A stretch of DNA of 64,000 nucleotides from Bordetella sp. (GCA_022818765.1 CP063810.1:263533-327532); one strand, 5' to 3'; shown: positions 1 to 64,000, counted from the stretch's first letter. Notes: generated by a model not told the origin, from the letters alone. Numbers and translations: made by a program.

Positions 1-57
1 AAAATTTGAATAATTAATAAAAAAGATGGAATTAAAAACATTAATCACTCCTAACAG

Positions 58-776
58 CTAATTAATAATACCAATAAAATCTTTTATTTTAAGAGAGGCT
101 CCGCCTACAAGGACACCATCAATACCTTGCATGGAAAGAAAATTATTGGCATTAGAAGAATTTACACTACCTCCATATAAAACACGCATTTCTGATGTAA
201 TAAATATATTGCGAATAAAAGAAAGAATTTCTTGAACTTTTTCCGGAGTGGCAGATAGTCCTGTTCCTATTGCCCAAAGAGGTTCATAAGCAATTACAAT
301 TGGAGAGGTTAAGTGTAAATTGATAATTGATTCAAGTTGTCGTTTAATAACCGACATTGTCAGGTTAGATTTATATTCATCAAATGATTCCCCTATACAA
401 AGAATTGGAGTTAATCCAACAGATAAAGCTAACTCAACTTTTTTAGCAATAATTTTTTCGTTTTCCCCATGTATAAATCTACGTTCAGAATGTCCTAATA
501 TGACCCATTGGCAGGAAAAATCTTTTAACATGAATGCTGATACTTCACCTGTATATGAGCCTTTAATATGAGCACTCATATCTTGCCCCCCCAAGAAATT
601 GGGCTATTAGATAAAATTTTCTGAGCTTGAAATAAATACGGAGATGGAACACAAATTCCTACTTCATAGTTAGAGGGTATATATGCAGATTTTATTTTTT
701 CTAAAAAAATAGAATTCTCATAAAGATTCCCATTCATTTTCCAATTTCCTAAAACAAGCTTATCAATTTTTTGCAT
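58..776 (-). pseudogene. tpiA: triosephosphate isomerase, interrupted by one frameshift in a G7 run (586-592 on + strand as C7)
   Basis: ORF 576-776 encodes the N-terminus (LVLGNWKMNG...ISWGG). ORF 58-594 continues as GGQDMS..GSYTGEVS..ILGHSERR..AYEPLWAIGTG. Adding 1 nt in the G run joins them as ISWGGQDMS. Confidence 0.85.
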
Positions 777-907
777 AAATTATTAAAAAATAAAATGTTT
801 AAATACAATTAAAAAATAAAAAGCAATGTAATTTAAATTAAATATCAATATCCAAAAAAATCGCTTTAAATCTCAATTTAAATAAGGGAATTGTATGCGA
901 AAATACT

Positions 908-1893
908 TTATGGAACTAATAATATTTTTCCTATATTTTTTCTTTCTTCAATCATTAAATGAGCTAAATGAGCTTTTTCCATAGGAAAAATAGTATGAAT
1001 TATGGGCTTTACAATTTTTTTTTCTAAAAAAGGCCAAACTTTTTTATATAAATCTATAGATATTTTTGATTTAAAAAAACTGATCTATGACGTAAATTAG
1101 AACCTATAATTGTCAGGTTTTTTTTTAACATTTGATTACAATCAATATAGCTAGTTTTTCCTCCAAGAAAAGCTATTAAAGCAATTCGACCATTATTAGA
1201 AAGAATTTTCAAATTCCGATTAATATAATCTCCACCAACCATATCTAGTATTACATCTACACCTAAACCATTAGTTATTTTTTGAATTTCTTCAACAAAA
1301 TCTTTACATTTGTAATTGATGCATTTCTTAGCACCTAAGGTTTCTACGAAATTAGAACGCATATTGCTCCCAGCGGTAGAATATACGATGGAACCCATTG
1401 CAGAAGCTAATTGAATGGCCATTGTTCCAATACCACTAGCTCCTCCATGAACTAACAATTTTTCTCCGATTTTTAATCGAGCTCTTTGAAATAAATTATT
1501 CCATACTGTGAAACAAGATTCAGGCAAAGATGCCGCTTCAATTTCATTCATACCCTTAGGTATTGGCAAACATTGTTTAATAGGAACTGTGCAATATTCA
1601 GCGTATCCTCCTCCAGTAAGTAAAGCACAGACTTTACTTCCTATTTTTAAATTAAAATTTGCAGTTGATTTTATCTTTCCGTCAACAATTTCTCCTGATA
1701 CTTCAAGCCCGAGTAAATCGGAAGAACCAATAGGAGGTGTGTAGTAACCCATTCTTTGAAAAATATCTGCTCTATTTACACCAGCAGCATAAACTTTTAT
1801 CAAAACTTCTCCATGTTTAGGAACAGGTATAGAACAATTTGTAGAAACTAATCCATCAGCATTTCCTGATTTAGAAATTTTTATAGCTTTCAT
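908..1893 (-). pseudogene. qor: NAD(P)H:quinone oxidoreductase (zinc-type ADH superfamily), frameshifted in an A7/T7 run at 1073-1079
   Basis: The 295-aa ORF has MKAIKI...GVNRADIFQRMGYY...GGASGIGTMAIQLA motifs and stops early. The C-terminus (VWPFLEKKIVKPIIHTIFPMEKAHLAHLMIEERKKIGKILLVP*) reads on in another frame down to 908. Confidence 0.8.
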
Positions 1894-2033
1894 GATATCT
1901 ATCAATTGAAATAAAAACTTATAAGTTAAGACTTTTGTCATTTAAAATAATGTTACAAAATGCTATCAAAATTTATTAACTTTTAATCTAGTAAATTTAA
2001 AAAATTAAAAACTTAAATAATATATATATTTTC

Positions 2034-2122
2034 TGGCGGAAGCGGTGAGATTCGAACTCACGGTGGGGATTGCCCACACGGGTTTTCAAGACCCGAGCAT
2101 TAAACCACTCTGCCACGCTTCC
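2034..2122 (-). tRNA. tRNA-Ser (anticodon UGA), long variable arm, CCA encoded
   Basis: The reverse complement folds by hand: acceptor GGAAGCG/CGCTTCC, anticodon stem CGGGT/ACCCG with loop CTTGAAA, T-arm GTTCGAATC, 3' GCCA. Confidence 0.9.
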
Positions 2123-2205
2123 AAATTTATATCTACGGTATACAGAAAATCTATAAAAGTGTTAGAATAACATGGTTTCGATTAATTTGTTCATATTAGA
2201 TTTTT

Positions 2206-2290
2206 GCACCCATGGCGAAATTGGTAGACGCAAGGGACTTAAAATCCCTCGCCGCATGGCATGCCGGTTCGACTCCGGCTGGGTGCACCA
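2206..2290 (+). tRNA. tRNA-Leu (anticodon UAA), long variable arm, CCA encoded
   Basis: Acceptor GCACCCA/TGGGTGC, anticodon stem AGGGA/TCCCT with loop CTTAAAA, T-arm GGTTCGACTCC, 3' ACCA. Confidence 0.9.
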
Positions 2291-2345
2291 CTATCAGTTA
2301 ATTTAAATGGTCATGTTTCAAAAATTAATAAATTCTCTATAAATT

Positions 2346-3371
2346 ATGAGTATATTAGTAACTGGAGGAGCAGGATTTATAGGGAGTAATTTTATATTGG
2401 ATTGGATAGATAAAAAAAATGAGGTTATCGTAAATGTTGATAAATTAAGCTATGCAGGAAACTTGGAAAATCTTTTATCAATAAAAGCAAATCCTAATTA
2501 TTTTTTTATTCAAGGAGATATAAAAGATCGTAGTTTATTAGGTCAAATTTTTTCTAAATTTAAGCCAAGGGCAGTGATAAATTTTGCTGCAGAAAGTCAT
2601 GTTGATCGATCAATTTATATGCCAGATATTTTTATTCAAACAAATGTGGTAGGAACTTTCAATCTGCTTGAAGCAACTCGATCTTATTTTGATTCTTTGC
2701 CAAAAAACTTGAAAAAGTCTTTTCGATTTTTACAAATATCAACTGATGAAATATATGGTTCTTTAAAAATGAATGAACCTCCATTTGTTGAAGAGAACTG
2801 CTATAAGCCAAATAACCTATATAGTGCAACTAAAGCAGCTGGAAATCATCTTTCCAGAGCGTACTATAAAACTTATGAAGTACCAACTATTATTTTGAAT
2901 AGTAGCAATAATTATGGGCCATATCATTTTCCAGAAAAATTAATTCCATTATCAATCGCTAATGCTTTATCTGGAAAATTAATTTCATTATATGGTGATG
3001 GAAAACAAATTCGAGATTGGTTATATGTTAAAGATCATTGCTATGCAATTCGCTTAGTTTTAGAAAATGGCAGTATTGGAGAATCTTATAATATTGGTGG
3101 TCATTGTGAAAAAACAAACGAACAAATAATTGAGATGATTTGTTCGTTTCTGGATCTAGAATATCCACGTACTGATAAAAAAAGTTATAAAAATCAAATT
3201 GTTTATATAAAAGATAGATTAGGACATGATTTTCGTTATTCAATTAACACATCTAAAATAGAAAAAAATTTGGGTTGGAAACCACAAGAAAATTTTGAAA
3301 AAGGCATCAAAAAAACTGTTCGATGGTATATTCATCATATGGAATGGTGGAAAAAACGAATAAATGATTGA
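2346..3371 (+). CDS. rfbB: dTDP-glucose 4,6-dehydratase
   Basis: 341 aa. N-terminal GGAGFIGSN Rossmann motif, YSATKAA catalytic motif, typical RmlB length. Confidence 0.9.
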   Translation: MSILVTGGAGFIGSNFILDWIDKKNEVIVNVDKLSYAGNLENLLSIKANPNYFFIQGDIKDRSLLGQIFSKFKPRAVINFAAESHVDRSIYMPDIFIQTNVVGTFNLLEATRSYFDSLPKNLKKSFRFLQISTDEIYGSLKMNEPPFVEENCYKPNNLYSATKAAGNHLSRAYYKTYEVPTIILNSSNNYGPYHFPEKLIPLSIANALSGKLISLYGDGKQIRDWLYVKDHCYAIRLVLENGSIGESYNIGGHCEKTNEQIIEMICSFLDLEYPRTDKKSYKNQIVYIKDRLGHDFRYSINTSKIEKNLGWKPQENFEKGIKKTVRWYIHHMEWWKKRIND

Positions 3372-4288
3372 TTAAAGTGAAAATTTTATTATTTGGAAAA
3401 GATGGTTTATTGGGAAATGAATTAAAATTTAAATTGGGTCAACTAGGTAATGTAGTTGCTCTAAATCGCCATAAAACAAACTTTCTATCTGGAAATATAA
3501 TTAATTTTGATGAATTAATTAAAACAATTCGAACCTTTAGACCAGATATCGTTGTTAATGCTGCTGCTTATACAAATGTAGAGAAAGCTGAAATTGAATA
3601 TAGATTAGCTTATAAAACAAATTCTGAAGCGCTGGAGATTATATCATATGAAACTCGGGTTCTCGAATCCATACTAGTTCACTATAGTACTAATTATGTA
3701 TTTGATGGGATAAGTAATAAATCTTGGAATGAAGATGATTTTGCCAACCCAATAGGGGTATATGGAAAAAGCAAACTACAAGGTGAAAATATTATTAAAT
3801 CAAGTGGATGTAAATATCTAATATTGCGAACAGGTTGGGTTTATGGAATTCAAGGAAATAATTTTATATCTAAAATCTTACAACTAGCACAAGAAGCAAG
3901 AGAACTTAAAGTAGTAAATGACCAAGTAGGATCTCCAACAAATGTCAGTTTGCTTGCCGATTTAAGCATATATGCTATATGTAAAATTCAAAAAGATGCT
4001 CGTTTATATGGATTGTATCATTTAACTTCATGTGGAATAACTTCTTGGTATGAATATGCATTTTTTATACTGAGTTGGTTTAAAAATAAAGGATTTAATT
4101 TAAAAATTGGTCCAAACCAGATTATATCTATTTCAAGTGATAATTATGCAAAATCAATAAGACCTTTAAATTCTATGTTGAATTGTAATCTCTTTGAAAG
4201 AAAATTTTCCGTAAAGATTCCTCATTGGAAAACAGAAGTTTCTAATTACCTATTGAAGTATAATAATTTTTTATTCAATAAAAATTAA
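3368..4288 (+). CDS. rfbD: dTDP-4-dehydrorhamnose reductase
   Basis: About 300 aa. LLFGKDGLLG N-terminus, NAAAYTNVEKAE and YGKSKLQGE motifs typical of RmlD. Start uncertain (TTG 3368 or GTG 3377). Overlaps the rfbB stop. Confidence 0.85.
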   Translation: MIKVKILLFGKDGLLGNELKFKLGQLGNVVALNRHKTNFLSGNIINFDELIKTIRTFRPDIVVNAAAYTNVEKAEIEYRLAYKTNSEALEIISYETRVLESILVHYSTNYVFDGISNKSWNEDDFANPIGVYGKSKLQGENIIKSSGCKYLILRTGWVYGIQGNNFISKILQLAQEARELKVVNDQVGSPTNVSLLADLSIYAICKIQKDARLYGLYHLTSCGITSWYEYAFFILSWFKNKGFNLKIGPNQIISISSDNYAKSIRPLNSMLNCNLFERKFSVKIPHWKTEVSNYLLKYNNFLFNKN

Positions 4289-4313
4289 TATTTTTTTGTT
4301 CTGGAAAAATTTA

Positions 4314-4865
4314 ATGCATATTACCTGTACAGATATACATGATGTACTAATCATACATGCGAAAATTATCAAAGATAATCGTGGTTTTTTCTCAGAAATT
4401 TTCAATATTCATAAATTTTATAGCCTGACAGGATTAAAACATGTAAGTTTTGTTCAAGAAAATCACAGCAAAAGTAAAAAGGGTGTATTGCGTGGTTTAC
4501 ATTATCAATTAAAACATCCACAAGGCAAGTTAATTCGTGTAATAAATGGAAGTATTTTTGATGTTGCGGTAGACCTTAGAAAAAGTTCAGATACTTTTGG
4601 AAAGTGGGTTGGTATAGAACTAAATGATAAAAATTTGTTACAAGCTTGGATACCACCTGGTTTTGGTCATGGCTTTATGGTAACAAGCGAATCTGCGGAC
4701 GTCATATATAAGACTACAGATTATTATTTTCCAGAATATGAAAATTGTATAACTTGTTTTGATCCAAATATTTCAATCAAATGGCCAAATACTAACACAA
4801 AAATTACCTTATCTGAACGAGATCAAAAAGGTAAAAGTATTTTTGCATCAGATGTTTTTGAATAA
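4314..4865 (+). CDS. rfbC: dTDP-4-dehydrorhamnose 3,5-epimerase
   Basis: DNRGFFSE, RGLHYQ, GKLIRV..G.IFDVAVDLR and PPGFGHGF motifs of RmlC. ATG at 4314 preferred over the upstream alternative start at 4296. Confidence 0.9.
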   Translation: MHITCTDIHDVLIIHAKIIKDNRGFFSEIFNIHKFYSLTGLKHVSFVQENHSKSKKGVLRGLHYQLKHPQGKLIRVINGSIFDVAVDLRKSSDTFGKWVGIELNDKNLLQAWIPPGFGHGFMVTSESADVIYKTTDYYFPEYENCITCFDPNISIKWPNTNTKITLSERDQKGKSIFASDVFE

Positions 4866-5035
4866 ATTTTCTGTTTAAATTTTATTACATATTTACTATT
4901 TTTGTAGTAAAATTTCAATCTGAAATATAATATTTCAATAATTAAATTAATAAATAGAATTTTTCAATATCGAATCAATATTTCTTATAGAAATCTAACC
5001 AATGATTAAATATCTAATTTAATTTTGATATTAAA

Positions 5036-5668
5036 ATGGATAAATATTCTGATTCTGGCAATATTTTTGTTATTACAGCACCAAGCGGTACTGGGAAGTC
5101 TAGTCTTGTTAAAGCACTTATAAAACACTTTCCTTCTCTTTCCTTATCTGTTTCTTGCACAACACGGGATCCTCGTCCTGGAGAAAAAGAAGCACAAGAT
5201 TATCAATATATAACAATTGAAAATTTTGAAAAGATGCTTGAGAAAAAAATGTTACTTGAATGGGCTAAGATTCATGGAAATTTCTATGGTACACCTCGAG
5301 ATTCGATAGATAAAGCGATTTTGAATGGAAACGATATTTTACTTGAAATAGATTGGCAGGGAACTCGACAAATTAAGAAAAATTATCCTAAAGCTATTAC
5401 TATATTTGTATTGCCTCCTTCGATTGAAGAATTGAAAAATAGATTAATTACAAGAGCACAAGACCAGCCTCAAGTGATAAATAAACGTTTGTCGGGTGCT
5501 AGTTATGAACTTGCGCATGCAGCAGAATGCGAATATATTATAATAAACGAGGATTTCAATGTTGCATTATTTGAATTAGTACAAATAATAAATGTATCAA
5601 GGTTAAAATTTTCGAGTCAGGCAACTCGAAATTTTTCACTTTTTTATAAATTAGGAATTTTTGATTAA
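5036..5668 (+). CDS. gmk: guanylate kinase
   Basis: P-loop [19 protein letters not shown] motifs, 210 aa. Confidence 0.9.
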
Positions 5669-5733
5669 ATAAATTTTTTAGATTTTTACATAAATAATTG
5701 TTATAATTTTGGAAAGGATTTTTGGTATAAAAA

Positions 5734-5937
5734 ATGGCACGAGTTACTGTAGAAGATTGTTTGATATGTATACCTAATCGGTTTCAACTTACTTTAGTTG
5801 CAGCTTACAGAGCCCGTGAATTATCACAAGGTCATACATCTCATATAAAAAGTAAAAATAAACCTACTATCATTGCCCTACGTGAAATTTCCGAAGGGTT
5901 AATTGGTTTGGAAATGTTATGTAAAGTTCCAACTTGA
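5734..5937 (+). CDS. rpoZ: DNA-directed RNA polymerase subunit omega
   Basis: [10 protein letters not shown]...[14 protein letters not shown] is the canonical RpoZ N-terminus. gmk-rpoZ-spoT order is conserved. Confidence 0.9.
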
Positions 5938-5958
5938 AAAATCTAATTTACATAAAGA

Positions 5959-8157
5959 TTGAAAGACTTTATATCATCTGTTGTATCATTCTCATCACTT
6001 AGCGAAATCCTCCGTACTTATCTAGATCCTAAAGATATAGAGTATGTTCGTGAGGCTTATCGTTTTGCTGATAAAGCGCATTTAGGTCAATTTAGATCTA
6101 GTGGTTCTCCTTATATCTCCCATCCGCTTGCTGTTGCTGAAATATGTGCTGGTTGGATGTTAGATGTTCATGCTTTATCTGCAGCTTTACTTCATGATGT
6201 AATGGAAGATCAAGGTATATTAAAACACGAACTTATAGAAAAATTTGGATTAGAAGTTGCAGAATTAGTAGATGGACTTTCAAAATTAGACCGTCTAGAT
6301 TTTGCTAATAGGACTGAACAACAAGCTGAAAATTTCAGAAAGATGCTGTTTGCTATATCTCGAGATATTCGTGTGATTTTAATAAAACTTGCTGACAGAT
6401 TACATAATATGCGTACAATTGACGCGATTAAACCTGAAAAAAGAAGAAGAATATCTAAAGAAACTCTAGATATTTATGCCCCTATTGCATATCGATTAGG
6501 ATTAAATCTTTTATTTAGAGAAATGCAAGATTTATGTTTTAGTGCCATGTATCCTAATCGATATAAAACATTGTATAAAGCAATATTATCCGCTCGTGGT
6601 AATCGACGAGAAATAATAAGTAAAATTAGAGATTCAGTCAATACATCATTGCCGGCTTCAGGTATTAAAGCAAATATTAGCAGCAGAGAAAAAACTCTTT
6701 TTGGTATATATACTAAAATGGTGGAACAGAAAAAGACTTTTTCTGAAGTTCTTGATATTTATGGCCTCCGAATTATAGTAAAAACTATACCTGAATGTTA
6801 TTTAGCTTTAGGAACATTACATCAGTTATATCGTCCAGTACCAGGTAAATTTAAAGATTATATTGCAATTCCAAAAACAAATGGCTATCAATCTTTGCAT
6901 ACAACATTAGTTGGACCATATGGTATACCCATTGAATTTCAACTTCGAACTAGTGAAATGCATTATATTGCTGAAGAAGGAGTAGCTTCACATTGGTTAT
7001 ATAAAGGAATAAAAAATGAACTAAATGGTATTCAGAAATATACTCATCAATGGTTACAATCCTTATTAGATATTCAAAATCAAACTAGAGATTCTGCTGA
7101 GTTTTTAGAACATATAAAAATTGATTTATTTCCTGATGCGATTTATGTTTTCACGCCATTAGGAAAGATTATTTCATTACCCAAAGGAGCTACACCTGTA
7201 GATTTTGCATATTCTATTCATACAGATATCGGAAATCAAGCTGTTACTACTAAAGTAAATGGAGAATATACACCTTTACGAACTGAACTTAATAGTGGAG
7301 ATAAAGTTGAAATTATTACTTCTCCAGCTTCTCGTCCAAATGCGCAATGGTTAAATTATGTTCGAACAGGACGAGCTCGTTCCGAAATTCGTCATTATTT
7401 ACGAACAATGAAATATGAAGAATCTGTTGCCTTTGGAGAACGGTTATTATTCCAAGCATTGAAAAAGCAAAATATACCATTACCAAATCATCATCATCCT
7501 CTTTGGAAAAGATTTATTCAAGGCAGGCATTCAAGTTCTCGAGAAGAAATTCTTGCTGATATTGGTTTAGGAAAAAGATTGGCTGCAGCAGTTGCTCGAC
7601 GTTTTGCATCAGAAAATCAAATTGTAGCTACAACAGCAGCAGCTGTTGATGAATCTATATTATCATCTCATTTTACTCCAATTTTTATTCATGGAGGTGA
7701 AGGACAAACTGTTCAGTTATCGATTTGCTGCAGCCCACTTCCAGGAGATTTACTAATAGGAGTAATGCGTTTAGGACATGGACTTGTAGTACATACTTCG
7801 GATTGTCTAACTGGAATCAAACAGAGAAATCGAGATCCTGAAAGTTGTGTAGAGGTTGCTTGGGATCAAGAGACAGCAAAACATCTGCCAACACGATTGG
7901 AAATCATAACTCAGAATGAAAGAGGAGTTTTAGGTAGAGTAGCATCAAGAATTACTGCTATGGATTCTAATATTATTCAAGTTAGTACACATGATGATTC
8001 AGAATCTGCTACCATAGTATTGAATTTAATAATTCAAGTTGATAACCGAAAACATTTAGCTAGGGTCATTAGAGCTATAAGACAAGTTAAAGAAGTTCAA
8101 AAAATAATTCGATTAAAAAATAGGAAAGATATTCATAAATCGATTTATGCAATTTGA
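5959..8157 (+). CDS. spoT: bifunctional (p)ppGpp synthetase/hydrolase (RSH family)
   Basis: 732 aa. HD domain (HPLAVA..LLHDVMED), synthetase region (RLHNMRT, YQSLHT), TGS and ACT-like C-terminal regions. TTG start. Confidence 0.9.
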   Translation: MKDFISSVVSFSSLSEILRTYLDPKDIEYVREAYRFADKAHLGQFRSSGSPYISHPLAVAEICAGWMLDVHALSAALLHDVMEDQGILKHELIEKFGLEVAELVDGLSKLDRLDFANRTEQQAENFRKMLFAISRDIRVILIKLADRLHNMRTIDAIKPEKRRRISKETLDIYAPIAYRLGLNLLFREMQDLCFSAMYPNRYKTLYKAILSARGNRREIISKIRDSVNTSLPASGIKANISSREKTLFGIYTKMVEQKKTFSEVLDIYGLRIIVKTIPECYLALGTLHQLYRPVPGKFKDYIAIPKTNGYQSLHTTLVGPYGIPIEFQLRTSEMHYIAEEGVASHWLYKGIKNELNGIQKYTHQWLQSLLDIQNQTRDSAEFLEHIKIDLFPDAIYVFTPLGKIISLPKGATPVDFAYSIHTDIGNQAVTTKVNGEYTPLRTELNSGDKVEIITSPASRPNAQWLNYVRTGRARSEIRHYLRTMKYEESVAFGERLLFQALKKQNIPLPNHHHPLWKRFIQGRHSSSREEILADIGLGKRLAAAVARRFASENQIVATTAAAVDESILSSHFTPIFIHGGEGQTVQLSICCSPLPGDLLIGVMRLGHGLVVHTSDCLTGIKQRNRDPESCVEVAWDQETAKHLPTRLEIITQNERGVLGRVASRITAMDSNIIQVSTHDDSESATIVLNLIIQVDNRKHLARVIRAIRQVKEVQKIIRLKNRKDIHKSIYAI

Positions 8158-8192
8158 TTGATAATTATTTAACAGATTTTTTGCTTGTGATT

Positions 8193-9026
8193 ATGAATTT
8201 TATAGAAAAACTTGAAAATTCATGGAAGATTAGCAAATCTTTGCTACAGGTTGGATTAGATCCAAATCCTACATTGTTTCCTGAAGAATTCAGAAATCAA
8301 TCTAATTCAATTTTTGAATTTTGTCGTTGCATTGTAGATGCAACAGCTTTTTATGTTTGCAGTTTTAAACTTCAAATAGCATATTTCTCTGCATATAAAG
8401 CAGAAGATCAGTTAGAAGAACTGTGTTCTTATATTCGCAACAATTACCCTAATTTACTAATTGTGCTTGATTCTAAAAGAGGTGACATTTATTCTACTTC
8501 TAAGAATTATGCATATGAGGCTTATGAACGCTATCAAGCTCATGCAGTAACAGTCAATCCTTATATGGGATTTGATTCAATCGAACCTTATTTAGAATGG
8601 AACGATCGTGGTATTATTGTTCTATGTTTGACGTCCAACTCAGGAAGTTCAGATTTCCAATTTTTAAATTTATCTAATGGAGAACCTTTATATTTATATA
8701 TTGCTGGGCTGATTGCTGATAAATGGAATAAAAATTCTCAATTTGGCCTAGTTGTAGGAGCTAATCATACAAATGAACTATTTAAAATAAGGAAACGAAT
8801 CGGTAATGCAATGCCATTGCTTATACCTGGTATTGGTTTTCAAGGAGGAAATATAAAAGATACAGTTGATGCAGGAATAAACATAGATGGAAATGGAATA
8901 ATGATAAATTCATCTAGAAAAATTATTTATGCCAGTTCCAATAACAACTGGATGGAAGCTGCAGCTGAATCAGCACGAGATTATTGTAATGAAATTAATA
9001 ATGCTAGATGTGAAAAAATTTTCTAA
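8193..9026 (+). CDS. pyrF: orotidine 5'-phosphate decarboxylase (type 2)
   Basis: LQVGLDP...LDSKRGDI...PGIGFQGG motifs. ATG 8193 is more plausible than the alternative start at 8154. Confidence 0.85.
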   Translation: MNFIEKLENSWKISKSLLQVGLDPNPTLFPEEFRNQSNSIFEFCRCIVDATAFYVCSFKLQIAYFSAYKAEDQLEELCSYIRNNYPNLLIVLDSKRGDIYSTSKNYAYEAYERYQAHAVTVNPYMGFDSIEPYLEWNDRGIIVLCLTSNSGSSDFQFLNLSNGEPLYLYIAGLIADKWNKNSQFGLVVGANHTNELFKIRKRIGNAMPLLIPGIGFQGGNIKDTVDAGINIDGNGIMINSSRKIIYASSNNNWMEAAAESARDYCNEINNARCEKIF

Positions 9027-9073
9027 TTGTATTCTTAATAGATTTTCTATGTAACTATCAAAATATTTTTAAA

Positions 9074-9616
9074 TTATTTAATAAAGAATAATGAACCATT
9101 TATTACTAATGTTGAATTAACTATGAAAATAGTTAATATAGCCGCAATAAAATCATCCATCATTATTCCTATTCCACCTTGTAATTTCTTTTCAAAAAAT
9201 TTAATAGGTCCCGGTTTTACAGAATCAAAAAAACGAAATAAAAGAAATGAAATAAATTGAATAATCAAATTTTCTGGAACAGACCATAAAATAAACCAAA
9301 AGGATACAATTTCATCAAAAACTATTCCGACATGATCTTTATTGCCTAAAGAAACACTAACCTGATTACAAATCCAACAACCATATAAAAAAGAAAAAAT
9401 TAAAAAGATACTAATGTTTAAATTTGTTAAATTAGATCGAATTAAAAACCAGATTAACCATGCTAATATCGTGCCGAATGTTCCACTCGCATACCTTATT
9501 AATCCAATACCAAAACCAAATGCTAAAAACCGATTTGGATTTTTAAGAATCCAAGATAACGTTGGGAAAACTATATCATACCGATGATGCATGGCATACA
9601 ACAAGAATTTGAACAT
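9074..9616 (-). CDS. pgpA: phosphatidylglycerophosphatase A
   Basis: FGFGIGL..ASGTFGT, DEIVSFW, FR.FD..KPGPI motifs. thiL-pgpA adjacency is conserved. Confidence 0.85.
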   Translation of the reverse strand: MFKFLLYAMHHRYDIVFPTLSWILKNPNRFLAFGFGIGLIRYASGTFGTILAWLIWFLIRSNLTNLNISIFLIFSFLYGCWICNQVSVSLGNKDHVGIVFDEIVSFWFILWSVPENLIIQFISFLLFRFFDSVKPGPIKFFEKKLQGGIGIMMDDFIAAILTIFIVNSTLVINGSLFFIK

Positions 9617-9632
9617 TTATTCAATGTGAAAA

Positions 9633-10631
9633 TTATTTTTTAATTAAAGAGAAATCTGAAAAATGATCAAAACCATTATTAGGTAATGGTTCTAATTTTG
9701 AACCTTGGAAATTCATTACATTTAAATGGTTGATTCTATCAGTTATATAGCCAATCATAGTGATTGGAATATTTAAATTTTTAGATATTTTTTTTATTTT
9801 CTTATGATTCTTAGGATCCGCTGTAAAACATAATTCATAAAGATCCCCACCCGATAAAACAGATTCCTGTAGAATTCTTTTAGGTAAATTAGATAAATAT
9901 GGATCAATAGGAATGGAGGAGTAAGATATATTTGCTCCAACTTGGCTAGAAAACAATATATGTCTAAGATCTTGCAATAATCCATCAGAAATATCGATAG
10001 CAGCATTAGCTATACTGTCTTCTGCTAATACTTGACCTAAATTTAAACGGGCGTTTGGCCATTCTAAAGTTGATCGGATTTTTTCAAGAAGAGGGATATT
10101 AGGTAATATCTTTCCAGATAATAAACGATAAGCAATATCAGGAGCCCCAAATGTGCCCGATACCCAAATTTCATCTCCTACTTTTGCTGCATCACGTCGT
10201 AATATTTTAAGTGGAGAGATTGATCCAAATACCGTAACATTTATAAAAATACCATTATTGCTCCGTGCAATATTTCCACCTATCAAAAAACATTCTTGAA
10301 ATTGAGCTGATTTATGAAATTCATTAGAGAATTTTTCTAACCAATTTTCATCAATATAAGGTAATGCTAAACTTAGCAAACATCCTATAGGTTTTGCTCC
10401 CATAGCAGCTAAATCTGATAAATTTATAATTAATGCTTTATGTCCTAGAGAACTTGGATCTACATTTGAAAAGAAATGACGTCCTTCAATCAATATATCA
10501 GTGCTTGTTACAACGTTTTCTCCAACAGGAACTGAAAATACAGCACAATCATCCCCTTTTAAGAAAGATGTATTTATAGGAAATTTATCAAAAAAATACT
10601 TTTTAATAATATCAAATTCAGAAATGGACAT
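9633..10631 (-). CDS. thiL: thiamine-monophosphate kinase
   Basis: 332 aa. EFDIIKKYF, GDDCAV, NLSDLAAMGA, DISDGL motifs. Confidence 0.9.
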   Translation of the reverse strand: MSISEFDIIKKYFFDKFPINTSFLKGDDCAVFSVPVGENVVTSTDILIEGRHFFSNVDPSSLGHKALIINLSDLAAMGAKPIGCLLSLALPYIDENWLEKFSNEFHKSAQFQECFLIGGNIARSNNGIFINVTVFGSISPLKILRRDAAKVGDEIWVSGTFGAPDIAYRLLSGKILPNIPLLEKIRSTLEWPNARLNLGQVLAEDSIANAAIDISDGLLQDLRHILFSSQVGANISYSSIPIDPYLSNLPKRILQESVLSGGDLYELCFTADPKNHKKIKKISKNLNIPITMIGYITDRINHLNVMNFQGSKLEPLPNNGFDHFSDFSLIKK

Positions 10632-10661
10632 TTTATATAATCGGTTTCTAAAAAATCATTT

Positions 10662-11171
10662 TTACATAAATTCATTATTTAATTTTGAAGAACGAATAAC
10701 TGTTGCTAATTTATCTAAAACCCCATTGATAAACCTAAATCCTTCTGAACCACCAAATAATTTTGCTAATTCAACTGCTTCATTTATAGTGACTTTATGA
10801 GGTATCTCGAAACGATAAATCAATTCAAAACTGCCGATCAATAAAATTGAATGTTCGACTGGAGATAAATCTTTAAGATTTCTATCAGCACACAATAGGA
10901 AAGATTCTCGAAGTTTTCTTGAATGATTTAATACTCCATAAAGAAGAATATAAAACCATTCCATATCAACTTTTGAAAAATCCCAAGATTTGATTAAATG
11001 ATTGATCTCAGAAGGATCTTGTGTTTCATGGTTAATTAACCATGAATAAATTCCCTGAACTGCAAATTCACGTGCACGTCTACGTGCACTTCGCCTATTG
11101 CGATACCTATATTGTTCATCTTTAAATTTTTCTTTACTTTCTTTCTTCATTACAAGTTTAATATCTTTCAT
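10662..11171 (-). CDS. nusB: transcription antitermination factor NusB
   Basis: [18 protein letters not shown]-terminal signature. ribH-nusB-thiL order conserved. Confidence 0.9.
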
Positions 11172-11175
11172 AAAT

Positions 11176-11649
11176 TCATTTAGAATTATTTTTCAATTCC
11201 ATAATTGAATTTGCCATTTCTATTGCGACTCTTGCACAATCAATTCCTTTTTTTAAGGCTCTTTTAACAGCTTGTTCATAAGAATTAACTGTTAAAACTC
11301 CATTAGCGATAGATATTCCTGTTTCTAAAGTTATAGAAGAAATAGCTGCTGCTGTTTCATTACAAACAATTTCAAAATGGTATGTTTCACCTCGAATAAT
11401 TGCTCCAATAGCAATTAAGGCATTGAGTTTTGAAATCTTTGCCATATGAGATAACATTACAGCTAATTCTAAAGATCCTGGTACCATTATGGTAGTAAGA
11501 TTTTTTTCGCATATTCCAAGAGAAAATAATTCTTTCTTACAAGCATTTAATTGAATTAATGCTATCTCTTCATAAAATCTAGAGCAAACAATTCCAATTG
11601 ATAATTTCTCTCCATTTAAATTAGGGAGGAATTTGAATATCTCGTCCAT
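11176..11649 (-). CDS. ribH: 6,7-dimethyl-8-ribityllumazine synthase
   Basis: 157 aa. [23 protein letters not shown] motifs. Confidence 0.9.
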
Positions 11650-11668
11650 AAATTTCTTTTTACATTTT

Positions 11669-12790
11669 TTAGAAAGGAGGGGGAGTTACATAACCTGTTA
11701 TAGTTAATGAGAATCCAATCATACTTGGCATTTTAGTAGGATGAGATAACAGTTTCATATAACCAACATTTAAATCTCGCAATATTTGCGCTCCTATGCC
11801 ATAACTTAATAAGTTGTTACTATGATGAACTATTTGTTGCTTATGATTTTTAATATTTGGATTATTCCATTTATCAATTTGACAAAAGAATTGTTCAGAT
11901 GATGATTGACAATTCATTAATACAAGAATTCCTGATGGATATGAAATAATATATTTCATAGCTTGATCAATATTCCAACTATGTGAATTCAATTCTATAT
12001 TGAGAATATCTAATAATGAAGTAGGCTCATGTACTCTGACTAAAGTTTCACAATTAGGTGAAATGTTACCATGTATTAAAGCAATATGGGCTGCTCCAGT
12101 AGTTTTATCTTTGTAAACTACTGACATAAATTTTCCCCATGGTGTAGTCATAAACCTACTATTAACTCTTTCAATAACAGATTCATGTTCGCTACGATAC
12201 TGAATCAAATCAGCTATAGTTCCTATTTTTAAATTATGATGAGTTGCAAATTCCAATAAATCTGGAAGACGAGCCATAGTGCCATCACCTTTTAAAATTT
12301 CACAAATAACAGCAGCTGGTGTTAATCCAGCAATATTTGTCAAATCACATCCAGCTTCTGTATGTCCTGCTCGTACTAATACTCCTCCTTGAACTGATTG
12401 AACAGGAAAAATATGCCCAGGCTGAACAATATCACTAGGCTTTACATTTTGTGAAACAGCAACACGTATGGTATGGGCTCTATCAGCAGCAGATATTCCT
12501 GTTTCTACTCCATCGGAAGCTTCTATAGATTGTGTAAAATTAGTTCCATATTTTGTTCCGTTTCTATTATTCATTAGATATAAGCCCAACTTCATACAAT
12601 GTTCTTGGGTTAGAGCTAAACAAACTAATCCTCGTCCATAAGTTACCATAAAATTAATAGCTTCTGGTGTAACAAACTCTGCTGCTATGACCAAATCACC
12701 TTCATTTTCACGGTTTTCATCATCAAGAAGAATTACAATTCGACCAGAACGTAATTCTGTAATGATTTCTGAGATTGAAGCAATATTCAT
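11669..12790 (-). CDS. ribBA: bifunctional 3,4-dihydroxy-2-butanone-4-phosphate synthase / GTP cyclohydrolase II-like
   Basis: 373 aa. [23 protein letters not shown] motifs of RibB followed by a RibA-like C-terminal domain. Confidence 0.85.
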
Positions 12791-12975
12791 TACCTTATTT
12801 TGAAAAAAAATTATTAATACATTTTAAAAACTGTAGAAATTATAAATAACTTTAAAAGAATTTAATTCAATTTTCAGTTAAAAAATAATAAATATAAATT
12901 TTATTATTTAACAAATCATATCTATATGATGTTCATCATTTCAATACAAAGTTCAAAATAGAATTTTATTATCTT

Positions 12976-14100
12976 TTAAGATATTAATGCATCTGCAAAT
13001 GCTTTTGCAGAAAAAGGTTGTAAGTCTTTTAATTTTTCTCCTATTCCTATCCAATACACAGGAATAGGATCAAAACCTTTATTACAAGTGACTAATGAAA
13101 GAAGTATTCCCCCTTTCACTGTTCCATCAAGTTTTGTAATAATTAAACCTGTTAAACCGATAATAGTATTAAAAATTTGAATCTGTGAAATAGCATTTTG
13201 TCCAGTATTTCCATCAATAACTAAAAAAACTTCTTGGCAAATATCGTTGCTAACTTTTTTCACAGCTCGATTAATTTTTTTTATCTCTTCCATTAAATGA
13301 GGTTGAGTTGGTAAACGTCCCGCTGTATCTATTAAAACAATCTCGATTCCCTTATTTTTAGCAAAATTTACAGCTTCAAAGGCAACTGAGGAAGGATTAC
13401 CTTTATTTTCATTCTGAAAAATAATATCTACATTATTAAATTTTGCCCATGCAGATAATTGTTCTTTTGCCGCTGCGCGAAATGTATCACAGGAAGCAAA
13501 TAAAACACGATTGCCCCTACTTTGAAAATAATGTGCTAACTTTCCTATTGATGTTGTTTTTCCTACTCCATTAACACCAGTGATTGTTATAACTAAAAGT
13601 TTATTTTTTGAAAAAGAGAATTTTTTTTCCAAAGGACGAAGATAATTCTCTATAGAAATTCTTAATATTTTTTTAATAATCAATGGATCTGTAATTTTTT
13701 CTGTTTTAATTTCTTTTTTTAAGGAAGATAACAACAAATTTGTAGCCGAAATGCCAACATCACTAATAATAAGTGCCGATTCTAATTCATCAAAGAGAAT
13801 ATCATTTATTGTAAAATCTGGATTTTTAAACAAATTACCCAAATTTTTTCCTGTATTTGATAGTCGATTTTTTAATCGAGAGAACCAAAATTTTTTAATA
13901 TCGTTACTATTTGAATTTTTCTCAATGTAATCTTCTATATTCTTATTATGAGTATCTTGTAATGATTCTACCTTAATGGAAGATGATTCTGTTTTATTAA
14001 CAGATTCAGTTAATGATTCTGATATATTATTCCTTGATTTATCCAAAGATTTTTTTTGATCAGCATAAGAATAATTTTTCTTTTTAAATAACTTAAACAT
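12976..14100 (-). CDS. ftsY: signal recognition particle receptor FtsY
   Basis: GVNGVGKTT, DTFRAAA, DTAGRL, TKLDG motifs. I prefer the MFKLFKKK start (14100) over the upstream ATGs at 14121/14145. Confidence 0.9.
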   Translation of the reverse strand: MFKLFKKKNYSYADQKKSLDKSRNNISESLTESVNKTESSSIKVESLQDTHNKNIEDYIEKNSNSNDIKKFWFSRLKNRLSNTGKNLGNLFKNPDFTINDILFDELESALIISDVGISATNLLLSSLKKEIKTEKITDPLIIKKILRISIENYLRPLEKKFSFSKNKLLVITITGVNGVGKTTSIGKLAHYFQSRGNRVLFASCDTFRAAAKEQLSAWAKFNNVDIIFQNENKGNPSSVAFEAVNFAKNKGIEIVLIDTAGRLPTQPHLMEEIKKINRAVKKVSNDICQEVFLVIDGNTGQNAISQIQIFNTIIGLTGLIITKLDGTVKGGILLSLVTCNKGFDPIPVYWIGIGEKLKDLQPFSAKAFADALIS

Positions 14101-14656
14101 GATTAATAAACCTATTCGCATATTTTCAGGTAAGTACCGATCCACTCGAATTATAGTACCAAATATACCTGGATTGCGTCCTACACTAGGACGAGTGCGT
14201 GAAACTCTGTTTAATTGGTTATATAATTTATGGAAAGGTGAATTTCATAATAAAAGTGTGCTTGATTTATTCGCAGGTAGTGGAGCTCTTGGTTTTGAAG
14301 CTGCTTCTCGTGGTTTTTCAAAAGTTGATATGTTTGAAATAAATAAAAAGGCTGTACATGCATTGCATGTTTTAAAAAAAAGAATCAATGCAGAAAATGT
14401 AAATATAAAGCTTTCTAATTCTGAAATAGCCATTCAACATCTCAACTTGCAGTTTGATTTAATTTTGCTTGACCCACCATTTAATCAAAATTTAATTGAA
14501 AAAATTTGGCTAAAACTTCCTCGAATTTTAAAAAATAAAGGTCTTATATATATTGAATCTAACATAGCTTTACAAGATATAAAAGATTTTAGGTTTAAAT
14601 ATCAAGGAAAAGTAAGTAATGTATACTTTTATCTTCTAGGTCAAATAGATAAATAA
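14099..14656 (+). CDS. rsmD: 16S rRNA (guanine966-N2)-methyltransferase
   Basis: IRIFSGKYR...PGLRPT..RVRETLFNWL, DLFAGSGALG.EA.SRG, LDPPF motifs. Divergent from ftsY as in other proteobacteria. Confidence 0.9.
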   Translation: MINKPIRIFSGKYRSTRIIVPNIPGLRPTLGRVRETLFNWLYNLWKGEFHNKSVLDLFAGSGALGFEAASRGFSKVDMFEINKKAVHALHVLKKRINAENVNIKLSNSEIAIQHLNLQFDLILLDPPFNQNLIEKIWLKLPRILKNKGLIYIESNIALQDIKDFRFKYQGKVSNVYFYLLGQIDK

Positions 14657-14675
14657 TTTATTCTATTAATTCTTC

Positions 14676-16619
14676 TTAATTAATAGAATAAAAATTCTCA
14701 TCAAGAAACATCTTCGTTTTATATTTTTTCCTAAATTCTCTTAATACAGTTTTGATTTCCACTATCTCAAAAATATGAGATAATTTCTCGCGAATAGATG
14801 TTTGAATAGCCTCATCTTCATTATAGTCAAAATCTATACTATCCAAGCAAACAACAATAAAATCTGAATTTTCATTCAATCCTGAACAAATTGGAAAAGA
14901 ATTTGTTCGAATATTCATAACCATATCAAAAATTTCTTTTGATAGCTTATTTTCAGATTTTAATCTGGATATCTTTATCGAATCTAAAAAATCGTAATTA
15001 TTAGGATCTTGATTTAATTCTAATACTTTTAATAATTTTTCTCCTTCTTTCTTTGCAAGTTCAGTTGAACGTTCAATTATAATTTTTTTAACTATTTCAG
15101 TATTAGCTTGCTCCAAAGATGGAATCGATGCTTGATTTAATTTATTTATACAAGCTATCATGAAAACCGATGGTGAAATTTCTATTATTCCTGAATGTTG
15201 ATTAGTTTTTTCTAACATTTCTTTTGAAAATAAAATATCCAATATATGTTTAGATTCAAAAAAATTATTGTAATTTGAATTAACATGTACAGAAGAATAT
15301 ATCTTGCCATTTCGTGCTAATCCATCTAAATAATAAATTTTCGATCCTATAGCATTAGCTACTGATTGTAGATCAAAATCTTCTTCATAAATTAAATCTG
15401 ATAATTGATCTATTGTTGACAAAAATTGGTCAGACACTATTTTTTCAATTATATCAGACTCAATTTTTTCTCTAACTTCAGAAAATGGTATTATTTCTTC
15501 TTTATTAATATTTGTTACTTTTAAGATATAAAATCCCAAAGAGGTCTCTATTACGTCTGAGATATCTTCTTTATCTAGCTCAAAGATAGTTTTTTGAATA
15601 GCATGGCCCATTATTCTATTTAAATCTAAAGAATTCCAAGTACCTAAATCTCCACCATTAAGACATGATGTTGTATCATTTGAATTTTCATTTGCTAGAT
15701 TATGAAAATTTTCAGGGTTTGCTTTTGCTAGTTTGGATAATTTTAAAGATTTATCATATGCTTCTTGGCGGTTTTGAACATCAGATGTTAATGGGCTGTC
15801 TATAAAAATAGAACTGAAACATCGAGTTTCAGGAATAATGAATTTTTCAGAATTTTTTAAATAAAAATCAAAAACATCCAAATCATTAATTTTCTGATTT
15901 TTTTGTATTTCCTTTTTATCAATCAAAATATATGCAATGTCAATTGTTTGAGGAATTTCTAATTGATTCTTATGATCTTTATACCATAATTGTAAATCTT
16001 GAGGATTTATTGATACTAATGATTCAAAATCCGATGCTTTATACTTTTTAAGACGTATGGTACGTTTTTCTAATAATGCTTTTTTATATATATCAACGGT
16101 ATTTTTTGGAACATATACAGAAGCCATAATTGGATCTATCAATCTGTGAATTGACAATTGATGGCGTTGATTATTTTCAAATTCTGCCGAAGTTAAATTA
16201 TAGCTTTTCAGAAAATTTGAATATTTTTCGATTGAAAAATTATTTTTTCCATTTCCCCAATCTAACTCAGAAATAAATTTACGCAACTTTTCATTCGATA
16301 CATCAATCTTATAATCTATAACAGCTAAATCTAATATATATTTGTCAATGATTTCATCTAACACATCTTGTTTAATTTGTGTTTTATCTAATAATTCAAA
16401 ATTTAATTCATTATTTTGATAGAGTTTTTTTATATAGTTGTCATAAACCCTTTGAAATTCAGATAACGTTATTGTTAAATTACCAATTTTTGCAAGTTTT
16501 TTTTCTTTATCAAAAAGATTTTGATAGCTATTTAAACCTATTAATAAAAATGATGGTATTATTAACAAAGCAACTATAAATTTTATCCATTTATGATATT
16601 TTTTTGTATTGTGCAACAT
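14676..16619 (-). CDS. ppiD: periplasmic chaperone / peptidyl-prolyl isomerase PpiD
   Basis: 647 aa. N-terminal membrane anchor, central parvulin-like segment (GGDLG...S.LGFYILKV). Overall SurA/PpiD-like architecture. Confidence 0.75.
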   Translation of the reverse strand: MLHNTKKYHKWIKFIVALLIIPSFLLIGLNSYQNLFDKEKKLAKIGNLTITLSEFQRVYDNYIKKLYQNNELNFELLDKTQIKQDVLDEIIDKYILDLAVIDYKIDVSNEKLRKFISELDWGNGKNNFSIEKYSNFLKSYNLTSAEFENNQRHQLSIHRLIDPIMASVYVPKNTVDIYKKALLEKRTIRLKKYKASDFESLVSINPQDLQLWYKDHKNQLEIPQTIDIAYILIDKKEIQKNQKINDLDVFDFYLKNSEKFIIPETRCFSSIFIDSPLTSDVQNRQEAYDKSLKLSKLAKANPENFHNLANENSNDTTSCLNGGDLGTWNSLDLNRIMGHAIQKTIFELDKEDISDVIETSLGFYILKVTNINKEEIIPFSEVREKIESDIIEKIVSDQFLSTIDQLSDLIYEEDFDLQSVANAIGSKIYYLDGLARNGKIYSSVHVNSNYNNFFESKHILDILFSKEMLEKTNQHSGIIEISPSVFMIACINKLNQASIPSLEQANTEIVKKIIIERSTELAKKEGEKLLKVLELNQDPNNYDFLDSIKISRLKSENKLSKEIFDMVMNIRTNSFPICSGLNENSDFIVVCLDSIDFDYNEDEAIQTSIREKLSHIFEIVEIKTVLREFRKKYKTKMFLDENFYSIN

Positions 16620-16799
16620 TTAACTTTTATCTCTAAGAATTAAATTCTGGTTAAAATAGATAAAATTAATCATTATATAAGAAATATTCAATTTTTAAAT
16701 AAACCCAAAAATTAAAAATTGAGATTTTAACAATTTGAAAAATTGTAACTGCCTTGATAAAATCAATAAAAAACAATTTTTTATTTAAAAATCTATCTT

Positions 16800-17669
16800 G
16801 TGCTGAGCTATCAACATATTTTTCACGCAGGCAACCATGCCGATGTATTGAAGCATATTGTGCTTATTCATGTTCTTAAACATTTCTTGAAAAAGAATAC
16901 TCCTTTTTGGATGATTGATACACATGCAGGTTCAGGTTTTTATTCTCTTAAAGAAAAATATTTTATTTACTCAGAGTTTCAAGATGGAATTAAAAAATTA
17001 TGGAATTGTACTTATCAACCTAAGATTGTTTCTGATTATCTGAATTGCATAAAAAAATACAATGTAGATGGCTTACTAAGATACTATCCAGGTTCACCTT
17101 ATATTTCATTAGATTTTCTGCGAAAAAAAGATAAACTTCGACTATTTGAAATCCATCCTGGAGAACTTAAAACTTTAGAAAAAAATATAAAAATAAGAAC
17201 AGATCAATCAATTCCAAAAACAATAATAAAAAAAACTGATGGATTTAATGCTATAAAAATGTTGCTTCCTCCATCATCTCATCGAGGAATTATTTTCATA
17301 GATCCTTCTTATGAAGATAAGTCGGATTATAGAAAAGTATTAATAGCTATTAAAGATGGCTTAAAAAGATTCTGTTCAGGAACATATGTAATATGGTATC
17401 CTAAAATTGGAAGAATAGAATCAAAGAATATGCAGCTTTACTTAGAAAATTTACCTGTTAAATGCTGGTTACATATCTCTTTAAATTTGAGAAAAATTTC
17501 TATAAACGGATCAAGAGGATTACTTGGAAGTGGTTTGTTTTTAATAAATCCACCGCACACATTATATCCAGAAATACTTGATGCTCTACCGTATTTAAAA
17601 AATAAATTAGCCCAAGATGATTCGGTTAACTATGCTGTTACATTCAAAGAAAATAATATCATTTTATAG
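16800..17669 (+). CDS. rlmJ: 23S rRNA (adenine2030-N6)-methyltransferase
   Basis: MLSYQHIFHAGNHADVLKH N-terminus and IDPSYE motif are diagnostic of RlmJ. GTG start. Confidence 0.9.
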   Translation: MLSYQHIFHAGNHADVLKHIVLIHVLKHFLKKNTPFWMIDTHAGSGFYSLKEKYFIYSEFQDGIKKLWNCTYQPKIVSDYLNCIKKYNVDGLLRYYPGSPYISLDFLRKKDKLRLFEIHPGELKTLEKNIKIRTDQSIPKTIIKKTDGFNAIKMLLPPSSHRGIIFIDPSYEDKSDYRKVLIAIKDGLKRFCSGTYVIWYPKIGRIESKNMQLYLENLPVKCWLHISLNLRKISINGSRGLLGSGLFLINPPHTLYPEILDALPYLKNKLAQDDSVNYAVTFKENNIIL

Positions 17670-17730
17670 AAAATCAATAACAAGTTTTTATTTGTCAAAT
17701 TATCAAATAATTTAAAAAATTAGTAAGTAA

Positions 17731-18549
17731 TTAATTCCTTATACCAGAAATAGGAAGATAGTTTATAGGATTCACAGGTTGACCCTGTTTTCGAATTTCA
17801 AAATGCAAACGGGGTGAATTTGTATCACTTTGTCCTATTTCTGCAATCTGAGCACCTCTCTTAATTTCTTGTCCATTTTTAACATATAAAATACTATTAT
17901 GCGCATATGCAGTTATGAACGAATTTTTATGGCTGATAATAATAAGATTGCCTAAACCACGAACTCCATTTCCACTGTATACAACAGTACCATCTGCTGC
18001 TGATATTACAGAATTCCCAATGGAACTTGAAATATCAATTCCTTTATTATTTTCATTAAAATATTGAATAATCTTTCCACACGAAATTGGCCAACTCCAA
18101 TTAATTGAATCAACATTTCGAATTTCTCTAATTGGATCTATATTTTTCATTATTGGAGATAATTTTTTATCAGAATAATTTCTTATATTTTGTGAAGGTT
18201 GAATATAATGTTTTTCATTTTTAATTTTAGATTCAGAATTAATAGATAGATCAATAGGATAACTTCCTGATAAAACGAGAATTTGACCTATATTAATTCG
18301 GTTCGGATCTTTGATATTATTAAGGTATTTCAATGTATTAATATTAATTCCAGTTATCCTTGAGATTTTATACAGAGTATCTTCAGGTTTTACTTTATAA
18401 ATTTTCTTTTGAGAAGTATGATTTGTTGGAAGTTCTGTTATATCTATGATTGGAGCTTGTCCTCCTATTCGTCCTGTACAATTATTCATAATGAATAAGA
18501 TTAATATTAGGAGTATCAGAGGATAAAAATTATTGTTATTTATTTTCAT
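17731..18549 (-). CDS. nlpD: LysM/M23-family murein hydrolase activator lipoprotein
   Basis: Signal peptide with lipobox-like NNC, LysM segment (YKVKPEDTLYKISR..G), C-terminal M23 fold (GIDIS...GNLIIISH...TAYAHN..LHFEIR). Confidence 0.85.
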   Translation of the reverse strand: MKINNNNFYPLILLILILFIMNNCTGRIGGQAPIIDITELPTNHTSQKKIYKVKPEDTLYKISRITGININTLKYLNNIKDPNRINIGQILVLSGSYPIDLSINSESKIKNEKHYIQPSQNIRNYSDKKLSPIMKNIDPIREIRNVDSINWSWPISCGKIIQYFNENNKGIDISSSIGNSVISAADGTVVYSGNGVRGLGNLIIISHKNSFITAYAHNSILYVKNGQEIKRGAQIAEIGQSDTNSPRLHFEIRKQGQPVNPINYLPISGIRN

Positions 18550-18672
18550 ATCTTTAATAATTAAAACTTTTTATTTTTATAAACATTAATTTAAAATTCA
18601 AACCATTGATTTTGATAACTAAATTATCAGAATCATGAATTGTAACATTATGAGAAATTAAATTTATTTATA

Positions 18673-19422
18673 TTAAAATACGTTACTAGACCAATTATGT
18701 AGTGAATTGAGTTGATTATATTGTGTTAAATCCAAGCTTAATGGTGTTATAGAAACCAATCCTTTAGAAACAGCATGAAAATCAGTTCCTGGAGTAGCAT
18801 CAGCTGCTAATCCAACAGGTCCAATCCAATAAACAGTATCGCCATAAGGGGTTGTGCTGCGAACTACAGGTTGTGATGGATGACGTTTTCCTAAACGTGT
18901 TATTTTAATTCCTTTTATATTCTCAAAATTTTTATTTGGAATGTTAACGTTAAGCAACATAGGTTCTAAAACAGGTTGATTCAGTTGATGTTGAACAATT
19001 TTTCTTGCCACAAATGCTGCTGACTCAATGTTTTCCCAATTTTTAGATGCCAATGAAAAAGCAATAGCTGGAATTCCAAATAAAAATGCTTCACTAGCTG
19101 CTGCAACAGTTCCAGAATATAAAGTATCATCTCCCATGTTAGGACCGTTATTAATACCTGAAATCACCAAATCAGGGGATGAATTCATTAAACCAGTCAG
19201 TGCTATATGAACACAATCAGATGGTGTTCCGTTCACTACCTTAAAACCATTAGCTGCTGTATAAACAGTTAGCGGTCTTCGAAGAGTTAAAGAATTTGAA
19301 GCCCCACTATGATTAGATTCTGGAGCAACGACTGTAATTTCAACTAAATTCTGCAAAGAATCGAATAAAGCTTCTAAGCCTTTTGAAGAATAACCATCAT
19401 CATTTGATATTAGAATATGCAT
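18673..19422 (-). CDS. surE: 5'/3'-nucleotidase SurE
   Basis: [11 protein letters not shown]...[18 protein letters not shown] motifs, 249 aa. Confidence 0.9.
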
Positions 19423-19598
19423 CAGGTCAATTTACCTTTTTTAAAAATGTTTAATATTTTTCGTTAAATTCTAGAGTTAGTGTATATTCTATATTATTCG
19501 TAAGAGCTTTCTTATGAAGAAGAAATTTTCTGAGATTGTGCACAACATTATTATCTAATTTTAATAAATCTATAAACATATATGAGTGAGTCCTGATT

Positions 19599-20241
19599 GT
19601 GAATTTTAATTTTTCTTTATTGATCAATACATTAATTTTAATTTTATTTTCTTATTTAATTGGATCTATCTCATTTGCAATAATAATAAGCAAAATCCTT
19701 GTTTTAAAAGATCCTCGTTTTTATGGTTCTAAAAACCCAGGAGCGACTAATATGCTCCGAATAGGATCAAAAACAGGTGCTGCCTTAACATTTTTAGGTG
19801 ATATTTTAAAGGGTTGGATTCCATTGTATTTTTCCAAAATTTTAATTCCTAATTTACCGTTGATCAATTATTCAATAATTGCAATTGCTGTCTTTTTAGG
19901 ACATCTGTATCCAATTTTTTTAAAATTTAAAGGGGAAAAGGAATTTCTACTTCCCTAGGTGTTTTGTTTGCTATAAATCCATTATTAGCATTTATAGTTT
20001 TAATAACTTGGCTAGTTTTAGCATTTTTATATCGTTATTCATCCTTAGCATCATTAACTTGTGCTTTATTATGCCCTATTTTTTATATGATTGGATCAGG
20101 ATTATTTTGGAATGGAGAAACTCCAATTACAGGTATTATAATTCTTATGAGTATATTGATTATTCATAGACATAAAAAAATATTAATCGTCTTATGAACG
20201 GACAAGAAGAACAAATTTTTGGAAAAAAAAATCAAATTTAA
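19599..20241 (+). pseudogene. plsY: glycerol-3-phosphate acyltransferase PlsY with two frameshifts (G4 at 19932-19935; A7 at 20174-20180)
   Basis: ORF1 has GSKNPGATN and ends at [10 protein letters not shown]. One extra G gives the canonical [19 protein letters not shown], joining ORF2. One extra A restores the C-terminus HKKNINRLMNGQEEQIFGKKNQI*. Confidence 0.8.
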
Positions 20242-20264
20242 TTTTGGAAAAAAATCAAATTTAA
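20216..20264. repeat. two-copy tandem duplication (~24 nt unit: TTTTGGAAAAAAA(AA)TCAAATTTAA)
   Basis: Read directly. The copies differ only in A-run length (A9 versus A7). The repeat covers the restored-frame end of plsY and the plsY/tsaD convergent spacer. Confidence 0.8.
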
Positions 20265-20276
20265 TAATGAAGATAT

Positions 20277-21308
20277 TTATAAATTTCTAATATCCCAACG
20301 AGGCTTTATATCAAAATATTTATTATTTTTGACATTAAGATCAAAAGATACTAATCCTTTATCAATTCTTTTAGCTCCAGCAAGAGCTATCATAGCTGCA
20401 TTATCTGTACAAAAATTCATTGAAGGAAAAAATATATTAGTATTCATAGGTTTTAAAGCTTTTTTAAATTCCTTGCGCAAAAACATGTTAGATCCTACTC
20501 CACCAACTATTGTGAAATTTTGAAGCTTAGTTTTTTTAAGAGCTTTTATTGATTTAATGATTAGTAAATTAGTAATTGTATATTGTACTGCTGCTGCCAA
20601 ATCAGCTCGAATATTATCATTAATTGGAGATGAAAATGTTTTGATTTTCTTATAAACTGCTGTCTTTAGACCACTAAAGCTGAAATCTAAATTTGGTTTA
20701 TATATCAATGGTTTTGGAAGAACAATGGCATCAGGATTTCCCAGTTTAGCAAGCTTTTCTAATGAAGCTCCTCCTGGGTAATTTAAACCTAGAAGTTTAG
20801 CAATTTTATCAAAAGCTTCTCCTACTGCATCATCCAAGGTTTCTCCTAATAGTGTGTATTTTCCAATATCATGAACATGTATTAATTGTGTATGTCCTCC
20901 TGAAACTAATAGAGAAAGAAAAGGAAAATTTGGTTTAGGTTCTGATAATAATGGAGATAGGAAATGTCCTTCCAAATGGTGAATAGGAACCATAGGTATT
21001 TCTCTAGCCCAAGAAATAGCTTGAGCAATTGTAGTGGCAATTAACAAACATCCAGCTAATCCTGGACCTGCAGTATAAGCGATTGCATCTATATCATTAA
21101 TATCCAAATTTCCTAATTTTAGAACTTTTTTAACTAATGGAATTATTCTATATATATGATCACGAGAGGCCAATTCTGGAACAACGCCTCCATAATTTTT
21201 ATGGATTTCAATTTGACTATGAACAGCATGAGAAATTAGACCTTTTGTAGTACAAAAAATAGCAGCCCCTGTTTCATCACAGGAACTTTCAAGACCTAAG
21301 ATAATCAT
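20277..21308 (-). CDS. tsaD: tRNA N6-adenosine threonylcarbamoyltransferase
   Basis: LGLESSCDETGAAI, GPGL.G.L, HH.EGH, GGVGSN motifs. Start at 21308 or 21317. Confidence 0.9.
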   Translation of the reverse strand: MIILGLESSCDETGAAIFCTTKGLISHAVHSQIEIHKNYGGVVPELASRDHIYRIIPLVKKVLKLGNLDINDIDAIAYTAGPGLAGCLLIATTIAQAISWAREIPMVPIHHLEGHFLSPLLSEPKPNFPFLSLLVSGGHTQLIHVHDIGKYTLLGETLDDAVGEAFDKIAKLLGLNYPGGASLEKLAKLGNPDAIVLPKPLIYKPNLDFSFSGLKTAVYKKIKTFSSPINDNIRADLAAAVQYTITNLLIIKSIKALKKTKLQNFTIVGGVGSNMFLRKEFKKALKPMNTNIFFPSMNFCTDNAAMIALAGAKRIDKGLVSFDLNVKNNKYFDIKPRWDIRNL

Positions 21309-21379
21309 AATATGCAAGCAATTATTTGTAAGTAATAAAAAATATTATTTTTGAAAAATTATTTATATAAATATTATAC

Positions 21380-22678
21380 ATGGGAAAAATTTTGAAAAAG
21401 TTATTTTATTTAACAGAAAATAAAACAAATATTCGAACCGAATTAATAGCTGGATTGACAACATTTTTAGCAATGTCTTACATTATTTTCATTAATCCGG
21501 AAATTATGTCATTAACAGGAATGAATAAAGATTCAGTTTTCGTAGCAACTTGTTTAGCTGCTTCTATAGGTTCTTTAATCATGGCATTCACTGCAAATTG
21601 GCCTATAGGAATGGCTCCTGGAATGGGATTAAATGCATTTTTCTCATTTACTGTAGTTGAGAGTATGGGTTTTTCTTGGGAACAAGCTTTAGGTGTTGTA
21701 TTCATTTCTGGAATTATATTTCTAGTATTAACTATATCAGGAATTAGATCTTGGTTAATACAGGGAATCCCTAAAACTTTACAAAGTTCTACTGTATCTG
21801 GAATCGGTTTATTTTTAGCGATTATAGCTTTATCACAAGCAGATATTGTTGTAAGCAACCCCATTACTAAAGTGACTATTGGTAATTTGAATGCTTACAA
21901 TCCACTTCTTTCAATTTTTGGTTTTTTGCTCATAGCTGCACTCGATGCAGCAAAAATCCGGGGTTCAATTATTATTGGTATCTTATCTGTTACTTTATTA
22001 TCTATATTTATAGGTCATAGTGAGTTTAAGGGAATTTTTGCTGTCCCACCAAGTTTATTTCCTACTTTTATGAAATTAAATATAACTAGCGCATTGAGCA
22101 TAGGCTTATTAGATATAATTTTAATATTTATCTTAGTTGAAATTTTTGATGCAACAGGTACGCTTATAGCAATAAGCAAGCGAGCTAAATTGCTTAATAA
22201 ATCTAAAAATCGATTAGGATATGCTTTATTTGCTGATAGTATTACAATCGTTATTGGCTCAATGCTTGGGACAAGCAGTACAACTGCTTTCATAGAAAGT
22301 GCTACAGGTGTTCAAGCTGGAGGTCGAACAGGTTTAACAGCATTAACTATTTCATTATTATTCTTAGCTGCCTTATTTGTTTCACCTCTTGCAGCTTCTG
22401 TTCCTATATGTGCTATTTCCCCTGCGTTACTCTACGTAGCATGTTTAATGATGAGAGAATTAGTAGAAATTAATTGGGAAGATATTACTGAATCAGCTCC
22501 AGCTTCTTTAAGTGTTTTTATGATCCCATTTACTTATTCAATTGCCAATGGATTAGCTTTTGGATTTATTACATATACAATCTTGAAAAGTTTAAATGGA
22601 AAATATTATGAAATACATCCTGCAACTTGGTTAGTTTCAATCTTGTTTGCTTTGCGTTATTATTTCTTAAATATATAA
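21380..22678 (+). CDS. NCS2/AzgA-family purine (adenine/guanine/hypoxanthine) permease
   Basis: 432 aa polytopic protein. TE..AG.TTFL.M.YI.FVNP N-terminal motif typical of the AzgA/PbuG/GhxP group. Confidence 0.8.
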   Translation: MGKILKKLFYLTENKTNIRTELIAGLTTFLAMSYIIFINPEIMSLTGMNKDSVFVATCLAASIGSLIMAFTANWPIGMAPGMGLNAFFSFTVVESMGFSWEQALGVVFISGIIFLVLTISGIRSWLIQGIPKTLQSSTVSGIGLFLAIIALSQADIVVSNPITKVTIGNLNAYNPLLSIFGFLLIAALDAAKIRGSIIIGILSVTLLSIFIGHSEFKGIFAVPPSLFPTFMKLNITSALSIGLLDIILIFILVEIFDATGTLIAISKRAKLLNKSKNRLGYALFADSITIVIGSMLGTSSTTAFIESATGVQAGGRTGLTALTISLLFLAALFVSPLAASVPICAISPALLYVACLMMRELVEINWEDITESAPASLSVFMIPFTYSIANGLAFGFITYTILKSLNGKYYEIHPATWLVSILFALRYYFLNI

Positions 22679-22713
22679 TGGGTTGAGATAACCATCTTAT
22701 TTTTTATCCATGA

Positions 22714-24315
22714 TCAATAATCAATCTTTGAAGTTAAATAATCTTCATAATTACCTTGATAATCAGAAATTTTGCCCTTTGGATGAATTTCTAAGATGCG
22801 ATTTGCAAGACTAGAAACAAATTCACGATCATGAGAAACAAAAAATAATGTTCCGGGATATTTTTCTAGAGCTAATTGCAATGATTCAATTGTTTCCATA
22901 TCTAAGTGATTAGTTGGTTCATCAAGAAGAATTACATTATGTTGTCCTAACATAAGTCGGCCAAAAAACATTCGATTTTTTTCTCCACCTGAAAGCATAT
23001 TAGGGGATTTTTGTAAATCTTCAGAAGAAAATAAAAGTCGTCCTAATATAGAACGAATAAATTGATCATCATGCATAGATTGACGATATTTATTCATCCA
23101 ATCTAATAAGTTGATATTTTTTTGACAGAATTCATCTGTTAAATCCTGATTCATAAAACCAATATTAATATTTTCTGCCCATTTTATAGAACCAGAATCT
23201 GGTTGAAGATTATTTGAAAGCATTGAAAGTAAAGTGGTTTTACCTATTCCATTCTCTCCTATAATAGCTACTTTTTCCCCTGCTTCAAATGTTGCTGAAT
23301 AATTAGAGATGATTGGAAGATCATAAGATTTCGATAATTTTTCCAAAGATAAAACAGATCGATATAAAATTTTATTTTGTTCAAACCTTATAAAAGGATT
23401 TTGTCTAGATGATGGTTTTATAGCAACTTGGTCCGCCTTAATTCGATCGATTTTCTTTAGACGTGAAGTTGCTTGACGAGATTTTGATTTATTGGCTGAA
23501 AATCGACGAACAAACTCCTGAAGTTCAGAAATACGTTCTTTTGCTCTAACATTTCCAGCTATTAATTGCTCCTTAGCTTTCGCAGAAGCTAGCATATATT
23601 CGTCATAATTTCCAGGATAAATACGTATTTCTCCATAATCTAAATCTGCCATATGTGTGCAAACTCTGTTTAAAAAATGTCTATCATGACTAATTATTAT
23701 TATTGTAGATTTATATGAACTAATAAAATCTTCTAGCCATCTAATTGTATTAATATCCAAATTATTAGTAGGCTCATCTAGAAGTAAAATATCAGGATTT
23801 GAGAATAGTGCTTGTGCTAATAAAACCCGTAATTTCCATCCAGGAGCAATATCTTTCATGATTGCGTTATGTTTATTAATGGAAATTCCTAACCCTGATA
23901 ACAATTCTCCTGCACGAGCATCTGCAGTATAACCTCCATATTCAGAAAATTTTATTTCTAAATTTGCTGCTTCCATATAATCGGATTCGGATGCTGTTAA
24001 GTCAGAGTATATGGCATCACGTTCAATCATAGTATTCCACATTTCAGAATGACCCATCTTGACAACATCCATTATTCTATGATTTTCAAAAGAAAAATGT
24101 TCTTGCCTCAATTTTCCAAGACGAATTCCTGGATTTATTGATACATTTCCATATGTAGGTTCTAAATCACCTCCAATAATTTTCATAAAAGTAGATTTTC
24201 CAGAACCATTAGCTCCAATAAGACCATAACAATTGCTTCCGTCAAATTTAACATTAACGTTTTCAAATAATGGTTTAGAGCCAAATTGAATAGTAAGATT
24301 AGCAGTAGAAATCAC
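22714..24315 (-). CDS. ybiT: ABC-F family ATPase (YbiT-like)
   Basis: 533 aa. Two ABC cassettes (GANGSGKST / LSGG..; GENGIGKTT / LSGGEK), no TM domain. The N-terminus closely resembles E. coli YbiT (…[13 protein letters not shown]…). GTG start. Confidence 0.85.
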
Positions 24316-24436
24316 GATAATATTTTAAAGTTTAAAATTTTTAAAAGAAAAATTTTTATTTTTTTCTCATTTCAATGTTAAGAAAATTTTCAAGACAATA
24401 AAAAAATTTTTGAAATACCTATAATATTTCAAATTT

Positions 24437-24907
24437 TTACTGGTTGTTATATCGAAGATTGTGGAAAAACTGATGAAGAATTTTTCCACAATCTTCTGAA
24501 AGAATGCCTCCAATCATTGACACCTTATGATTGAGATATTTATTTAAATTAAATTGACTATTAAACGTACTCTGACCCTTTGAATCAAAAGTTCCAAATA
24601 TCACACGATCTAATCGAGCTTGTGATATTGCTCCAATGCACATCAGACATGGTTCTAATGTTACATATAAAATGAATCCGGGTAATCGATGATTACCCAT
24701 TATTAAAGCTGCTTTACGCAACACAACTACTTCAGCATGGGCTGTGGGATCTTGATCAATAATGGTTCGGTTATGTCCTTTTGCAATGACATTTCCCTGT
24801 TTGTCAAGTATAACAGCACCAACAGGCACTTCTCCTAATAAATAGGATAATTCAGCTTGTTTAAACGCTAACTGCATAAAATATTTGTCGAATAATAGAT
24901 CTGGCAT
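24437..24907 (-). CDS. tadA: tRNA adenosine(34) deaminase
   Basis: HAE...PC.MC deaminase zinc motifs (TAHAEVV, TLEPCLMC), 156 aa. Confidence 0.9.
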   Translation of the reverse strand: MPDLLFDKYFMQLAFKQAELSYLLGEVPVGAVILDKQGNVIAKGHNRTIIDQDPTAHAEVVVLRKAALIMGNHRLPGFILYVTLEPCLMCIGAISQARLDRVIFGTFDSKGQSTFNSQFNLNKYLNHKVSMIGGILSEDCGKILHQFFHNLRYNNQ

Positions 24908-24977
24908 TTTACCAAAAAAATCATTGTAAATGCATGTAAATTATTTATAAAACTTTATAAACTAAATATTAGATATT

Positions 24978-25286
24978 TCAATTTGTATCTTTTTTGATGG
25001 TCCGATAAATAGCCGCACGCATAATTAATGTAGTAGTTATTGGAGAACTAATTATCATAAAAGTTATTATAGTAACTATATGAAATATAGGTTTTTCCAA
25101 TACATAAAAAGAAAAAACAGTAAATGATAATAAAATACAAATAGCTCCTATTGAACTTGCTAACATTGGCATATGGATGCGTATATAAAAGTTTGAGAAA
25201 AATAAAAGTCCAATAGAACCAAGCAAAGTTACACTACCTCCTAGTATTAATAGGAAACTACAAATAAATGAAATGAGAATTAACAT
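24978..25286 (-). CDS. mnhG: monovalent cation/H+ antiporter subunit G
   Basis: 102-aa three-TM protein at the distal end of the mrp/pha operon. Confidence 0.75.
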   Translation of the reverse strand: MLILISFICSFLLILGGSVTLLGSIGLLFFSNFYIRIHMPMLASSIGAICILLSFTVFSFYVLEKPIFHIVTIITFMIISSPITTTLIMRAAIYRTIKKDTN

Positions 25287-25300
25287 ATCGTTATAATTGT

Positions 25301-25582
25301 TTAAGGTTCAATAACCTCTCCCCGCAATAAAAATTTAGCCATAGCTGCTGAACCTACAAAACCAAATAAAGAAATTAATAAAGCAATATCCGAATATAAC
25401 AATGTTTCAAATTTTATTCCTAACACAATCATAATGAGCATACCATTAACATATAAGGCATCCAACGCTAGCACCCTATCCTGTGCTGAAGGACCATATA
25501 ATAGTCGTATAAAAACAAACAATATACTTAAAACAAGACAAAACATTGCAAATTGAATGGACCAAATCATTAAATTATTCAT
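25301..25582 (-). CDS. mnhF: monovalent cation/H+ antiporter subunit F
   Basis: 93-aa three-TM protein with the GPS..DR..ALD motif typical of MrpF/PhaF. Confidence 0.8.
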   Translation of the reverse strand: MNNLMIWSIQFAMFCLVLSILFVFIRLLYGPSAQDRVLALDALYVNGMLIMIVLGIKFETLLYSDIALLISLFGFVGSAAMAKFLLRGEVIEP

Positions 25583-26055
25583 TCAAAAATCTCCATAAGT
25601 GGGAGTTCGTATTTTGTTTTAATCAAATCTATTAGATCTTTTTCATTATCAAAATTTAAAACATGTAAGGTTAATATGTAACTATTGGAAATATTAACCC
25701 AAATAGTACCCGGTATATAAGAAATAATGCATGTCAAAAAAGCTAAGGCATATGGATCTCTTATTTTAATAGGTATTGAAATAAATTTTTGTGAATGGGA
25801 AGATATATTAAAACTTATAATTGAATAAGATAATACAATACTAGATTTAAAAACATCATTTAAAACTCTAATTACTAAAATCGGAAGCAAATAAAGTTTT
25901 TTAGGTTTTGAGTTAAAATCTAATTTTAACGAAATAAAATATAACCATATAGATAATAATAATCCAAGAAATATTTGACCATTAGATATGCTTGCATTTA
26001 GAAAAATCCATAAAAAAAATAAAAAGCAAGGTAAATAAATTTTACTAAATATCAT
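25579..26055 (-). CDS. mnhE: monovalent cation/H+ antiporter subunit E
   Basis: 158 aa. Position between the D and F subunits, 4-nt overlap with mnhF, N-terminal TM pair. Sequence is divergent. Confidence 0.7.
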   Translation of the reverse strand: MIFSKIYLPCFLFFLWIFLNASISNGQIFLGLLLSIWLYFISLKLDFNSKPKKLYLLPILVIRVLNDVFKSSIVLSYSIISFNISSHSQKFISIPIKIRDPYALAFLTCIISYIPGTIWVNISNSYILTLHVLNFDNEKDLIDLIKTKYELPLMEIFE

Positions 26056-26074
26056 AATAATTTCATTAAGGATT

Positions 26075-27664
26075 TTAAAAATTTAAAACAGTATTTATAT
26101 AATCGAAAGGATTTCCTAAAGATTTAGCTGCATCATTTAAATAGGATAATACCAAATTAGCATTTATTGATAAATCAATACATAAAAATATTAGTATTCC
26201 AATTGGTGCCACTTCTACCCATCTTAAAAAAGGTATCACTGTATCTTTAGACCAAAAAATCCGAATACCTATTCTTGTGAATGAAAATAATCCAGCTAGT
26301 CCTGAAAATAGTATAGATGCAAATAATATCCATGATTGGATTTGATAAGAAACTTGATCAATTGAAACTGCTGTTGATAATAAGGCAAATTTTGCAACGA
26401 ACCCAGATAAAGGAGGTAAACCTGTTATTAGTAATGCACATGAGATAAAGGATAAACCAAGAAAGGCCATTGCTGCAGGTATGGGTATACCTACTATTTC
26501 ATCAGATCGATTAGAAGATGTCTTTGTTAAAACTTCTTCGGCTTCGAAAACATCTTGATTTGTTAAACAATTACTTATTGGTATATTTGTGCGTTTAATT
26601 AATTCAGATAATAAAAATAATGTACTACTTGCTAAAACTGAATTAACCAAATAAAAAAGAGCAGGTCCGATGAAGTTTATGCCAGGCATTCCTAATGACA
26701 TAAATAAGATTCCTGTTGAAATAATAATACAATATCCAGAAATTTTTTCAACTTGATAACTAGCAATCAAACCAATACAACCAAATATCAAAGTTACTAA
26801 TCCTATATAAAATATCCAATTTAAATCAAATGGTATAGGAATTTCATGAAGAATGATTAGCAATGACTTTATTCGCAAAACAGTATAAATACTTAATTTA
26901 GTCATTATAGACAACATGGCTGTAACTGGGGGAACAGCAGCAATATAACCTTTAATGAGCCAAAAATTCAAAGGCCATACACCTGCTTTAATAATGAAAG
27001 CAATACCTAAAATTGCAATACCCACATTAAAAAATAAACGATTTTCTTCTTCTAATTCGATGGCGGATATAGCTACATCAGCTAAATTCAAAGTTCCAGT
27101 AACACCATAAATCAAGGCAATACCAATTAAGATTAAAAAAGAGACTACTAGATTGACAACGATATAATGCAAACTAGCACTGACTCGCATAGATCCAGAT
27201 CCATGTAACATTAAACCATAAGAAGCTGCTAATAAAACTTCAAAAAAAACAAATAAATTAAATAAATCACCTGTTAAAAAGGCTCCATTTAATCCCATCA
27301 TCAAAAATTGAAATAAAGGATAAAAATGAACTCCAATTCGGTCCCAATGACCTAATGCATACAAAAAAGAACAAAATCCCAAGATAGAAGTTAAAATTAA
27401 CATAATGATCGTTAATTTATCTGAAACAAGAAAAATACCAAATGGAGCTGGCCAGCCACCTATAGCATATATGCAAATATTATTTCCACAATCAGCAGAA
27501 AAATATAATAAAGAAGCAGCAGTAATTAATTGCATCATTATTGAAAGAATTGATATTAATGAACGAGCATATCGTTTTGTTTCAGATAATAAAAGCAAGA
27601 TTGCTCCAGCTAAAAGCGGAGTAATTATTGGATAAATTAATATATGTTGAAAGAAAATTTTCAA
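26075..27664 (-). CDS. mnhD: monovalent cation/H+ antiporter subunit D (NuoN/NuoM-like)
   Basis: 529-aa polytopic protein of the proton-translocating NADH-dehydrogenase subunit family. Confidence 0.85.
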   Translation of the reverse strand: MKIFFQHILIYPIITPLLAGAILLLLSETKRYARSLISILSIMMQLITAASLLYFSADCGNNICIYAIGGWPAPFGIFLVSDKLTIIMLILTSILGFCSFLYALGHWDRIGVHFYPLFQFLMMGLNGAFLTGDLFNLFVFFEVLLAASYGLMLHGSGSMRVSASLHYIVVNLVVSFLILIGIALIYGVTGTLNLADVAISAIELEEENRLFFNVGIAILGIAFIIKAGVWPLNFWLIKGYIAAVPPVTAMLSIMTKLSIYTVLRIKSLLIILHEIPIPFDLNWIFYIGLVTLIFGCIGLIASYQVEKISGYCIIISTGILFMSLGMPGINFIGPALFYLVNSVLASSTLFLLSELIKRTNIPISNCLTNQDVFEAEEVLTKTSSNRSDEIVGIPIPAAMAFLGLSFISCALLITGLPPLSGFVAKFALLSTAVSIDQVSYQIQSWILFASILFSGLAGLFSFTRIGIRIFWSKDTVIPFLRWVEVAPIGILIFLCIDLSINANLVLSYLNDAAKSLGNPFDYINTVLNF

Positions 27665-28005
27665 TGTTTTGTATCCTTCCCATCAACATGATCTGTTCCT
27701 GTAAAACCTCGAGAAGCTAAAATTACTACTAAAAATAAAGCAGTCATTGCAAAATTAATTACGATAGAAGTCAAAATTAATGCTTGTGGAACTGGATCTG
27801 CATATAGATTTGAATCAGAAAAATTTAAAGAATTAATAATAGGTGGAGATCCTATAGTTAAACCTCCCATTCCAAAAATAAACAAATTTATCGCGTACGA
27901 AATCAAAGAGAATCCAATAATAATTTGAAAAGTACGAGATCTTAGCAAGAGCCATGTACCCGAAGCAGATAAAATACCTATAGCTATTGAGAAAATAATT
28001 TCCAT
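27661..28005 (-). CDS. mnhC: monovalent cation/H+ antiporter subunit C (NuoK-like)
   Basis: 114 aa, three TM. The DP.PQALILT..VI motif is typical of MrpC. Confidence 0.85.
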   Translation of the reverse strand: MEIIFSIAIGILSASGTWLLLRSRTFQIIIGFSLISYAINLFIFGMGGLTIGSPPIINSLNFSDSNLYADPVPQALILTSIVINFAMTALFLVVILASRGFTGTDHVDGKDTKH

Positions 28006-28029
28006 TAATTGAAACCTTTTATATATTTA

Positions 28030-30909
28030 CTATTCAATAGTAGCTTTCCTTTGAGCTCTTAGAGATTGATGGGCTAAAGCTACTAATATCAAAACGGTAG
28101 ATCCCATAACTAACATATAGACACCAAGATCAAATAAGAGCACTGAAGAAAAAGTAATAGATCCAAATAATGGTAGATTTATATTCAATGTAATTGCTGA
28201 CAAAAATGGTAGCATTGCCAAACTTGCTGATAAAGAAACTATACTTGAACAGATAAGGCCAAATCCGATCCAATACTGTGGATTAAATTTGCTGTGAGAT
28301 TCAACCCAATGGACTCCATTAACCATATATTGAAGTATAACTGCTGTAGCCATAATCAATCCACCAACAAAACCTCCTCCAGGAAGATTATGTCCTCGCA
28401 ATAAAAAATAAACTGAAACTAAAGCAGCAATTGGAAATAATAATCTACCTAAAATGGATGATGTTAACATTGAGTTTTTTGGAGAAAATTCATGAAAATT
28501 AGACTGAAAGATATTATTTTCTTCATCTTGATCTCTTTGTTGAATAGGTTTCTCTGTACTTTCAATTGCTGGTCGGAAGCGACGCAGTAAAGCATATACA
28601 GTTAAGGATACTATTCCAAGAACAGTAATTTCACCTAAAGTATCAAATCCTCTAAAATCAACCAATATAACATTAACAACATTAGCCCCTCCTGCTTCTA
28701 ACAAAGATTTTTCTATAAAGTACGATGCAATTTTTGGACGTATAGAACGCATTAGCATTGAATAAGAAATTAATGCTAAACCTAACCCTACACTACCAGC
28801 TAATAAGAAATCTCTAATTCTTCGAATATAAATTCGAGATTTTGTATATTCAATTTCTTCATTTCTTTCAATGCGTCTAGGTAACCAACGTAAACCCAAT
28901 AAAATTAAAACAGCAGTAACCACTTCCACAATCAATTGGGTTAAAGCTAAATCTGGAGCTGAAAACCATATAAAAGTTAAACATGTTATTAATCCAGCTC
29001 CACCTGTTAAAGCTAATGATGATAACCGATGATATTTAGCTTGATAAGTAGCTCCTAAAGCACAAAAAATTCCAACTATCCATAATATAGAAAACATTAA
29101 ATCTGGCCATTCTTTACATTCGGAAAATTTCATCCCAATATTATTTGGAGCAAAATAGCTTACAAAAATAGTGGAAATAACAATTATTATTAATTGTGTT
29201 TGTAAACGGTCTGATGATAATTTTCCTAATAAAAAAGAAGAAATTAATACAAATTTTTTAAGCACATAATCAAAAATTTGACCTCCTTCTAAATTCATCA
29301 TAAAAGGTGGTGCTATTAATATAAGTTTATTTTTTGAACGTAAAATGAGATAGAAGCATAAACCACTAACAAGAGCAACAGAACTCATTAAAATTGGTAA
29401 TTTTAAACCATGCCAAACAGATAAACTATACTCAGGCATATCGTTGATAAGTATGCTATTGCTCGCTGTCCTCAAAAAAGGTCCAAGTGTAATGCCTGGC
29501 ATAATTCCAACAACCAAACATGTAAGCACTAACAAAGCACTTGGTAATAACATCCAACGAGGCGGTTCATGGGGTTTTCGAAGGATTTCTCTTGAAAAGG
29601 GGCCAAAAAATACTTTGAGAATAAAGCGCAATGAATAAGCTACACTAAAAGATCCTGCTATTGTTGCCAGCAAAGGTAACCCGACTCTTGTATAAATATC
29701 AGCCCTCACAAAAGTTGTTTCAGCAAAAAACATTTCCTTAGAGATAAAACCGTTTAAGAGAGGCACTCCTGCCATCGAAGCAGCAGCAACTGTTGCTAGG
29801 GTAGCAGTTATTGGCATAGATCTGTATAAACCACTTAAATTTCGAATATTCCTAGTCCCAGTTTCATGATCAACAATACCAGTAGCCATAAATAAAGAAG
29901 CTTTGAAAGTTGCATGGTTAATCATATGAAATATCGCTGCTACTAATCCTAATGAACTATTTAATCCAATAAGTAATGTAATTAATCCTAAATGACTAAT
30001 TGTAGAATATGCTAAAATTCCCTTCATATCTTGTTGAAATATAGCAGTATAAGCCCCTAAGATGAGAGAAATTAATCCTGAACCTCCGATAATCCAAAAC
30101 CACTCGTCAGTTCCTGATAGTACTGGCCAAAATCTTGCTAATAAAAATACACCAGATTTTACCATTGTTGCTGAATGTAAATAAGCAGAAACAGGTGTCG
30201 GTGCAGCCATAGCATTAGGTAACCAAAATTGAAATGGAAATTGGGCACTTTTGCTTAAAGCTCCTATAGAAATTAAGATTAACGTAAGTTGATATAATGG
30301 ATTGTTTCGTATTAAATTCCCAGAAGCCAATATATCATCAATATCATAACTACCAACTATATTTCCAAGGATTAAAAATCCAGCGAATAAACATAATCCA
30401 CCAAATCCAGTAATCATTAGAGCCATTCGAGCTCCCTTTCTAGCATCTTGACGATGATGCCAATAAGCAATTAGCATGAAAGACATCAAGCTTGTTATTT
30501 CCCAAAAAAGTATTAACTGAATAATATTTCCAGATAGGACAACACCTAACATTGCTGACATAAAAGCTTGAAAAAAAGAAAAAAATCTTTGCACAGGATC
30601 TTTAGGTGACATGTAATAACGAGCATATAAAACTACTAATGTTCCCATAATGGATATAATCAAAGAAAAAAGCCAAGCATAGCCATCCATTCGGAAAATC
30701 AGCTTTAATCCTAAAACAGGAATCCATGGAATATCTATTCGAATAATTTCCCCAGAGGATATTTCAGGATATAAGTTGATTATTAAAAAAGTACAAACTA
30801 AGGAAATAATGCCTGCTAGCCAAGATTCAGCATTTCTGGCATTGGAAGGTAGCAATGCTGCAAATAAACTACCAAGGAATGGTAGTACTAGAATAAGGAT
30901 TAACGACAT
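28030..30909 (-). CDS. mnhA: monovalent cation/H+ antiporter fused subunit A/B (NuoL-like plus MrpB domain)
   Basis: 959 aa. N-terminal NuoL-like region (ILFWEITS..SF.LI, HAATMV-like SATMVKSG) and C-terminal MrpB-like region (GHN.PGGGF.GGL). Confidence 0.85.
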   Translation of the reverse strand: MSLILILVLPFLGSLFAALLPSNARNAESWLAGIISLVCTFLIINLYPEISSGEIIRIDIPWIPVLGLKLIFRMDGYAWLFSLIISIMGTLVVLYARYYMSPKDPVQRFFSFFQAFMSAMLGVVLSGNIIQLILFWEITSLMSFMLIAYWHHRQDARKGARMALMITGFGGLCLFAGFLILGNIVGSYDIDDILASGNLIRNNPLYQLTLILISIGALSKSAQFPFQFWLPNAMAAPTPVSAYLHSATMVKSGVFLLARFWPVLSGTDEWFWIIGGSGLISLILGAYTAIFQQDMKGILAYSTISHLGLITLLIGLNSSLGLVAAIFHMINHATFKASLFMATGIVDHETGTRNIRNLSGLYRSMPITATLATVAAASMAGVPLLNGFISKEMFFAETTFVRADIYTRVGLPLLATIAGSFSVAYSLRFILKVFFGPFSREILRKPHEPPRWMLLPSALLVLTCLVVGIMPGITLGPFLRTASNSILINDMPEYSLSVWHGLKLPILMSSVALVSGLCFYLILRSKNKLILIAPPFMMNLEGGQIFDYVLKKFVLISSFLLGKLSSDRLQTQLIIIVISTIFVSYFAPNNIGMKFSECKEWPDLMFSILWIVGIFCALGATYQAKYHRLSSLALTGGAGLITCLTFIWFSAPDLALTQLIVEVVTAVLILLGLRWLPRRIERNEEIEYTKSRIYIRRIRDFLLAGSVGLGLALISYSMLMRSIRPKIASYFIEKSLLEAGGANVVNVILVDFRGFDTLGEITVLGIVSLTVYALLRRFRPAIESTEKPIQQRDQDEENNIFQSNFHEFSPKNSMLTSSILGRLLFPIAALVSVYFLLRGHNLPGGGFVGGLIMATAVILQYMVNGVHWVESHSKFNPQYWIGFGLICSSIVSLSASLAMLPFLSAITLNINLPLFGSITFSSVLLFDLGVYMLVMGSTVLILVALAHQSLRAQRKATIE

Positions 30910-31173
30910 AGTATTCCTAATGAGGTAGTCGATGTTTCGATTAAACCTATTAATAGTTAAAAATATTTTCTAAAAAGAACTGTTATGAAAAGTATTTCAT
31001 ATTATCTATATAAACAAAAATAAGAAACTAAAGAAATAATAAGCTCTGAAATACTAACAAATTTAATAAATATAAAGTTATTAAATTAAAATCTTTGAGC
31101 TTTTTTGAAAAATGTTAATCTCTTTTTTTAAAGAGAGATAAGAAAACATTCTTAAAGAAAATTCATTAAGAGT

Positions 31174-32430
31174 CTAAAGACTAATAAAAGGAAATTCAGG
31201 TTCTGGACAAACCCCTTCAATTATGTCGGCTAAAGCCCGACTAGATCCGGCTCCCATTGTCCAACCTAATGAACCATGACCTGTATTCATAAATAAATTC
31301 TTAAATTTTGTACGACCAATTAATGGAATACCTGAAGGAGTAGAAGGTCGGAGACCAGACCAATACATAATTTTTTCAAAATTAAGAGCTTCTGGAAATA
31401 ATTCTTGTGCTATCTGAGTTAACCGTTTGCAACGACTCTCATTAAGGTTTCTAGAATATCCAGATAATTCTGCAGAAGTTGCAAAACGTAATTTATTTCC
31501 TATTCTGGATAAAACCATTCTATTATGAGTATCAGTTATGCTGACAGAAGGAGCAAGATCAGGATTTATAATTTCCAAGGTAGCTGAATAACCCTTTATA
31601 GGATATATATTGCATTGAATTCCTAAAGGCCGCAGTATAAATGGACTATAGCTTCCTAAAGCAACAACATAGATATCGGCAGATAAAGTTTCATAGTAAC
31701 CATCAGGACGTATTAATTCTACACTTTTAATACGATCTAATTCTGTTAACAATCGATTGATAGTTGTTTGATAGAAGAATTTCACACCAATCTCTTGACA
31801 TTTCTTAGCAAGTTCACAGGTGAATATATAAGCATCTCCACTTTCATCTTCTGGAGTATAATCTCCTCCTTTAATGAAATTACTTAATTGAAATAAAGCA
31901 GGTTCTATTTTTACTGTTTCATCTGCAGTTAAGATTTTTCGATTTACGCCAAGGTCGTTCATCAAATTTACTATCTTCTTAGCATGTTCAAATTCTTTCT
32001 TATTTCGGTAGAAATTTAAGACGCCATATTTGAGACAATGATAGTTGATATTAAGCTCATTCTGCATAATTTTAAGGATTTTTTGGCTATACTCAGTCAT
32101 TCGAATCATAGCTGTAATATTAGGTAAAAAATTCCATGGTAAACATTCTCTTAAAAATTTGAATCCCCATAACCATTGATATCGATCAAAGTGTGGATAA
32201 AATTTTAGAGGATAATCATATCGAAAGATCGATTTAAAAATATCATATATCAAATGAGTACTTGCTAATGGCTCTGAATAAGCAATTGAGATTTGTCCTC
32301 CATTTGCAAAGCTAGTTTCAAGAGCTGGTCCATTACAACGATCTACCACAAATACTTCATGACCAGCTTGAGCTAACCACCATGCACTAAAAACTCCTTG
32401 TATACCACTCCCTAATATTGCTATTTTCAT
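31174..32430 (-). CDS. dadA: FAD-dependent D-amino acid dehydrogenase
   Basis: MKIAILGSGIQG dinucleotide fold, ETSFANGGQIS, GHGSLGWT C-terminal motif, 418 aa. Confidence 0.8.
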   Translation of the reverse strand: MKIAILGSGIQGVFSAWWLAQAGHEVFVVDRCNGPALETSFANGGQISIAYSEPLASTHLIYDIFKSIFRYDYPLKFYPHFDRYQWLWGFKFLRECLPWNFLPNITAMIRMTEYSQKILKIMQNELNINYHCLKYGVLNFYRNKKEFEHAKKIVNLMNDLGVNRKILTADETVKIEPALFQLSNFIKGGDYTPEDESGDAYIFTCELAKKCQEIGVKFFYQTTINRLLTELDRIKSVELIRPDGYYETLSADIYVVALGSYSPFILRPLGIQCNIYPIKGYSATLEIINPDLAPSVSITDTHNRMVLSRIGNKLRFATSAELSGYSRNLNESRCKRLTQIAQELFPEALNFEKIMYWSGLRPSTPSGIPLIGRTKFKNLFMNTGHGSLGWTMGAGSSRALADIIEGVCPEPEFPFISL

Positions 32431-33366
32431 AGTGATACAAATTCCTTATTTCATGATTTTTCTAGACAAATAATAATTATTTATCTAGTTTTTTTTTAAA
32501 GTATTAAATAAGTGAAAAACCATTCTCACTAAAATTTTAAAGTAAGTATCAAATCAATAGTCATTGAAATATTTTATAAATTTTGTTCTGATAATTTCAT
32601 TTTTATTTTGATAAAACTCGTCCTTTTTATAAAAAAATTATTGATAGTGGAATCTTTGATTAAACAAAATCTTTTAAATGATATTAATTTTAAGAAGCTA
32701 TATATGTAATGTTTTAATCCTTAATGAAAAATAATGTAGAAATGTATCAATCATTAATAATCATCCAATGGAATAATCAAAAACTTTTAAAGAGGATAGA
32801 AATGATATAATTCCATCTGAATCTTTATTGTCAACGTTTCTTAACGCTTTAAAAATCAAATATATTTTCTTATTGCAAAAAATTTTACTAAATATACTTA
32901 ATATGAATATTAAAAATTAATTAAATTTGGACATCTGTGCTATTAAAATAATTAATTTTTATTGATTATGTTGTAATTTTAAATCTAAAATTAATGAAAT
33001 TTAAATTCAAGTTTTATTTATTAAGATTATTTAACAGTCAGTTTTTTGACATTGAAAATAACGAGTTGTCTATTTTACTATTGAATAGCCTATCTTATTT
33101 TAAGCACATTTAAATAGATTATCATGTTTTAAGCATAATTAAACTGGATAGAATTTCTGATATCTAGAAACGATAAATTTAATTTTAATGAAAGTTTGCT
33201 CAAATTTTGATATGTGTTTAAACTTATTTTTTAATTTTGTCAATTGTTTTAATTATGGTTTTAAAATTTAGCTATATATATTAATATCAGCATTGTAATT
33301 CAACATTCTAACTTCAGATTCATATCCAGAATCTGGAAAGATTGTTATTAAATTAATAAAAAATTG

Positions 33367-33425
33367 TTTCATCAAAATTTAGTAAAAATTCAAGACTGTA
33401 TAATTTTTACTAAATTTTGATGAAA
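33367..33425. repeat. perfect 24-bp inverted repeat with 11-nt spacer (long hairpin/cruciform)
   Basis: Left arm TTTCATCAAAATTTAGTAAAAATT (33367-33390). Right arm AATTTTTACTAAATTTTGATGAAA (33402-33425) is its exact reverse complement. Confidence 0.9.
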
Positions 33426-33628
33426 TCAATGTTATCATTAAAGACTATGCATGATATGTCCTTTTTTTGAATTTTGATTTTGTAAAACTCTTTAAACAAA
33501 AAAGTAAGGGGTAGTTTTTTATATTTTTAGAAAATTTCTATATAATTGTTGCTAACAATCTACTATGAAATTTCTTTTCTACTGAAATTTTTCTTCTCTT
33601 TCTTATTCATCCGATAATCGTTAATCCA

Positions 33629-34884
33629 ATGCACTTGAATGAACTAAAGACACTGCATGTTTCTCAGTTGTTAGAAATAGCTGCAGGTCTGGAAATCGAT
33701 AACGCAAACCGCTTGCGAAAGCAAGAATTGATGTTTTCTATAATGAAGCGACGAGCAAAACATGGAGAACAAATATTTGGTGATGGAGTTCTTGAAGTTT
33801 TACCAGATGGTTTCGGATTTCTACGCTCTGCTGAAACTTCATATCTGGCGAGCACAGAAGATATTTATATATCACCATCACAAATTCGACGATTTAATCT
33901 TCATACGGGAGATTCTATTGAAGGTGAAGTTCGAACACCAAAAGATGGGGAAAGATACTTTGCTCTTATTAAAGTAGATACAGTTAATGGAGTAGCTCCT
34001 GAAACAATTAAACATCGAATCATGTTTGAAAATCTCACTCCATTGCATCCAGATCAACCTATGCGTTTAGAACGTGATATTAAGAGTGAAGAAAATTTAA
34101 CTGGTAGAATTTTAGATATATTTTCTCCAATTGGAAAAGGTCAAAGAGGTTTGATTGTTGCAAGTCCAAAATCTGGAAAAACTGTAATGATGCAACATAT
34201 TGCACATGCAATAACAACAAATTTTCCTCATTCAGTCATGATTGTTTTATTAGTGGATGAACGTCCAGAAGAAGTAACAGAAATGCAGCGAACTGTTCGA
34301 GGGGAAGTAGTGGCTTCTACATTTGATGAGCCTGCCACTCGGCATATTCAGGTAGCTGAAATGGTAATAGAAAAAGCAAAACGTTTGGTTGAGATGAAAA
34401 AAGATGTTGTAATTTTATTAGATTCTATTACACGATTAGCTCGTGCTTATAATACAGTTGTACCTGTTTCAGGAAAGATCTTAACAGGTGGAGTAGATTC
34501 AAATGCTTTACATCGCCCAAACGTTTTTTTGGTGCAGCACGAAACTTAGAAGAAGGTGGATCGTTAACAATTTTGGGGACAGCTTTGATAGAAACTGGTA
34601 GTCGTATGGATGAAGTGATTTATGAAGAATTTAAAGGAACGGGAAATTCAGAAGTTCATCTTGAGCGTCGATTAGCTGAAAAGCGTGTTTATCCAGCTAT
34701 TAATCTTAATAAATCCGGAACTCGTCGAGAGGAATTGTTGATTAGGAACGAATTTTTTCAAAAAGCTTGGGTGTTGCGAAAATTTATTCATGATATGGAT
34801 GAATTACAATCAATGGAATTTATACTTGATAAAATGCGTTCAACAAAAACCAATGCTGAATTTTTTGAAATGATGAAAAAATAG
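33629..34884 (+). pseudogene. rho: transcription termination factor Rho, one frameshift at 34519-34530 (AAA/T7 context)
   Basis: ORF1 (306 aa) carries the N-terminal, RNA-binding and P-loop regions (ASPKSGKT) and ends at [15 protein letters not shown]. Adding one nt gives the canonical [49 protein letters not shown], continuing into ORF2. Confidence 0.85.
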
Positions 34885-35304
34885 TACTTTTAAAATATTT
34901 GAATTTACAGTCGAATTTTTTTTGAAAATTATTTAATATTTTGTAAATATATTTACTTCTATATAAATTTGAGCAAACGATTTTTATCGAAATCTATATT
35001 CCTATCCAAACTTGGAATTCTTGCTAAGAAATAAATTTGATCGATTCATGTCGAATTATATCTTAAAAATTGCGATAATATCCTTTGAAAATAAGTATTA
35101 GCAATGCGTGCTAGAATTAGAATTAGCTATCTGAATTTTTGTTAACAACAACATTGATTTCATTTGTAAGATGAAAGAAAAGCATAAATTATAGAAGATT
35201 AATTTTTTGCTAAACAAATCATAACCTATCGGTTATGTAAGGACATATTTGAAAAACTAATTAGAAAATTCTTTTCTTAAATCTATATTTAATATTAAAG
35301 ATAT

Positions 35305-35955
35305 ATGTCAAAATCTACCGATTATAAAATTATTCCACCAATTAATCTCCGAAAAGTTTTGCTTCATTCGTGCTGTGCTCCATGTTCTGGAGAAATAATT
35401 GAAGCTATGAAAATTTCTAATATTAATTATTCTATTTTCTTTTATAATCCAAATATTCATCCAAAAAAAGAATACGAAATTCGCAAGAAAGAGAATATTC
35501 GTTTTGCAATAAAAAATAATATCGAGTTTATTGATGCTGATTATGATCCAAATAATTGGTTCAAGAGAGTGAAAGGATTTGAATTTTCGCCAGAACGAGG
35601 GCAACGTTGCACTTTATGTTTCGATATGCGTTTAGAACGCACAGCATTATATGCCTATGAACATGGCTTTAACATTATTACAAGTTCTCTTGGATTATCT
35701 CGTTGGAAAGATTTAAATCAGATTAATACATCTGGAGAAACAGCTGCTAGTCATTATCAAAATATCAAGTATTGGACATATAATTGGCGAAAGAAAGGTG
35801 GTTCACAAAGAATGATAGAGATCAGTAAGCGAGAAAAATTTTACCAACAAGAATATTGTGGTTGTGTTTATTCTCTTCGAGATACAAATTTGCATCGACG
35901 AAAAACTGGAAGAAAACCTATCCAAATAGGAATAAAGTTTTATGGAAATAAATGA
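35305..35955 (+). CDS. queH: epoxyqueuosine reductase QueH (DUF208)
   Basis: [12 protein letters not shown]-terminal Cys motif, RC..CF..R and EYCGCVYS motifs, 216 aa. Confidence 0.8.
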
Positions 35956-36108
35956 GTTTAATTTTCATAATTGAATAACTAATCTTTCCTGATTGCATAT
36001 TTAAAAAATTAAATATTCCTTTAGATCTATTTCCATAGATTTCATTTGAATTATTAGCACTTTTTATGAACCTAGAATAATAATTCTATTTTTTAGATAA
36101 CAAATATT

Positions 36109-37932
36109 ATGATCAATCGCAATAAGAGAATAATAAATGTAGCAATAATAGCCCATATTGATCATGGAAAAACGACCATGATCGATCAATTGTTACGTCA
36201 ATCAGGTATATTTAGAGAGAATCAAATTCTTTCAGAAAGAATTATGGATTCAAATGATCTAGAAAAAGAACGAGGCATTACAATTTTGTCAAAAAATTGT
36301 TCAATTGAATATAATGAAGTTAGGATTAATATCTTGGATACACCAGGACATGCGGATTTTGGAGGAGAAGTAGAAAGAGTTTTATCTATGGTTGACAGTG
36401 TATTATTGTTAATAGATTCAGTTGAAGGTCCCATGCCGCAGACTATTTTTGTAACAAAAAAAGCACTTGCATTAGGTCTTAAACCAATTGTAGTAATTAA
36501 CAAAATTGATCGACCTGGATCTAGACCAGATGATGTAGTAAATAAAACATTTGATTTGTTTAGTAAACTTGAAGCAAATGATGAACAATTAGATTTTCCT
36601 ATAGTTTATGCGTCGGGATTATCTGGATTTTCAAGTCTTCATGCTCATGAAAGAACAGGTAACATGAAACCATTATTAGATACCTTGTTAAATCATGTTC
36701 AAGAAATAAATTATGATTATAATGGTCCTTTTCAGATGCAAATTTCTTCTGTAAGTTATGATTCTTACATAGGAAGAACTGGAATGGGACGCATTAATCG
36801 TGGCTATATTTATTCTGGTATGCCTGTAGCAATATGTTTTAGTGAAAATTCAGATATTACAAAAGGAAAAATTGGTCAAATCATAAGATTTGATGGATTA
36901 GAAAGAATCTCAATAAATGAGGCTAAAGCCGGAGATATAATCTTAATAAGTGGCATCGAAAATCTCAATATTGGAACAACGATAACAGATCCTAATGTAC
37001 CAGATCCATTACCTCCTATATATATTGATGAGCCTACATTAACAATGAATTTTATGGTAAATACTTCCCCTCTTGCTGGCAGTGAGGGCAAATTTGTAAC
37101 AGCTCGTCAAATTCGTGACCGTCTAAATAGAGAAACAAAATTTAATGTAGCTCTTCAAGTAAAAGAATTAGGAGATGGAATATTTGAAGTCTCTGGTCGT
37201 GGAGAATTACACTTAACAATTTTATTAGAAACAATGCGACGCGAAGGTTATGAACTAGCAGTTTCTCAACCAAATGTAGTTTGTAAAACGATCAAAGGAG
37301 AAAAGTATGAGCCATTCGAAACTTTAATATTAGATATTCAAAATATTCATCAAGGCAGTGTGATGGAAGAATTAAGTTATCGAAAAGCCGATTTACAAAA
37401 TATAACCCAAATTGGATCAGATCGTACTCAACTTGAGTATATTATTTCAGGAAGAGGATTGATAGGTCTTCAAAATGAATTAATGACATTAACTAGAGGT
37501 ACGGGTCTGATAAATCATGCTTTTTGTAAATATGATTTATTTTGTGAGAAGTTTTCAGGAAAGCATCGAAATGGAGCTTTAATTAGTCAAAACTCTGGTA
37601 AATCTGTTGCATATGCACTATGGAAATTGCAAGAACGTGGTCATCTTTTTATAAAACCAGGAGAGAATCTATATGAAGGTATGATAATTGGAATTCATAA
37701 TCGAGATAATGATTTAGTTGTAAATCCAATCAAGGGGAAACAATTAACAAATATACGTGCTTCAGGAAATGACGATGCAATAAGACTTTTTCCGCCAATT
37801 GAATTATCCCTAGAATACGCTGTTGAATTTATTGCTTCAGATGAATTAGTTGAAGTAACGCCAAAATCTATTCGTTTAAGAAAGTTACATCTTCAAGAAT
37901 CTAAGCGGCGTCAGACTGCTAGAAAATCATAA
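36109..37932 (+). CDS. typA: translational GTPase TypA/BipA
   Basis: 607 aa. AIIAHIDHGKTT, DTPGHADF, NKID G-motifs plus an EF-G-like domain layout. Confidence 0.9.
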   Translation: MINRNKRIINVAIIAHIDHGKTTMIDQLLRQSGIFRENQILSERIMDSNDLEKERGITILSKNCSIEYNEVRINILDTPGHADFGGEVERVLSMVDSVLLLIDSVEGPMPQTIFVTKKALALGLKPIVVINKIDRPGSRPDDVVNKTFDLFSKLEANDEQLDFPIVYASGLSGFSSLHAHERTGNMKPLLDTLLNHVQEINYDYNGPFQMQISSVSYDSYIGRTGMGRINRGYIYSGMPVAICFSENSDITKGKIGQIIRFDGLERISINEAKAGDIILISGIENLNIGTTITDPNVPDPLPPIYIDEPTLTMNFMVNTSPLAGSEGKFVTARQIRDRLNRETKFNVALQVKELGDGIFEVSGRGELHLTILLETMRREGYELAVSQPNVVCKTIKGEKYEPFETLILDIQNIHQGSVMEELSYRKADLQNITQIGSDRTQLEYIISGRGLIGLQNELMTLTRGTGLINHAFCKYDLFCEKFSGKHRNGALISQNSGKSVAYALWKLQERGHLFIKPGENLYEGMIIGIHNRDNDLVVNPIKGKQLTNIRASGNDDAIRLFPPIELSLEYAVEFIASDELVEVTPKSIRLRKLHLQESKRRQTARKS

Positions 37933-37988
37933 GATTATCTTTATAAAAAAATTTAAAAAGCACTCTATTTTTCATTGGACCTTCATTT

Positions 37989-40706
37989 ATGATAAAACAG
38001 ACTTTGTTATTAGTAGATGGTTCAAGTTATTTATATCGTGCATTTTATGCAATGCCAAATCTTCGAAACTCTCAAGGTCAACCAACAGGAGCAATATATG
38101 GAGTTTTGAATATGTTGCGCAAACTTTCTGCTCAATATAAAACTAATTATGGTGCCTGTATTTTTGATACAGGCGGAAAAAGTTTTCGAGATGATATATT
38201 TTTTTCTTACAAATCTAATCGTCCTCCAATGCCACCGGATTTAGTTTCTCAAGTGGAACCAATTTATCAAGCTGTGAAAATGTTAGGTTGGCCGGTTTTA
38301 AGAAAAAAAGGAATAGAAGCGGATGATATTATAGGAACATTATCTAAATTAGCTATAGAAAGCAATTTCGATACTATAATATTCACTTGTGACAAAGACC
38401 TTTGCCAGTTAGTCAATAATAAAGTGACTATCATTAATACAATGAGCGATGAGATCCTTACAGAATCAAATGTATTGAAGAAATACGGAGTTATACCAAG
38501 CCGAATAGTTGAATATCTTATGCTCGCTGGAGATAAAACTGACAATATTCCAGGTGTAAATAAAGTAGGACCAATTACAGCTGCAAAATGGCTTAACCAA
38601 TTTGGTTCGATAGATAATTTGCTAGTTTCAGCCAAAGATATTCAAGGTGTATTAGGAGAGAATTTGCGGGCAGCAATTCCAATGTTTTCATTAACTCGAC
38701 AGTTATTAACAATAAAATGTGATTTAAATTTAAATGAATTCTTTCATAATATTAATGAACTAAAATTTAACTTGTTGAATTTAAATAAATTTATTAGATT
38801 TTGCGAAAATTATGGATTTTACAAATGGATAAAAGAATTAAAAAATATTAAAAATCCTAAACAAGAGATACAAAAAAATTTTCTAAAAGATTATTTTATC
38901 ATTGATAATTATAAAGATCTTTTTGATCTAAAAAAAGAGTTAGAAAACTCTAATTTAATAGCTTTATCTACAGAAATCAGTTTATTTCAAGATAGGAATA
39001 GTATTTTAGAAGCAAAGCTTGTTGGTCTATCAATAGCGTCTATAACTGGAAAATCTTTTTATATTCCTTTAGCTCATTATTATTGTGAAAGCAAAAATAT
39101 ACAAGTTTCAAAGAAAGAAATCTTATCCGTTTTACAACCTTGGTTAGAAAATCCAAAGAAAAGTAAAATATTGTATGACGCAAAAAAAAGTATACACGTA
39201 TTAAAAAACGAAGGTATTGATCTTGCGGGTATTGCAGAAGATATAATGCTTAAAGCTTACATATTAGATCCACATCATAATGTGGCTATAGGAGATTTAT
39301 CAAAAAAATTTTTAAGTTTAGATATTGATTCAGATGATTTTTATACCTTTTATAAAAGCAAAATTGTAAATAATTTTGATCAAATTTCTATTAAAGAAGC
39401 TTCTTATTATTCAACAAAATTTGTTGAAATTGTTCTTCAACTATATCAACAATTAAGCTTTGAGAATATTTTCGATAAAAAATTGGAAAAAATATATAAA
39501 CTTGAAATGGAAATATCAAAAATCTTAATTTATATTGAGCGTACAGGGGTAAAAATAGATATTTCAATGCTATCTACACATAGTCAAAATTTGAACAAAA
39601 AAATGTTAAATATAAAAAATAGAATATATGAATTAGCAAAAATCCATTTTAATCTTAATTCTACTAAAGAATTAGCTGAAATTTTATTTCATAAACTGAA
39701 GCTCTCTCCTGCTCATAAAACAAGAAAAGGAACACTTTCAACAAATGAAGAATCATTAAAGCAATTAGCTTTAATTCACCCTTTACCTAAATTGATTCTA
39801 GATTATCGAGGATTAGCCAAAATTAAATCAACTTATGCAGATAAACTACCAAAACTGGTAAATCTTGAAACAAATAGAATTCATACAAATTATTCACAAA
39901 TATCTGCTATTACAGGTCGGTTAACATCTTCATACCCAAATTTGCAGAATATACCGGTGCGTAGTGAAGAAGGTAAACATGTGCGAAAATCTTTTATTGC
40001 AGAAGAAAAATTTTTTTTTGTATCTGCTGATTATTCGCAGATTGAATTGCGCATAATGGCTCATTTATCTAAGGATATAAATCTTATAAATGCTTTTCAA
40101 ACGAATAAAGATATTCATAAAATTACAGCATCAGAGGTTTTTCAAACCTCAATTGATAATGTAACTTTGGAACAAAGGCGAATGGCAAAAACAATAAATT
40201 TTGGATTAATTTATGGAATGGGTAGTTCAAAACTATCCTACAACCTAAAAATTTCCCGAACTTCTGCTAAAGAATATATTGATCGATATTTTTCTCACTA
40301 CCATGGAGTATCAAAATTTATAAAAAGAATCAAGATAATTGCAAGAGAACAGGGATATCTTGAAACAATATTTGGCCGGCGTTTAGAATTAAAAAAAATT
40401 CATGAGAATCATAAATTCTATCAAACATCAGCAGCAGAAAGAGCTGCTGTTAATGCACCTATGCAAGGTTCTGCTGCTGATTTAATTAAAAAAGCTATGA
40501 TAGAAATTTATCATTGGTTAAAAATAAAGAAAATGAAAACCAAGATAATAATGCAAGTACATGATGAGTTGTTATTAGAAACACCAGAATTTGAATTAGA
40601 GATTATTAAAAATAATCTTCCTGTTTTAATGTGTAACGTAGCAAATCTTCTTGTTCCACTTGTAACAAAAATTCAAATTGGAAAAAATTGGGGAGAAATA
40701 AAATGA
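37989..40706 (+). CDS. polA: DNA polymerase I
   Basis: 905 aa. 5'-nuclease N-terminus (LLVDGSSYLYRAFYA), central 3'-5' exonuclease-like region, polymerase motifs A/B/C (DYSQIELR, RR.AK..NFG..YG, QVHDEL). Confidence 0.9.
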   Translation: MIKQTLLLVDGSSYLYRAFYAMPNLRNSQGQPTGAIYGVLNMLRKLSAQYKTNYGACIFDTGGKSFRDDIFFSYKSNRPPMPPDLVSQVEPIYQAVKMLGWPVLRKKGIEADDIIGTLSKLAIESNFDTIIFTCDKDLCQLVNNKVTIINTMSDEILTESNVLKKYGVIPSRIVEYLMLAGDKTDNIPGVNKVGPITAAKWLNQFGSIDNLLVSAKDIQGVLGENLRAAIPMFSLTRQLLTIKCDLNLNEFFHNINELKFNLLNLNKFIRFCENYGFYKWIKELKNIKNPKQEIQKNFLKDYFIIDNYKDLFDLKKELENSNLIALSTEISLFQDRNSILEAKLVGLSIASITGKSFYIPLAHYYCESKNIQVSKKEILSVLQPWLENPKKSKILYDAKKSIHVLKNEGIDLAGIAEDIMLKAYILDPHHNVAIGDLSKKFLSLDIDSDDFYTFYKSKIVNNFDQISIKEASYYSTKFVEIVLQLYQQLSFENIFDKKLEKIYKLEMEISKILIYIERTGVKIDISMLSTHSQNLNKKMLNIKNRIYELAKIHFNLNSTKELAEILFHKLKLSPAHKTRKGTLSTNEESLKQLALIHPLPKLILDYRGLAKIKSTYADKLPKLVNLETNRIHTNYSQISAITGRLTSSYPNLQNIPVRSEEGKHVRKSFIAEEKFFFVSADYSQIELRIMAHLSKDINLINAFQTNKDIHKITASEVFQTSIDNVTLEQRRMAKTINFGLIYGMGSSKLSYNLKISRTSAKEYIDRYFSHYHGVSKFIKRIKIIAREQGYLETIFGRRLELKKIHENHKFYQTSAAERAAVNAPMQGSAADLIKKAMIEIYHWLKIKKMKTKIIMQVHDELLLETPEFELEIIKNNLPVLMCNVANLLVPLVTKIQIGKNWGEIK

Positions 40707-40812
40707 TTTAGAAATTAAATTTTTAATTCATTTTTTATTTTAAGATGGTAACATGTAAAGCTATTTTATTTTTTTGTTAGTCAACATGCTTTCTTTCTAA
40801 ACTTGGTTTTTT

Positions 40813-41643
40813 ATGCTTTTACTTTGGATTCTAATTTCCACAATTACTAGTGGTTTAATAACTATTCTTATTGCTAGTTGGTTAACATATAAAGTATTTT
40901 CTAAATACTTAAATCATATGGTAAGTTTATCAGTAGGAATTTTGCTTTCAGTAGGTCTTTTGCATTTATTACCTGAAGCTTATCAAAGTGGATTAGTAAA
41001 TCAACGAATCTTATTTAGTCTGATGTTAGCATCTCTAATTTGTTTTTTTATTTTAGAAAAAATTGATATTTTGAGGCATAATCATCATTATGAAGGTGAT
41101 GGTCATGGACATTTAGAAGGTTATGATCGACGTAAAGCTGGTCGAGGAGGAATATCAATTCTAATTGGAAGCTCATTACACAATTTTTCAGATGGAATAC
41201 TTTTATCAGCGGCATTCTTCGCTGATCCACTTATCGGATCTCTCACTGCATCATCAATAATTGTACATGAAATTCCTCATAAACTTAGTGATTTTGTTAT
41301 ATTGCGCAATGCAGGATTAAAATTAAAGCGATCTTTTACTCTAATTTTTTTTTCAAGTTTATGTTCGTCATTAGGAGCTCTTGTAGGTTATTTCATTTTT
41401 CAAGAGCATCAAAATTTTGTACCTTATTTTTTAGTTATAGCTTCAAGTAGTTTTTTATATATAGCAATGGCTGATTTAATTCCTCAAATGCATGAACAAA
41501 AATCACCTATTGAAACATTGCCTCAAATTTTATTTGTTGGAATAGGTATAATTGTTATTTATAGCATTACGAATTTGATACAAAATCACCATATACATGA
41601 TGAAAACCATTATCATGTAACTAGTTCACTATGTACAAAATAA
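40813..41643 (+). CDS. zupT: ZIP-family divalent metal (zinc) transporter
   Basis: 276-aa polytopic protein. His-rich loop (HNHHYEGDGHGH), HNF.DG and HEIP motifs of ZIP transporters. Confidence 0.75.
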   Translation: MLLLWILISTITSGLITILIASWLTYKVFSKYLNHMVSLSVGILLSVGLLHLLPEAYQSGLVNQRILFSLMLASLICFFILEKIDILRHNHHYEGDGHGHLEGYDRRKAGRGGISILIGSSLHNFSDGILLSAAFFADPLIGSLTASSIIVHEIPHKLSDFVILRNAGLKLKRSFTLIFFSSLCSSLGALVGYFIFQEHQNFVPYFLVIASSSFLYIAMADLIPQMHEQKSPIETLPQILFVGIGIIVIYSITNLIQNHHIHDENHYHVTSSLCTK

Positions 41644-41645
41644 TA

Positions 41646-42380
41646 TTACGTAACTAGACTAGTTGGCAATTCATTTAAAGAAAGCATTGCCATCTTAGGA
41701 TCTTTCATTGATTCTAAATTATTTAAACTTATAGATTGATTGAGAAAAAATGGTCCGATTCGAGTTCTTTTTAAGGATAATACATGAGCATAGGAACCTA
41801 TTTTTCTTCCGATATCTTGGGCAAGAACTCGAATATAGGTTCCTCTTCCACACATAACTTCTATTTCAGCTTCTAATTGATTAAATTTTAATAATTTGAT
41901 ATCATAAACATTGATTTCTCTAGGAGGTCTTTTTATTTCTATACCTTGTCTTGCATATTTATACAGTGGCTTTCCATTTTTTTTGAGAGCTGAATACATT
42001 GGAGGAACTTGTTGAATTGTTCCTAAAAAATCAGGCAATATGAACTCTATATTTTTTTGATTTATAGAATTAATAGGGCTTTGAATACTAGAAATAACCT
42101 TTCCTGTTAAATCACCACTATCAGTTTCTTTACCAAATTGGATTGTAGCTCTGTAGGTCTTTTTTTCCTTAAGTATAAAATCTGATATTTTTGTTGCACG
42201 TCCTAAACAACATATTAGTAATCCTGTTGCAAATGGATCAAGGGTACCCATATGGCCTGCTTTAGCAGCTCCAAGCTTTCTTTTTACACGCTGAAGCGCT
42301 TGGTTGCTAGATAAACCAGCTGGTTTATCTAGCAAAATAACTCCATCTAGCATTTCCTTTTGAATTTTATTTGAAATCAT
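41646..42380 (-). CDS. truB: tRNA pseudouridine(55) synthase
   Basis: GVILLDKP.G.SS, GH.GTLDP.ATG catalytic Asp motif. Lies in the rbfA-truB operon. Confidence 0.9.
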   Translation of the reverse strand: MISNKIQKEMLDGVILLDKPAGLSSNQALQRVKRKLGAAKAGHMGTLDPFATGLLICCLGRATKISDFILKEKKTYRATIQFGKETDSGDLTGKVISSIQSPINSINQKNIEFILPDFLGTIQQVPPMYSALKKNGKPLYKYARQGIEIKRPPREINVYDIKLLKFNQLEAEIEVMCGRGTYIRVLAQDIGRKIGSYAHVLSLKRTRIGPFFLNQSISLNNLESMKDPKMAMLSLNELPTSLVT

Positions 42381-42769
42381 ATTTTCTGATTTGCTTTTTC
42401 AATTAACTTTAAAATTTCGATATTTTCTAAATATTGTTTATCATATATGAATTTCAAAACAGGAGATTTTCGCAAATGCAAAAGTTTATACAATTTTTTT
42501 TGCATAAATCCTGAAACTTTATTAAGAATAATTTCTATTTCAAGAGGATCTTTTCCAATGACAGTAAAATAAACTTTTGCATTTGAAAAATCAGCAGATA
42601 GATCACAAAATGAAATTGTAAATATTCCAAGATCTTGTTTATCAAATTTATGATGAATTAATTTATTCAAATCTTTTTTAATTTGATTAGCCAGACGAAT
42701 TACTCGACAAGATTTCTGTTGATTTACGATCGGGTTATTAAGAAAATCTTTTGATTTATGAAGATTCAT
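42377..42769 (-). CDS. rbfA: ribosome-binding factor A
   Basis: 130 aa. R..R...QI...L motif. Position between infB and truB, 4-nt overlap with truB. Confidence 0.85.
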   Translation of the reverse strand: MNLHKSKDFLNNPIVNQQKSCRVIRLANQIKKDLNKLIHHKFDKQDLGIFTISFCDLSADFSNAKVYFTVIGKDPLEIEIILNKVSGFMQKKLYKLLHLRKSPVLKFIYDKQYLENIEILKLIEKANQKI

Positions 42770-42803
42770 GATGTTGATATGAACTTTAAAGATTTATAAT
42801 CTT

Positions 42804-45568
42804 TTATAAATAACGTGTAACTTCTTTAATTGCAAAAATTTCTAATTGGTCTCCAGAGAATACATCAATATTCCCTCGAAGCATTATTCCACAATCAAAG
42901 CCAGATTTTACCTCTTTTACATCATCTTTAAAACGACGCAGAGAAGCAATCTCACCTGTCCATTTTACTACATTATTTCGAAGTAATCTGACTTGTGAAT
43001 CACGTCTTACCAAACCATTTAAGACCATACATCCACCGACATTTCCAATCTTAGGAATATTATAAACTTCACGAATTTCTACTAAACCAATAACTTCTTC
43101 GCGTTTTTCAGGGCTTAATAATCCAGCCATAGCTGATTTAATATCATCAATAACATCATAAATAATATTATAATAGCGTAAATCAACATTATTGACTTCT
43201 ACTATCTTCTTAGTATTTATCTCAGCTCTTACATTAAAACCTACAATTACAGCATGAGAAGCAATCGCAAGATTTATATCATTCTCTGAAATTCCCCCAA
43301 CTGCGGCATGTATTATTTGCACACGAACCTGATCAGTTGATAATTTAGTTAAAGAAGAGATTAGAGCTTCTTGAGATCCCTGAACATCTGTTTTAATAAT
43401 AAGTTTAAGAATTTTACTATCATACTTGGAATGATCATCCATGATTTCTAGCATGGACTGCATATTAGCTTCTCTTTGCCGAGCAAGTTTTACATCACGA
43501 TATTTACCTTGACGAAATAAAGCAATTTCTCTAGCTTTTTTCTCATCTTTTAAAGAAATTAATTCATCACCAGCTACTGGAACATCATTTAAACCTTGTA
43601 TTTCTACAGGAATTGATGGTCCTACACTTTGAACAGAATTTCCATGTTCGTCTAGCATCGCACGAACACGACCAAAACTAGATCCTGCTAACACAATATC
43701 TGCAAGTCGTAAAGTCCCACTTTTTATTAATACTGTAGCAACAGGTCCTCTTCCTCTATTTAATCTTGACTCTATAACTAAACCTCTTGCATTAGTAGAT
43801 AATGGAGCTTTTAATTCAAGCATTTCAGATTGCAACAAAATATTTTCTAAAAGATTATCTATACCTTCTCCTGTTTTTGCTGATACAGGTATAATTGAAA
43901 CATCCCCTCCATATTCTTCAGACACAACCTCTTCAGCAAGTAACTCTTGCTTTATTTTCTCTATATTTGCTTCAATTTTATCTATTTTTGTAATAGCAAC
44001 TACAATTGGAACCTCAGCTGCTTTTGCATGATGAATAGCTTCACGTGTTTGTAACATTACAGAATCATCTGCAGCTATAACCAAAACAACAATATCAGTC
44101 GCTTTAGCTCCACGAGCCCGCATAGCAGTAAAGGCTTCATGACCTGGTGTATCTAAAAAGGTAATCGAACCGTTATCTGTTTGAACATTATAAGCCCCTA
44201 TATGTTGAGTAATACCTCCAGCCTCATTGATTGCAATTTTTGCTCGTCGAATATAATCCAGAAGAGAAGTTTTTCCATGATCGACATGGCCCATAACAGT
44301 TACAACAGGCGCTCGATGAAACGAATCTTTTTCTTTATCAAAATTAATTTGCTCATCTAAAAAAGACTCAGGATCATCTAATTTAGATGGAATGGCAACA
44401 TGACCAAATTCTTCTATAACAATCATTGCTGTTTCTTGATCAAGAATCTGATTAATTGTAACCATTTGACCTAATTTCATTAGCTGCATAATAACTTCAG
44501 CTGCTTTGATAGACATTTTATGAGCAATGTCTGCAACACTTATAGTTTCAGGAATATATATTTTCCGAGAAATAAAATCCTGTACTTTTGATTCATTTCG
44601 ATCATTGTTAGTTTTTTGATTTCGATTGCTGCGTTGATTTTTTCCTGTTTTTAATTTCTCAGAACGATTAGAAATTATATGTTCTTTTCCATGACTTTTT
44701 TTGTTCACTACACTATTTCTAGTAAATGTTTTTCAATGATCTTAATATTTTTAGGAACTACAGATGATCGCTTTTCTTCTTTTTTTTCAATTATTTTATC
44801 CTGATTATTCTTTCGAGGTGATTTATTAATTAAGCTTTTTGAAACTATTTCTTTTTTAGAAATCGTTGATTCTTTTTTCGGTTGATTTAACATGTCCATC
44901 AAAGCTTTAGATTGCTGCTGAGTTGCATCTCTTGATTTAGAATATTTTACATTAAGACTTTTATTTTCTTGTTCATCAAAAGACGAAATTGCTGTTTTAG
45001 AATGAAAATCTGATTTTTCCAAGTTATTTTTTGCAGAATCTATAGGATTGCTAACTTTCATATTAATGCTTTCTTCTTTTTTGTCTGTTGATTCTGAATC
45101 ACTAATATTATCTTTTTCTTGTTTTAAATTCAGCATTTCTGCTTTTTTCTGATTTTGTGAGGATTTTTCCAAATGATCTTGTAAATTTACAGTCTTAAAA
45201 TCTTCTGAAATAGGAACTGCACTATCTACTATATTTTCAATATTTTTTGATTGAAACTCTGAAAAATCTCTCTTAACAAAAGTTCTTTTTTTTCTAATTT
45301 CTATTTGAATAGTTCGAGATCGTCCTAAAGAATCAGCTTGCCGGATCTGAGAAGTTTCTCGTCGAGTTAGAGTGATCTTTTTTCGATTATTAGATTCCCC
45401 ATATGAACTACGTAAAGACCCAAGCAATTTTGACTTATCATTTTCAGTGAGAGAATCATTTACAGATTTAACATCTACCCCAGCTGATCGAAGCTGTTCT
45501 AATAACACATTAGAAGGAATATTCAATTCAAGAGCCAACTGGGTAACTGTACTGCTTAATATTAGCAT
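42804..45568 (-). pseudogene. infB: translation initiation factor IF-2, split into a 286-aa N-terminal ORF and a 634-aa core ORF
   Basis: The upstream ORF has the IF2 N-domain (TVTQLA.EL......LLEQL..AG) and a K/E/S-rich linker. The downstream ORF has the IF2 core ([34 protein letters not shown]) through the C-terminus. The frames differ by one nt. The junction window is 44708-44740 and includes a T5/A5 run at 44729-44733. Confidence 0.85.
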
Positions 45569-45607
45569 ATCTTTCCTGCGCTATAGAATCCGTGATTTAT
45601 TTAAGGG

Positions 45608-47089
45608 TTACAAGTCTTTTTCAAACCAGTGAGCCCGAGCAAGTGTAATAATTTCTGCTGCTTTTTCTTTAGTCAGACCTGTAATTTCTATTACTTCATC
45701 TACTGAAAGTTCTGCAAGATCATTCCTTGTTAAAATATTTTTCTCAACAAGTAGAATTGCTAGATTTGGTGTTATGAAATCTAATTCAAGCAAATCATGA
45801 GCTAATTTTAGATGTTCTTCTTTCGCAATTGCTTCAGTTAAAAGAATATTGCGTGCGCGCGCTCGTAATTCAGTTACAAATTTTTCATCAAATGATTGGA
45901 TCTCTAGCAATTCCTGAATAGGAATATATGCAATTTCTTCAATTCCAGTAAATCCTTTATCAATTAAAATATTTGCAATTTCATCATCAATATCAAGGTT
46001 TTTAGTAAAAATATTTCTTAGTTCAATGCGTTCTGTTTCCTGTCTATTTACGCTTTCCTCCGGACTCATGATATTTATTTGCCATCCAGTTAACTCAGAA
46101 GCTAATCTTACATTCTGTCCTTTGGTACCTATTGCTTTTGGCAAATTGTCTTCATCAACAACAACTATCATAGAATGATTATCTTCATCAACAACTATGG
46201 ATTCTATATTAGCAGGAGCTAAAGCGTTAATTACAAATTGTGCTGGATCCTCTGACCAGAGAATAATATCAATCTGTTCACCACCCAATTCATTCCGAAC
46301 TGCTGTAACACGTGATCCTCTCATTCCGACACAAGTACCAATTGGATCAATTCGCTTATCATATGCAACAACTGACATTTTTGCACGAATACCAGGATCA
46401 CGTGCAGCCCCTTTAATTTCTAATATGCCTTGTTCAATCTCTGGAACTTCATTCTCAAATAAAAACCGAATAAATTCAGGAGACGTACGAGATAAAATAA
46501 CCTGTTGTCCTCTAGCTATATGATCAACACGGAGAACAAAAGCACGAATACGATCTGCCATTCTTATATTTTCTTTTGGCATCATTTCTGATTTGGGTAA
46601 TCTGGCTTCTATTTTTCCGATTTCTACAATTGCATCACCCTTATCCATTCTTTTAACTGTTCCTGATACAATGGTTTCCCCACGTTCAAGAAACTCATTA
46701 AGCAACTGCTCACGCTCAGCATCTCGCATTCGTTGGAGTATAGTTTGTTTTGCTGTTTGTGCACCAATACGCCCAAATGATATATTTTCCAATCGCTTTT
46801 CTATGTATTCCCCAACTTTAATATCTTGGCAAATTTCTCGAGCATCTGATAACATTTCCTGACTATCTGGTTGATCTAATCCATTTTCATCAGGTACAAC
46901 CAACCATCTCCTAAAGCTTTCATAATCTCCTGTATTTCGATTAATACAGACGCGAATCTCCGCTTCATCATTGAAGCGTTTTTTTATTGCCGAAGCAAGA
47001 GCGCTTTCTAATGCATTAAAAACAACTTCACGGACAACATTTTTTTCTCGTCCTAGAGCATCAACCAATAGAAGAATTTCACGACTCAT
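45608..47089 (-). CDS. nusA: transcription termination/antitermination factor NusA
   Basis: 493 aa. MSREILL.VDAL..EK N-terminus, S1 and KH domains, C-terminal acidic repeats. Confidence 0.9.
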
Positions 47090-47592
47090 CTATTTTTTCC
47101 CTTAAAATTGAGAATAGGATCCAATTTTGCATGGTCAATTTTATCAATTGTAAATTCCATAATTTGAATACTACCTTTTTTTCCCGTAATATGGAGACAA
47201 AATTTTGGCTTTGTATTTTCACACACTTGACCACTTTCATTATATGAAAAATTATCCATTCGTTGAATAATTCCAGAAAATTCCTTTTTACCATCAATAG
47301 CTTGATTCAAACTAATTTTTATGCGTCTACCTAAAGCATTAAGAAAATCTGATGTATTTCGGAGTGGCCTATCAATACCTGGAGAGGTAACTTCAAAAGA
47401 TTTAAAATCAATATTTTCTACCTGAAGTACGCGTGATAATTGTCGATTTATTTTCTCACAATCTTCGATTGTTACACCACCAATCCTATCGATAGTTACT
47501 TGCAAAAGACCAGAAATAGCATATTCCACATTAACAACATTTATTCCTGTTCCGTATAACGCTTCACTAATCAATGAGAATAAATCATTCAT
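47086..47592 (-). CDS. rimP: ribosome maturation factor RimP
   Basis: 168 aa. Immediately upstream of nusA and overlapping it by 4 nt. [11 protein letters not shown]-type motif ([12 protein letters not shown]). Confidence 0.85.
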
Positions 47593-47728
47593 GCAAAAAA
47601 TTTAAAGAAAGAGTTTAATTATAAATACAATGTTAGGAAATTTCAATTCTCTCAATTCTAGCAGAGAATTGAGAGAATTGTTTAACTAATAAACATTATA
47701 TATATGGTATTTACTATTAGGTAATTCA

Positions 47729-49485
47729 TCATTTATGATCATTTTTCCAAAATCCTAAATGAGATTCATGAGCCGAAGCACTGCTTGGCTGTTTATCATC
47801 ATTTGAAAATTTTCTATGTTTACTCGGAATATTATTTATATTCTTTTTTCCTGTTAAGTTAGATTTTGGAACAACTCTTTTTATTTGTTTTATTTTCGAA
47901 TTATTTGTATGATGAGTTGCTAATTGTTTTGTAGATTTAATGGATAAAGATGAAGCAGGAACTTGAAATTGTTCTTCAGAATTTTTGTTATCAACAACGT
48001 TGGATACATTTACATTGCTTATATTTTTTGAGTTATTTTCTTGAAATTCAGTTTTAGTAGTTAAATTTTTTCTTGAATTAGAAGATCTTACTCTCCGAAA
48101 GTCATCTCGAATCAGTTGAGGTCTTCTCATATCATATCTCAGATTTTTTTTTCGCCCTTTATTATCATTTATTGCTAATGGATGTCCATTAGCATAACCT
48201 CCGTTTACCATTAAACCTGTTTTAGAAAATTTCTGTTGATGATAATCGTTTGATATGCTAAAGCGAGAAAATGAAGTTTGACGAGAATTTCGGATTACAC
48301 CTGTTCTGCTCAGTTTAGCTCCATTCATACCATTATTTTCTATAGTACCAAAGCCAGGAGGCAAAGCACTATCATGAGAAATAGGTTGTTTTGAATATTT
48401 CCTATTTCCGCTCAGATTAGTTTCTGTATTTTTACTAGATTTTAACAAACCTAATTGTGTCATTAAAGCAATTACTATATTTTCATTTAATTCAGTCCAT
48501 CTCCCCTTCGAAGACCACGGGGTAAAGTAATATTACCAAAACGAGTACATATTAAGCGATTTATTTTACAACCTATAATCTCAAAGATACGATTTATATC
48601 TCTATATTTACTCTCATGTAAGACTAATTTATACCATTGATTAGCACCATCTCCACCAACATAATCAAAAGAAGTTATAGAAATTGTCTTTTCTTGGCCG
48701 ATATTTACATCTTTTTCGATCAATAATTTATATTTTTCATCGTTTACTTCTCCTAAAATACGAACAAAGCATTCTCGTTCAGTTTTATATCTAGGATGAA
48801 CAATACGATTAACTAAATCTCCCGAAGTCGTAAATATCAATAGTCCCTCTGTATTAATATCTATTGCATTAACAGGATTCCATTTTCCATTTCGCAATTT
48901 TGGTAAACGAGAAAAAATATTATCGGTTTCATTTAAATTTTTTTGATCAATAGACTCACCTGAAATCTTGTGATAGATAATAATTCGTGGAATCTTTATT
49001 ATTTTGTTTCGATTAATCGGTCTTCCATTCACTTTGACTAAATCTTTTTGACCAATTCTTTGTCCAATATGAGCAGGCTCTCCATTAACGGAGACTCTGC
49101 CTGAAATAATCAAATCTTCCATATCACGACGTGATCCTATACCAGACTCAGCAAGGATTTTATGTAATTTTGGTAAAATTTCTTCATTATTTAAATATTT
49201 TTTTAAACGTTGAGCTGTTCTATCAGAAGTTTCTAAAAAAGAAAAAATTTTCTCTTCATCAGAAGAATATTCAATAGCTGGTACAGATAACGAATTTTCC
49301 TGATATCTACTACTATTAGATTCATATTCATTAGTGAATGCGTCTCCACGACGTCGCCTAAATGGCGTACGAAGTTTTCTTCCTCGACTGCGGCTTAAAG
49401 AATCCTCAATTGGTTTTAGATAAGATAAAACAGGTTTTTTTTCATTTTGTAAGGATTTGTTTTTCTGAACAACTTTAGTTATCAC
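47729..49485 (-). pseudogene. rluB: 23S rRNA pseudouridine(2605) synthase RluB, frameshifted in a G4 run (C4 at 48503-48506 on + strand)
   Basis: ORF1 has the S4 domain (LHKILAESGIGSRRDMEDLI..GRV.VNG) and a RsuA/RluB catalytic core, and ends at LRRGDGLN*. One extra G gives LRRGRWTELNENIVIALMTQLGL, which runs into the 244-aa basic low-complexity tail ORF. Confidence 0.8.
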
Positions 49486-49576
49486 GGATACCGCTCCGAA
49501 TTTATATGCGCTATAAAGCTTTTGATAGAGAAATTTGAATCCTGTAGAGCAACAAGATTTTATAAGTATGAAATAC

Positions 49577-49600
49577 TGTTCACAATGAAAATTGTGAACA
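49577..49600. repeat. perfect 10-bp stem with GAAA/TTTC tetraloop (TGTTCACAAT-GAAA-ATTGTGAACA)
   Basis: Read directly. Lies about 90 nt upstream of the rluB GTG start and downstream of tRNA-Asn on the minus strand. No adjacent U-run. Confidence 0.7.
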
Positions 49601-49983
49601 TAAAATATCTACCTTTTCTCTGCTCTAAAAATTATTAAAAACTTAAATAACTTAAACTGATATTTCATGCAGAATGAATATGTTAAGTTTAATCTAATAT
49701 ATTATTAATATATCTAAAAATGCCGAATTTTCAAAACTAGAAAGAAAAGAATTACTTAAATAATTTCAAATATAATTCTCTTTCTAAGATTGTAATAATT
49801 CGAGTCTAGATTATCTAAAAAAGAAAAAATAGTAGAATCGAAAAGACTGAAGAATGAATTATTTATTTAGAAATTTACAATTTCTGAAAAGATCCATACA
49901 ATTCCTGTAAATCAATATGATTTTACATAAAAGGAGAACAACTTAAAAAAGATTTAAATGAATATTTAATCCTTTTAGATAAT

Positions 49984-50059
49984 TGGCTCCCCGAGCTGGG
50001 CTCGAACCAGCGACCCGCGGATTAACAGTCCGTTGCTCTACCAACTGAGCTATCAGGGA
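49984..50059 (-). tRNA. tRNA-Asn (anticodon GUU), CCA encoded
   Basis: Reverse complement TCCCTGATAGCTCAGTTGGTAGAGCAACGGACTGTTAATCCG...GGTTCGAGCCC...GGGGAGCCA. Anticodon loop CTGTTAA. Confidence 0.9.
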
Positions 50060-50294
50060 TAATTATGTAAACTTACACAGGAAGAATTCTGACGCAAAAA
50101 CTATTTTCTTGCAAGTTTTTATATAAAGGAAAGGGAAGATTCATCCATCTAAGAATTTTATTACTTTTAATCAGTATCTATTTTTATTATTATGTAAATA
50201 AATATTAAATATTTAAAAATTTTACTATTACCAAAAGAATTTGATTCTTCAATTTTTTTGAATTAAAAATAAATTTATTAATTGATGATTTTAT

Positions 50295-50367
50295 GCCGAT
50301 GTAGCTTAGATGGTAGAGCAGCGCTTTCGTAAAGCGAAGGTCAGAGGTTCAAATCCTCTTATCGGCA
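50295..50367 (+). tRNA. tRNA-Thr (anticodon CGU), CCA not encoded
   Basis: GCCGATGTAGCTTAGATGGTAGAGCA, anticodon loop TTCGTAA, T-arm AGAGGTTCAAATCCTCT, acceptor closes as GCCGATG/TATCGGC with discriminator A. Confidence 0.85.
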
Positions 50368-50380
50368 TCATCATTACAAA

Positions 50381-51340
50381 TTAAATTGCAAGTTCTTTAA
50401 TCAAAGGAAAATGGACTGTTTCTTTTAATCCTGGTATTGTTCGAACAGATATAGCTCCTAGTTTCTTTAATTGAACAATCACATTTTTCACTAAAATTTC
50501 TGGTGCTGAGGCACCAGCAGTTATGCCAATCCGTTTGCTATTTAATAACCAAGAAGAGTTAATCTCTGATTCATCATTGATCAAATAAGATTGGATCCCT
50601 TCATTTTTAGCAACTTCACATAATCTATTAGAATTTGAACTATTCTTGCTTCCTATTACAAGAATAAGGTCACATGATTTTGATAATACTTGAACGGCTT
50701 CCTGACGATTTTGAGTAGCATAGCAAATATCGCTATCTTTTTTAGGTCCTAGAATATTTGGAAATTTTTTTCTAAGTAATTTAATAATTAATTCAGAATC
50801 ATTAATTGATAGAGTAGTTTGGGTAACAAAAGATAAATTTTCTGGATTATTTACTTTTAAAGAATTTACATCTTTGAAAGTTTCAACAAAATGTATAATA
50901 CCTTTATCAACTTGTCCTAAAGTACCTTCTACTTCTGGATGATTACGGTGACCGATCATAATGATTTCTCTGCCGATTTTATTTAAACGAATGACTTCTC
51001 TATGTACCTTTGTTACTAAAGGACATGTAGCATCAAAAACTTTTAATTTTCTTTTATAAGCTTCATTTTTAACAGACTGGGAAACTCCATGAGCGGAAAA
51101 AATAACAATTCTTCCTTTTGGGATATCACATATATTGTTAACAAAAACAACCCCTTTGTTTTGTAGGTTTTTAACAACATGTTCATTATGAACAATTTCA
51201 TGTTTGACATAAATAGGATGACCATGAATTTCTAAAATTCTTTCTACTATACTTATAGCCCGATCAACTCCTGCACAAAAACCTCTTGGTTCAGCAAGAA
51301 TAATTTCTGCTTCTAGATATTTAAGATTTTGTTCAAACAT
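50381..51340 (-). CDS. ispH: 4-hydroxy-3-methylbut-2-enyl diphosphate reductase
   Basis: 319 aa. PRGFCAGV, HEIVHN, SAHGV, ATCPLV.KVH, SSNS.RL motifs. Confidence 0.9.
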   Translation of the reverse strand: MFEQNLKYLEAEIILAEPRGFCAGVDRAISIVERILEIHGHPIYVKHEIVHNEHVVKNLQNKGVVFVNNICDIPKGRIVIFSAHGVSQSVKNEAYKRKLKVFDATCPLVTKVHREVIRLNKIGREIIMIGHRNHPEVEGTLGQVDKGIIHFVETFKDVNSLKVNNPENLSFVTQTTLSINDSELIIKLLRKKFPNILGPKKDSDICYATQNRQEAVQVLSKSCDLILVIGSKNSSNSNRLCEVAKNEGIQSYLINDESEINSSWLLNSKRIGITAGASAPEILVKNVIVQLKKLGAISVRTIPGLKETVHFPLIKELAI

Positions 51341-51347
51341 ATGTTGA

Positions 51348-51824
51348 TTAAAGAATTCCTAAAATATAAATTTTCAATCCTAAGATAGATCCAGCTAGAG
51401 GATGATTAAAATCAATTTTTGCGAAGGTTTTATCTAAATCTTTTAAAAGACCAAAACACCGAAAATTATTTCGAATAGACAGTTCTATGTGATCACCAAT
51501 TGAAAATTGATGTTCTTTTCCATAAAATTTTCTTAAATTTGATATAGAAATTTTTTGAATTAAAGATGGGTTAATTTCACCATAAGCATCTTTAGGCATC
51601 AATTCTACTGTGAAATTTTCACCCTCTTGTCTATTTAACAAAGTTTTTTCTAATCCTGGAGACCACTGTCCTGTTCCCATTTGAAAAGTAGTCGGTGAAG
51701 AATTAAAAGTGTTTACTAATATAAAACCCTTTCGGGGTTGTGATAAAGAAGTTATTCTATAATGTAATGTTAAATATGAATTTTCATTAACAAAATTATT
51801 CGCTCTGTTATAAGAATTATTCAA
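51348..51824 (-). CDS. fkpB: FKBP-type peptidyl-prolyl cis-trans isomerase (SlpA/FkpB-like)
   Basis: 158 aa. FNHPLAG motif and position directly upstream of ispH, as in many proteobacteria. Confidence 0.75.
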   Translation of the reverse strand: MNNSYNRANNFVNENSYLTLHYRITSLSQPRKGFILVNTFNSSPTTFQMGTGQWSPGLEKTLLNRQEGENFTVELMPKDAYGEINPSLIQKISISNLRKFYGKEHQFSIGDHIELSIRNNFRCFGLLKDLDKTFAKIDFNHPLAGSILGLKIYILGIL

Positions 51825-52053
51825 AATTTACTCATCCCTTTTTATTTACAAAACTTTTTGATAATCAATAATCATTCTAAATCAATTATTTAAAATGATT
51901 TAAGATAAATAAAGAAAGTTTCTTTAAGAACATTAATATAATAGAAAATTAAAAAATATCTTGCAATATGTTAGAATTTATCCTTTGCTTTATATAATAA
52001 TTTATACAGATCATGGAATGTTGTTCACATTATTAAATTATAAGAGAAATATT

Positions 52054-52308
52054 ATGAAAAAAGGTATTCATCCAAATTATCGTGAAGTTATTTTCCTTGA
52101 TGTTCAAACAGGGAAAAAATTTATTACAAGATCAACAGTTCAAACTGAAGAAAAAATAGAGTTTAATGAAAAAACTTACCCACTTTTTAAATGTGATGTA
52201 ACTTCTGAATCACATCCTTTTTACACTGGTGCTCAGACTAGAGTAGTTGAGGCTGGTCGAGTTGAGAAATTTCGAGCTAGATTTGCTAATATAGCAAAAA
52301 TAAACTAA
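52054..52308 (+). CDS. rpmE2: 50S ribosomal protein L31 type B
   Basis: [12 protein letters not shown]..., SHPFYTG, no CxxC zinc motif (type B). ATG at 52054 chosen over the long upstream alternative start. Confidence 0.9.
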
Positions 52309-52319
52309 AAAATATAAAT

Positions 52320-52865
52320 TCAAAATTTAAAAAAATTCTCCCGATAATATTTTAGTTCATTAATAGATTCATAAATATCTTCTAAAGCTTCATGTTTACT
52401 CTGTTTTTCAAAACCTTTATAAATATTAGGAGCCCATCTTTTTGCTAATTCTTTAATAGTGCTAACATCCAAATTCCGATAATGAAAAAATTTTTCTAGA
52501 TTTGGCATATAAGCAGACATAAATTTCCGATCTTGATTAATAGTATTTCCACATAATAGAGACTTACCAATAGTCACATAATTTTTCAAGAAATTTAATA
52601 AAGTTTTTTCAGCTTGAATTTCATTAATTTTTGAAACTTTCACCTTATCAATAAGACCTGTACGCTTATGAACTGATTTATTCCACTTATCCATTGAATC
52701 CAACAAAGAATCATTCTGATGCAATACTTGTACAGGACCTTCAGAAATTACATTAAGATCATTATCTGTAATAACAATTGCTATTTCAATAATGCGTTCT
52801 ATCTTTGGATTTAAACCCGTCATTTCCATATCAACCCAAATCAGATTCTGTTGATCTTTAATCAT
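52320..52865 (-). CDS. orn: oligoribonuclease
   Basis: 181 aa. [15 protein letters not shown] exonuclease motif, H....D near the C-terminus. Confidence 0.9.
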
Positions 52866-52900
52866 ATTTTTACCTTCGATTTTTAATATTTATATTTTTA

Positions 52901-53924
52901 TTGATATGTAACCTTGAAAAATTTCACTCTTATTTTTATTTTATGCCTTTTGATAAGTTTATGTTTTCATATATCAATGCCCTTGATATATATAAAAAAT
53001 ATTTTCAGTATGAAGAAAAAATTGTAAATAAATCTATTCTTTCAAATTTCATAGATAAATATGAAATAGATATTGCAAAAAAATTTTATGAGATATTTAT
53101 TGTTGTAATCATGACTTTAATTGGAGGATTACAAGCTATAAATCAATATTTTGAAGCTGATCATTGTAATGGTTTTCTAAAACAAATTCTGATTTTGGTG
53201 TTTTTTAGTCTCTTATTAAAAATATTTGACATACTGTTTATTTTTTTCTCTAAATTTATAATTAATATTTATAATTCCTTTAACAAAATTGAATTAACAC
53301 TATTAAAAATTTTAACTTTTTTATCCTTTGTAATGGAAGTTTTTTTATATTTTTTACTGCTTTATTTAAAATCTAACATTGGGAAATATTGGTGGTTATG
53401 GTTTTTTTGTATTGTGAATATACAGAATATTATTCTTTTATTGTTTTTCATTTTAGGAACCAAATTTATTTTTTAATAGAAAAAAAATCTTTTTATAGAA
53501 AATTTTGTTATGCGTTACTAACGATTAACATTATTTTGGAAAATCCTTGGATGTTTTATCGAATTAATTTAATAGATTTTTATATTCTTAGAAAGAATAA
53601 CCTTTTTTTTAAAAAAATTTTTGTAAATTATCTTTAAATAGTTCAAAAAAAATTACGAATATTAAATTTTTTTATTTTATAAAAAACATTTTTCTTAAAA
53701 AATTAATATTTAACTTAATTGAAGTATGTATTTGTATAGTTACAATAGAGTTTTTATCAAAAAAAATTTGGTTTTATGAAGGATTGGGAATTTTTCCAAA
53801 AATAAATGGTACAAATTACGAAATAACATTAACTATATTAATAGTTGTAATATTACCTTTATTTTCATCTTTATTTTACCAAATAAAGAGTATATTATTT
53901 CTTAAAAATAAAGGTAAAAACTAA
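52901..53924 (+). pseudogene. heavily eroded relic, tentatively of a Ste24-type M48 membrane metallopeptidase
   Basis: The 191-aa ORF is TM-rich with TLIGGLQA and GKYWWLW motifs that I associate with the N-terminal membrane domain of M48/Ste24 peptidases. No HExxH appears in any downstream frame. The remaining 450 bp has only short broken frames, including ...KIWFYEGLGIFPK...ILPLFSSLF... ending at 53924. Confidence 0.35.
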
Positions 53925-53927
53925 TAA

Positions 53928-54302
53928 CTAAGCAACTCTTTTATTAAGTATTTTTTCTTTTATTCTAGCTGATTTACCTGATTTGAAACGTAAATAATAC
54001 AGTTTTGCTCTACAAACAAGACCTCGACGCTTAATTTCTATATTGGATATCTGAGGAGAATAAAGTTGGAATGTCCGTTCTATAGATTCACCTGATGAAA
54101 TTCTACGAACTATGAATGAAGAATTCAATCCTTTATTACGTTTTGCAATCACAACACCTTCATAAGCTTGTAATCTTTTTCTATTTCCTTCAATAACATT
54201 GACATTTACAATAACCGTATCACCAGGAGAAAATGAAGGAACTTGTTTTCCTTTCATAATTCTAGCAATTTCTTCTTGTTCCAACTCGGATATGAGGTTC
54301 AT
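53928..54302 (-). CDS. rplS: 50S ribosomal protein L19
   Basis: 124 aa. MNLI..LEQEE....VP.F.PGDTV.V.V.V.EG.R.R.Q.YEGVVIA is the canonical L19. Confidence 0.9.
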
Positions 54303-54495
54303 TCGGATACCTAATTAGCACATCAAATCAAATAGTTAAAAAACATTTAAAACAAAAAAAATTTTCCTTGCTTTAAATTCAGTTGGGAATTATAAGTAAA
54401 ATAAATCTTTTCTTCAATTAAAGTTTTAATACAAAAAATCATTTCCTTAAAAAGAAAAAAATCACAAGACTAAATATACATGATTTAATTTCAAA

Positions 54496-55138
54496 TTAAA
54501 AATCTGGTTGTGGGGTAAATCTTAAATATGGAAGAATAGTTTCCTCATTTTCAGGAAGTTTTCTTTTAATATTGTTGTTTTCATCATTTTCAGCTGGTGG
54601 AATTATAACTTTTTCGCCATTCTTCCAATTTGCAGGTGTAAATACACCATATTTATCTGTTAACTGAAGAGAATCAATCGTTCGAATAATTTCATCAAAA
54701 TTTCTCCCAGCGCTAGAAGGATAAATGAATATCAAACGAATTTTTTATTTGGATCAATAATAAAAACTGAACGAACAGTAAGTATAGGATCTGAATTAGG
54801 ATGAATCATACCATAAAGATTAGAAACTTTTCTATCAACATCTGCTATTATTGGAAAATTAATATTATATGATTGTATTTGATGGATATCTCCTATCCAT
54901 TTTAAATGCAATTTTACAGAATCTATTGACAAAGCAAGAACTTTTATATTTCTTGCCAAAAATTCATTGGAAAGTTTCGCAATATAACTTAATTCAGTAG
55001 TGCATACAGGTGTAAAATCAGCGGGATGAGAAAATAATAATCCCAATCTTTTCCAAGATATTCGTAAAAGTTAATCATCCCAATGGATGAAATTTGTTTA
55101 AAATTCGGAGCTATATCTCCAAGATATAATTGACTCAT
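54496..55138 (-). pseudogene. 1-Cys peroxiredoxin (Prx6-like) with two frameshifts (G3 run at 55042-55044; A6 run at 54741-54746)
   Basis: Three consecutive ORF pieces: LGDIAPNF...EYLGKDW / GLLFSHPADFTPVCTTEL...IIDPNKK / [26 protein letters not shown]. Each junction is repaired by adding one nt. Confidence 0.8.
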
Positions 55139-55246
55139 TCTATATATCCTAAAAGGATTACCCAACATATTTTTGAATATTTTCAAATAATTATACCTAA
55201 AATTTAATTTTCATTCTCTCTCTGTGTTAAAAAAATCAAATAATTC

Positions 55247-56185
55247 TCAATCATCTGATAAAGCATTAATAAGTTTAGGTAATATTTCAAGTAAATCTCC
55301 AATGATATAATAATCAGAAATATTAAGAATAGGAGCTTTCATATCATTATTAATAGCTACTATTATTTTAGAATTTTTCATTCCAACTATATGTTGAATT
55401 GATCCTGAAATTCCAATTGCTATATAAAGTTTCGGAGAAACAATTTTACCTGATTGACCGATTTGCCAACTTTTTTCTGCATATCCAGATTCAATTGCCG
55501 CTCGGGAAGCTCCTATAGCTGCTTTTAATCTTTGAGCTAAGATCCTTAAAATTTTAAAATTTTTAGCATTTTTGAATCCTTTCCCTCCTGCAACGATAAT
55601 ATCTGCGTTATTTAAATCATTAAAATTATTTATATTAGTTTGATAACTAATTAAAGAAGACATACAAACATTAGGAAGAGCCTTGATACTTTCTATTACA
55701 GCTGATCCTGTATAATCTTCTATTGATTCAAAACTTGCAGGACAAATTGTAATTACTTTGATTTTATCATGTGATTGAACGGTAGCAATTACATTACCAG
55801 TATATATAAAACGACAAAAAATATTATCTGATTTTATATCAATAACTTCAGAAATTTGAGAAACATCAAGAATAGCAGCAACTCTTGGTGCTATATTTTT
55901 ACCAAAGGATGTAGCTGGGAATAAAATATGATTATAAGAAAAAGCAATAGTGAAAATCTGAAGTGAAAAATTTTCAGAAAGTGGATGATATAAATGTGAA
56001 GAATCGATAAAAAAAACTTTGGAAATTCCAAAAATTCTAGCTGCCTGTTTTACTATTTTTAAAATGTTAAATCCAATAACTAAAATATGAATTTCATTTC
56101 CTAATTTAATAGCAGCAGAAATAGTACTAAATGTCGATGATTTTAGGTTAAAATTATTATGTTCAGCAACAACTAATGTAACCAT
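55247..56185 (-). CDS. etfA: electron transfer flavoprotein subunit alpha
   Basis: 312 aa. C-terminal FAD-binding signature (GASRAA.ESGY......IGQSGK.V.P.LYIA.GISGSIQH..GM). Confidence 0.9.
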   Translation of the reverse strand: MVTLVVAEHNNFNLKSSTFSTISAAIKLGNEIHILVIGFNILKIVKQAARIFGISKVFFIDSSHLYHPLSENFSLQIFTIAFSYNHILFPATSFGKNIAPRVAAILDVSQISEVIDIKSDNIFCRFIYTGNVIATVQSHDKIKVITICPASFESIEDYTGSAVIESIKALPNVCMSSLISYQTNINNFNDLNNADIIVAGGKGFKNAKNFKILRILAQRLKAAIGASRAAIESGYAEKSWQIGQSGKIVSPKLYIAIGISGSIQHIVGMKNSKIIVAINNDMKAPILNISDYYIIGDLLEILPKLINALSDD

Positions 56186-56186
56186 T

Positions 56187-56935
56187 TCAGATTACTTTAG
56201 CTTCATTTTTAAGTTTAGTTAACAAAGATTCTACATCTTTTACTCTAGTTTGTAATCTATGCTTATAAAATTTAGAGAGGTTTAATATATGTAAACGTTT
56301 TGAAACATCTATTTTAAAATCCTCTAATTTTATTATTTCAATAAGTTTACTTTTTGCTTGTATAATATTTTTCAGATGAATATAGCGTGGTTTATTCAAA
56401 TATAAACTGCTAGTAATAATAGAAGGTAAGTTCATTTTAATTGTTTCATATCCTTCATCAACATCGCAATTTACTATAACGCTGTTTTTAATTAATGTAA
56501 GTTTGCTAACAGAAATCGCTTGAGGAATGTTAAGTAGGGCACTTAACATCTGGCCTGTCTGATTTGCATTATTATCTACAGATTTTGAACCAAGAAATAT
56601 TAAATCAGGTTTTTCTTTTTGAACTAAAATTTTAGTATTTTAGCAACAGATAAGGGCTCTAAATCACAATCTGTAGAAACCAGTATACTTCGATCAACAC
56701 CCATAGCCATTGCAGTGCGAAGAACTTTATTACATTCTAAATCCCCACAAGATACTGCAACTATTTCCTTAGCAATACCTTGTTCTTTTAAACTTACAGC
56801 TTCTTCTACAGCGATCTCATCATAAGGATTCATAGATGTTTCAATATTTGAAACATCTATGGAACAGTTATCTAAATTTAATTTTATCAACTCATCCTGA
56901 TCTATAACCTGTTTTATAGAAACTAATATTTTCAT
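56187..56935 (-). pseudogene. etfB: electron transfer flavoprotein subunit beta, frameshifted in an A4T4 tract (56626-56633)
   Basis: The N-terminal ORF MKILVSIKQV....NPYDEIAVEEA ends at AKILKF*. One extra nt gives KILKILVQKEKPDLIFLGSKSVDNNANQTGQMLSALLNIPQA, joining the 120-aa C-terminal ORF. Confidence 0.8.
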
Positions 56936-56991
56936 TTAAAATTTTCGATTCAATTGATAATGATTTAATCAACTAAACTGTTAAATTATTT

Positions 56992-57049
56992 AAAAAAAAA
57001 TAGGTATTAACTGATCATTTCTTTTATTGAAAATATTCATAATACCTAT
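56992..57049 (-). terminator. candidate intrinsic terminator downstream of rpsA
   Basis: On the minus strand, 12 nt after the rpsA stop: perfect 10-bp stem ATAGGTATTA...TAATACCTAT (57040-57049 / 57000-57009) followed by a U9 run (56992-57000). The loop is unusually large (~30 nt), hence moderate confidence. Confidence 0.45.
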
Positions 57050-57060
57050 AAATTTCTTAT

Positions 57061-58776
57061 TTAATTACCCTCTTTTTGTCGATCTAACTTAGCTCTTAAC
57101 AAAGCACCAAGATTTGTTGTACCAGAAGATGCACTAGTATCAGACATGCGCTGTTGAGAAGCTTCGTTTTTCTCTAAAGCCTCACGAGCTTTAATTGATA
57201 CTTGAATTGTTCTTGTTTTTCGATCAATATTGACAATCATAACTTCAATTTTCTTTCCTTCTTTCAAAACGGTAGTTGCATCATCGACACGTTTTGTTGA
57301 AATTTCAGAAGCACGTAGATAAGCTTCAACATCACGAGATAAATTAATTATAGCCCCTTTGCTATCAACATGGGTAACTATTCCCGATACAGTGGAACCC
57401 CTTTCGTTAGATACAATATAACTATTAAATGGATCTTCTTCAAGTTGTTTAATTCCTAAAGAAATGCGTTCTTTTTCTGTATCGATACTTAAAACAATAG
57501 CTGAAAGCTCCTCACCTTTCTTGAAATTTTTAACTATTTCTTCACCAGATCCTATCCAGGATAAATCGGATAAATGAACAAGACCATCAATTCCTCCAGG
57601 TAAACCAACAAACAAACCAAAATCAGTAATTGATTTGATTGCTCCGGTAACCTTATCTCCACGTTTAAAATTTATAGCAAATTCTTCCCATGGGTTTTGA
57701 AGACATTGTTTCATCCCCAATGAAATGCGACGCCTATTTTCATCTATTTCCAATATCATTATTTCAACTTCTTTTCCTAAAGATACAACCTTTCTAGAAT
57801 CAACATTTTTATTTGTCCAATCCATTTCAGATACATGGACCAACCCTTCAATTCCAGATTCGATTTCTACAAAAGCTCCATAATCTGTCAAATTTGCAAC
57901 TTTTCCAAATAATCTAGTGCCTTGAGGGTAACGTCGAGAAAGTCCTATCCAAGGATCTTCACCTAATTGTTTAATTCCTAAAGAAACACGACTCTTCTCT
58001 TGATCAAATTTCAAAATTTTTGCTTGAACTTCCTGACCAATTTGTAAAACTTCAGATGGGTGACGGACACGTCTCCAAGCCATATCTGTAATATGCAATA
58101 AGCCGTCAATTCCCCCTAAATCTACAAAAGCTCCATAATCCGTAATATTTTTTATAACTCCGTTAACTATAGCGCCTTCATAAAGACTTTCAAGTAATTT
58201 TTGGCGTTCCTCTCCGACATTTGCCTCTAATACTTGACGTCTTGATAAAACTACATTATTGCGTTTTCGATCAAATTTAATAACCCTAAACTCCATAGTT
58301 TTTCCTTCATATGGAGTGGTATCTTTAACGGGACGCAAATCAACAAGGGAACCTGGTAAAAATGCGCGGATACCATTAGTCATAACAGTTAATCCACCCT
58401 TAACTCTACCAGTAATTGTGCCAGTCACAAGCTCTTTACTTTCTAAAGCTTTTTCAAGTTTCAGCCAAGCTGATAATCGTTTCGCTCGATCTCGAGAAAG
58501 TATTGTATCACCGTATCCATTTTCTAATGAATCAATAGCTACTGATACAAAATCTCCAGGTGAGACTTCCAATTCACCTTGATCGTTTAAAAATTCTTCA
58601 ATTGGAATTAAAGCTTCAGATTTGAGTCCAGCATTCACTACAACAAAATTGTTGTCTACACGAATTACTTCAGCAGTTATAACTTCGCCAGACTTTACAT
58701 CGTGTTGTTCTAAACTTTTTAAAAACAAATCGGCAAAATTTTCTTGGTTAGCATTAACTATAGGAACTAATGACAT
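57061..58776 (-). CDS. rpsA: 30S ribosomal protein S1
   Basis: 571 aa with six S1 repeats (repeated G..V.G.V....D.GAFV.L..G..GL.H.S). Confidence 0.95.
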   Translation of the reverse strand: MSLVPIVNANQENFADLFLKSLEQHDVKSGEVITAEVIRVDNNFVVVNAGLKSEALIPIEEFLNDQGELEVSPGDFVSVAIDSLENGYGDTILSRDRAKRLSAWLKLEKALESKELVTGTITGRVKGGLTVMTNGIRAFLPGSLVDLRPVKDTTPYEGKTMEFRVIKFDRKRNNVVLSRRQVLEANVGEERQKLLESLYEGAIVNGVIKNITDYGAFVDLGGIDGLLHITDMAWRRVRHPSEVLQIGQEVQAKILKFDQEKSRVSLGIKQLGEDPWIGLSRRYPQGTRLFGKVANLTDYGAFVEIESGIEGLVHVSEMDWTNKNVDSRKVVSLGKEVEIMILEIDENRRRISLGMKQCLQNPWEEFAINFKRGDKVTGAIKSITDFGLFVGLPGGIDGLVHLSDLSWIGSGEEIVKNFKKGEELSAIVLSIDTEKERISLGIKQLEEDPFNSYIVSNERGSTVSGIVTHVDSKGAIINLSRDVEAYLRASEISTKRVDDATTVLKEGKKIEVMIVNIDRKTRTIQVSIKAREALEKNEASQQRMSDTSASSGTTNLGALLRAKLDRQKEGN

Positions 58777-58915
58777 TCGGGGCTAATCCATTATAAGCCA
58801 AGATTATGGCTAATTATTGTTTGATCACTACGCAAAAATGACAGCTATAGTGAAGTTTAAATACCTATTAATTTTTTCAATATAAAAAATTAAACACAAA
58901 ATAAATTATTTATAA

Positions 58916-59587
58916 TTAATTAACAGGGCCTGAATTTCTCCAAAAATTTAATATAGATTGTACAGTCTCATCAATCGTTAAATTAGAAGAATCTAAAACA
59001 TATGCGTCGCTTGCTATGACAAGGGGAGAAATCTCTCGATTTTTATCACGAAAATCTCGATCTTTCAAATCAAAAAAAATGTCTTTTAGATTAACAGAAA
59101 TATCATTTCTGATCAACTGTTTATATCGTCTATGCACTCGAGTTTTTATATTTGCTACTAAAAAAATCTTTAAATCTGCATCTGGAAATACAATAGTACC
59201 AATATCTCTGCCATCAGCAACCAAGCCGGGAGATATGCGAAACGATCTTTGGTACTCTAATAAAGATTCTCGAATTAGATATTTTTCAGCAATGCAAGAA
59301 GCATAATATCCGACTTTTTCAGATTCTATTTCATTTTTTATCGAGGATTCATCTAAATTTGTATATTTTTCATAAACATGAATATTCAAAGTTTTAATCA
59401 TAGAAACTATATAATCAATATTATCTATTCCAATATTTTCTTTTATCATAAACCATGCGATTTTTCGATAAATAATACCACTATTAAGGATCCTCCAACC
59501 TAAAGATTGTGCAACTCTTAAAGCTATTGTCCCCTTTCCAGAAGCTGCTGGGCCATCTATAGCAATAACAGGAACATTTCTACTCAT
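58916..59587 (-). CDS. cmk: cytidylate kinase
   Basis: VIAIDGPAASGKGT P-loop, ADGRD.GT.VFPDA motif, 223 aa. Confidence 0.9.
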   Translation of the reverse strand: MSRNVPVIAIDGPAASGKGTIALRVAQSLGWRILNSGIIYRKIAWFMIKENIGIDNIDYIVSMIKTLNIHVYEKYTNLDESSIKNEIESEKVGYYASCIAEKYLIRESLLEYQRSFRISPGLVADGRDIGTIVFPDADLKIFLVANIKTRVHRRYKQLIRNDISVNLKDIFFDLKDRDFRDKNREISPLVIASDAYVLDSSNLTIDETVQSILNFWRNSGPVN

Positions 59588-59632
59588 GAACCATATATTT
59601 CCTTTTACTTTATAGAAAATTTTAACTATGTA

Positions 59633-60958
59633 CTACCTGCTTAAAAATATCGAAATAATTGGGAAATGTTTTTCCACACACGAAGGATTCATTATTCTAA
59701 TATTTGATTTCCCAAATGCAGATAGAGAAAAAGACATTGCCATACGATGATCGTTCCATGTTTTTATGGATGCATTATGCCATTGATTAGTGTCAATTGG
59801 TTTTATAGATAACCAATCTGGTCCTGATTTTGTTTGAATGCCTAGTTTTTCAAGTTCATTTTGCATAGCGAAAATTCGATCTGTTTCTTTTACTCGCCAG
59901 CTACCAATATTTCGCAAATAGCAAGGCCCATCAGCATATAAAGCTAAAACAGCTGCTGTCATTGCTGCATCAGGAATTCGATTAAAATCAGAATTAAAAG
60001 CTTTTATTTTTTCACCGATAGAAACTTTTAATCCAGTTGATTCTATCCAATTTTCTCCAAATTTAATATCTGCTCCCATAGATTTCAATGTTTGAGAAAA
60101 CTCGATATCTCCTTGAATACTATCTGATCCAATTCCGGTTACTCGAACCGGACCATTTCCAATAGCCCCTAATGCTAAAAAATAAGATGCTGAAGAAGCA
60201 TCTCCCTCTACTTTGATTCTGCTGGGACTAAGATAAATAGAATTCTCTGGAATTATGAAACGATTAAAATTATCTCTATAAACATTTACTCCAAAACGTT
60301 TCATTAGATCTAAAGTTATATTTATATAAGGTTTTGAAATTAAATTTTTAGTGATTTCTATAGTCAGAGGTTTTTGTGTTCTTTGTGTGTAAATTGGACC
60401 AGCTAATAGTAATCCTGTTAAAAATTGACTGGATATTGAAGATTGAATTTGAACAAATTCAGAATTAAATGAACAATCTTCTATGAGTAAAGGAGGATAA
60501 CCATCCTGACCTAAATATGTAATAGTTGCACCAAGCATTCTCAATGCATTTACTAAATCTGATATAGGTCTCTCGCACATTCGTGCTGTGCCTAATAATT
60601 CATAGTTTCCTCCAATTAAAGACAAAACTGCTGTTAAAGATCGGAATGCGGTACCTGAATTTCCTAAATACAATTTCTTATTATTTACAGGAAAAAACTT
60701 TCCTCCCGTTATATATGTGCTATTAATACCTTCATTCTTAATTAAAACTCCAAGCTTTTTCAAAGCTATTTTCATAAATAGAGTATCTTCAGAATCTAAT
60801 AAATTGATAATTTCTGTACGACCTTCAGATAAAGCAGATAAAAGAAGAACTCTATTGGAAATACTTTTTGAACCAGGTAAATGAACTACTCCATGAGCAC
60901 AAGATATAGAAGGTAAATCTAGATAGGAAATTTTCTGAGTTGAATTCATATTTATCAA
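59633..60958 (-). CDS. aroA: 3-phosphoshikimate 1-carboxyvinyltransferase
   Basis: 441 aa. LPGSKS.SNR.LLL.AL, LGNSGTA.R, DHRMAM motifs. Confidence 0.9.
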   Translation of the reverse strand: MINMNSTQKISYLDLPSISCAHGVVHLPGSKSISNRVLLLSALSEGRTEIINLLDSEDTLFMKIALKKLGVLIKNEGINSTYITGGKFFPVNNKKLYLGNSGTAFRSLTAVLSLIGGNYELLGTARMCERPISDLVNALRMLGATITYLGQDGYPPLLIEDCSFNSEFVQIQSSISSQFLTGLLLAGPIYTQRTQKPLTIEITKNLISKPYINITLDLMKRFGVNVYRDNFNRFIIPENSIYLSPSRIKVEGDASSASYFLALGAIGNGPVRVTGIGSDSIQGDIEFSQTLKSMGADIKFGENWIESTGLKVSIGEKIKAFNSDFNRIPDAAMTAAVLALYADGPCYLRNIGSWRVKETDRIFAMQNELEKLGIQTKSGPDWLSIKPIDTNQWHNASIKTWNDHRMAMSFSLSAFGKSNIRIMNPSCVEKHFPIISIFLSR

Positions 60959-60965
60959 TATTGTA

Positions 60966-61889
60966 TTATACAGATATATTATTAGCCCAATTTCGTCTAG
61001 CTTTTGCTGCTTTTTCTAATAAACTTTCTAAGTAAACTTTATCTTTTTCATAAAGAGCTTTTTCAGCTTTTTTTAACACTTTTCGTAGAGCATTCATTTC
61101 TATTTTTAAAGCTTTGCAGTTAGATAAAAAAATATCTTTCCATATTTCAACAGAACCTGCTGAAATTCTTGTAAAATCTCGAAATCCACTACCAGCAAGT
61201 AATAATCGATCAGATGAATTTGAAGATTGTGTTACCTGTGACATATATACTGCGGATAAAAAATGAGGAATATGACTAACTGACGCCAAAATATAGTCAT
61301 GTTCTTTTGCTTCCATATTTAAAATATTTGCTCCGCATGCTTGCCAAACTTCACGAACAAATTTTAACGTTTCTATTCGATTTTCTTTAAATGGTGTTAA
61401 CACAACATTGCGATTCTTAAAAAGGTCTCGTTTTGCAGAATCTGCTCCACTGAGTTCGGCTCCTGCTATAGGATGTCCTGGAACAAATTGTTTAATATTT
61501 TTACCTAAAATACGACGAGCCATTTTCATAACTTCTGCTTTTGTACTTCCAACATCCGTTATAATTGTATTTGTTTTCAAATGAGGACGAATTTTTTTGA
61601 ATATAGATTCAAAGTTTCCTATTGGAGTAGATAATAATATCAAATCTGATTCTTTTGCTGCTATTTCTAAACTGACAATTTCATCTATTAATCCTTTCTT
61701 TTTAATATTTCTTAAAGATTCAACATTTTTATCTATTCCAAATATCTGCCCAACTTTGTTTGAAAATCGTAGAGCAGCTGCAAATGATCCACCGATTAAA
61801 CCTACTCCTACTATTGCTAATATCGGAACAAATGAATCTGACCTTAATTTTTCATTTGATACAGTATATGAAGGTAAAATCCTAGTCAT
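60966..61889 (-). CDS. tyrA: prephenate/arogenate dehydrogenase
   Basis: 307 aa. GVGLIGGSFA dinucleotide fold, DVGSTK, HP.AG.E.SG, SH.PH motifs. Confidence 0.85.
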   Translation of the reverse strand: MTRILPSYTVSNEKLRSDSFVPILAIVGVGLIGGSFAAALRFSNKVGQIFGIDKNVESLRNIKKKGLIDEIVSLEIAAKESDLILLSTPIGNFESIFKKIRPHLKTNTIITDVGSTKAEVMKMARRILGKNIKQFVPGHPIAGAELSGADSAKRDLFKNRNVVLTPFKENRIETLKFVREVWQACGANILNMEAKEHDYILASVSHIPHFLSAVYMSQVTQSSNSSDRLLLAGSGFRDFTRISAGSVEIWKDIFLSNCKALKIEMNALRKVLKKAEKALYEKDKVYLESLLEKAAKARRNWANNISV

Positions 61890-62036
61890 GTTTTTTATGA
61901 AATGAGTAATAAATAGAAATATTAAAAAGAAAAATTTTCATAAACTCATTGCGAGTATACCAATTTCAAGTTTGGTTAATAGCATTATTAGCTATTTAAA
62001 TTCTTACAATTTGTAAAATCATATAACACTCAATAC

Positions 62037-63131
62037 CTAATATGAAATAGGGTAGGATCCTAATAATTTAAAAAAAACAACTTTTGATTGTAATTCTTTT
62101 AATGCTTTGGAAATATGTATTTCATCTTTATGTCCCTGAATATCAATATAAAAATAATATTCCCATTGTTCTGTTTTAGCAGGTCTAGATTCAAATTTAG
62201 TCATTGATACTTTATGTTTTGTAAATGGCTCTAACATTTTACAAACAGCTCCAGCTTTATTTGGAACTGCTAAAATCAAACTACTTTTATCTCTTCCACT
62301 AAAACAAGTATTTATCTTGCCTATAGAAACAAAACGAGTCCGATTATTACCCTCATCTTGAATACTATTCGCCACAATTTTTAAATTCCAAACATTAGCT
62401 GCCATTTCTCCAGCAATTGCTGCAATATTTTTATTTTCTAATGCAATACGTGCTGCTTCTGAATTACTTGAAACTGTCATTAATGGTAAATTTGGATAGT
62501 GAGATTTTATCCATAACTGGCATTGAGCCAATGCCTGGGGATGAGCAAAAATATGTGTAATGTTTACCATTGAGCCTGTTTGAGTCATTAAACAATGAGA
62601 AATGGCTAATGACCTTTCTCCAATTATTTTTAATGAAGTACTGAATAATAAATCTAAACTTCTATTTATAGAGCCTTCAGTAGAATTTTCTACTGGAACC
62701 ATACCCACATTTGCAGATTCAGTTTCAACTACCCGAAATACTTCATCAATAGATGAACAAACAAGTAATTTTACCGAATGACCAAAATGTTCAATAGCAG
62801 CCTGTTCTGAAAACGAACCTTTCGGACCAAGATAAGCTACAGTTATAGATTGTTCCAAACTGCGACAAGCAGATATAATCTCTGTCCAAACAGATGAAAC
62901 AGCTGTCCTTGGAAAAGGACCATGGTTTTTTTTTTTCAATCTTTCAATAATTTTCGCTTCACGATCAGGATGTAATACAGATTTATTTTCGGAGATAGAC
63001 TGCTTTAATTTCCCAACATCCAATGCTAATTTAGCTCTAACATTTAACATATTGATAATTTGATCATCCAATTTATCAATACTAGAACGCAAGGTTTCTA
63101 ATTTATCTAAAAATATAAGGTTATCATCCAT
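62037..63131 (-). CDS. pheA: bifunctional chorismate mutase / prephenate dehydratase (P-protein)
   Basis: N-terminal CM domain (L..LR..ID..D..I...L..R), PDT domain (AYLGP.GSFSE.A, VPVENSTEG, TRF), ACT domain (ESRP). Start 63131 or 63143, overlapping the serC stop. Confidence 0.9.
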   Translation of the reverse strand: MDDNLIFLDKLETLRSSIDKLDDQIINMLNVRAKLALDVGKLKQSISENKSVLHPDREAKIIERLKKKNHGPFPRTAVSSVWTEIISACRSLEQSITVAYLGPKGSFSEQAAIEHFGHSVKLLVCSSIDEVFRVVETESANVGMVPVENSTEGSINRSLDLLFSTSLKIIGERSLAISHCLMTQTGSMVNITHIFAHPQALAQCQLWIKSHYPNLPLMTVSSNSEAARIALENKNIAAIAGEMAANVWNLKIVANSIQDEGNNRTRFVSIGKINTCFSGRDKSSLILAVPNKAGAVCKMLEPFTKHKVSMTKFESRPAKTEQWEYYFYIDIQGHKDEIHISKALKELQSKVVFFKLLGSYPISY

Positions 63132-64000
63132 ACAGACGCTCAAAATCTTTCATATAGGTAACTAGTGCTTGTACACCCTCTAATTGCATAGCATTATAAA
63201 GAGAAGCTCGGATTCCTCCTACACTTTTATGTCCTTTTAATTGAATTAATCCTTCAAGTTTAGCTTTTTCTAAAAAAATTTTATTAAGAGAATGATTTTT
63301 CAAAAAAAAAGGAATATTCATTCTTGAACGCACAGATTTACAAACATAATTTTCATAGAAAGATGTTGAATCGATATAATCATAAATAAGAGATGATTTT
63401 ACCTTATTATTTATCTCCATAAACTTGATACCACCACTTTTTTTGATCCATTTAAAAATCAAACCAGATACATAGATCGAAAAAGTGGGAGGTGTGTTAT
63501 AACAAGAATGATTAACAGATACATTCAAATAATCAAATACAGAAGGACATATAGGTAAAGCTTTTCCAATTAAATCCTTTCGAACAATGACTATTGTGAC
63601 ACCAGCGGAACCAGCATTCTTTTGTGCAGTAGCAAATACTGCACCTAATTTATTCATTTCTAATGAAACGGATAAAAAATTCGAAGATGCATCCATAACT
63701 AAAGTAGTATCTAGAAGTCCAAAGTTAGATAAATTTGGAATCTTTGAAAATTCAACTCCATCTATCGTTTCATTACTACAAATGTGAAGATAAGAAGCAT
63801 CTTTTCGTAAATTCCAATTTCTTTCATCAGGAATCCAAGTCCAAGGTTTTTGTTCCTTATTATCTATTTTAGAATAAGCATTATTGCTTGCAGCTATATG
63901 AATATCACCATAGCGTTTTGCTTCTTTATAGGATAAATTTGACCAATAGCCGGTTATTATAAAATCAGCTTTATTAGAATTATTTTTTCCAGCAATTAAA
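63124..64000 (-). CDS. serC: phosphoserine aminotransferase (partial; N-terminus beyond the window edge)
   Basis: My hand translation shows the frame stays open from 63124 to the window end (…LIAGKNNSNKADFIITGYWS…ICSNETIDGVEF…MDASSNF…QKNAG.AGVT…GGIRASLYNAM). The listed 190-aa ORF is only the part after an internal Met. Confidence 0.85.
   Translation of the reverse strand, partial: LIAGKNNSNKADFIITGYWSNLSYKEAKRYGDIHIAASNNAYSKIDNKEQKPWTWIPDERNWNLRKDASYLHICSNETIDGVEFSKIPNLSNFGLLDTTLVMDASSNFLSVSLEMNKLGAVFATAQKNAGSAGVTIVIVRKDLIGKALPICPSVFDYLNVSVNHSCYNTPPTFSIYVSGLIFKWIKKSGGIKFMEINNKVKSSLIYDYIDSTSFYENYVCKSVRSRMNIPFFLKNHSLNKIFLEKAKLEGLIQLKGHKSVGGIRASLYNAMQLEGVQALVTYMKDFERLYG

What the first reader, a model, noticed from the sequence alone, without database searches (positions are those of the whole stretch)
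586..56633. Ten frameshifts in eight otherwise intact genes, every one a 1-nt shortfall inside a homopolymer
By hand translation, each of these genes is read through correctly if exactly one nucleotide is added in a run.
- tpiA: G7 at 586-592.
- qor: A7 at 1073-1079.
- plsY: G4 at 19932-19935 and A7 at 20174-20180.
- rho: AAA/T7 at 34519-34530.
- infB: A5 at 44729-44733.
- rluB: G4 at 48503-48506.
- 1-Cys Prx: G3 at 55042-55044 and A6 at 54741-54746.
- etfB: A4T4 at 56626-56633.
None needs a removal, none carries an in-frame stop, and conserved motifs are intact on both sides of each break. Ten of ten in one direction, hitting essential genes (rho, infB, plsY, tpiA), is not what random gene decay looks like. 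The genuinely eroded relic at 52901-53924 shows the contrast. There are two explanations. One is systematic homopolymer under-calling in the assembly, which would make these annotation artefacts. The other is a real deletion-biased mutational spectrum, with function rescued by transcriptional or translational slippage or by split products, as described for poly(A) tracts in insect endosymbionts. Runs as short as G3-G4 make slippage rescue unlikely and favour the artefact, but that cannot be decided from the sequence.
Basis: partly seen in the sequence, partly recalled or inferred. Interest (0 to 1): 0.75.

Follow-up and report, generated by a model that had tools for sequence, protein, structure and literature searches.

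The report
Likely homopolymer sequencing errors, not pseudogenes
Ten one-base gaps that break eight otherwise perfect genes in this small symbiont genome are real features of the deposited sequence, but they most likely come from under-counted base runs in an unpolished assembly rather than from biology.

Summary
All ten runs are at the stated coordinates. Every junction needs +1 nt. Each repaired gene gives a full-length protein that aligns without a gap across the break. The other ~49 genes in the window are intact, and no lesion of the opposite sign exists.

Three corrections:
- The rho gap is in the A3 run (34519-34521), not the T7.
- The infB gap cannot be pinned to one run.
- In most cases the missing base is a third codon position, so its identity is unknown.

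The window comes from a single 866,396-bp GenBank MAG labelled 'Bordetella sp.': a 30% GC, reduced Alcaligenaceae symbiont with no close relative in any database searched. No independent copy could be compared.

Best explanation (~0.87): false deletions in an uncorrected long-read consensus.
- 1,667 codons downstream of the shifts hold no stop, whereas off-frames close after ~10 codons.
- The true pseudogene nearby is eroded beyond recognition.
- 14% of genes are hit.
- Run lengths of 3-7 nt match published Nanopore R9.4 error profiles.
- Four sites lie in G/C runs and none in an A/T tract of 9 or more, so slippage rescue fails for most sites.

Reads or resequencing are needed to close the question. 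Interest is low.

The parts
58..776 (-). tpiA, split at the C7 run 586-592 (G7 on the gene strand). Allowed interval for the missing base: 576-603.
   Evidence: The repaired 239-aa protein aligns gap-free with Burkholderia TIM across ...ISWGGQDMSAH... This is the only G/C run longer than 5 in the whole window.
908..1941 (-). qor (PIG3-type quinone oxidoreductase), split at the A7 run 1073-1079 (T7 on the gene strand). Allowed interval: 1054-1084.
   Evidence: TIGR02824, 1-326 on 1-323/325; gap-free over ...RHRSVFFKSKISIDL.... An in-phase T TTT TTA heptamer is present.
19599..20241 (+). plsY, split twice: at G4 19932-19935 and at A7 20174-20180.
   Evidence: (TIGR00023, 5-194/196). Both junctions align gap-free with Aquifex PlsY: FKGGKG and HRHKKNINRL.
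33629..34884 (+). rho, split at the A3 run 34519-34521. The neighbouring T7 at 34524-34530 is not the site.
   Evidence: Inserting A gives 418 aa aligned 1-418 without a gap to E. coli Rho, with [12 protein letters not shown] identical. Neither rho fragment is among NCBI proteins.
42804..45568 (-). infB, split within 44708-44732. That interval holds most of the T5/A5 run (44729-44733) and two 3-nt runs. The break lies in the variable N-terminal linker.
   Evidence: (TIGR00487 aligns to aa 334-919, all downstream of the break).
47729..49485 (-). rluB, split at the C4 run 48503-48506 (G4 on the gene strand), just after the catalytic domain.
   Evidence: (LPRGLRRGRWTELN against E. coli LPKGLPRGGWTELD, gap-free).
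54496..55138 (-). 1-Cys peroxiredoxin, split twice: at C3 55042-55044 and at T6 54741-54746.
   Evidence: It is 65% identical over 213 aa to a 214-aa Pigmentiphaga Prx. DWGLLFSHPADFTPVCTTEL and [11 protein letters not shown] are restored.
56187..56935 (-). etfB, split at A4T4 56626-56633. Allowed interval: 56624-56639.
   Evidence: gap-free with human ETF-beta over ...AKILKFLVQKEKPDL.... Both fragments are absent from NCBI proteins.
52901..53637 (+). True, old pseudogene: relic of an M48-family peptidase. This is the contrast case.
   Evidence: PF16491 N-terminal domain only, 5e-9. (all three frames full of stops beyond 53476, no HExxH region left).
32431..33628 (.). 1.2-kb spacer with no ORF above 39 aa. 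This is fully eroded DNA and shows that dead sequence persists in this genome.
   Evidence: no RNA family or tRNA.

Best explanation
The ten frameshifts are consensus errors of the deposited assembly, namely false single-base deletions at or next to short homopolymers. Such errors are typical of an uncorrected long-read (most likely Nanopore R9-type) assembly of a symbiont MAG. In the living organism tpiA, qor, plsY, rho, infB, rluB, prx and etfB are ordinary intact genes.

Shown here:
- the lesions are all +1-needed;
- they are all at runs;
- they are the only defects in these genes.

Inferred: that the missing bases are absent from the consensus only, not from the DNA.
For: 1. **Pristine reading frames.** The 1,667 codons downstream of the shifts contain no stop in the proper frame. 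Off-frames of intact genes stay open for 9.7 codons on average (maximum 53). This caps neutral divergence since all the shifts at about 1.2%.
2. **No intermediate decay.** The only other dead DNA in the window is eroded beyond recognition. The eight genes carry no stop, no lesion of the other sign and no truncation.
3. **Direction.** 10 of 10 are deletions (P=0.002). In a Nanopore R9.4 assembly most indel errors were false deletions (PMC12007338).
4. **Run lengths.** Observed runs are 3-7 nt. Published false deletions sit at homopolymers of 2-8 nt, most often after 4-5. By contrast, none of the 8 coding A/T runs of 9 or more is shifted, which replication or transcription slippage would hit first.
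5. **Density.** 8 of 57 genes (14%) are affected. An uncorrected R9.4 assembly had 23% pseudogenes, 89% of them frameshift-only. Blochmannia has only 4-8 such genes per whole genome.
6. **Source.** The window comes from one 866,396-bp contig of a MAG. Four of four intact proteins are known only from NCBI, with no copy from assemblies of public read sets. That fits noisy long reads or undeposited reads.
7. **Essential functions.** Rho and PlsY are cut within their conserved cores.
Against: - No reads, no second assembly and no close relative could be found. The best hits were 52% identity for PolA, 67% for Prx and 77% for NusA, and two metagenome DNA scans were empty. So the extra bases were never seen.
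- The sequencing platform is unknown. Small repeat-poor symbiont genomes can also close with Illumina or HiFi data, and ten such errors in 64 kb would then be very unlikely.
- The sites are clumped. Three neighbour pairs lie under 500 nt apart (P~0.02). Two 645-nt genes carry two hits each (P~0.001 post hoc). Real pseudogenes collecting second lesions could look like this.
- All 28 coding A/T runs of 8 or more are in frame, so under-calling is sporadic, not systematic.
- Real homopolymer slippage in repair-poor endosymbionts also favours runs, and G/C runs in particular.
Confidence: 0.87

Rival explanations
1. The deletions are real and very recent. A repair-poor symbiont under strong drift has just lost or split these eight genes through replication slippage. 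Some functions are kept by split products, for example IF-2 translated from the 634-aa downstream ORF, or RluB truncated after its catalytic domain. Others are supplied by the host.
For: - The genome does contain true dead DNA.
- Real indels in endosymbionts occur almost only in repeats and homopolymers (PMC3622351).
- G/C runs are over-represented, 4 of 10 against 8% of runs (P=0.005).
- plsY and prx carry two lesions each.
- The infB and rluB breaks lie outside the conserved cores.
Against: - All eight genes would have to be younger than about 1% divergence, while no older or partly decayed pseudogene exists in the window.
- There are no insertions, stops or larger deletions.
- None of the 8 coding A/T runs of 9-11 nt is hit, although slippage rises steeply with run length.
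- Extrapolated, the genome would hold about 110 such genes, which is unprecedented for an 0.87-Mb genome (compare).
- Rho and PlsY are cut inside their cores.
Confidence: 0.09
2. The deletions are real and the genes stay functional. Full-length products are made by transcriptional slippage or by -1 ribosomal frameshifting at the runs, as proposed for poly(A) tracts in Blochmannia and Buchnera.
For: - The downstream frames are conserved as if under selection.
- Three sites carry an in-phase X XXY YYZ heptamer: G GGG GGC in tpiA, T TTT TTA in qor and C CCA AAC in rho.
Against: - The described cases involve A/T tracts of 9 nt or more. Here the longest run is 7, four are G/C runs of 3-7, and one is A3.
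- Transcription insertions rise exponentially with A/T run length, total about 1e-5 per nucleotide, and no frame-restoring event was seen in Buchnera (PMC5574713).
- Seven of the ten sites have no slippery heptamer.
Confidence: 0.03
3. Mixed case. The run lengths are truly polymorphic within the polyploid symbiont population, and the consensus caller picked the shorter allele.
For: The G7/G8 tract in tpiA would be hypermutable. GGG is only 5.7% of Gly codons here, so such a tract is unusual. Otherwise this reading rests on inference only.
Against: There is no reason for ten independent loci, including A3 and G3 runs, all to have a majority frameshift allele. Nothing in the sequence can test it.
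Confidence: 0.01

Closest known systems
Gene-fragmenting homopolymer indels in uncorrected long-read (Nanopore R9.4-type) assemblies and MAGs (PMC9262707; PMC12007338)
   Same: - Single-base false deletions dominate.
- They sit at homopolymers 2-8 nt long, most often 4-5.
- Genes are otherwise intact and are flagged as frameshifted pseudogenes.
- Ten to twenty-odd percent of genes are affected.
   Different: The platform of this assembly is not known to me. All 28 coding A/T runs of 8 or more are in frame, which is better than expected for a raw R9 consensus. No reads could be checked.
Frameshifts in poly(A)/poly(T) tracts of Blochmannia and Buchnera, possibly corrected by transcriptional slippage (Tamas et al. 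2008, from memory; PMC3017870)
   Same: An AT-rich reduced endosymbiont genome with single-base frameshifts in runs inside genes that otherwise look intact, including information-processing genes.
   Different: - There the tracts are 9-12 nt of A/T, and only 4-8 genes per genome are affected.
- Here runs are 3-7 nt, 4 of 10 are G/C, and 8 genes are hit in 64 kb.
- Conservation of the shift among strains cannot be tested.
Ordinary gene erosion in obligate symbionts (homopolymer indel as first hit, then decay)
   Same: The first lesion type and its sequence context agree. A real example of late-stage decay lies in the same window (52901-53637).
   Different: The eight genes show no second kind of lesion and no loss of similarity downstream.
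Programmed -1 ribosomal frameshifting (dnaX type)
   Same: A -1 shift is the direction needed. Three sites have a formal in-phase slippery heptamer.
   Different: Seven sites have none. The heptamers follow trivially from a 7-nt run or from CCC+AAA. No stimulatory element was sought or seen.

Membership tests
Homopolymer indel artefact of an error-prone assembly | Lesions are single-base indels located at homopolymers | tested here: met
   Enrichment at runs: P=1e-5 (runs of 3 or more) and P=1.6e-4 (runs of 6 or more).
Homopolymer indel artefact of an error-prone assembly | Strong excess of false deletions over insertions | tested here: met
   10 of 10 need +1 nt (sign test P=0.002). No -1-needed lesion anywhere in the window.
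Homopolymer indel artefact of an error-prone assembly | Affected genes otherwise intact and conserved on both sides | tested here: met
   (1,667 downstream codons without a stop).
Homopolymer indel artefact of an error-prone assembly | Consensus built from uncorrected noisy reads | not testable with these tools
   Only indirect evidence: a single 866,396-bp MAG contig, and proteins known from NCBI only, not from assemblies of public read sets.
Homopolymer indel artefact of an error-prone assembly | Accurate reads or an independent assembly show the extra base | not testable with these tools
   No second copy of this organism was found. Protein searches. Genome loci. Metagenome DNA scans. Exact gene look-ups.
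Poly(A)-tract frameshift rescued by transcriptional slippage (Blochmannia/Buchnera type) | Frameshift lies in a long A/T tract (9 nt or more in the described cases) | tested here: not met
   The longest affected run is 7. Four are G/C runs and one is A3. Compare.
Poly(A)-tract frameshift rescued by transcriptional slippage (Blochmannia/Buchnera type) | Frameshift conserved between strains or species without decay of the gene | not testable with these tools
   No relative closer than 52-77% protein identity.
Poly(A)-tract frameshift rescued by transcriptional slippage (Blochmannia/Buchnera type) | Mixed mRNA pool with corrected transcripts | not testable with these tools
   Needs cDNA data.
Programmed -1 ribosomal frameshifting | In-phase slippery heptamer X XXY YYZ at the shift site | tested here: not met
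   Present at tpiA, qor and rho only. Absent at the other seven sites.
Programmed -1 ribosomal frameshifting | Stimulatory element (upstream SD-like sequence or downstream structure) | not tested
   Not pursued, because the heptamer test already failed for most sites.
Decaying pseudogene of an obligate symbiont | Mixed lesions (stops, indels of both signs, truncation) and loss of similarity | tested here: not met
   Not met for the eight genes. Met for the M48 relic at 52901-53637.

The most novel reading that the evidence does not exclude
The deletions are truly in the DNA of a deep-branching, 0.87-Mb Alcaligenaceae symbiont. That organism keeps about one gene in seven, including rho, plsY and infB, in a -1-frameshifted state at runs as short as 3-4 nt, while the downstream frames remain under selection. 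This would require an unknown genome-wide correction or tolerance mechanism, for example unusually slippery transcription or translation, or complementation among genome copies.
Probability: 0.03. Interest if true: 0.8.

Novelty: not a real feature. Interest (0 to 1): 0.12.

Why it matters
**If the artefact reading is right.** The matter is one of data quality. A public 'complete' MAG would carry on the order of a hundred false pseudogenes. That would distort any metabolic reconstruction or gene-loss inference for this symbiont: apparent loss of glycolysis (tpiA), phospholipid synthesis (plsY), Rho termination and ETF. The record should then be polished or corrected with frameshift-aware tools.

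**If the deletions proved real.** Intact downstream frames at short G/C and A/T runs in essential genes would point to an undescribed rescue mechanism and would be of high interest.

Tried and rejected
1. **Looking for an independent copy.**
   - Exact gene look-ups for NusA, EtfA and PolA found nothing on record.
   - The genome-contig scan with NusA returned only free-living Alcaligenaceae at 71-77% identity.
   - Protein searches with PolA and with the repaired Prx found no hit above 52% and 67% other than the record itself.
   - Two metagenome DNA scans across the rho and prx sites with a variable run length gave 0 matches.
2. **Finding the source paper or platform.** Five literature searches and one candidate paper did not identify the MAG.
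3. **An eleventh disruption in serC.** Rejected. The ORF simply runs off the window end.
4. **A hidden C-terminal frameshift in rsmD.** Rejected.
5. **-1 ribosomal frameshifting as a general rescue.** Rejected. In-phase heptamers occur at only 3 of 10 sites.
6. **Systematic compression of all long runs.** Rejected. A/T run counts fall smoothly from length 3 to 9, and 28 coding runs of 8 or more are in frame.
7. **Measuring erosion of the M48 relic against orthologues.** No orthologue lies in the fetched loci.
8. **How the public record treats the fragments.** The rho and etfB fragments, which have unambiguous starts, are absent from NCBI proteins. For fragments with ambiguous starts the test is not conclusive.


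Full report
**What the window is.**
The window has 30% G+C and about 89% of it is coding. It holds some 57 protein genes and four tRNAs.
- Its DNA polymerase I is 100% identical to GenBank UOF94135.1, 'MAG: DNA polymerase I [Bordetella sp.]', from a single contig of 866,396 bp.
- NusA, EtfA and TypA are UOF94016.1, UOF94026.1 and UOF94011.1 of the same contig.
- The next best PolA is 52% identical (Achromobacter). NusA reaches 77% and Prx 67%.
- So this is a strongly reduced, AT-rich member of the Alcaligenaceae with no sequenced close relative. It is presumably an obligate symbiont (inference from size and composition).

**The observation.**
- For every junction I derived the interval in which the frame change must occur and the frame relation. 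In all ten, the long downstream frame is the one reached by adding one base.
- Adding one base per site yields complete products without internal stops.
- Each product matches its NCBIfam model from end to end as one stretch.
- Residue-level alignments are gap-free over nine junctions:

| Gene | Compared with | Restored sequence |
|---|---|---|
| Rho | E. coli Rho | [12 protein letters not shown] identical |
| TpiA | Burkholderia TIM | |
| PlsY (both sites) | Aquifex PlsY | FKGGKG and HRHKKNINRL |
| EtfB | human ETF-beta | |
| Qor | 4dup | |
| RluB | E. coli RluB | |
| Prx (both sites) | a Pigmentiphaga Prx | |

- The tenth junction, in infB, lies in the non-conserved linker of IF-2. The N-terminal 100 aa and the C-terminal 610 aa align with Alcaligenaceae IF-2 on either side.

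**Refinements to the observation.**
- The rho break is in AAA (34519-34521), not in the adjacent T7. Only an added A restores Lys-Arg.
- The infB interval of 25 nt contains three runs of 3 nt or more, so the A5 assignment is not unique.
- In at least seven cases the missing base is a third codon position. Its identity is therefore free: it may have been a different base that interrupted or followed the run. One example is GGN GGG becoming G7 in tpiA. GGG is only 5.7% of glycine codons here.
- The association with runs is nevertheless far beyond chance.

**Completeness of the survey.**
I annotated all other ORFs. Every one covers its family model at full length.
- An apparent half serC is only cut by the window end.
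- rsmD is complete.
- No lesion needing the removal of a base exists in the window, so 10 of 10 stands (P=0.002 two-sided).
- Two stretches are truly dead. One is a 1.2-kb spacer without any ORF above 39 aa upstream of rho. The other is the relic at 52901-53637, where only the N-terminal membrane domain of an M48 peptidase is detectable and the remainder is full of stops.

**Evidence that separates artefact from biology.**
1. **Freshness.** The 1,667 codons that follow the ten shifts hold no stop in the proper frame. Off-frames of intact genes close after 9.7 codons on average. About 250 stop-creating changes would be expected per substitution per site, so the shifts would all have to be younger than about 1.2% neutral divergence.
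2. **Bimodality.** There is nothing between 'one missing base' and 'eroded beyond recognition', although dead DNA evidently persists in this genome.
3. **Density.** 14% of genes are hit. That extrapolates to roughly a hundred genes genome-wide. Blochmannia genomes have 4-8 homopolymer-frameshifted genes in total.
4. **Run lengths.**
   - The affected runs are 3, 3, 4, 4, 4, 5, 6, 7, 7 and 7 nt. Four are G/C, although G/C runs are 8% of runs (P=0.005).
   - None of the eight coding A/T runs of 9-11 nt, and none of the twenty 8-nt runs, is out of frame.
   - Replication and transcription slippage rise exponentially with run length, so real slippage should have struck the longest tracts first.
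   - In a Nanopore R9.4 assembly, most indel errors were false deletions. [quoted passage not shown] They made 23% of genes pseudogenes, 89% of these frameshift-only.
   - Nanopore consensus indels in homopolymers are a well-known cause of fragmented gene calls unless polished.
5. **Rescue mechanisms fail.** No tract reaches the 9 nt or more of the described poly(A) cases. No frame-restoring transcription error was seen even in Buchnera. Only three sites have an in-phase slippery heptamer.

**Evidence that keeps the question open.**
- I could not see a single read or a second assembly.
- I could not find the paper or the platform. A small repeat-poor genome can also close with accurate reads, and the artefact reading would then collapse.
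- The sites are clumped (P~0.02), and the two doubly hit genes are both short (P~0.001 post hoc). This could reflect local dips in depth or quality. It could also reflect second lesions in real pseudogenes.
   - The infB break precedes the entire conserved core. A 634-aa downstream ORF could give a shortened IF-2, as E. coli does with its IF2-beta/gamma isoforms (own knowledge).
   - The rluB break follows the catalytic domain.
   - A host-dependent symbiont might tolerate loss of tpiA, prx, qor or etfB.
   - Rho and PlsY, however, are cut inside their cores.

**Weighing.**
- The pattern is typical for an unpolished noisy consensus.
- For real biology it would be without precedent in a genome of this size.
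- Even with a modest prior that the assembly is unpolished long-read data, the artefact reading comes out near 0.87.
- Real recent deletions get about 0.09, real deletions with rescue about 0.03, and within-population length polymorphism about 0.01.
- The public record appears to treat at least rho and etfB as untranslated pseudogenes. Their fragments, which have unambiguous starts, are absent from NCBI proteins while their neighbours are present.

**Verdict.**
The feature is most probably not biological. Its practical meaning is a caution about this MAG's pseudogene calls. Interest is low unless accurate reads confirm the short runs.

Noticed in passing
whole window (e.g. 37989-40706, 45608-47089): The source is a single 866,396-bp MAG labelled 'Bordetella sp.'. 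Its proteins are only 52% (PolA), 67% (Prx) and 77% (NusA) identical to the nearest Alcaligenaceae. It is therefore a deep-branching, reduced, 30% GC lineage with no sequenced relative, and the genus label is doubtful.
   Followed up: partly
32431-33628: A 1.2-kb spacer upstream of rho has no ORF above 39 aa and no RNA family hit. It is apparently fully eroded former coding DNA.
   Followed up: partly
52901-53637 (to 53927): True pseudogene: relic of an M48 peptidase. Only the N-terminal five-helix domain is recognisable (PF16491, 5e-9) and the catalytic part is lost.
   Followed up: yes
586/1076; 19934/20177; 54744/55043: The frameshift sites are spatially clumped. Three neighbour pairs lie under 500 nt apart (P~0.02), and both doubly hit genes are only 645 nt long. 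Possible causes are local depth or quality dips, or secondary lesions. This is unresolved.
   Followed up: partly
62926-62936 and 27 other coding sites: The longest homopolymer (T11, inside pheA) is in frame, and so are all other coding A/T runs of 8 or more. Any under-calling is therefore sporadic, and the longest tracts are spared.
   Followed up: yes
34516-34522, 1072-1078, 585-591: Formal in-phase -1 slippery heptamers occur at three break sites: C CCA AAC in rho, T TTT TTA in qor and G GGG GGC in tpiA. They are probably a trivial by-product of the runs.
   Followed up: partly
2346-4865: The dTDP-rhamnose genes rmlB, rmlD and rmlC are adjacent and intact. rmlA, which usually sits in this cluster, is not there.
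   Followed up: no
57061-64000 and 9633-12790: The window retains aromatic amino-acid genes (serC, pheA, tyrA, aroA) and vitamin genes (ribBA, ribH, thiL). It also keeps a complete Mrp cation/proton antiporter at 24978-30909. This gene set would suit a nutritional symbiont.
   Followed up: no
37989-40706 vs 36109-37932: PolA has protein accession UOF94135.1, while its immediate neighbour TypA is UOF94011.1 and NusA is UOF94016.1. The accession numbers are thus not in map order for PolA. The numbering between RimP and EtfA suggests that some fragments or relic ORFs are annotated as proteins.
   Followed up: no
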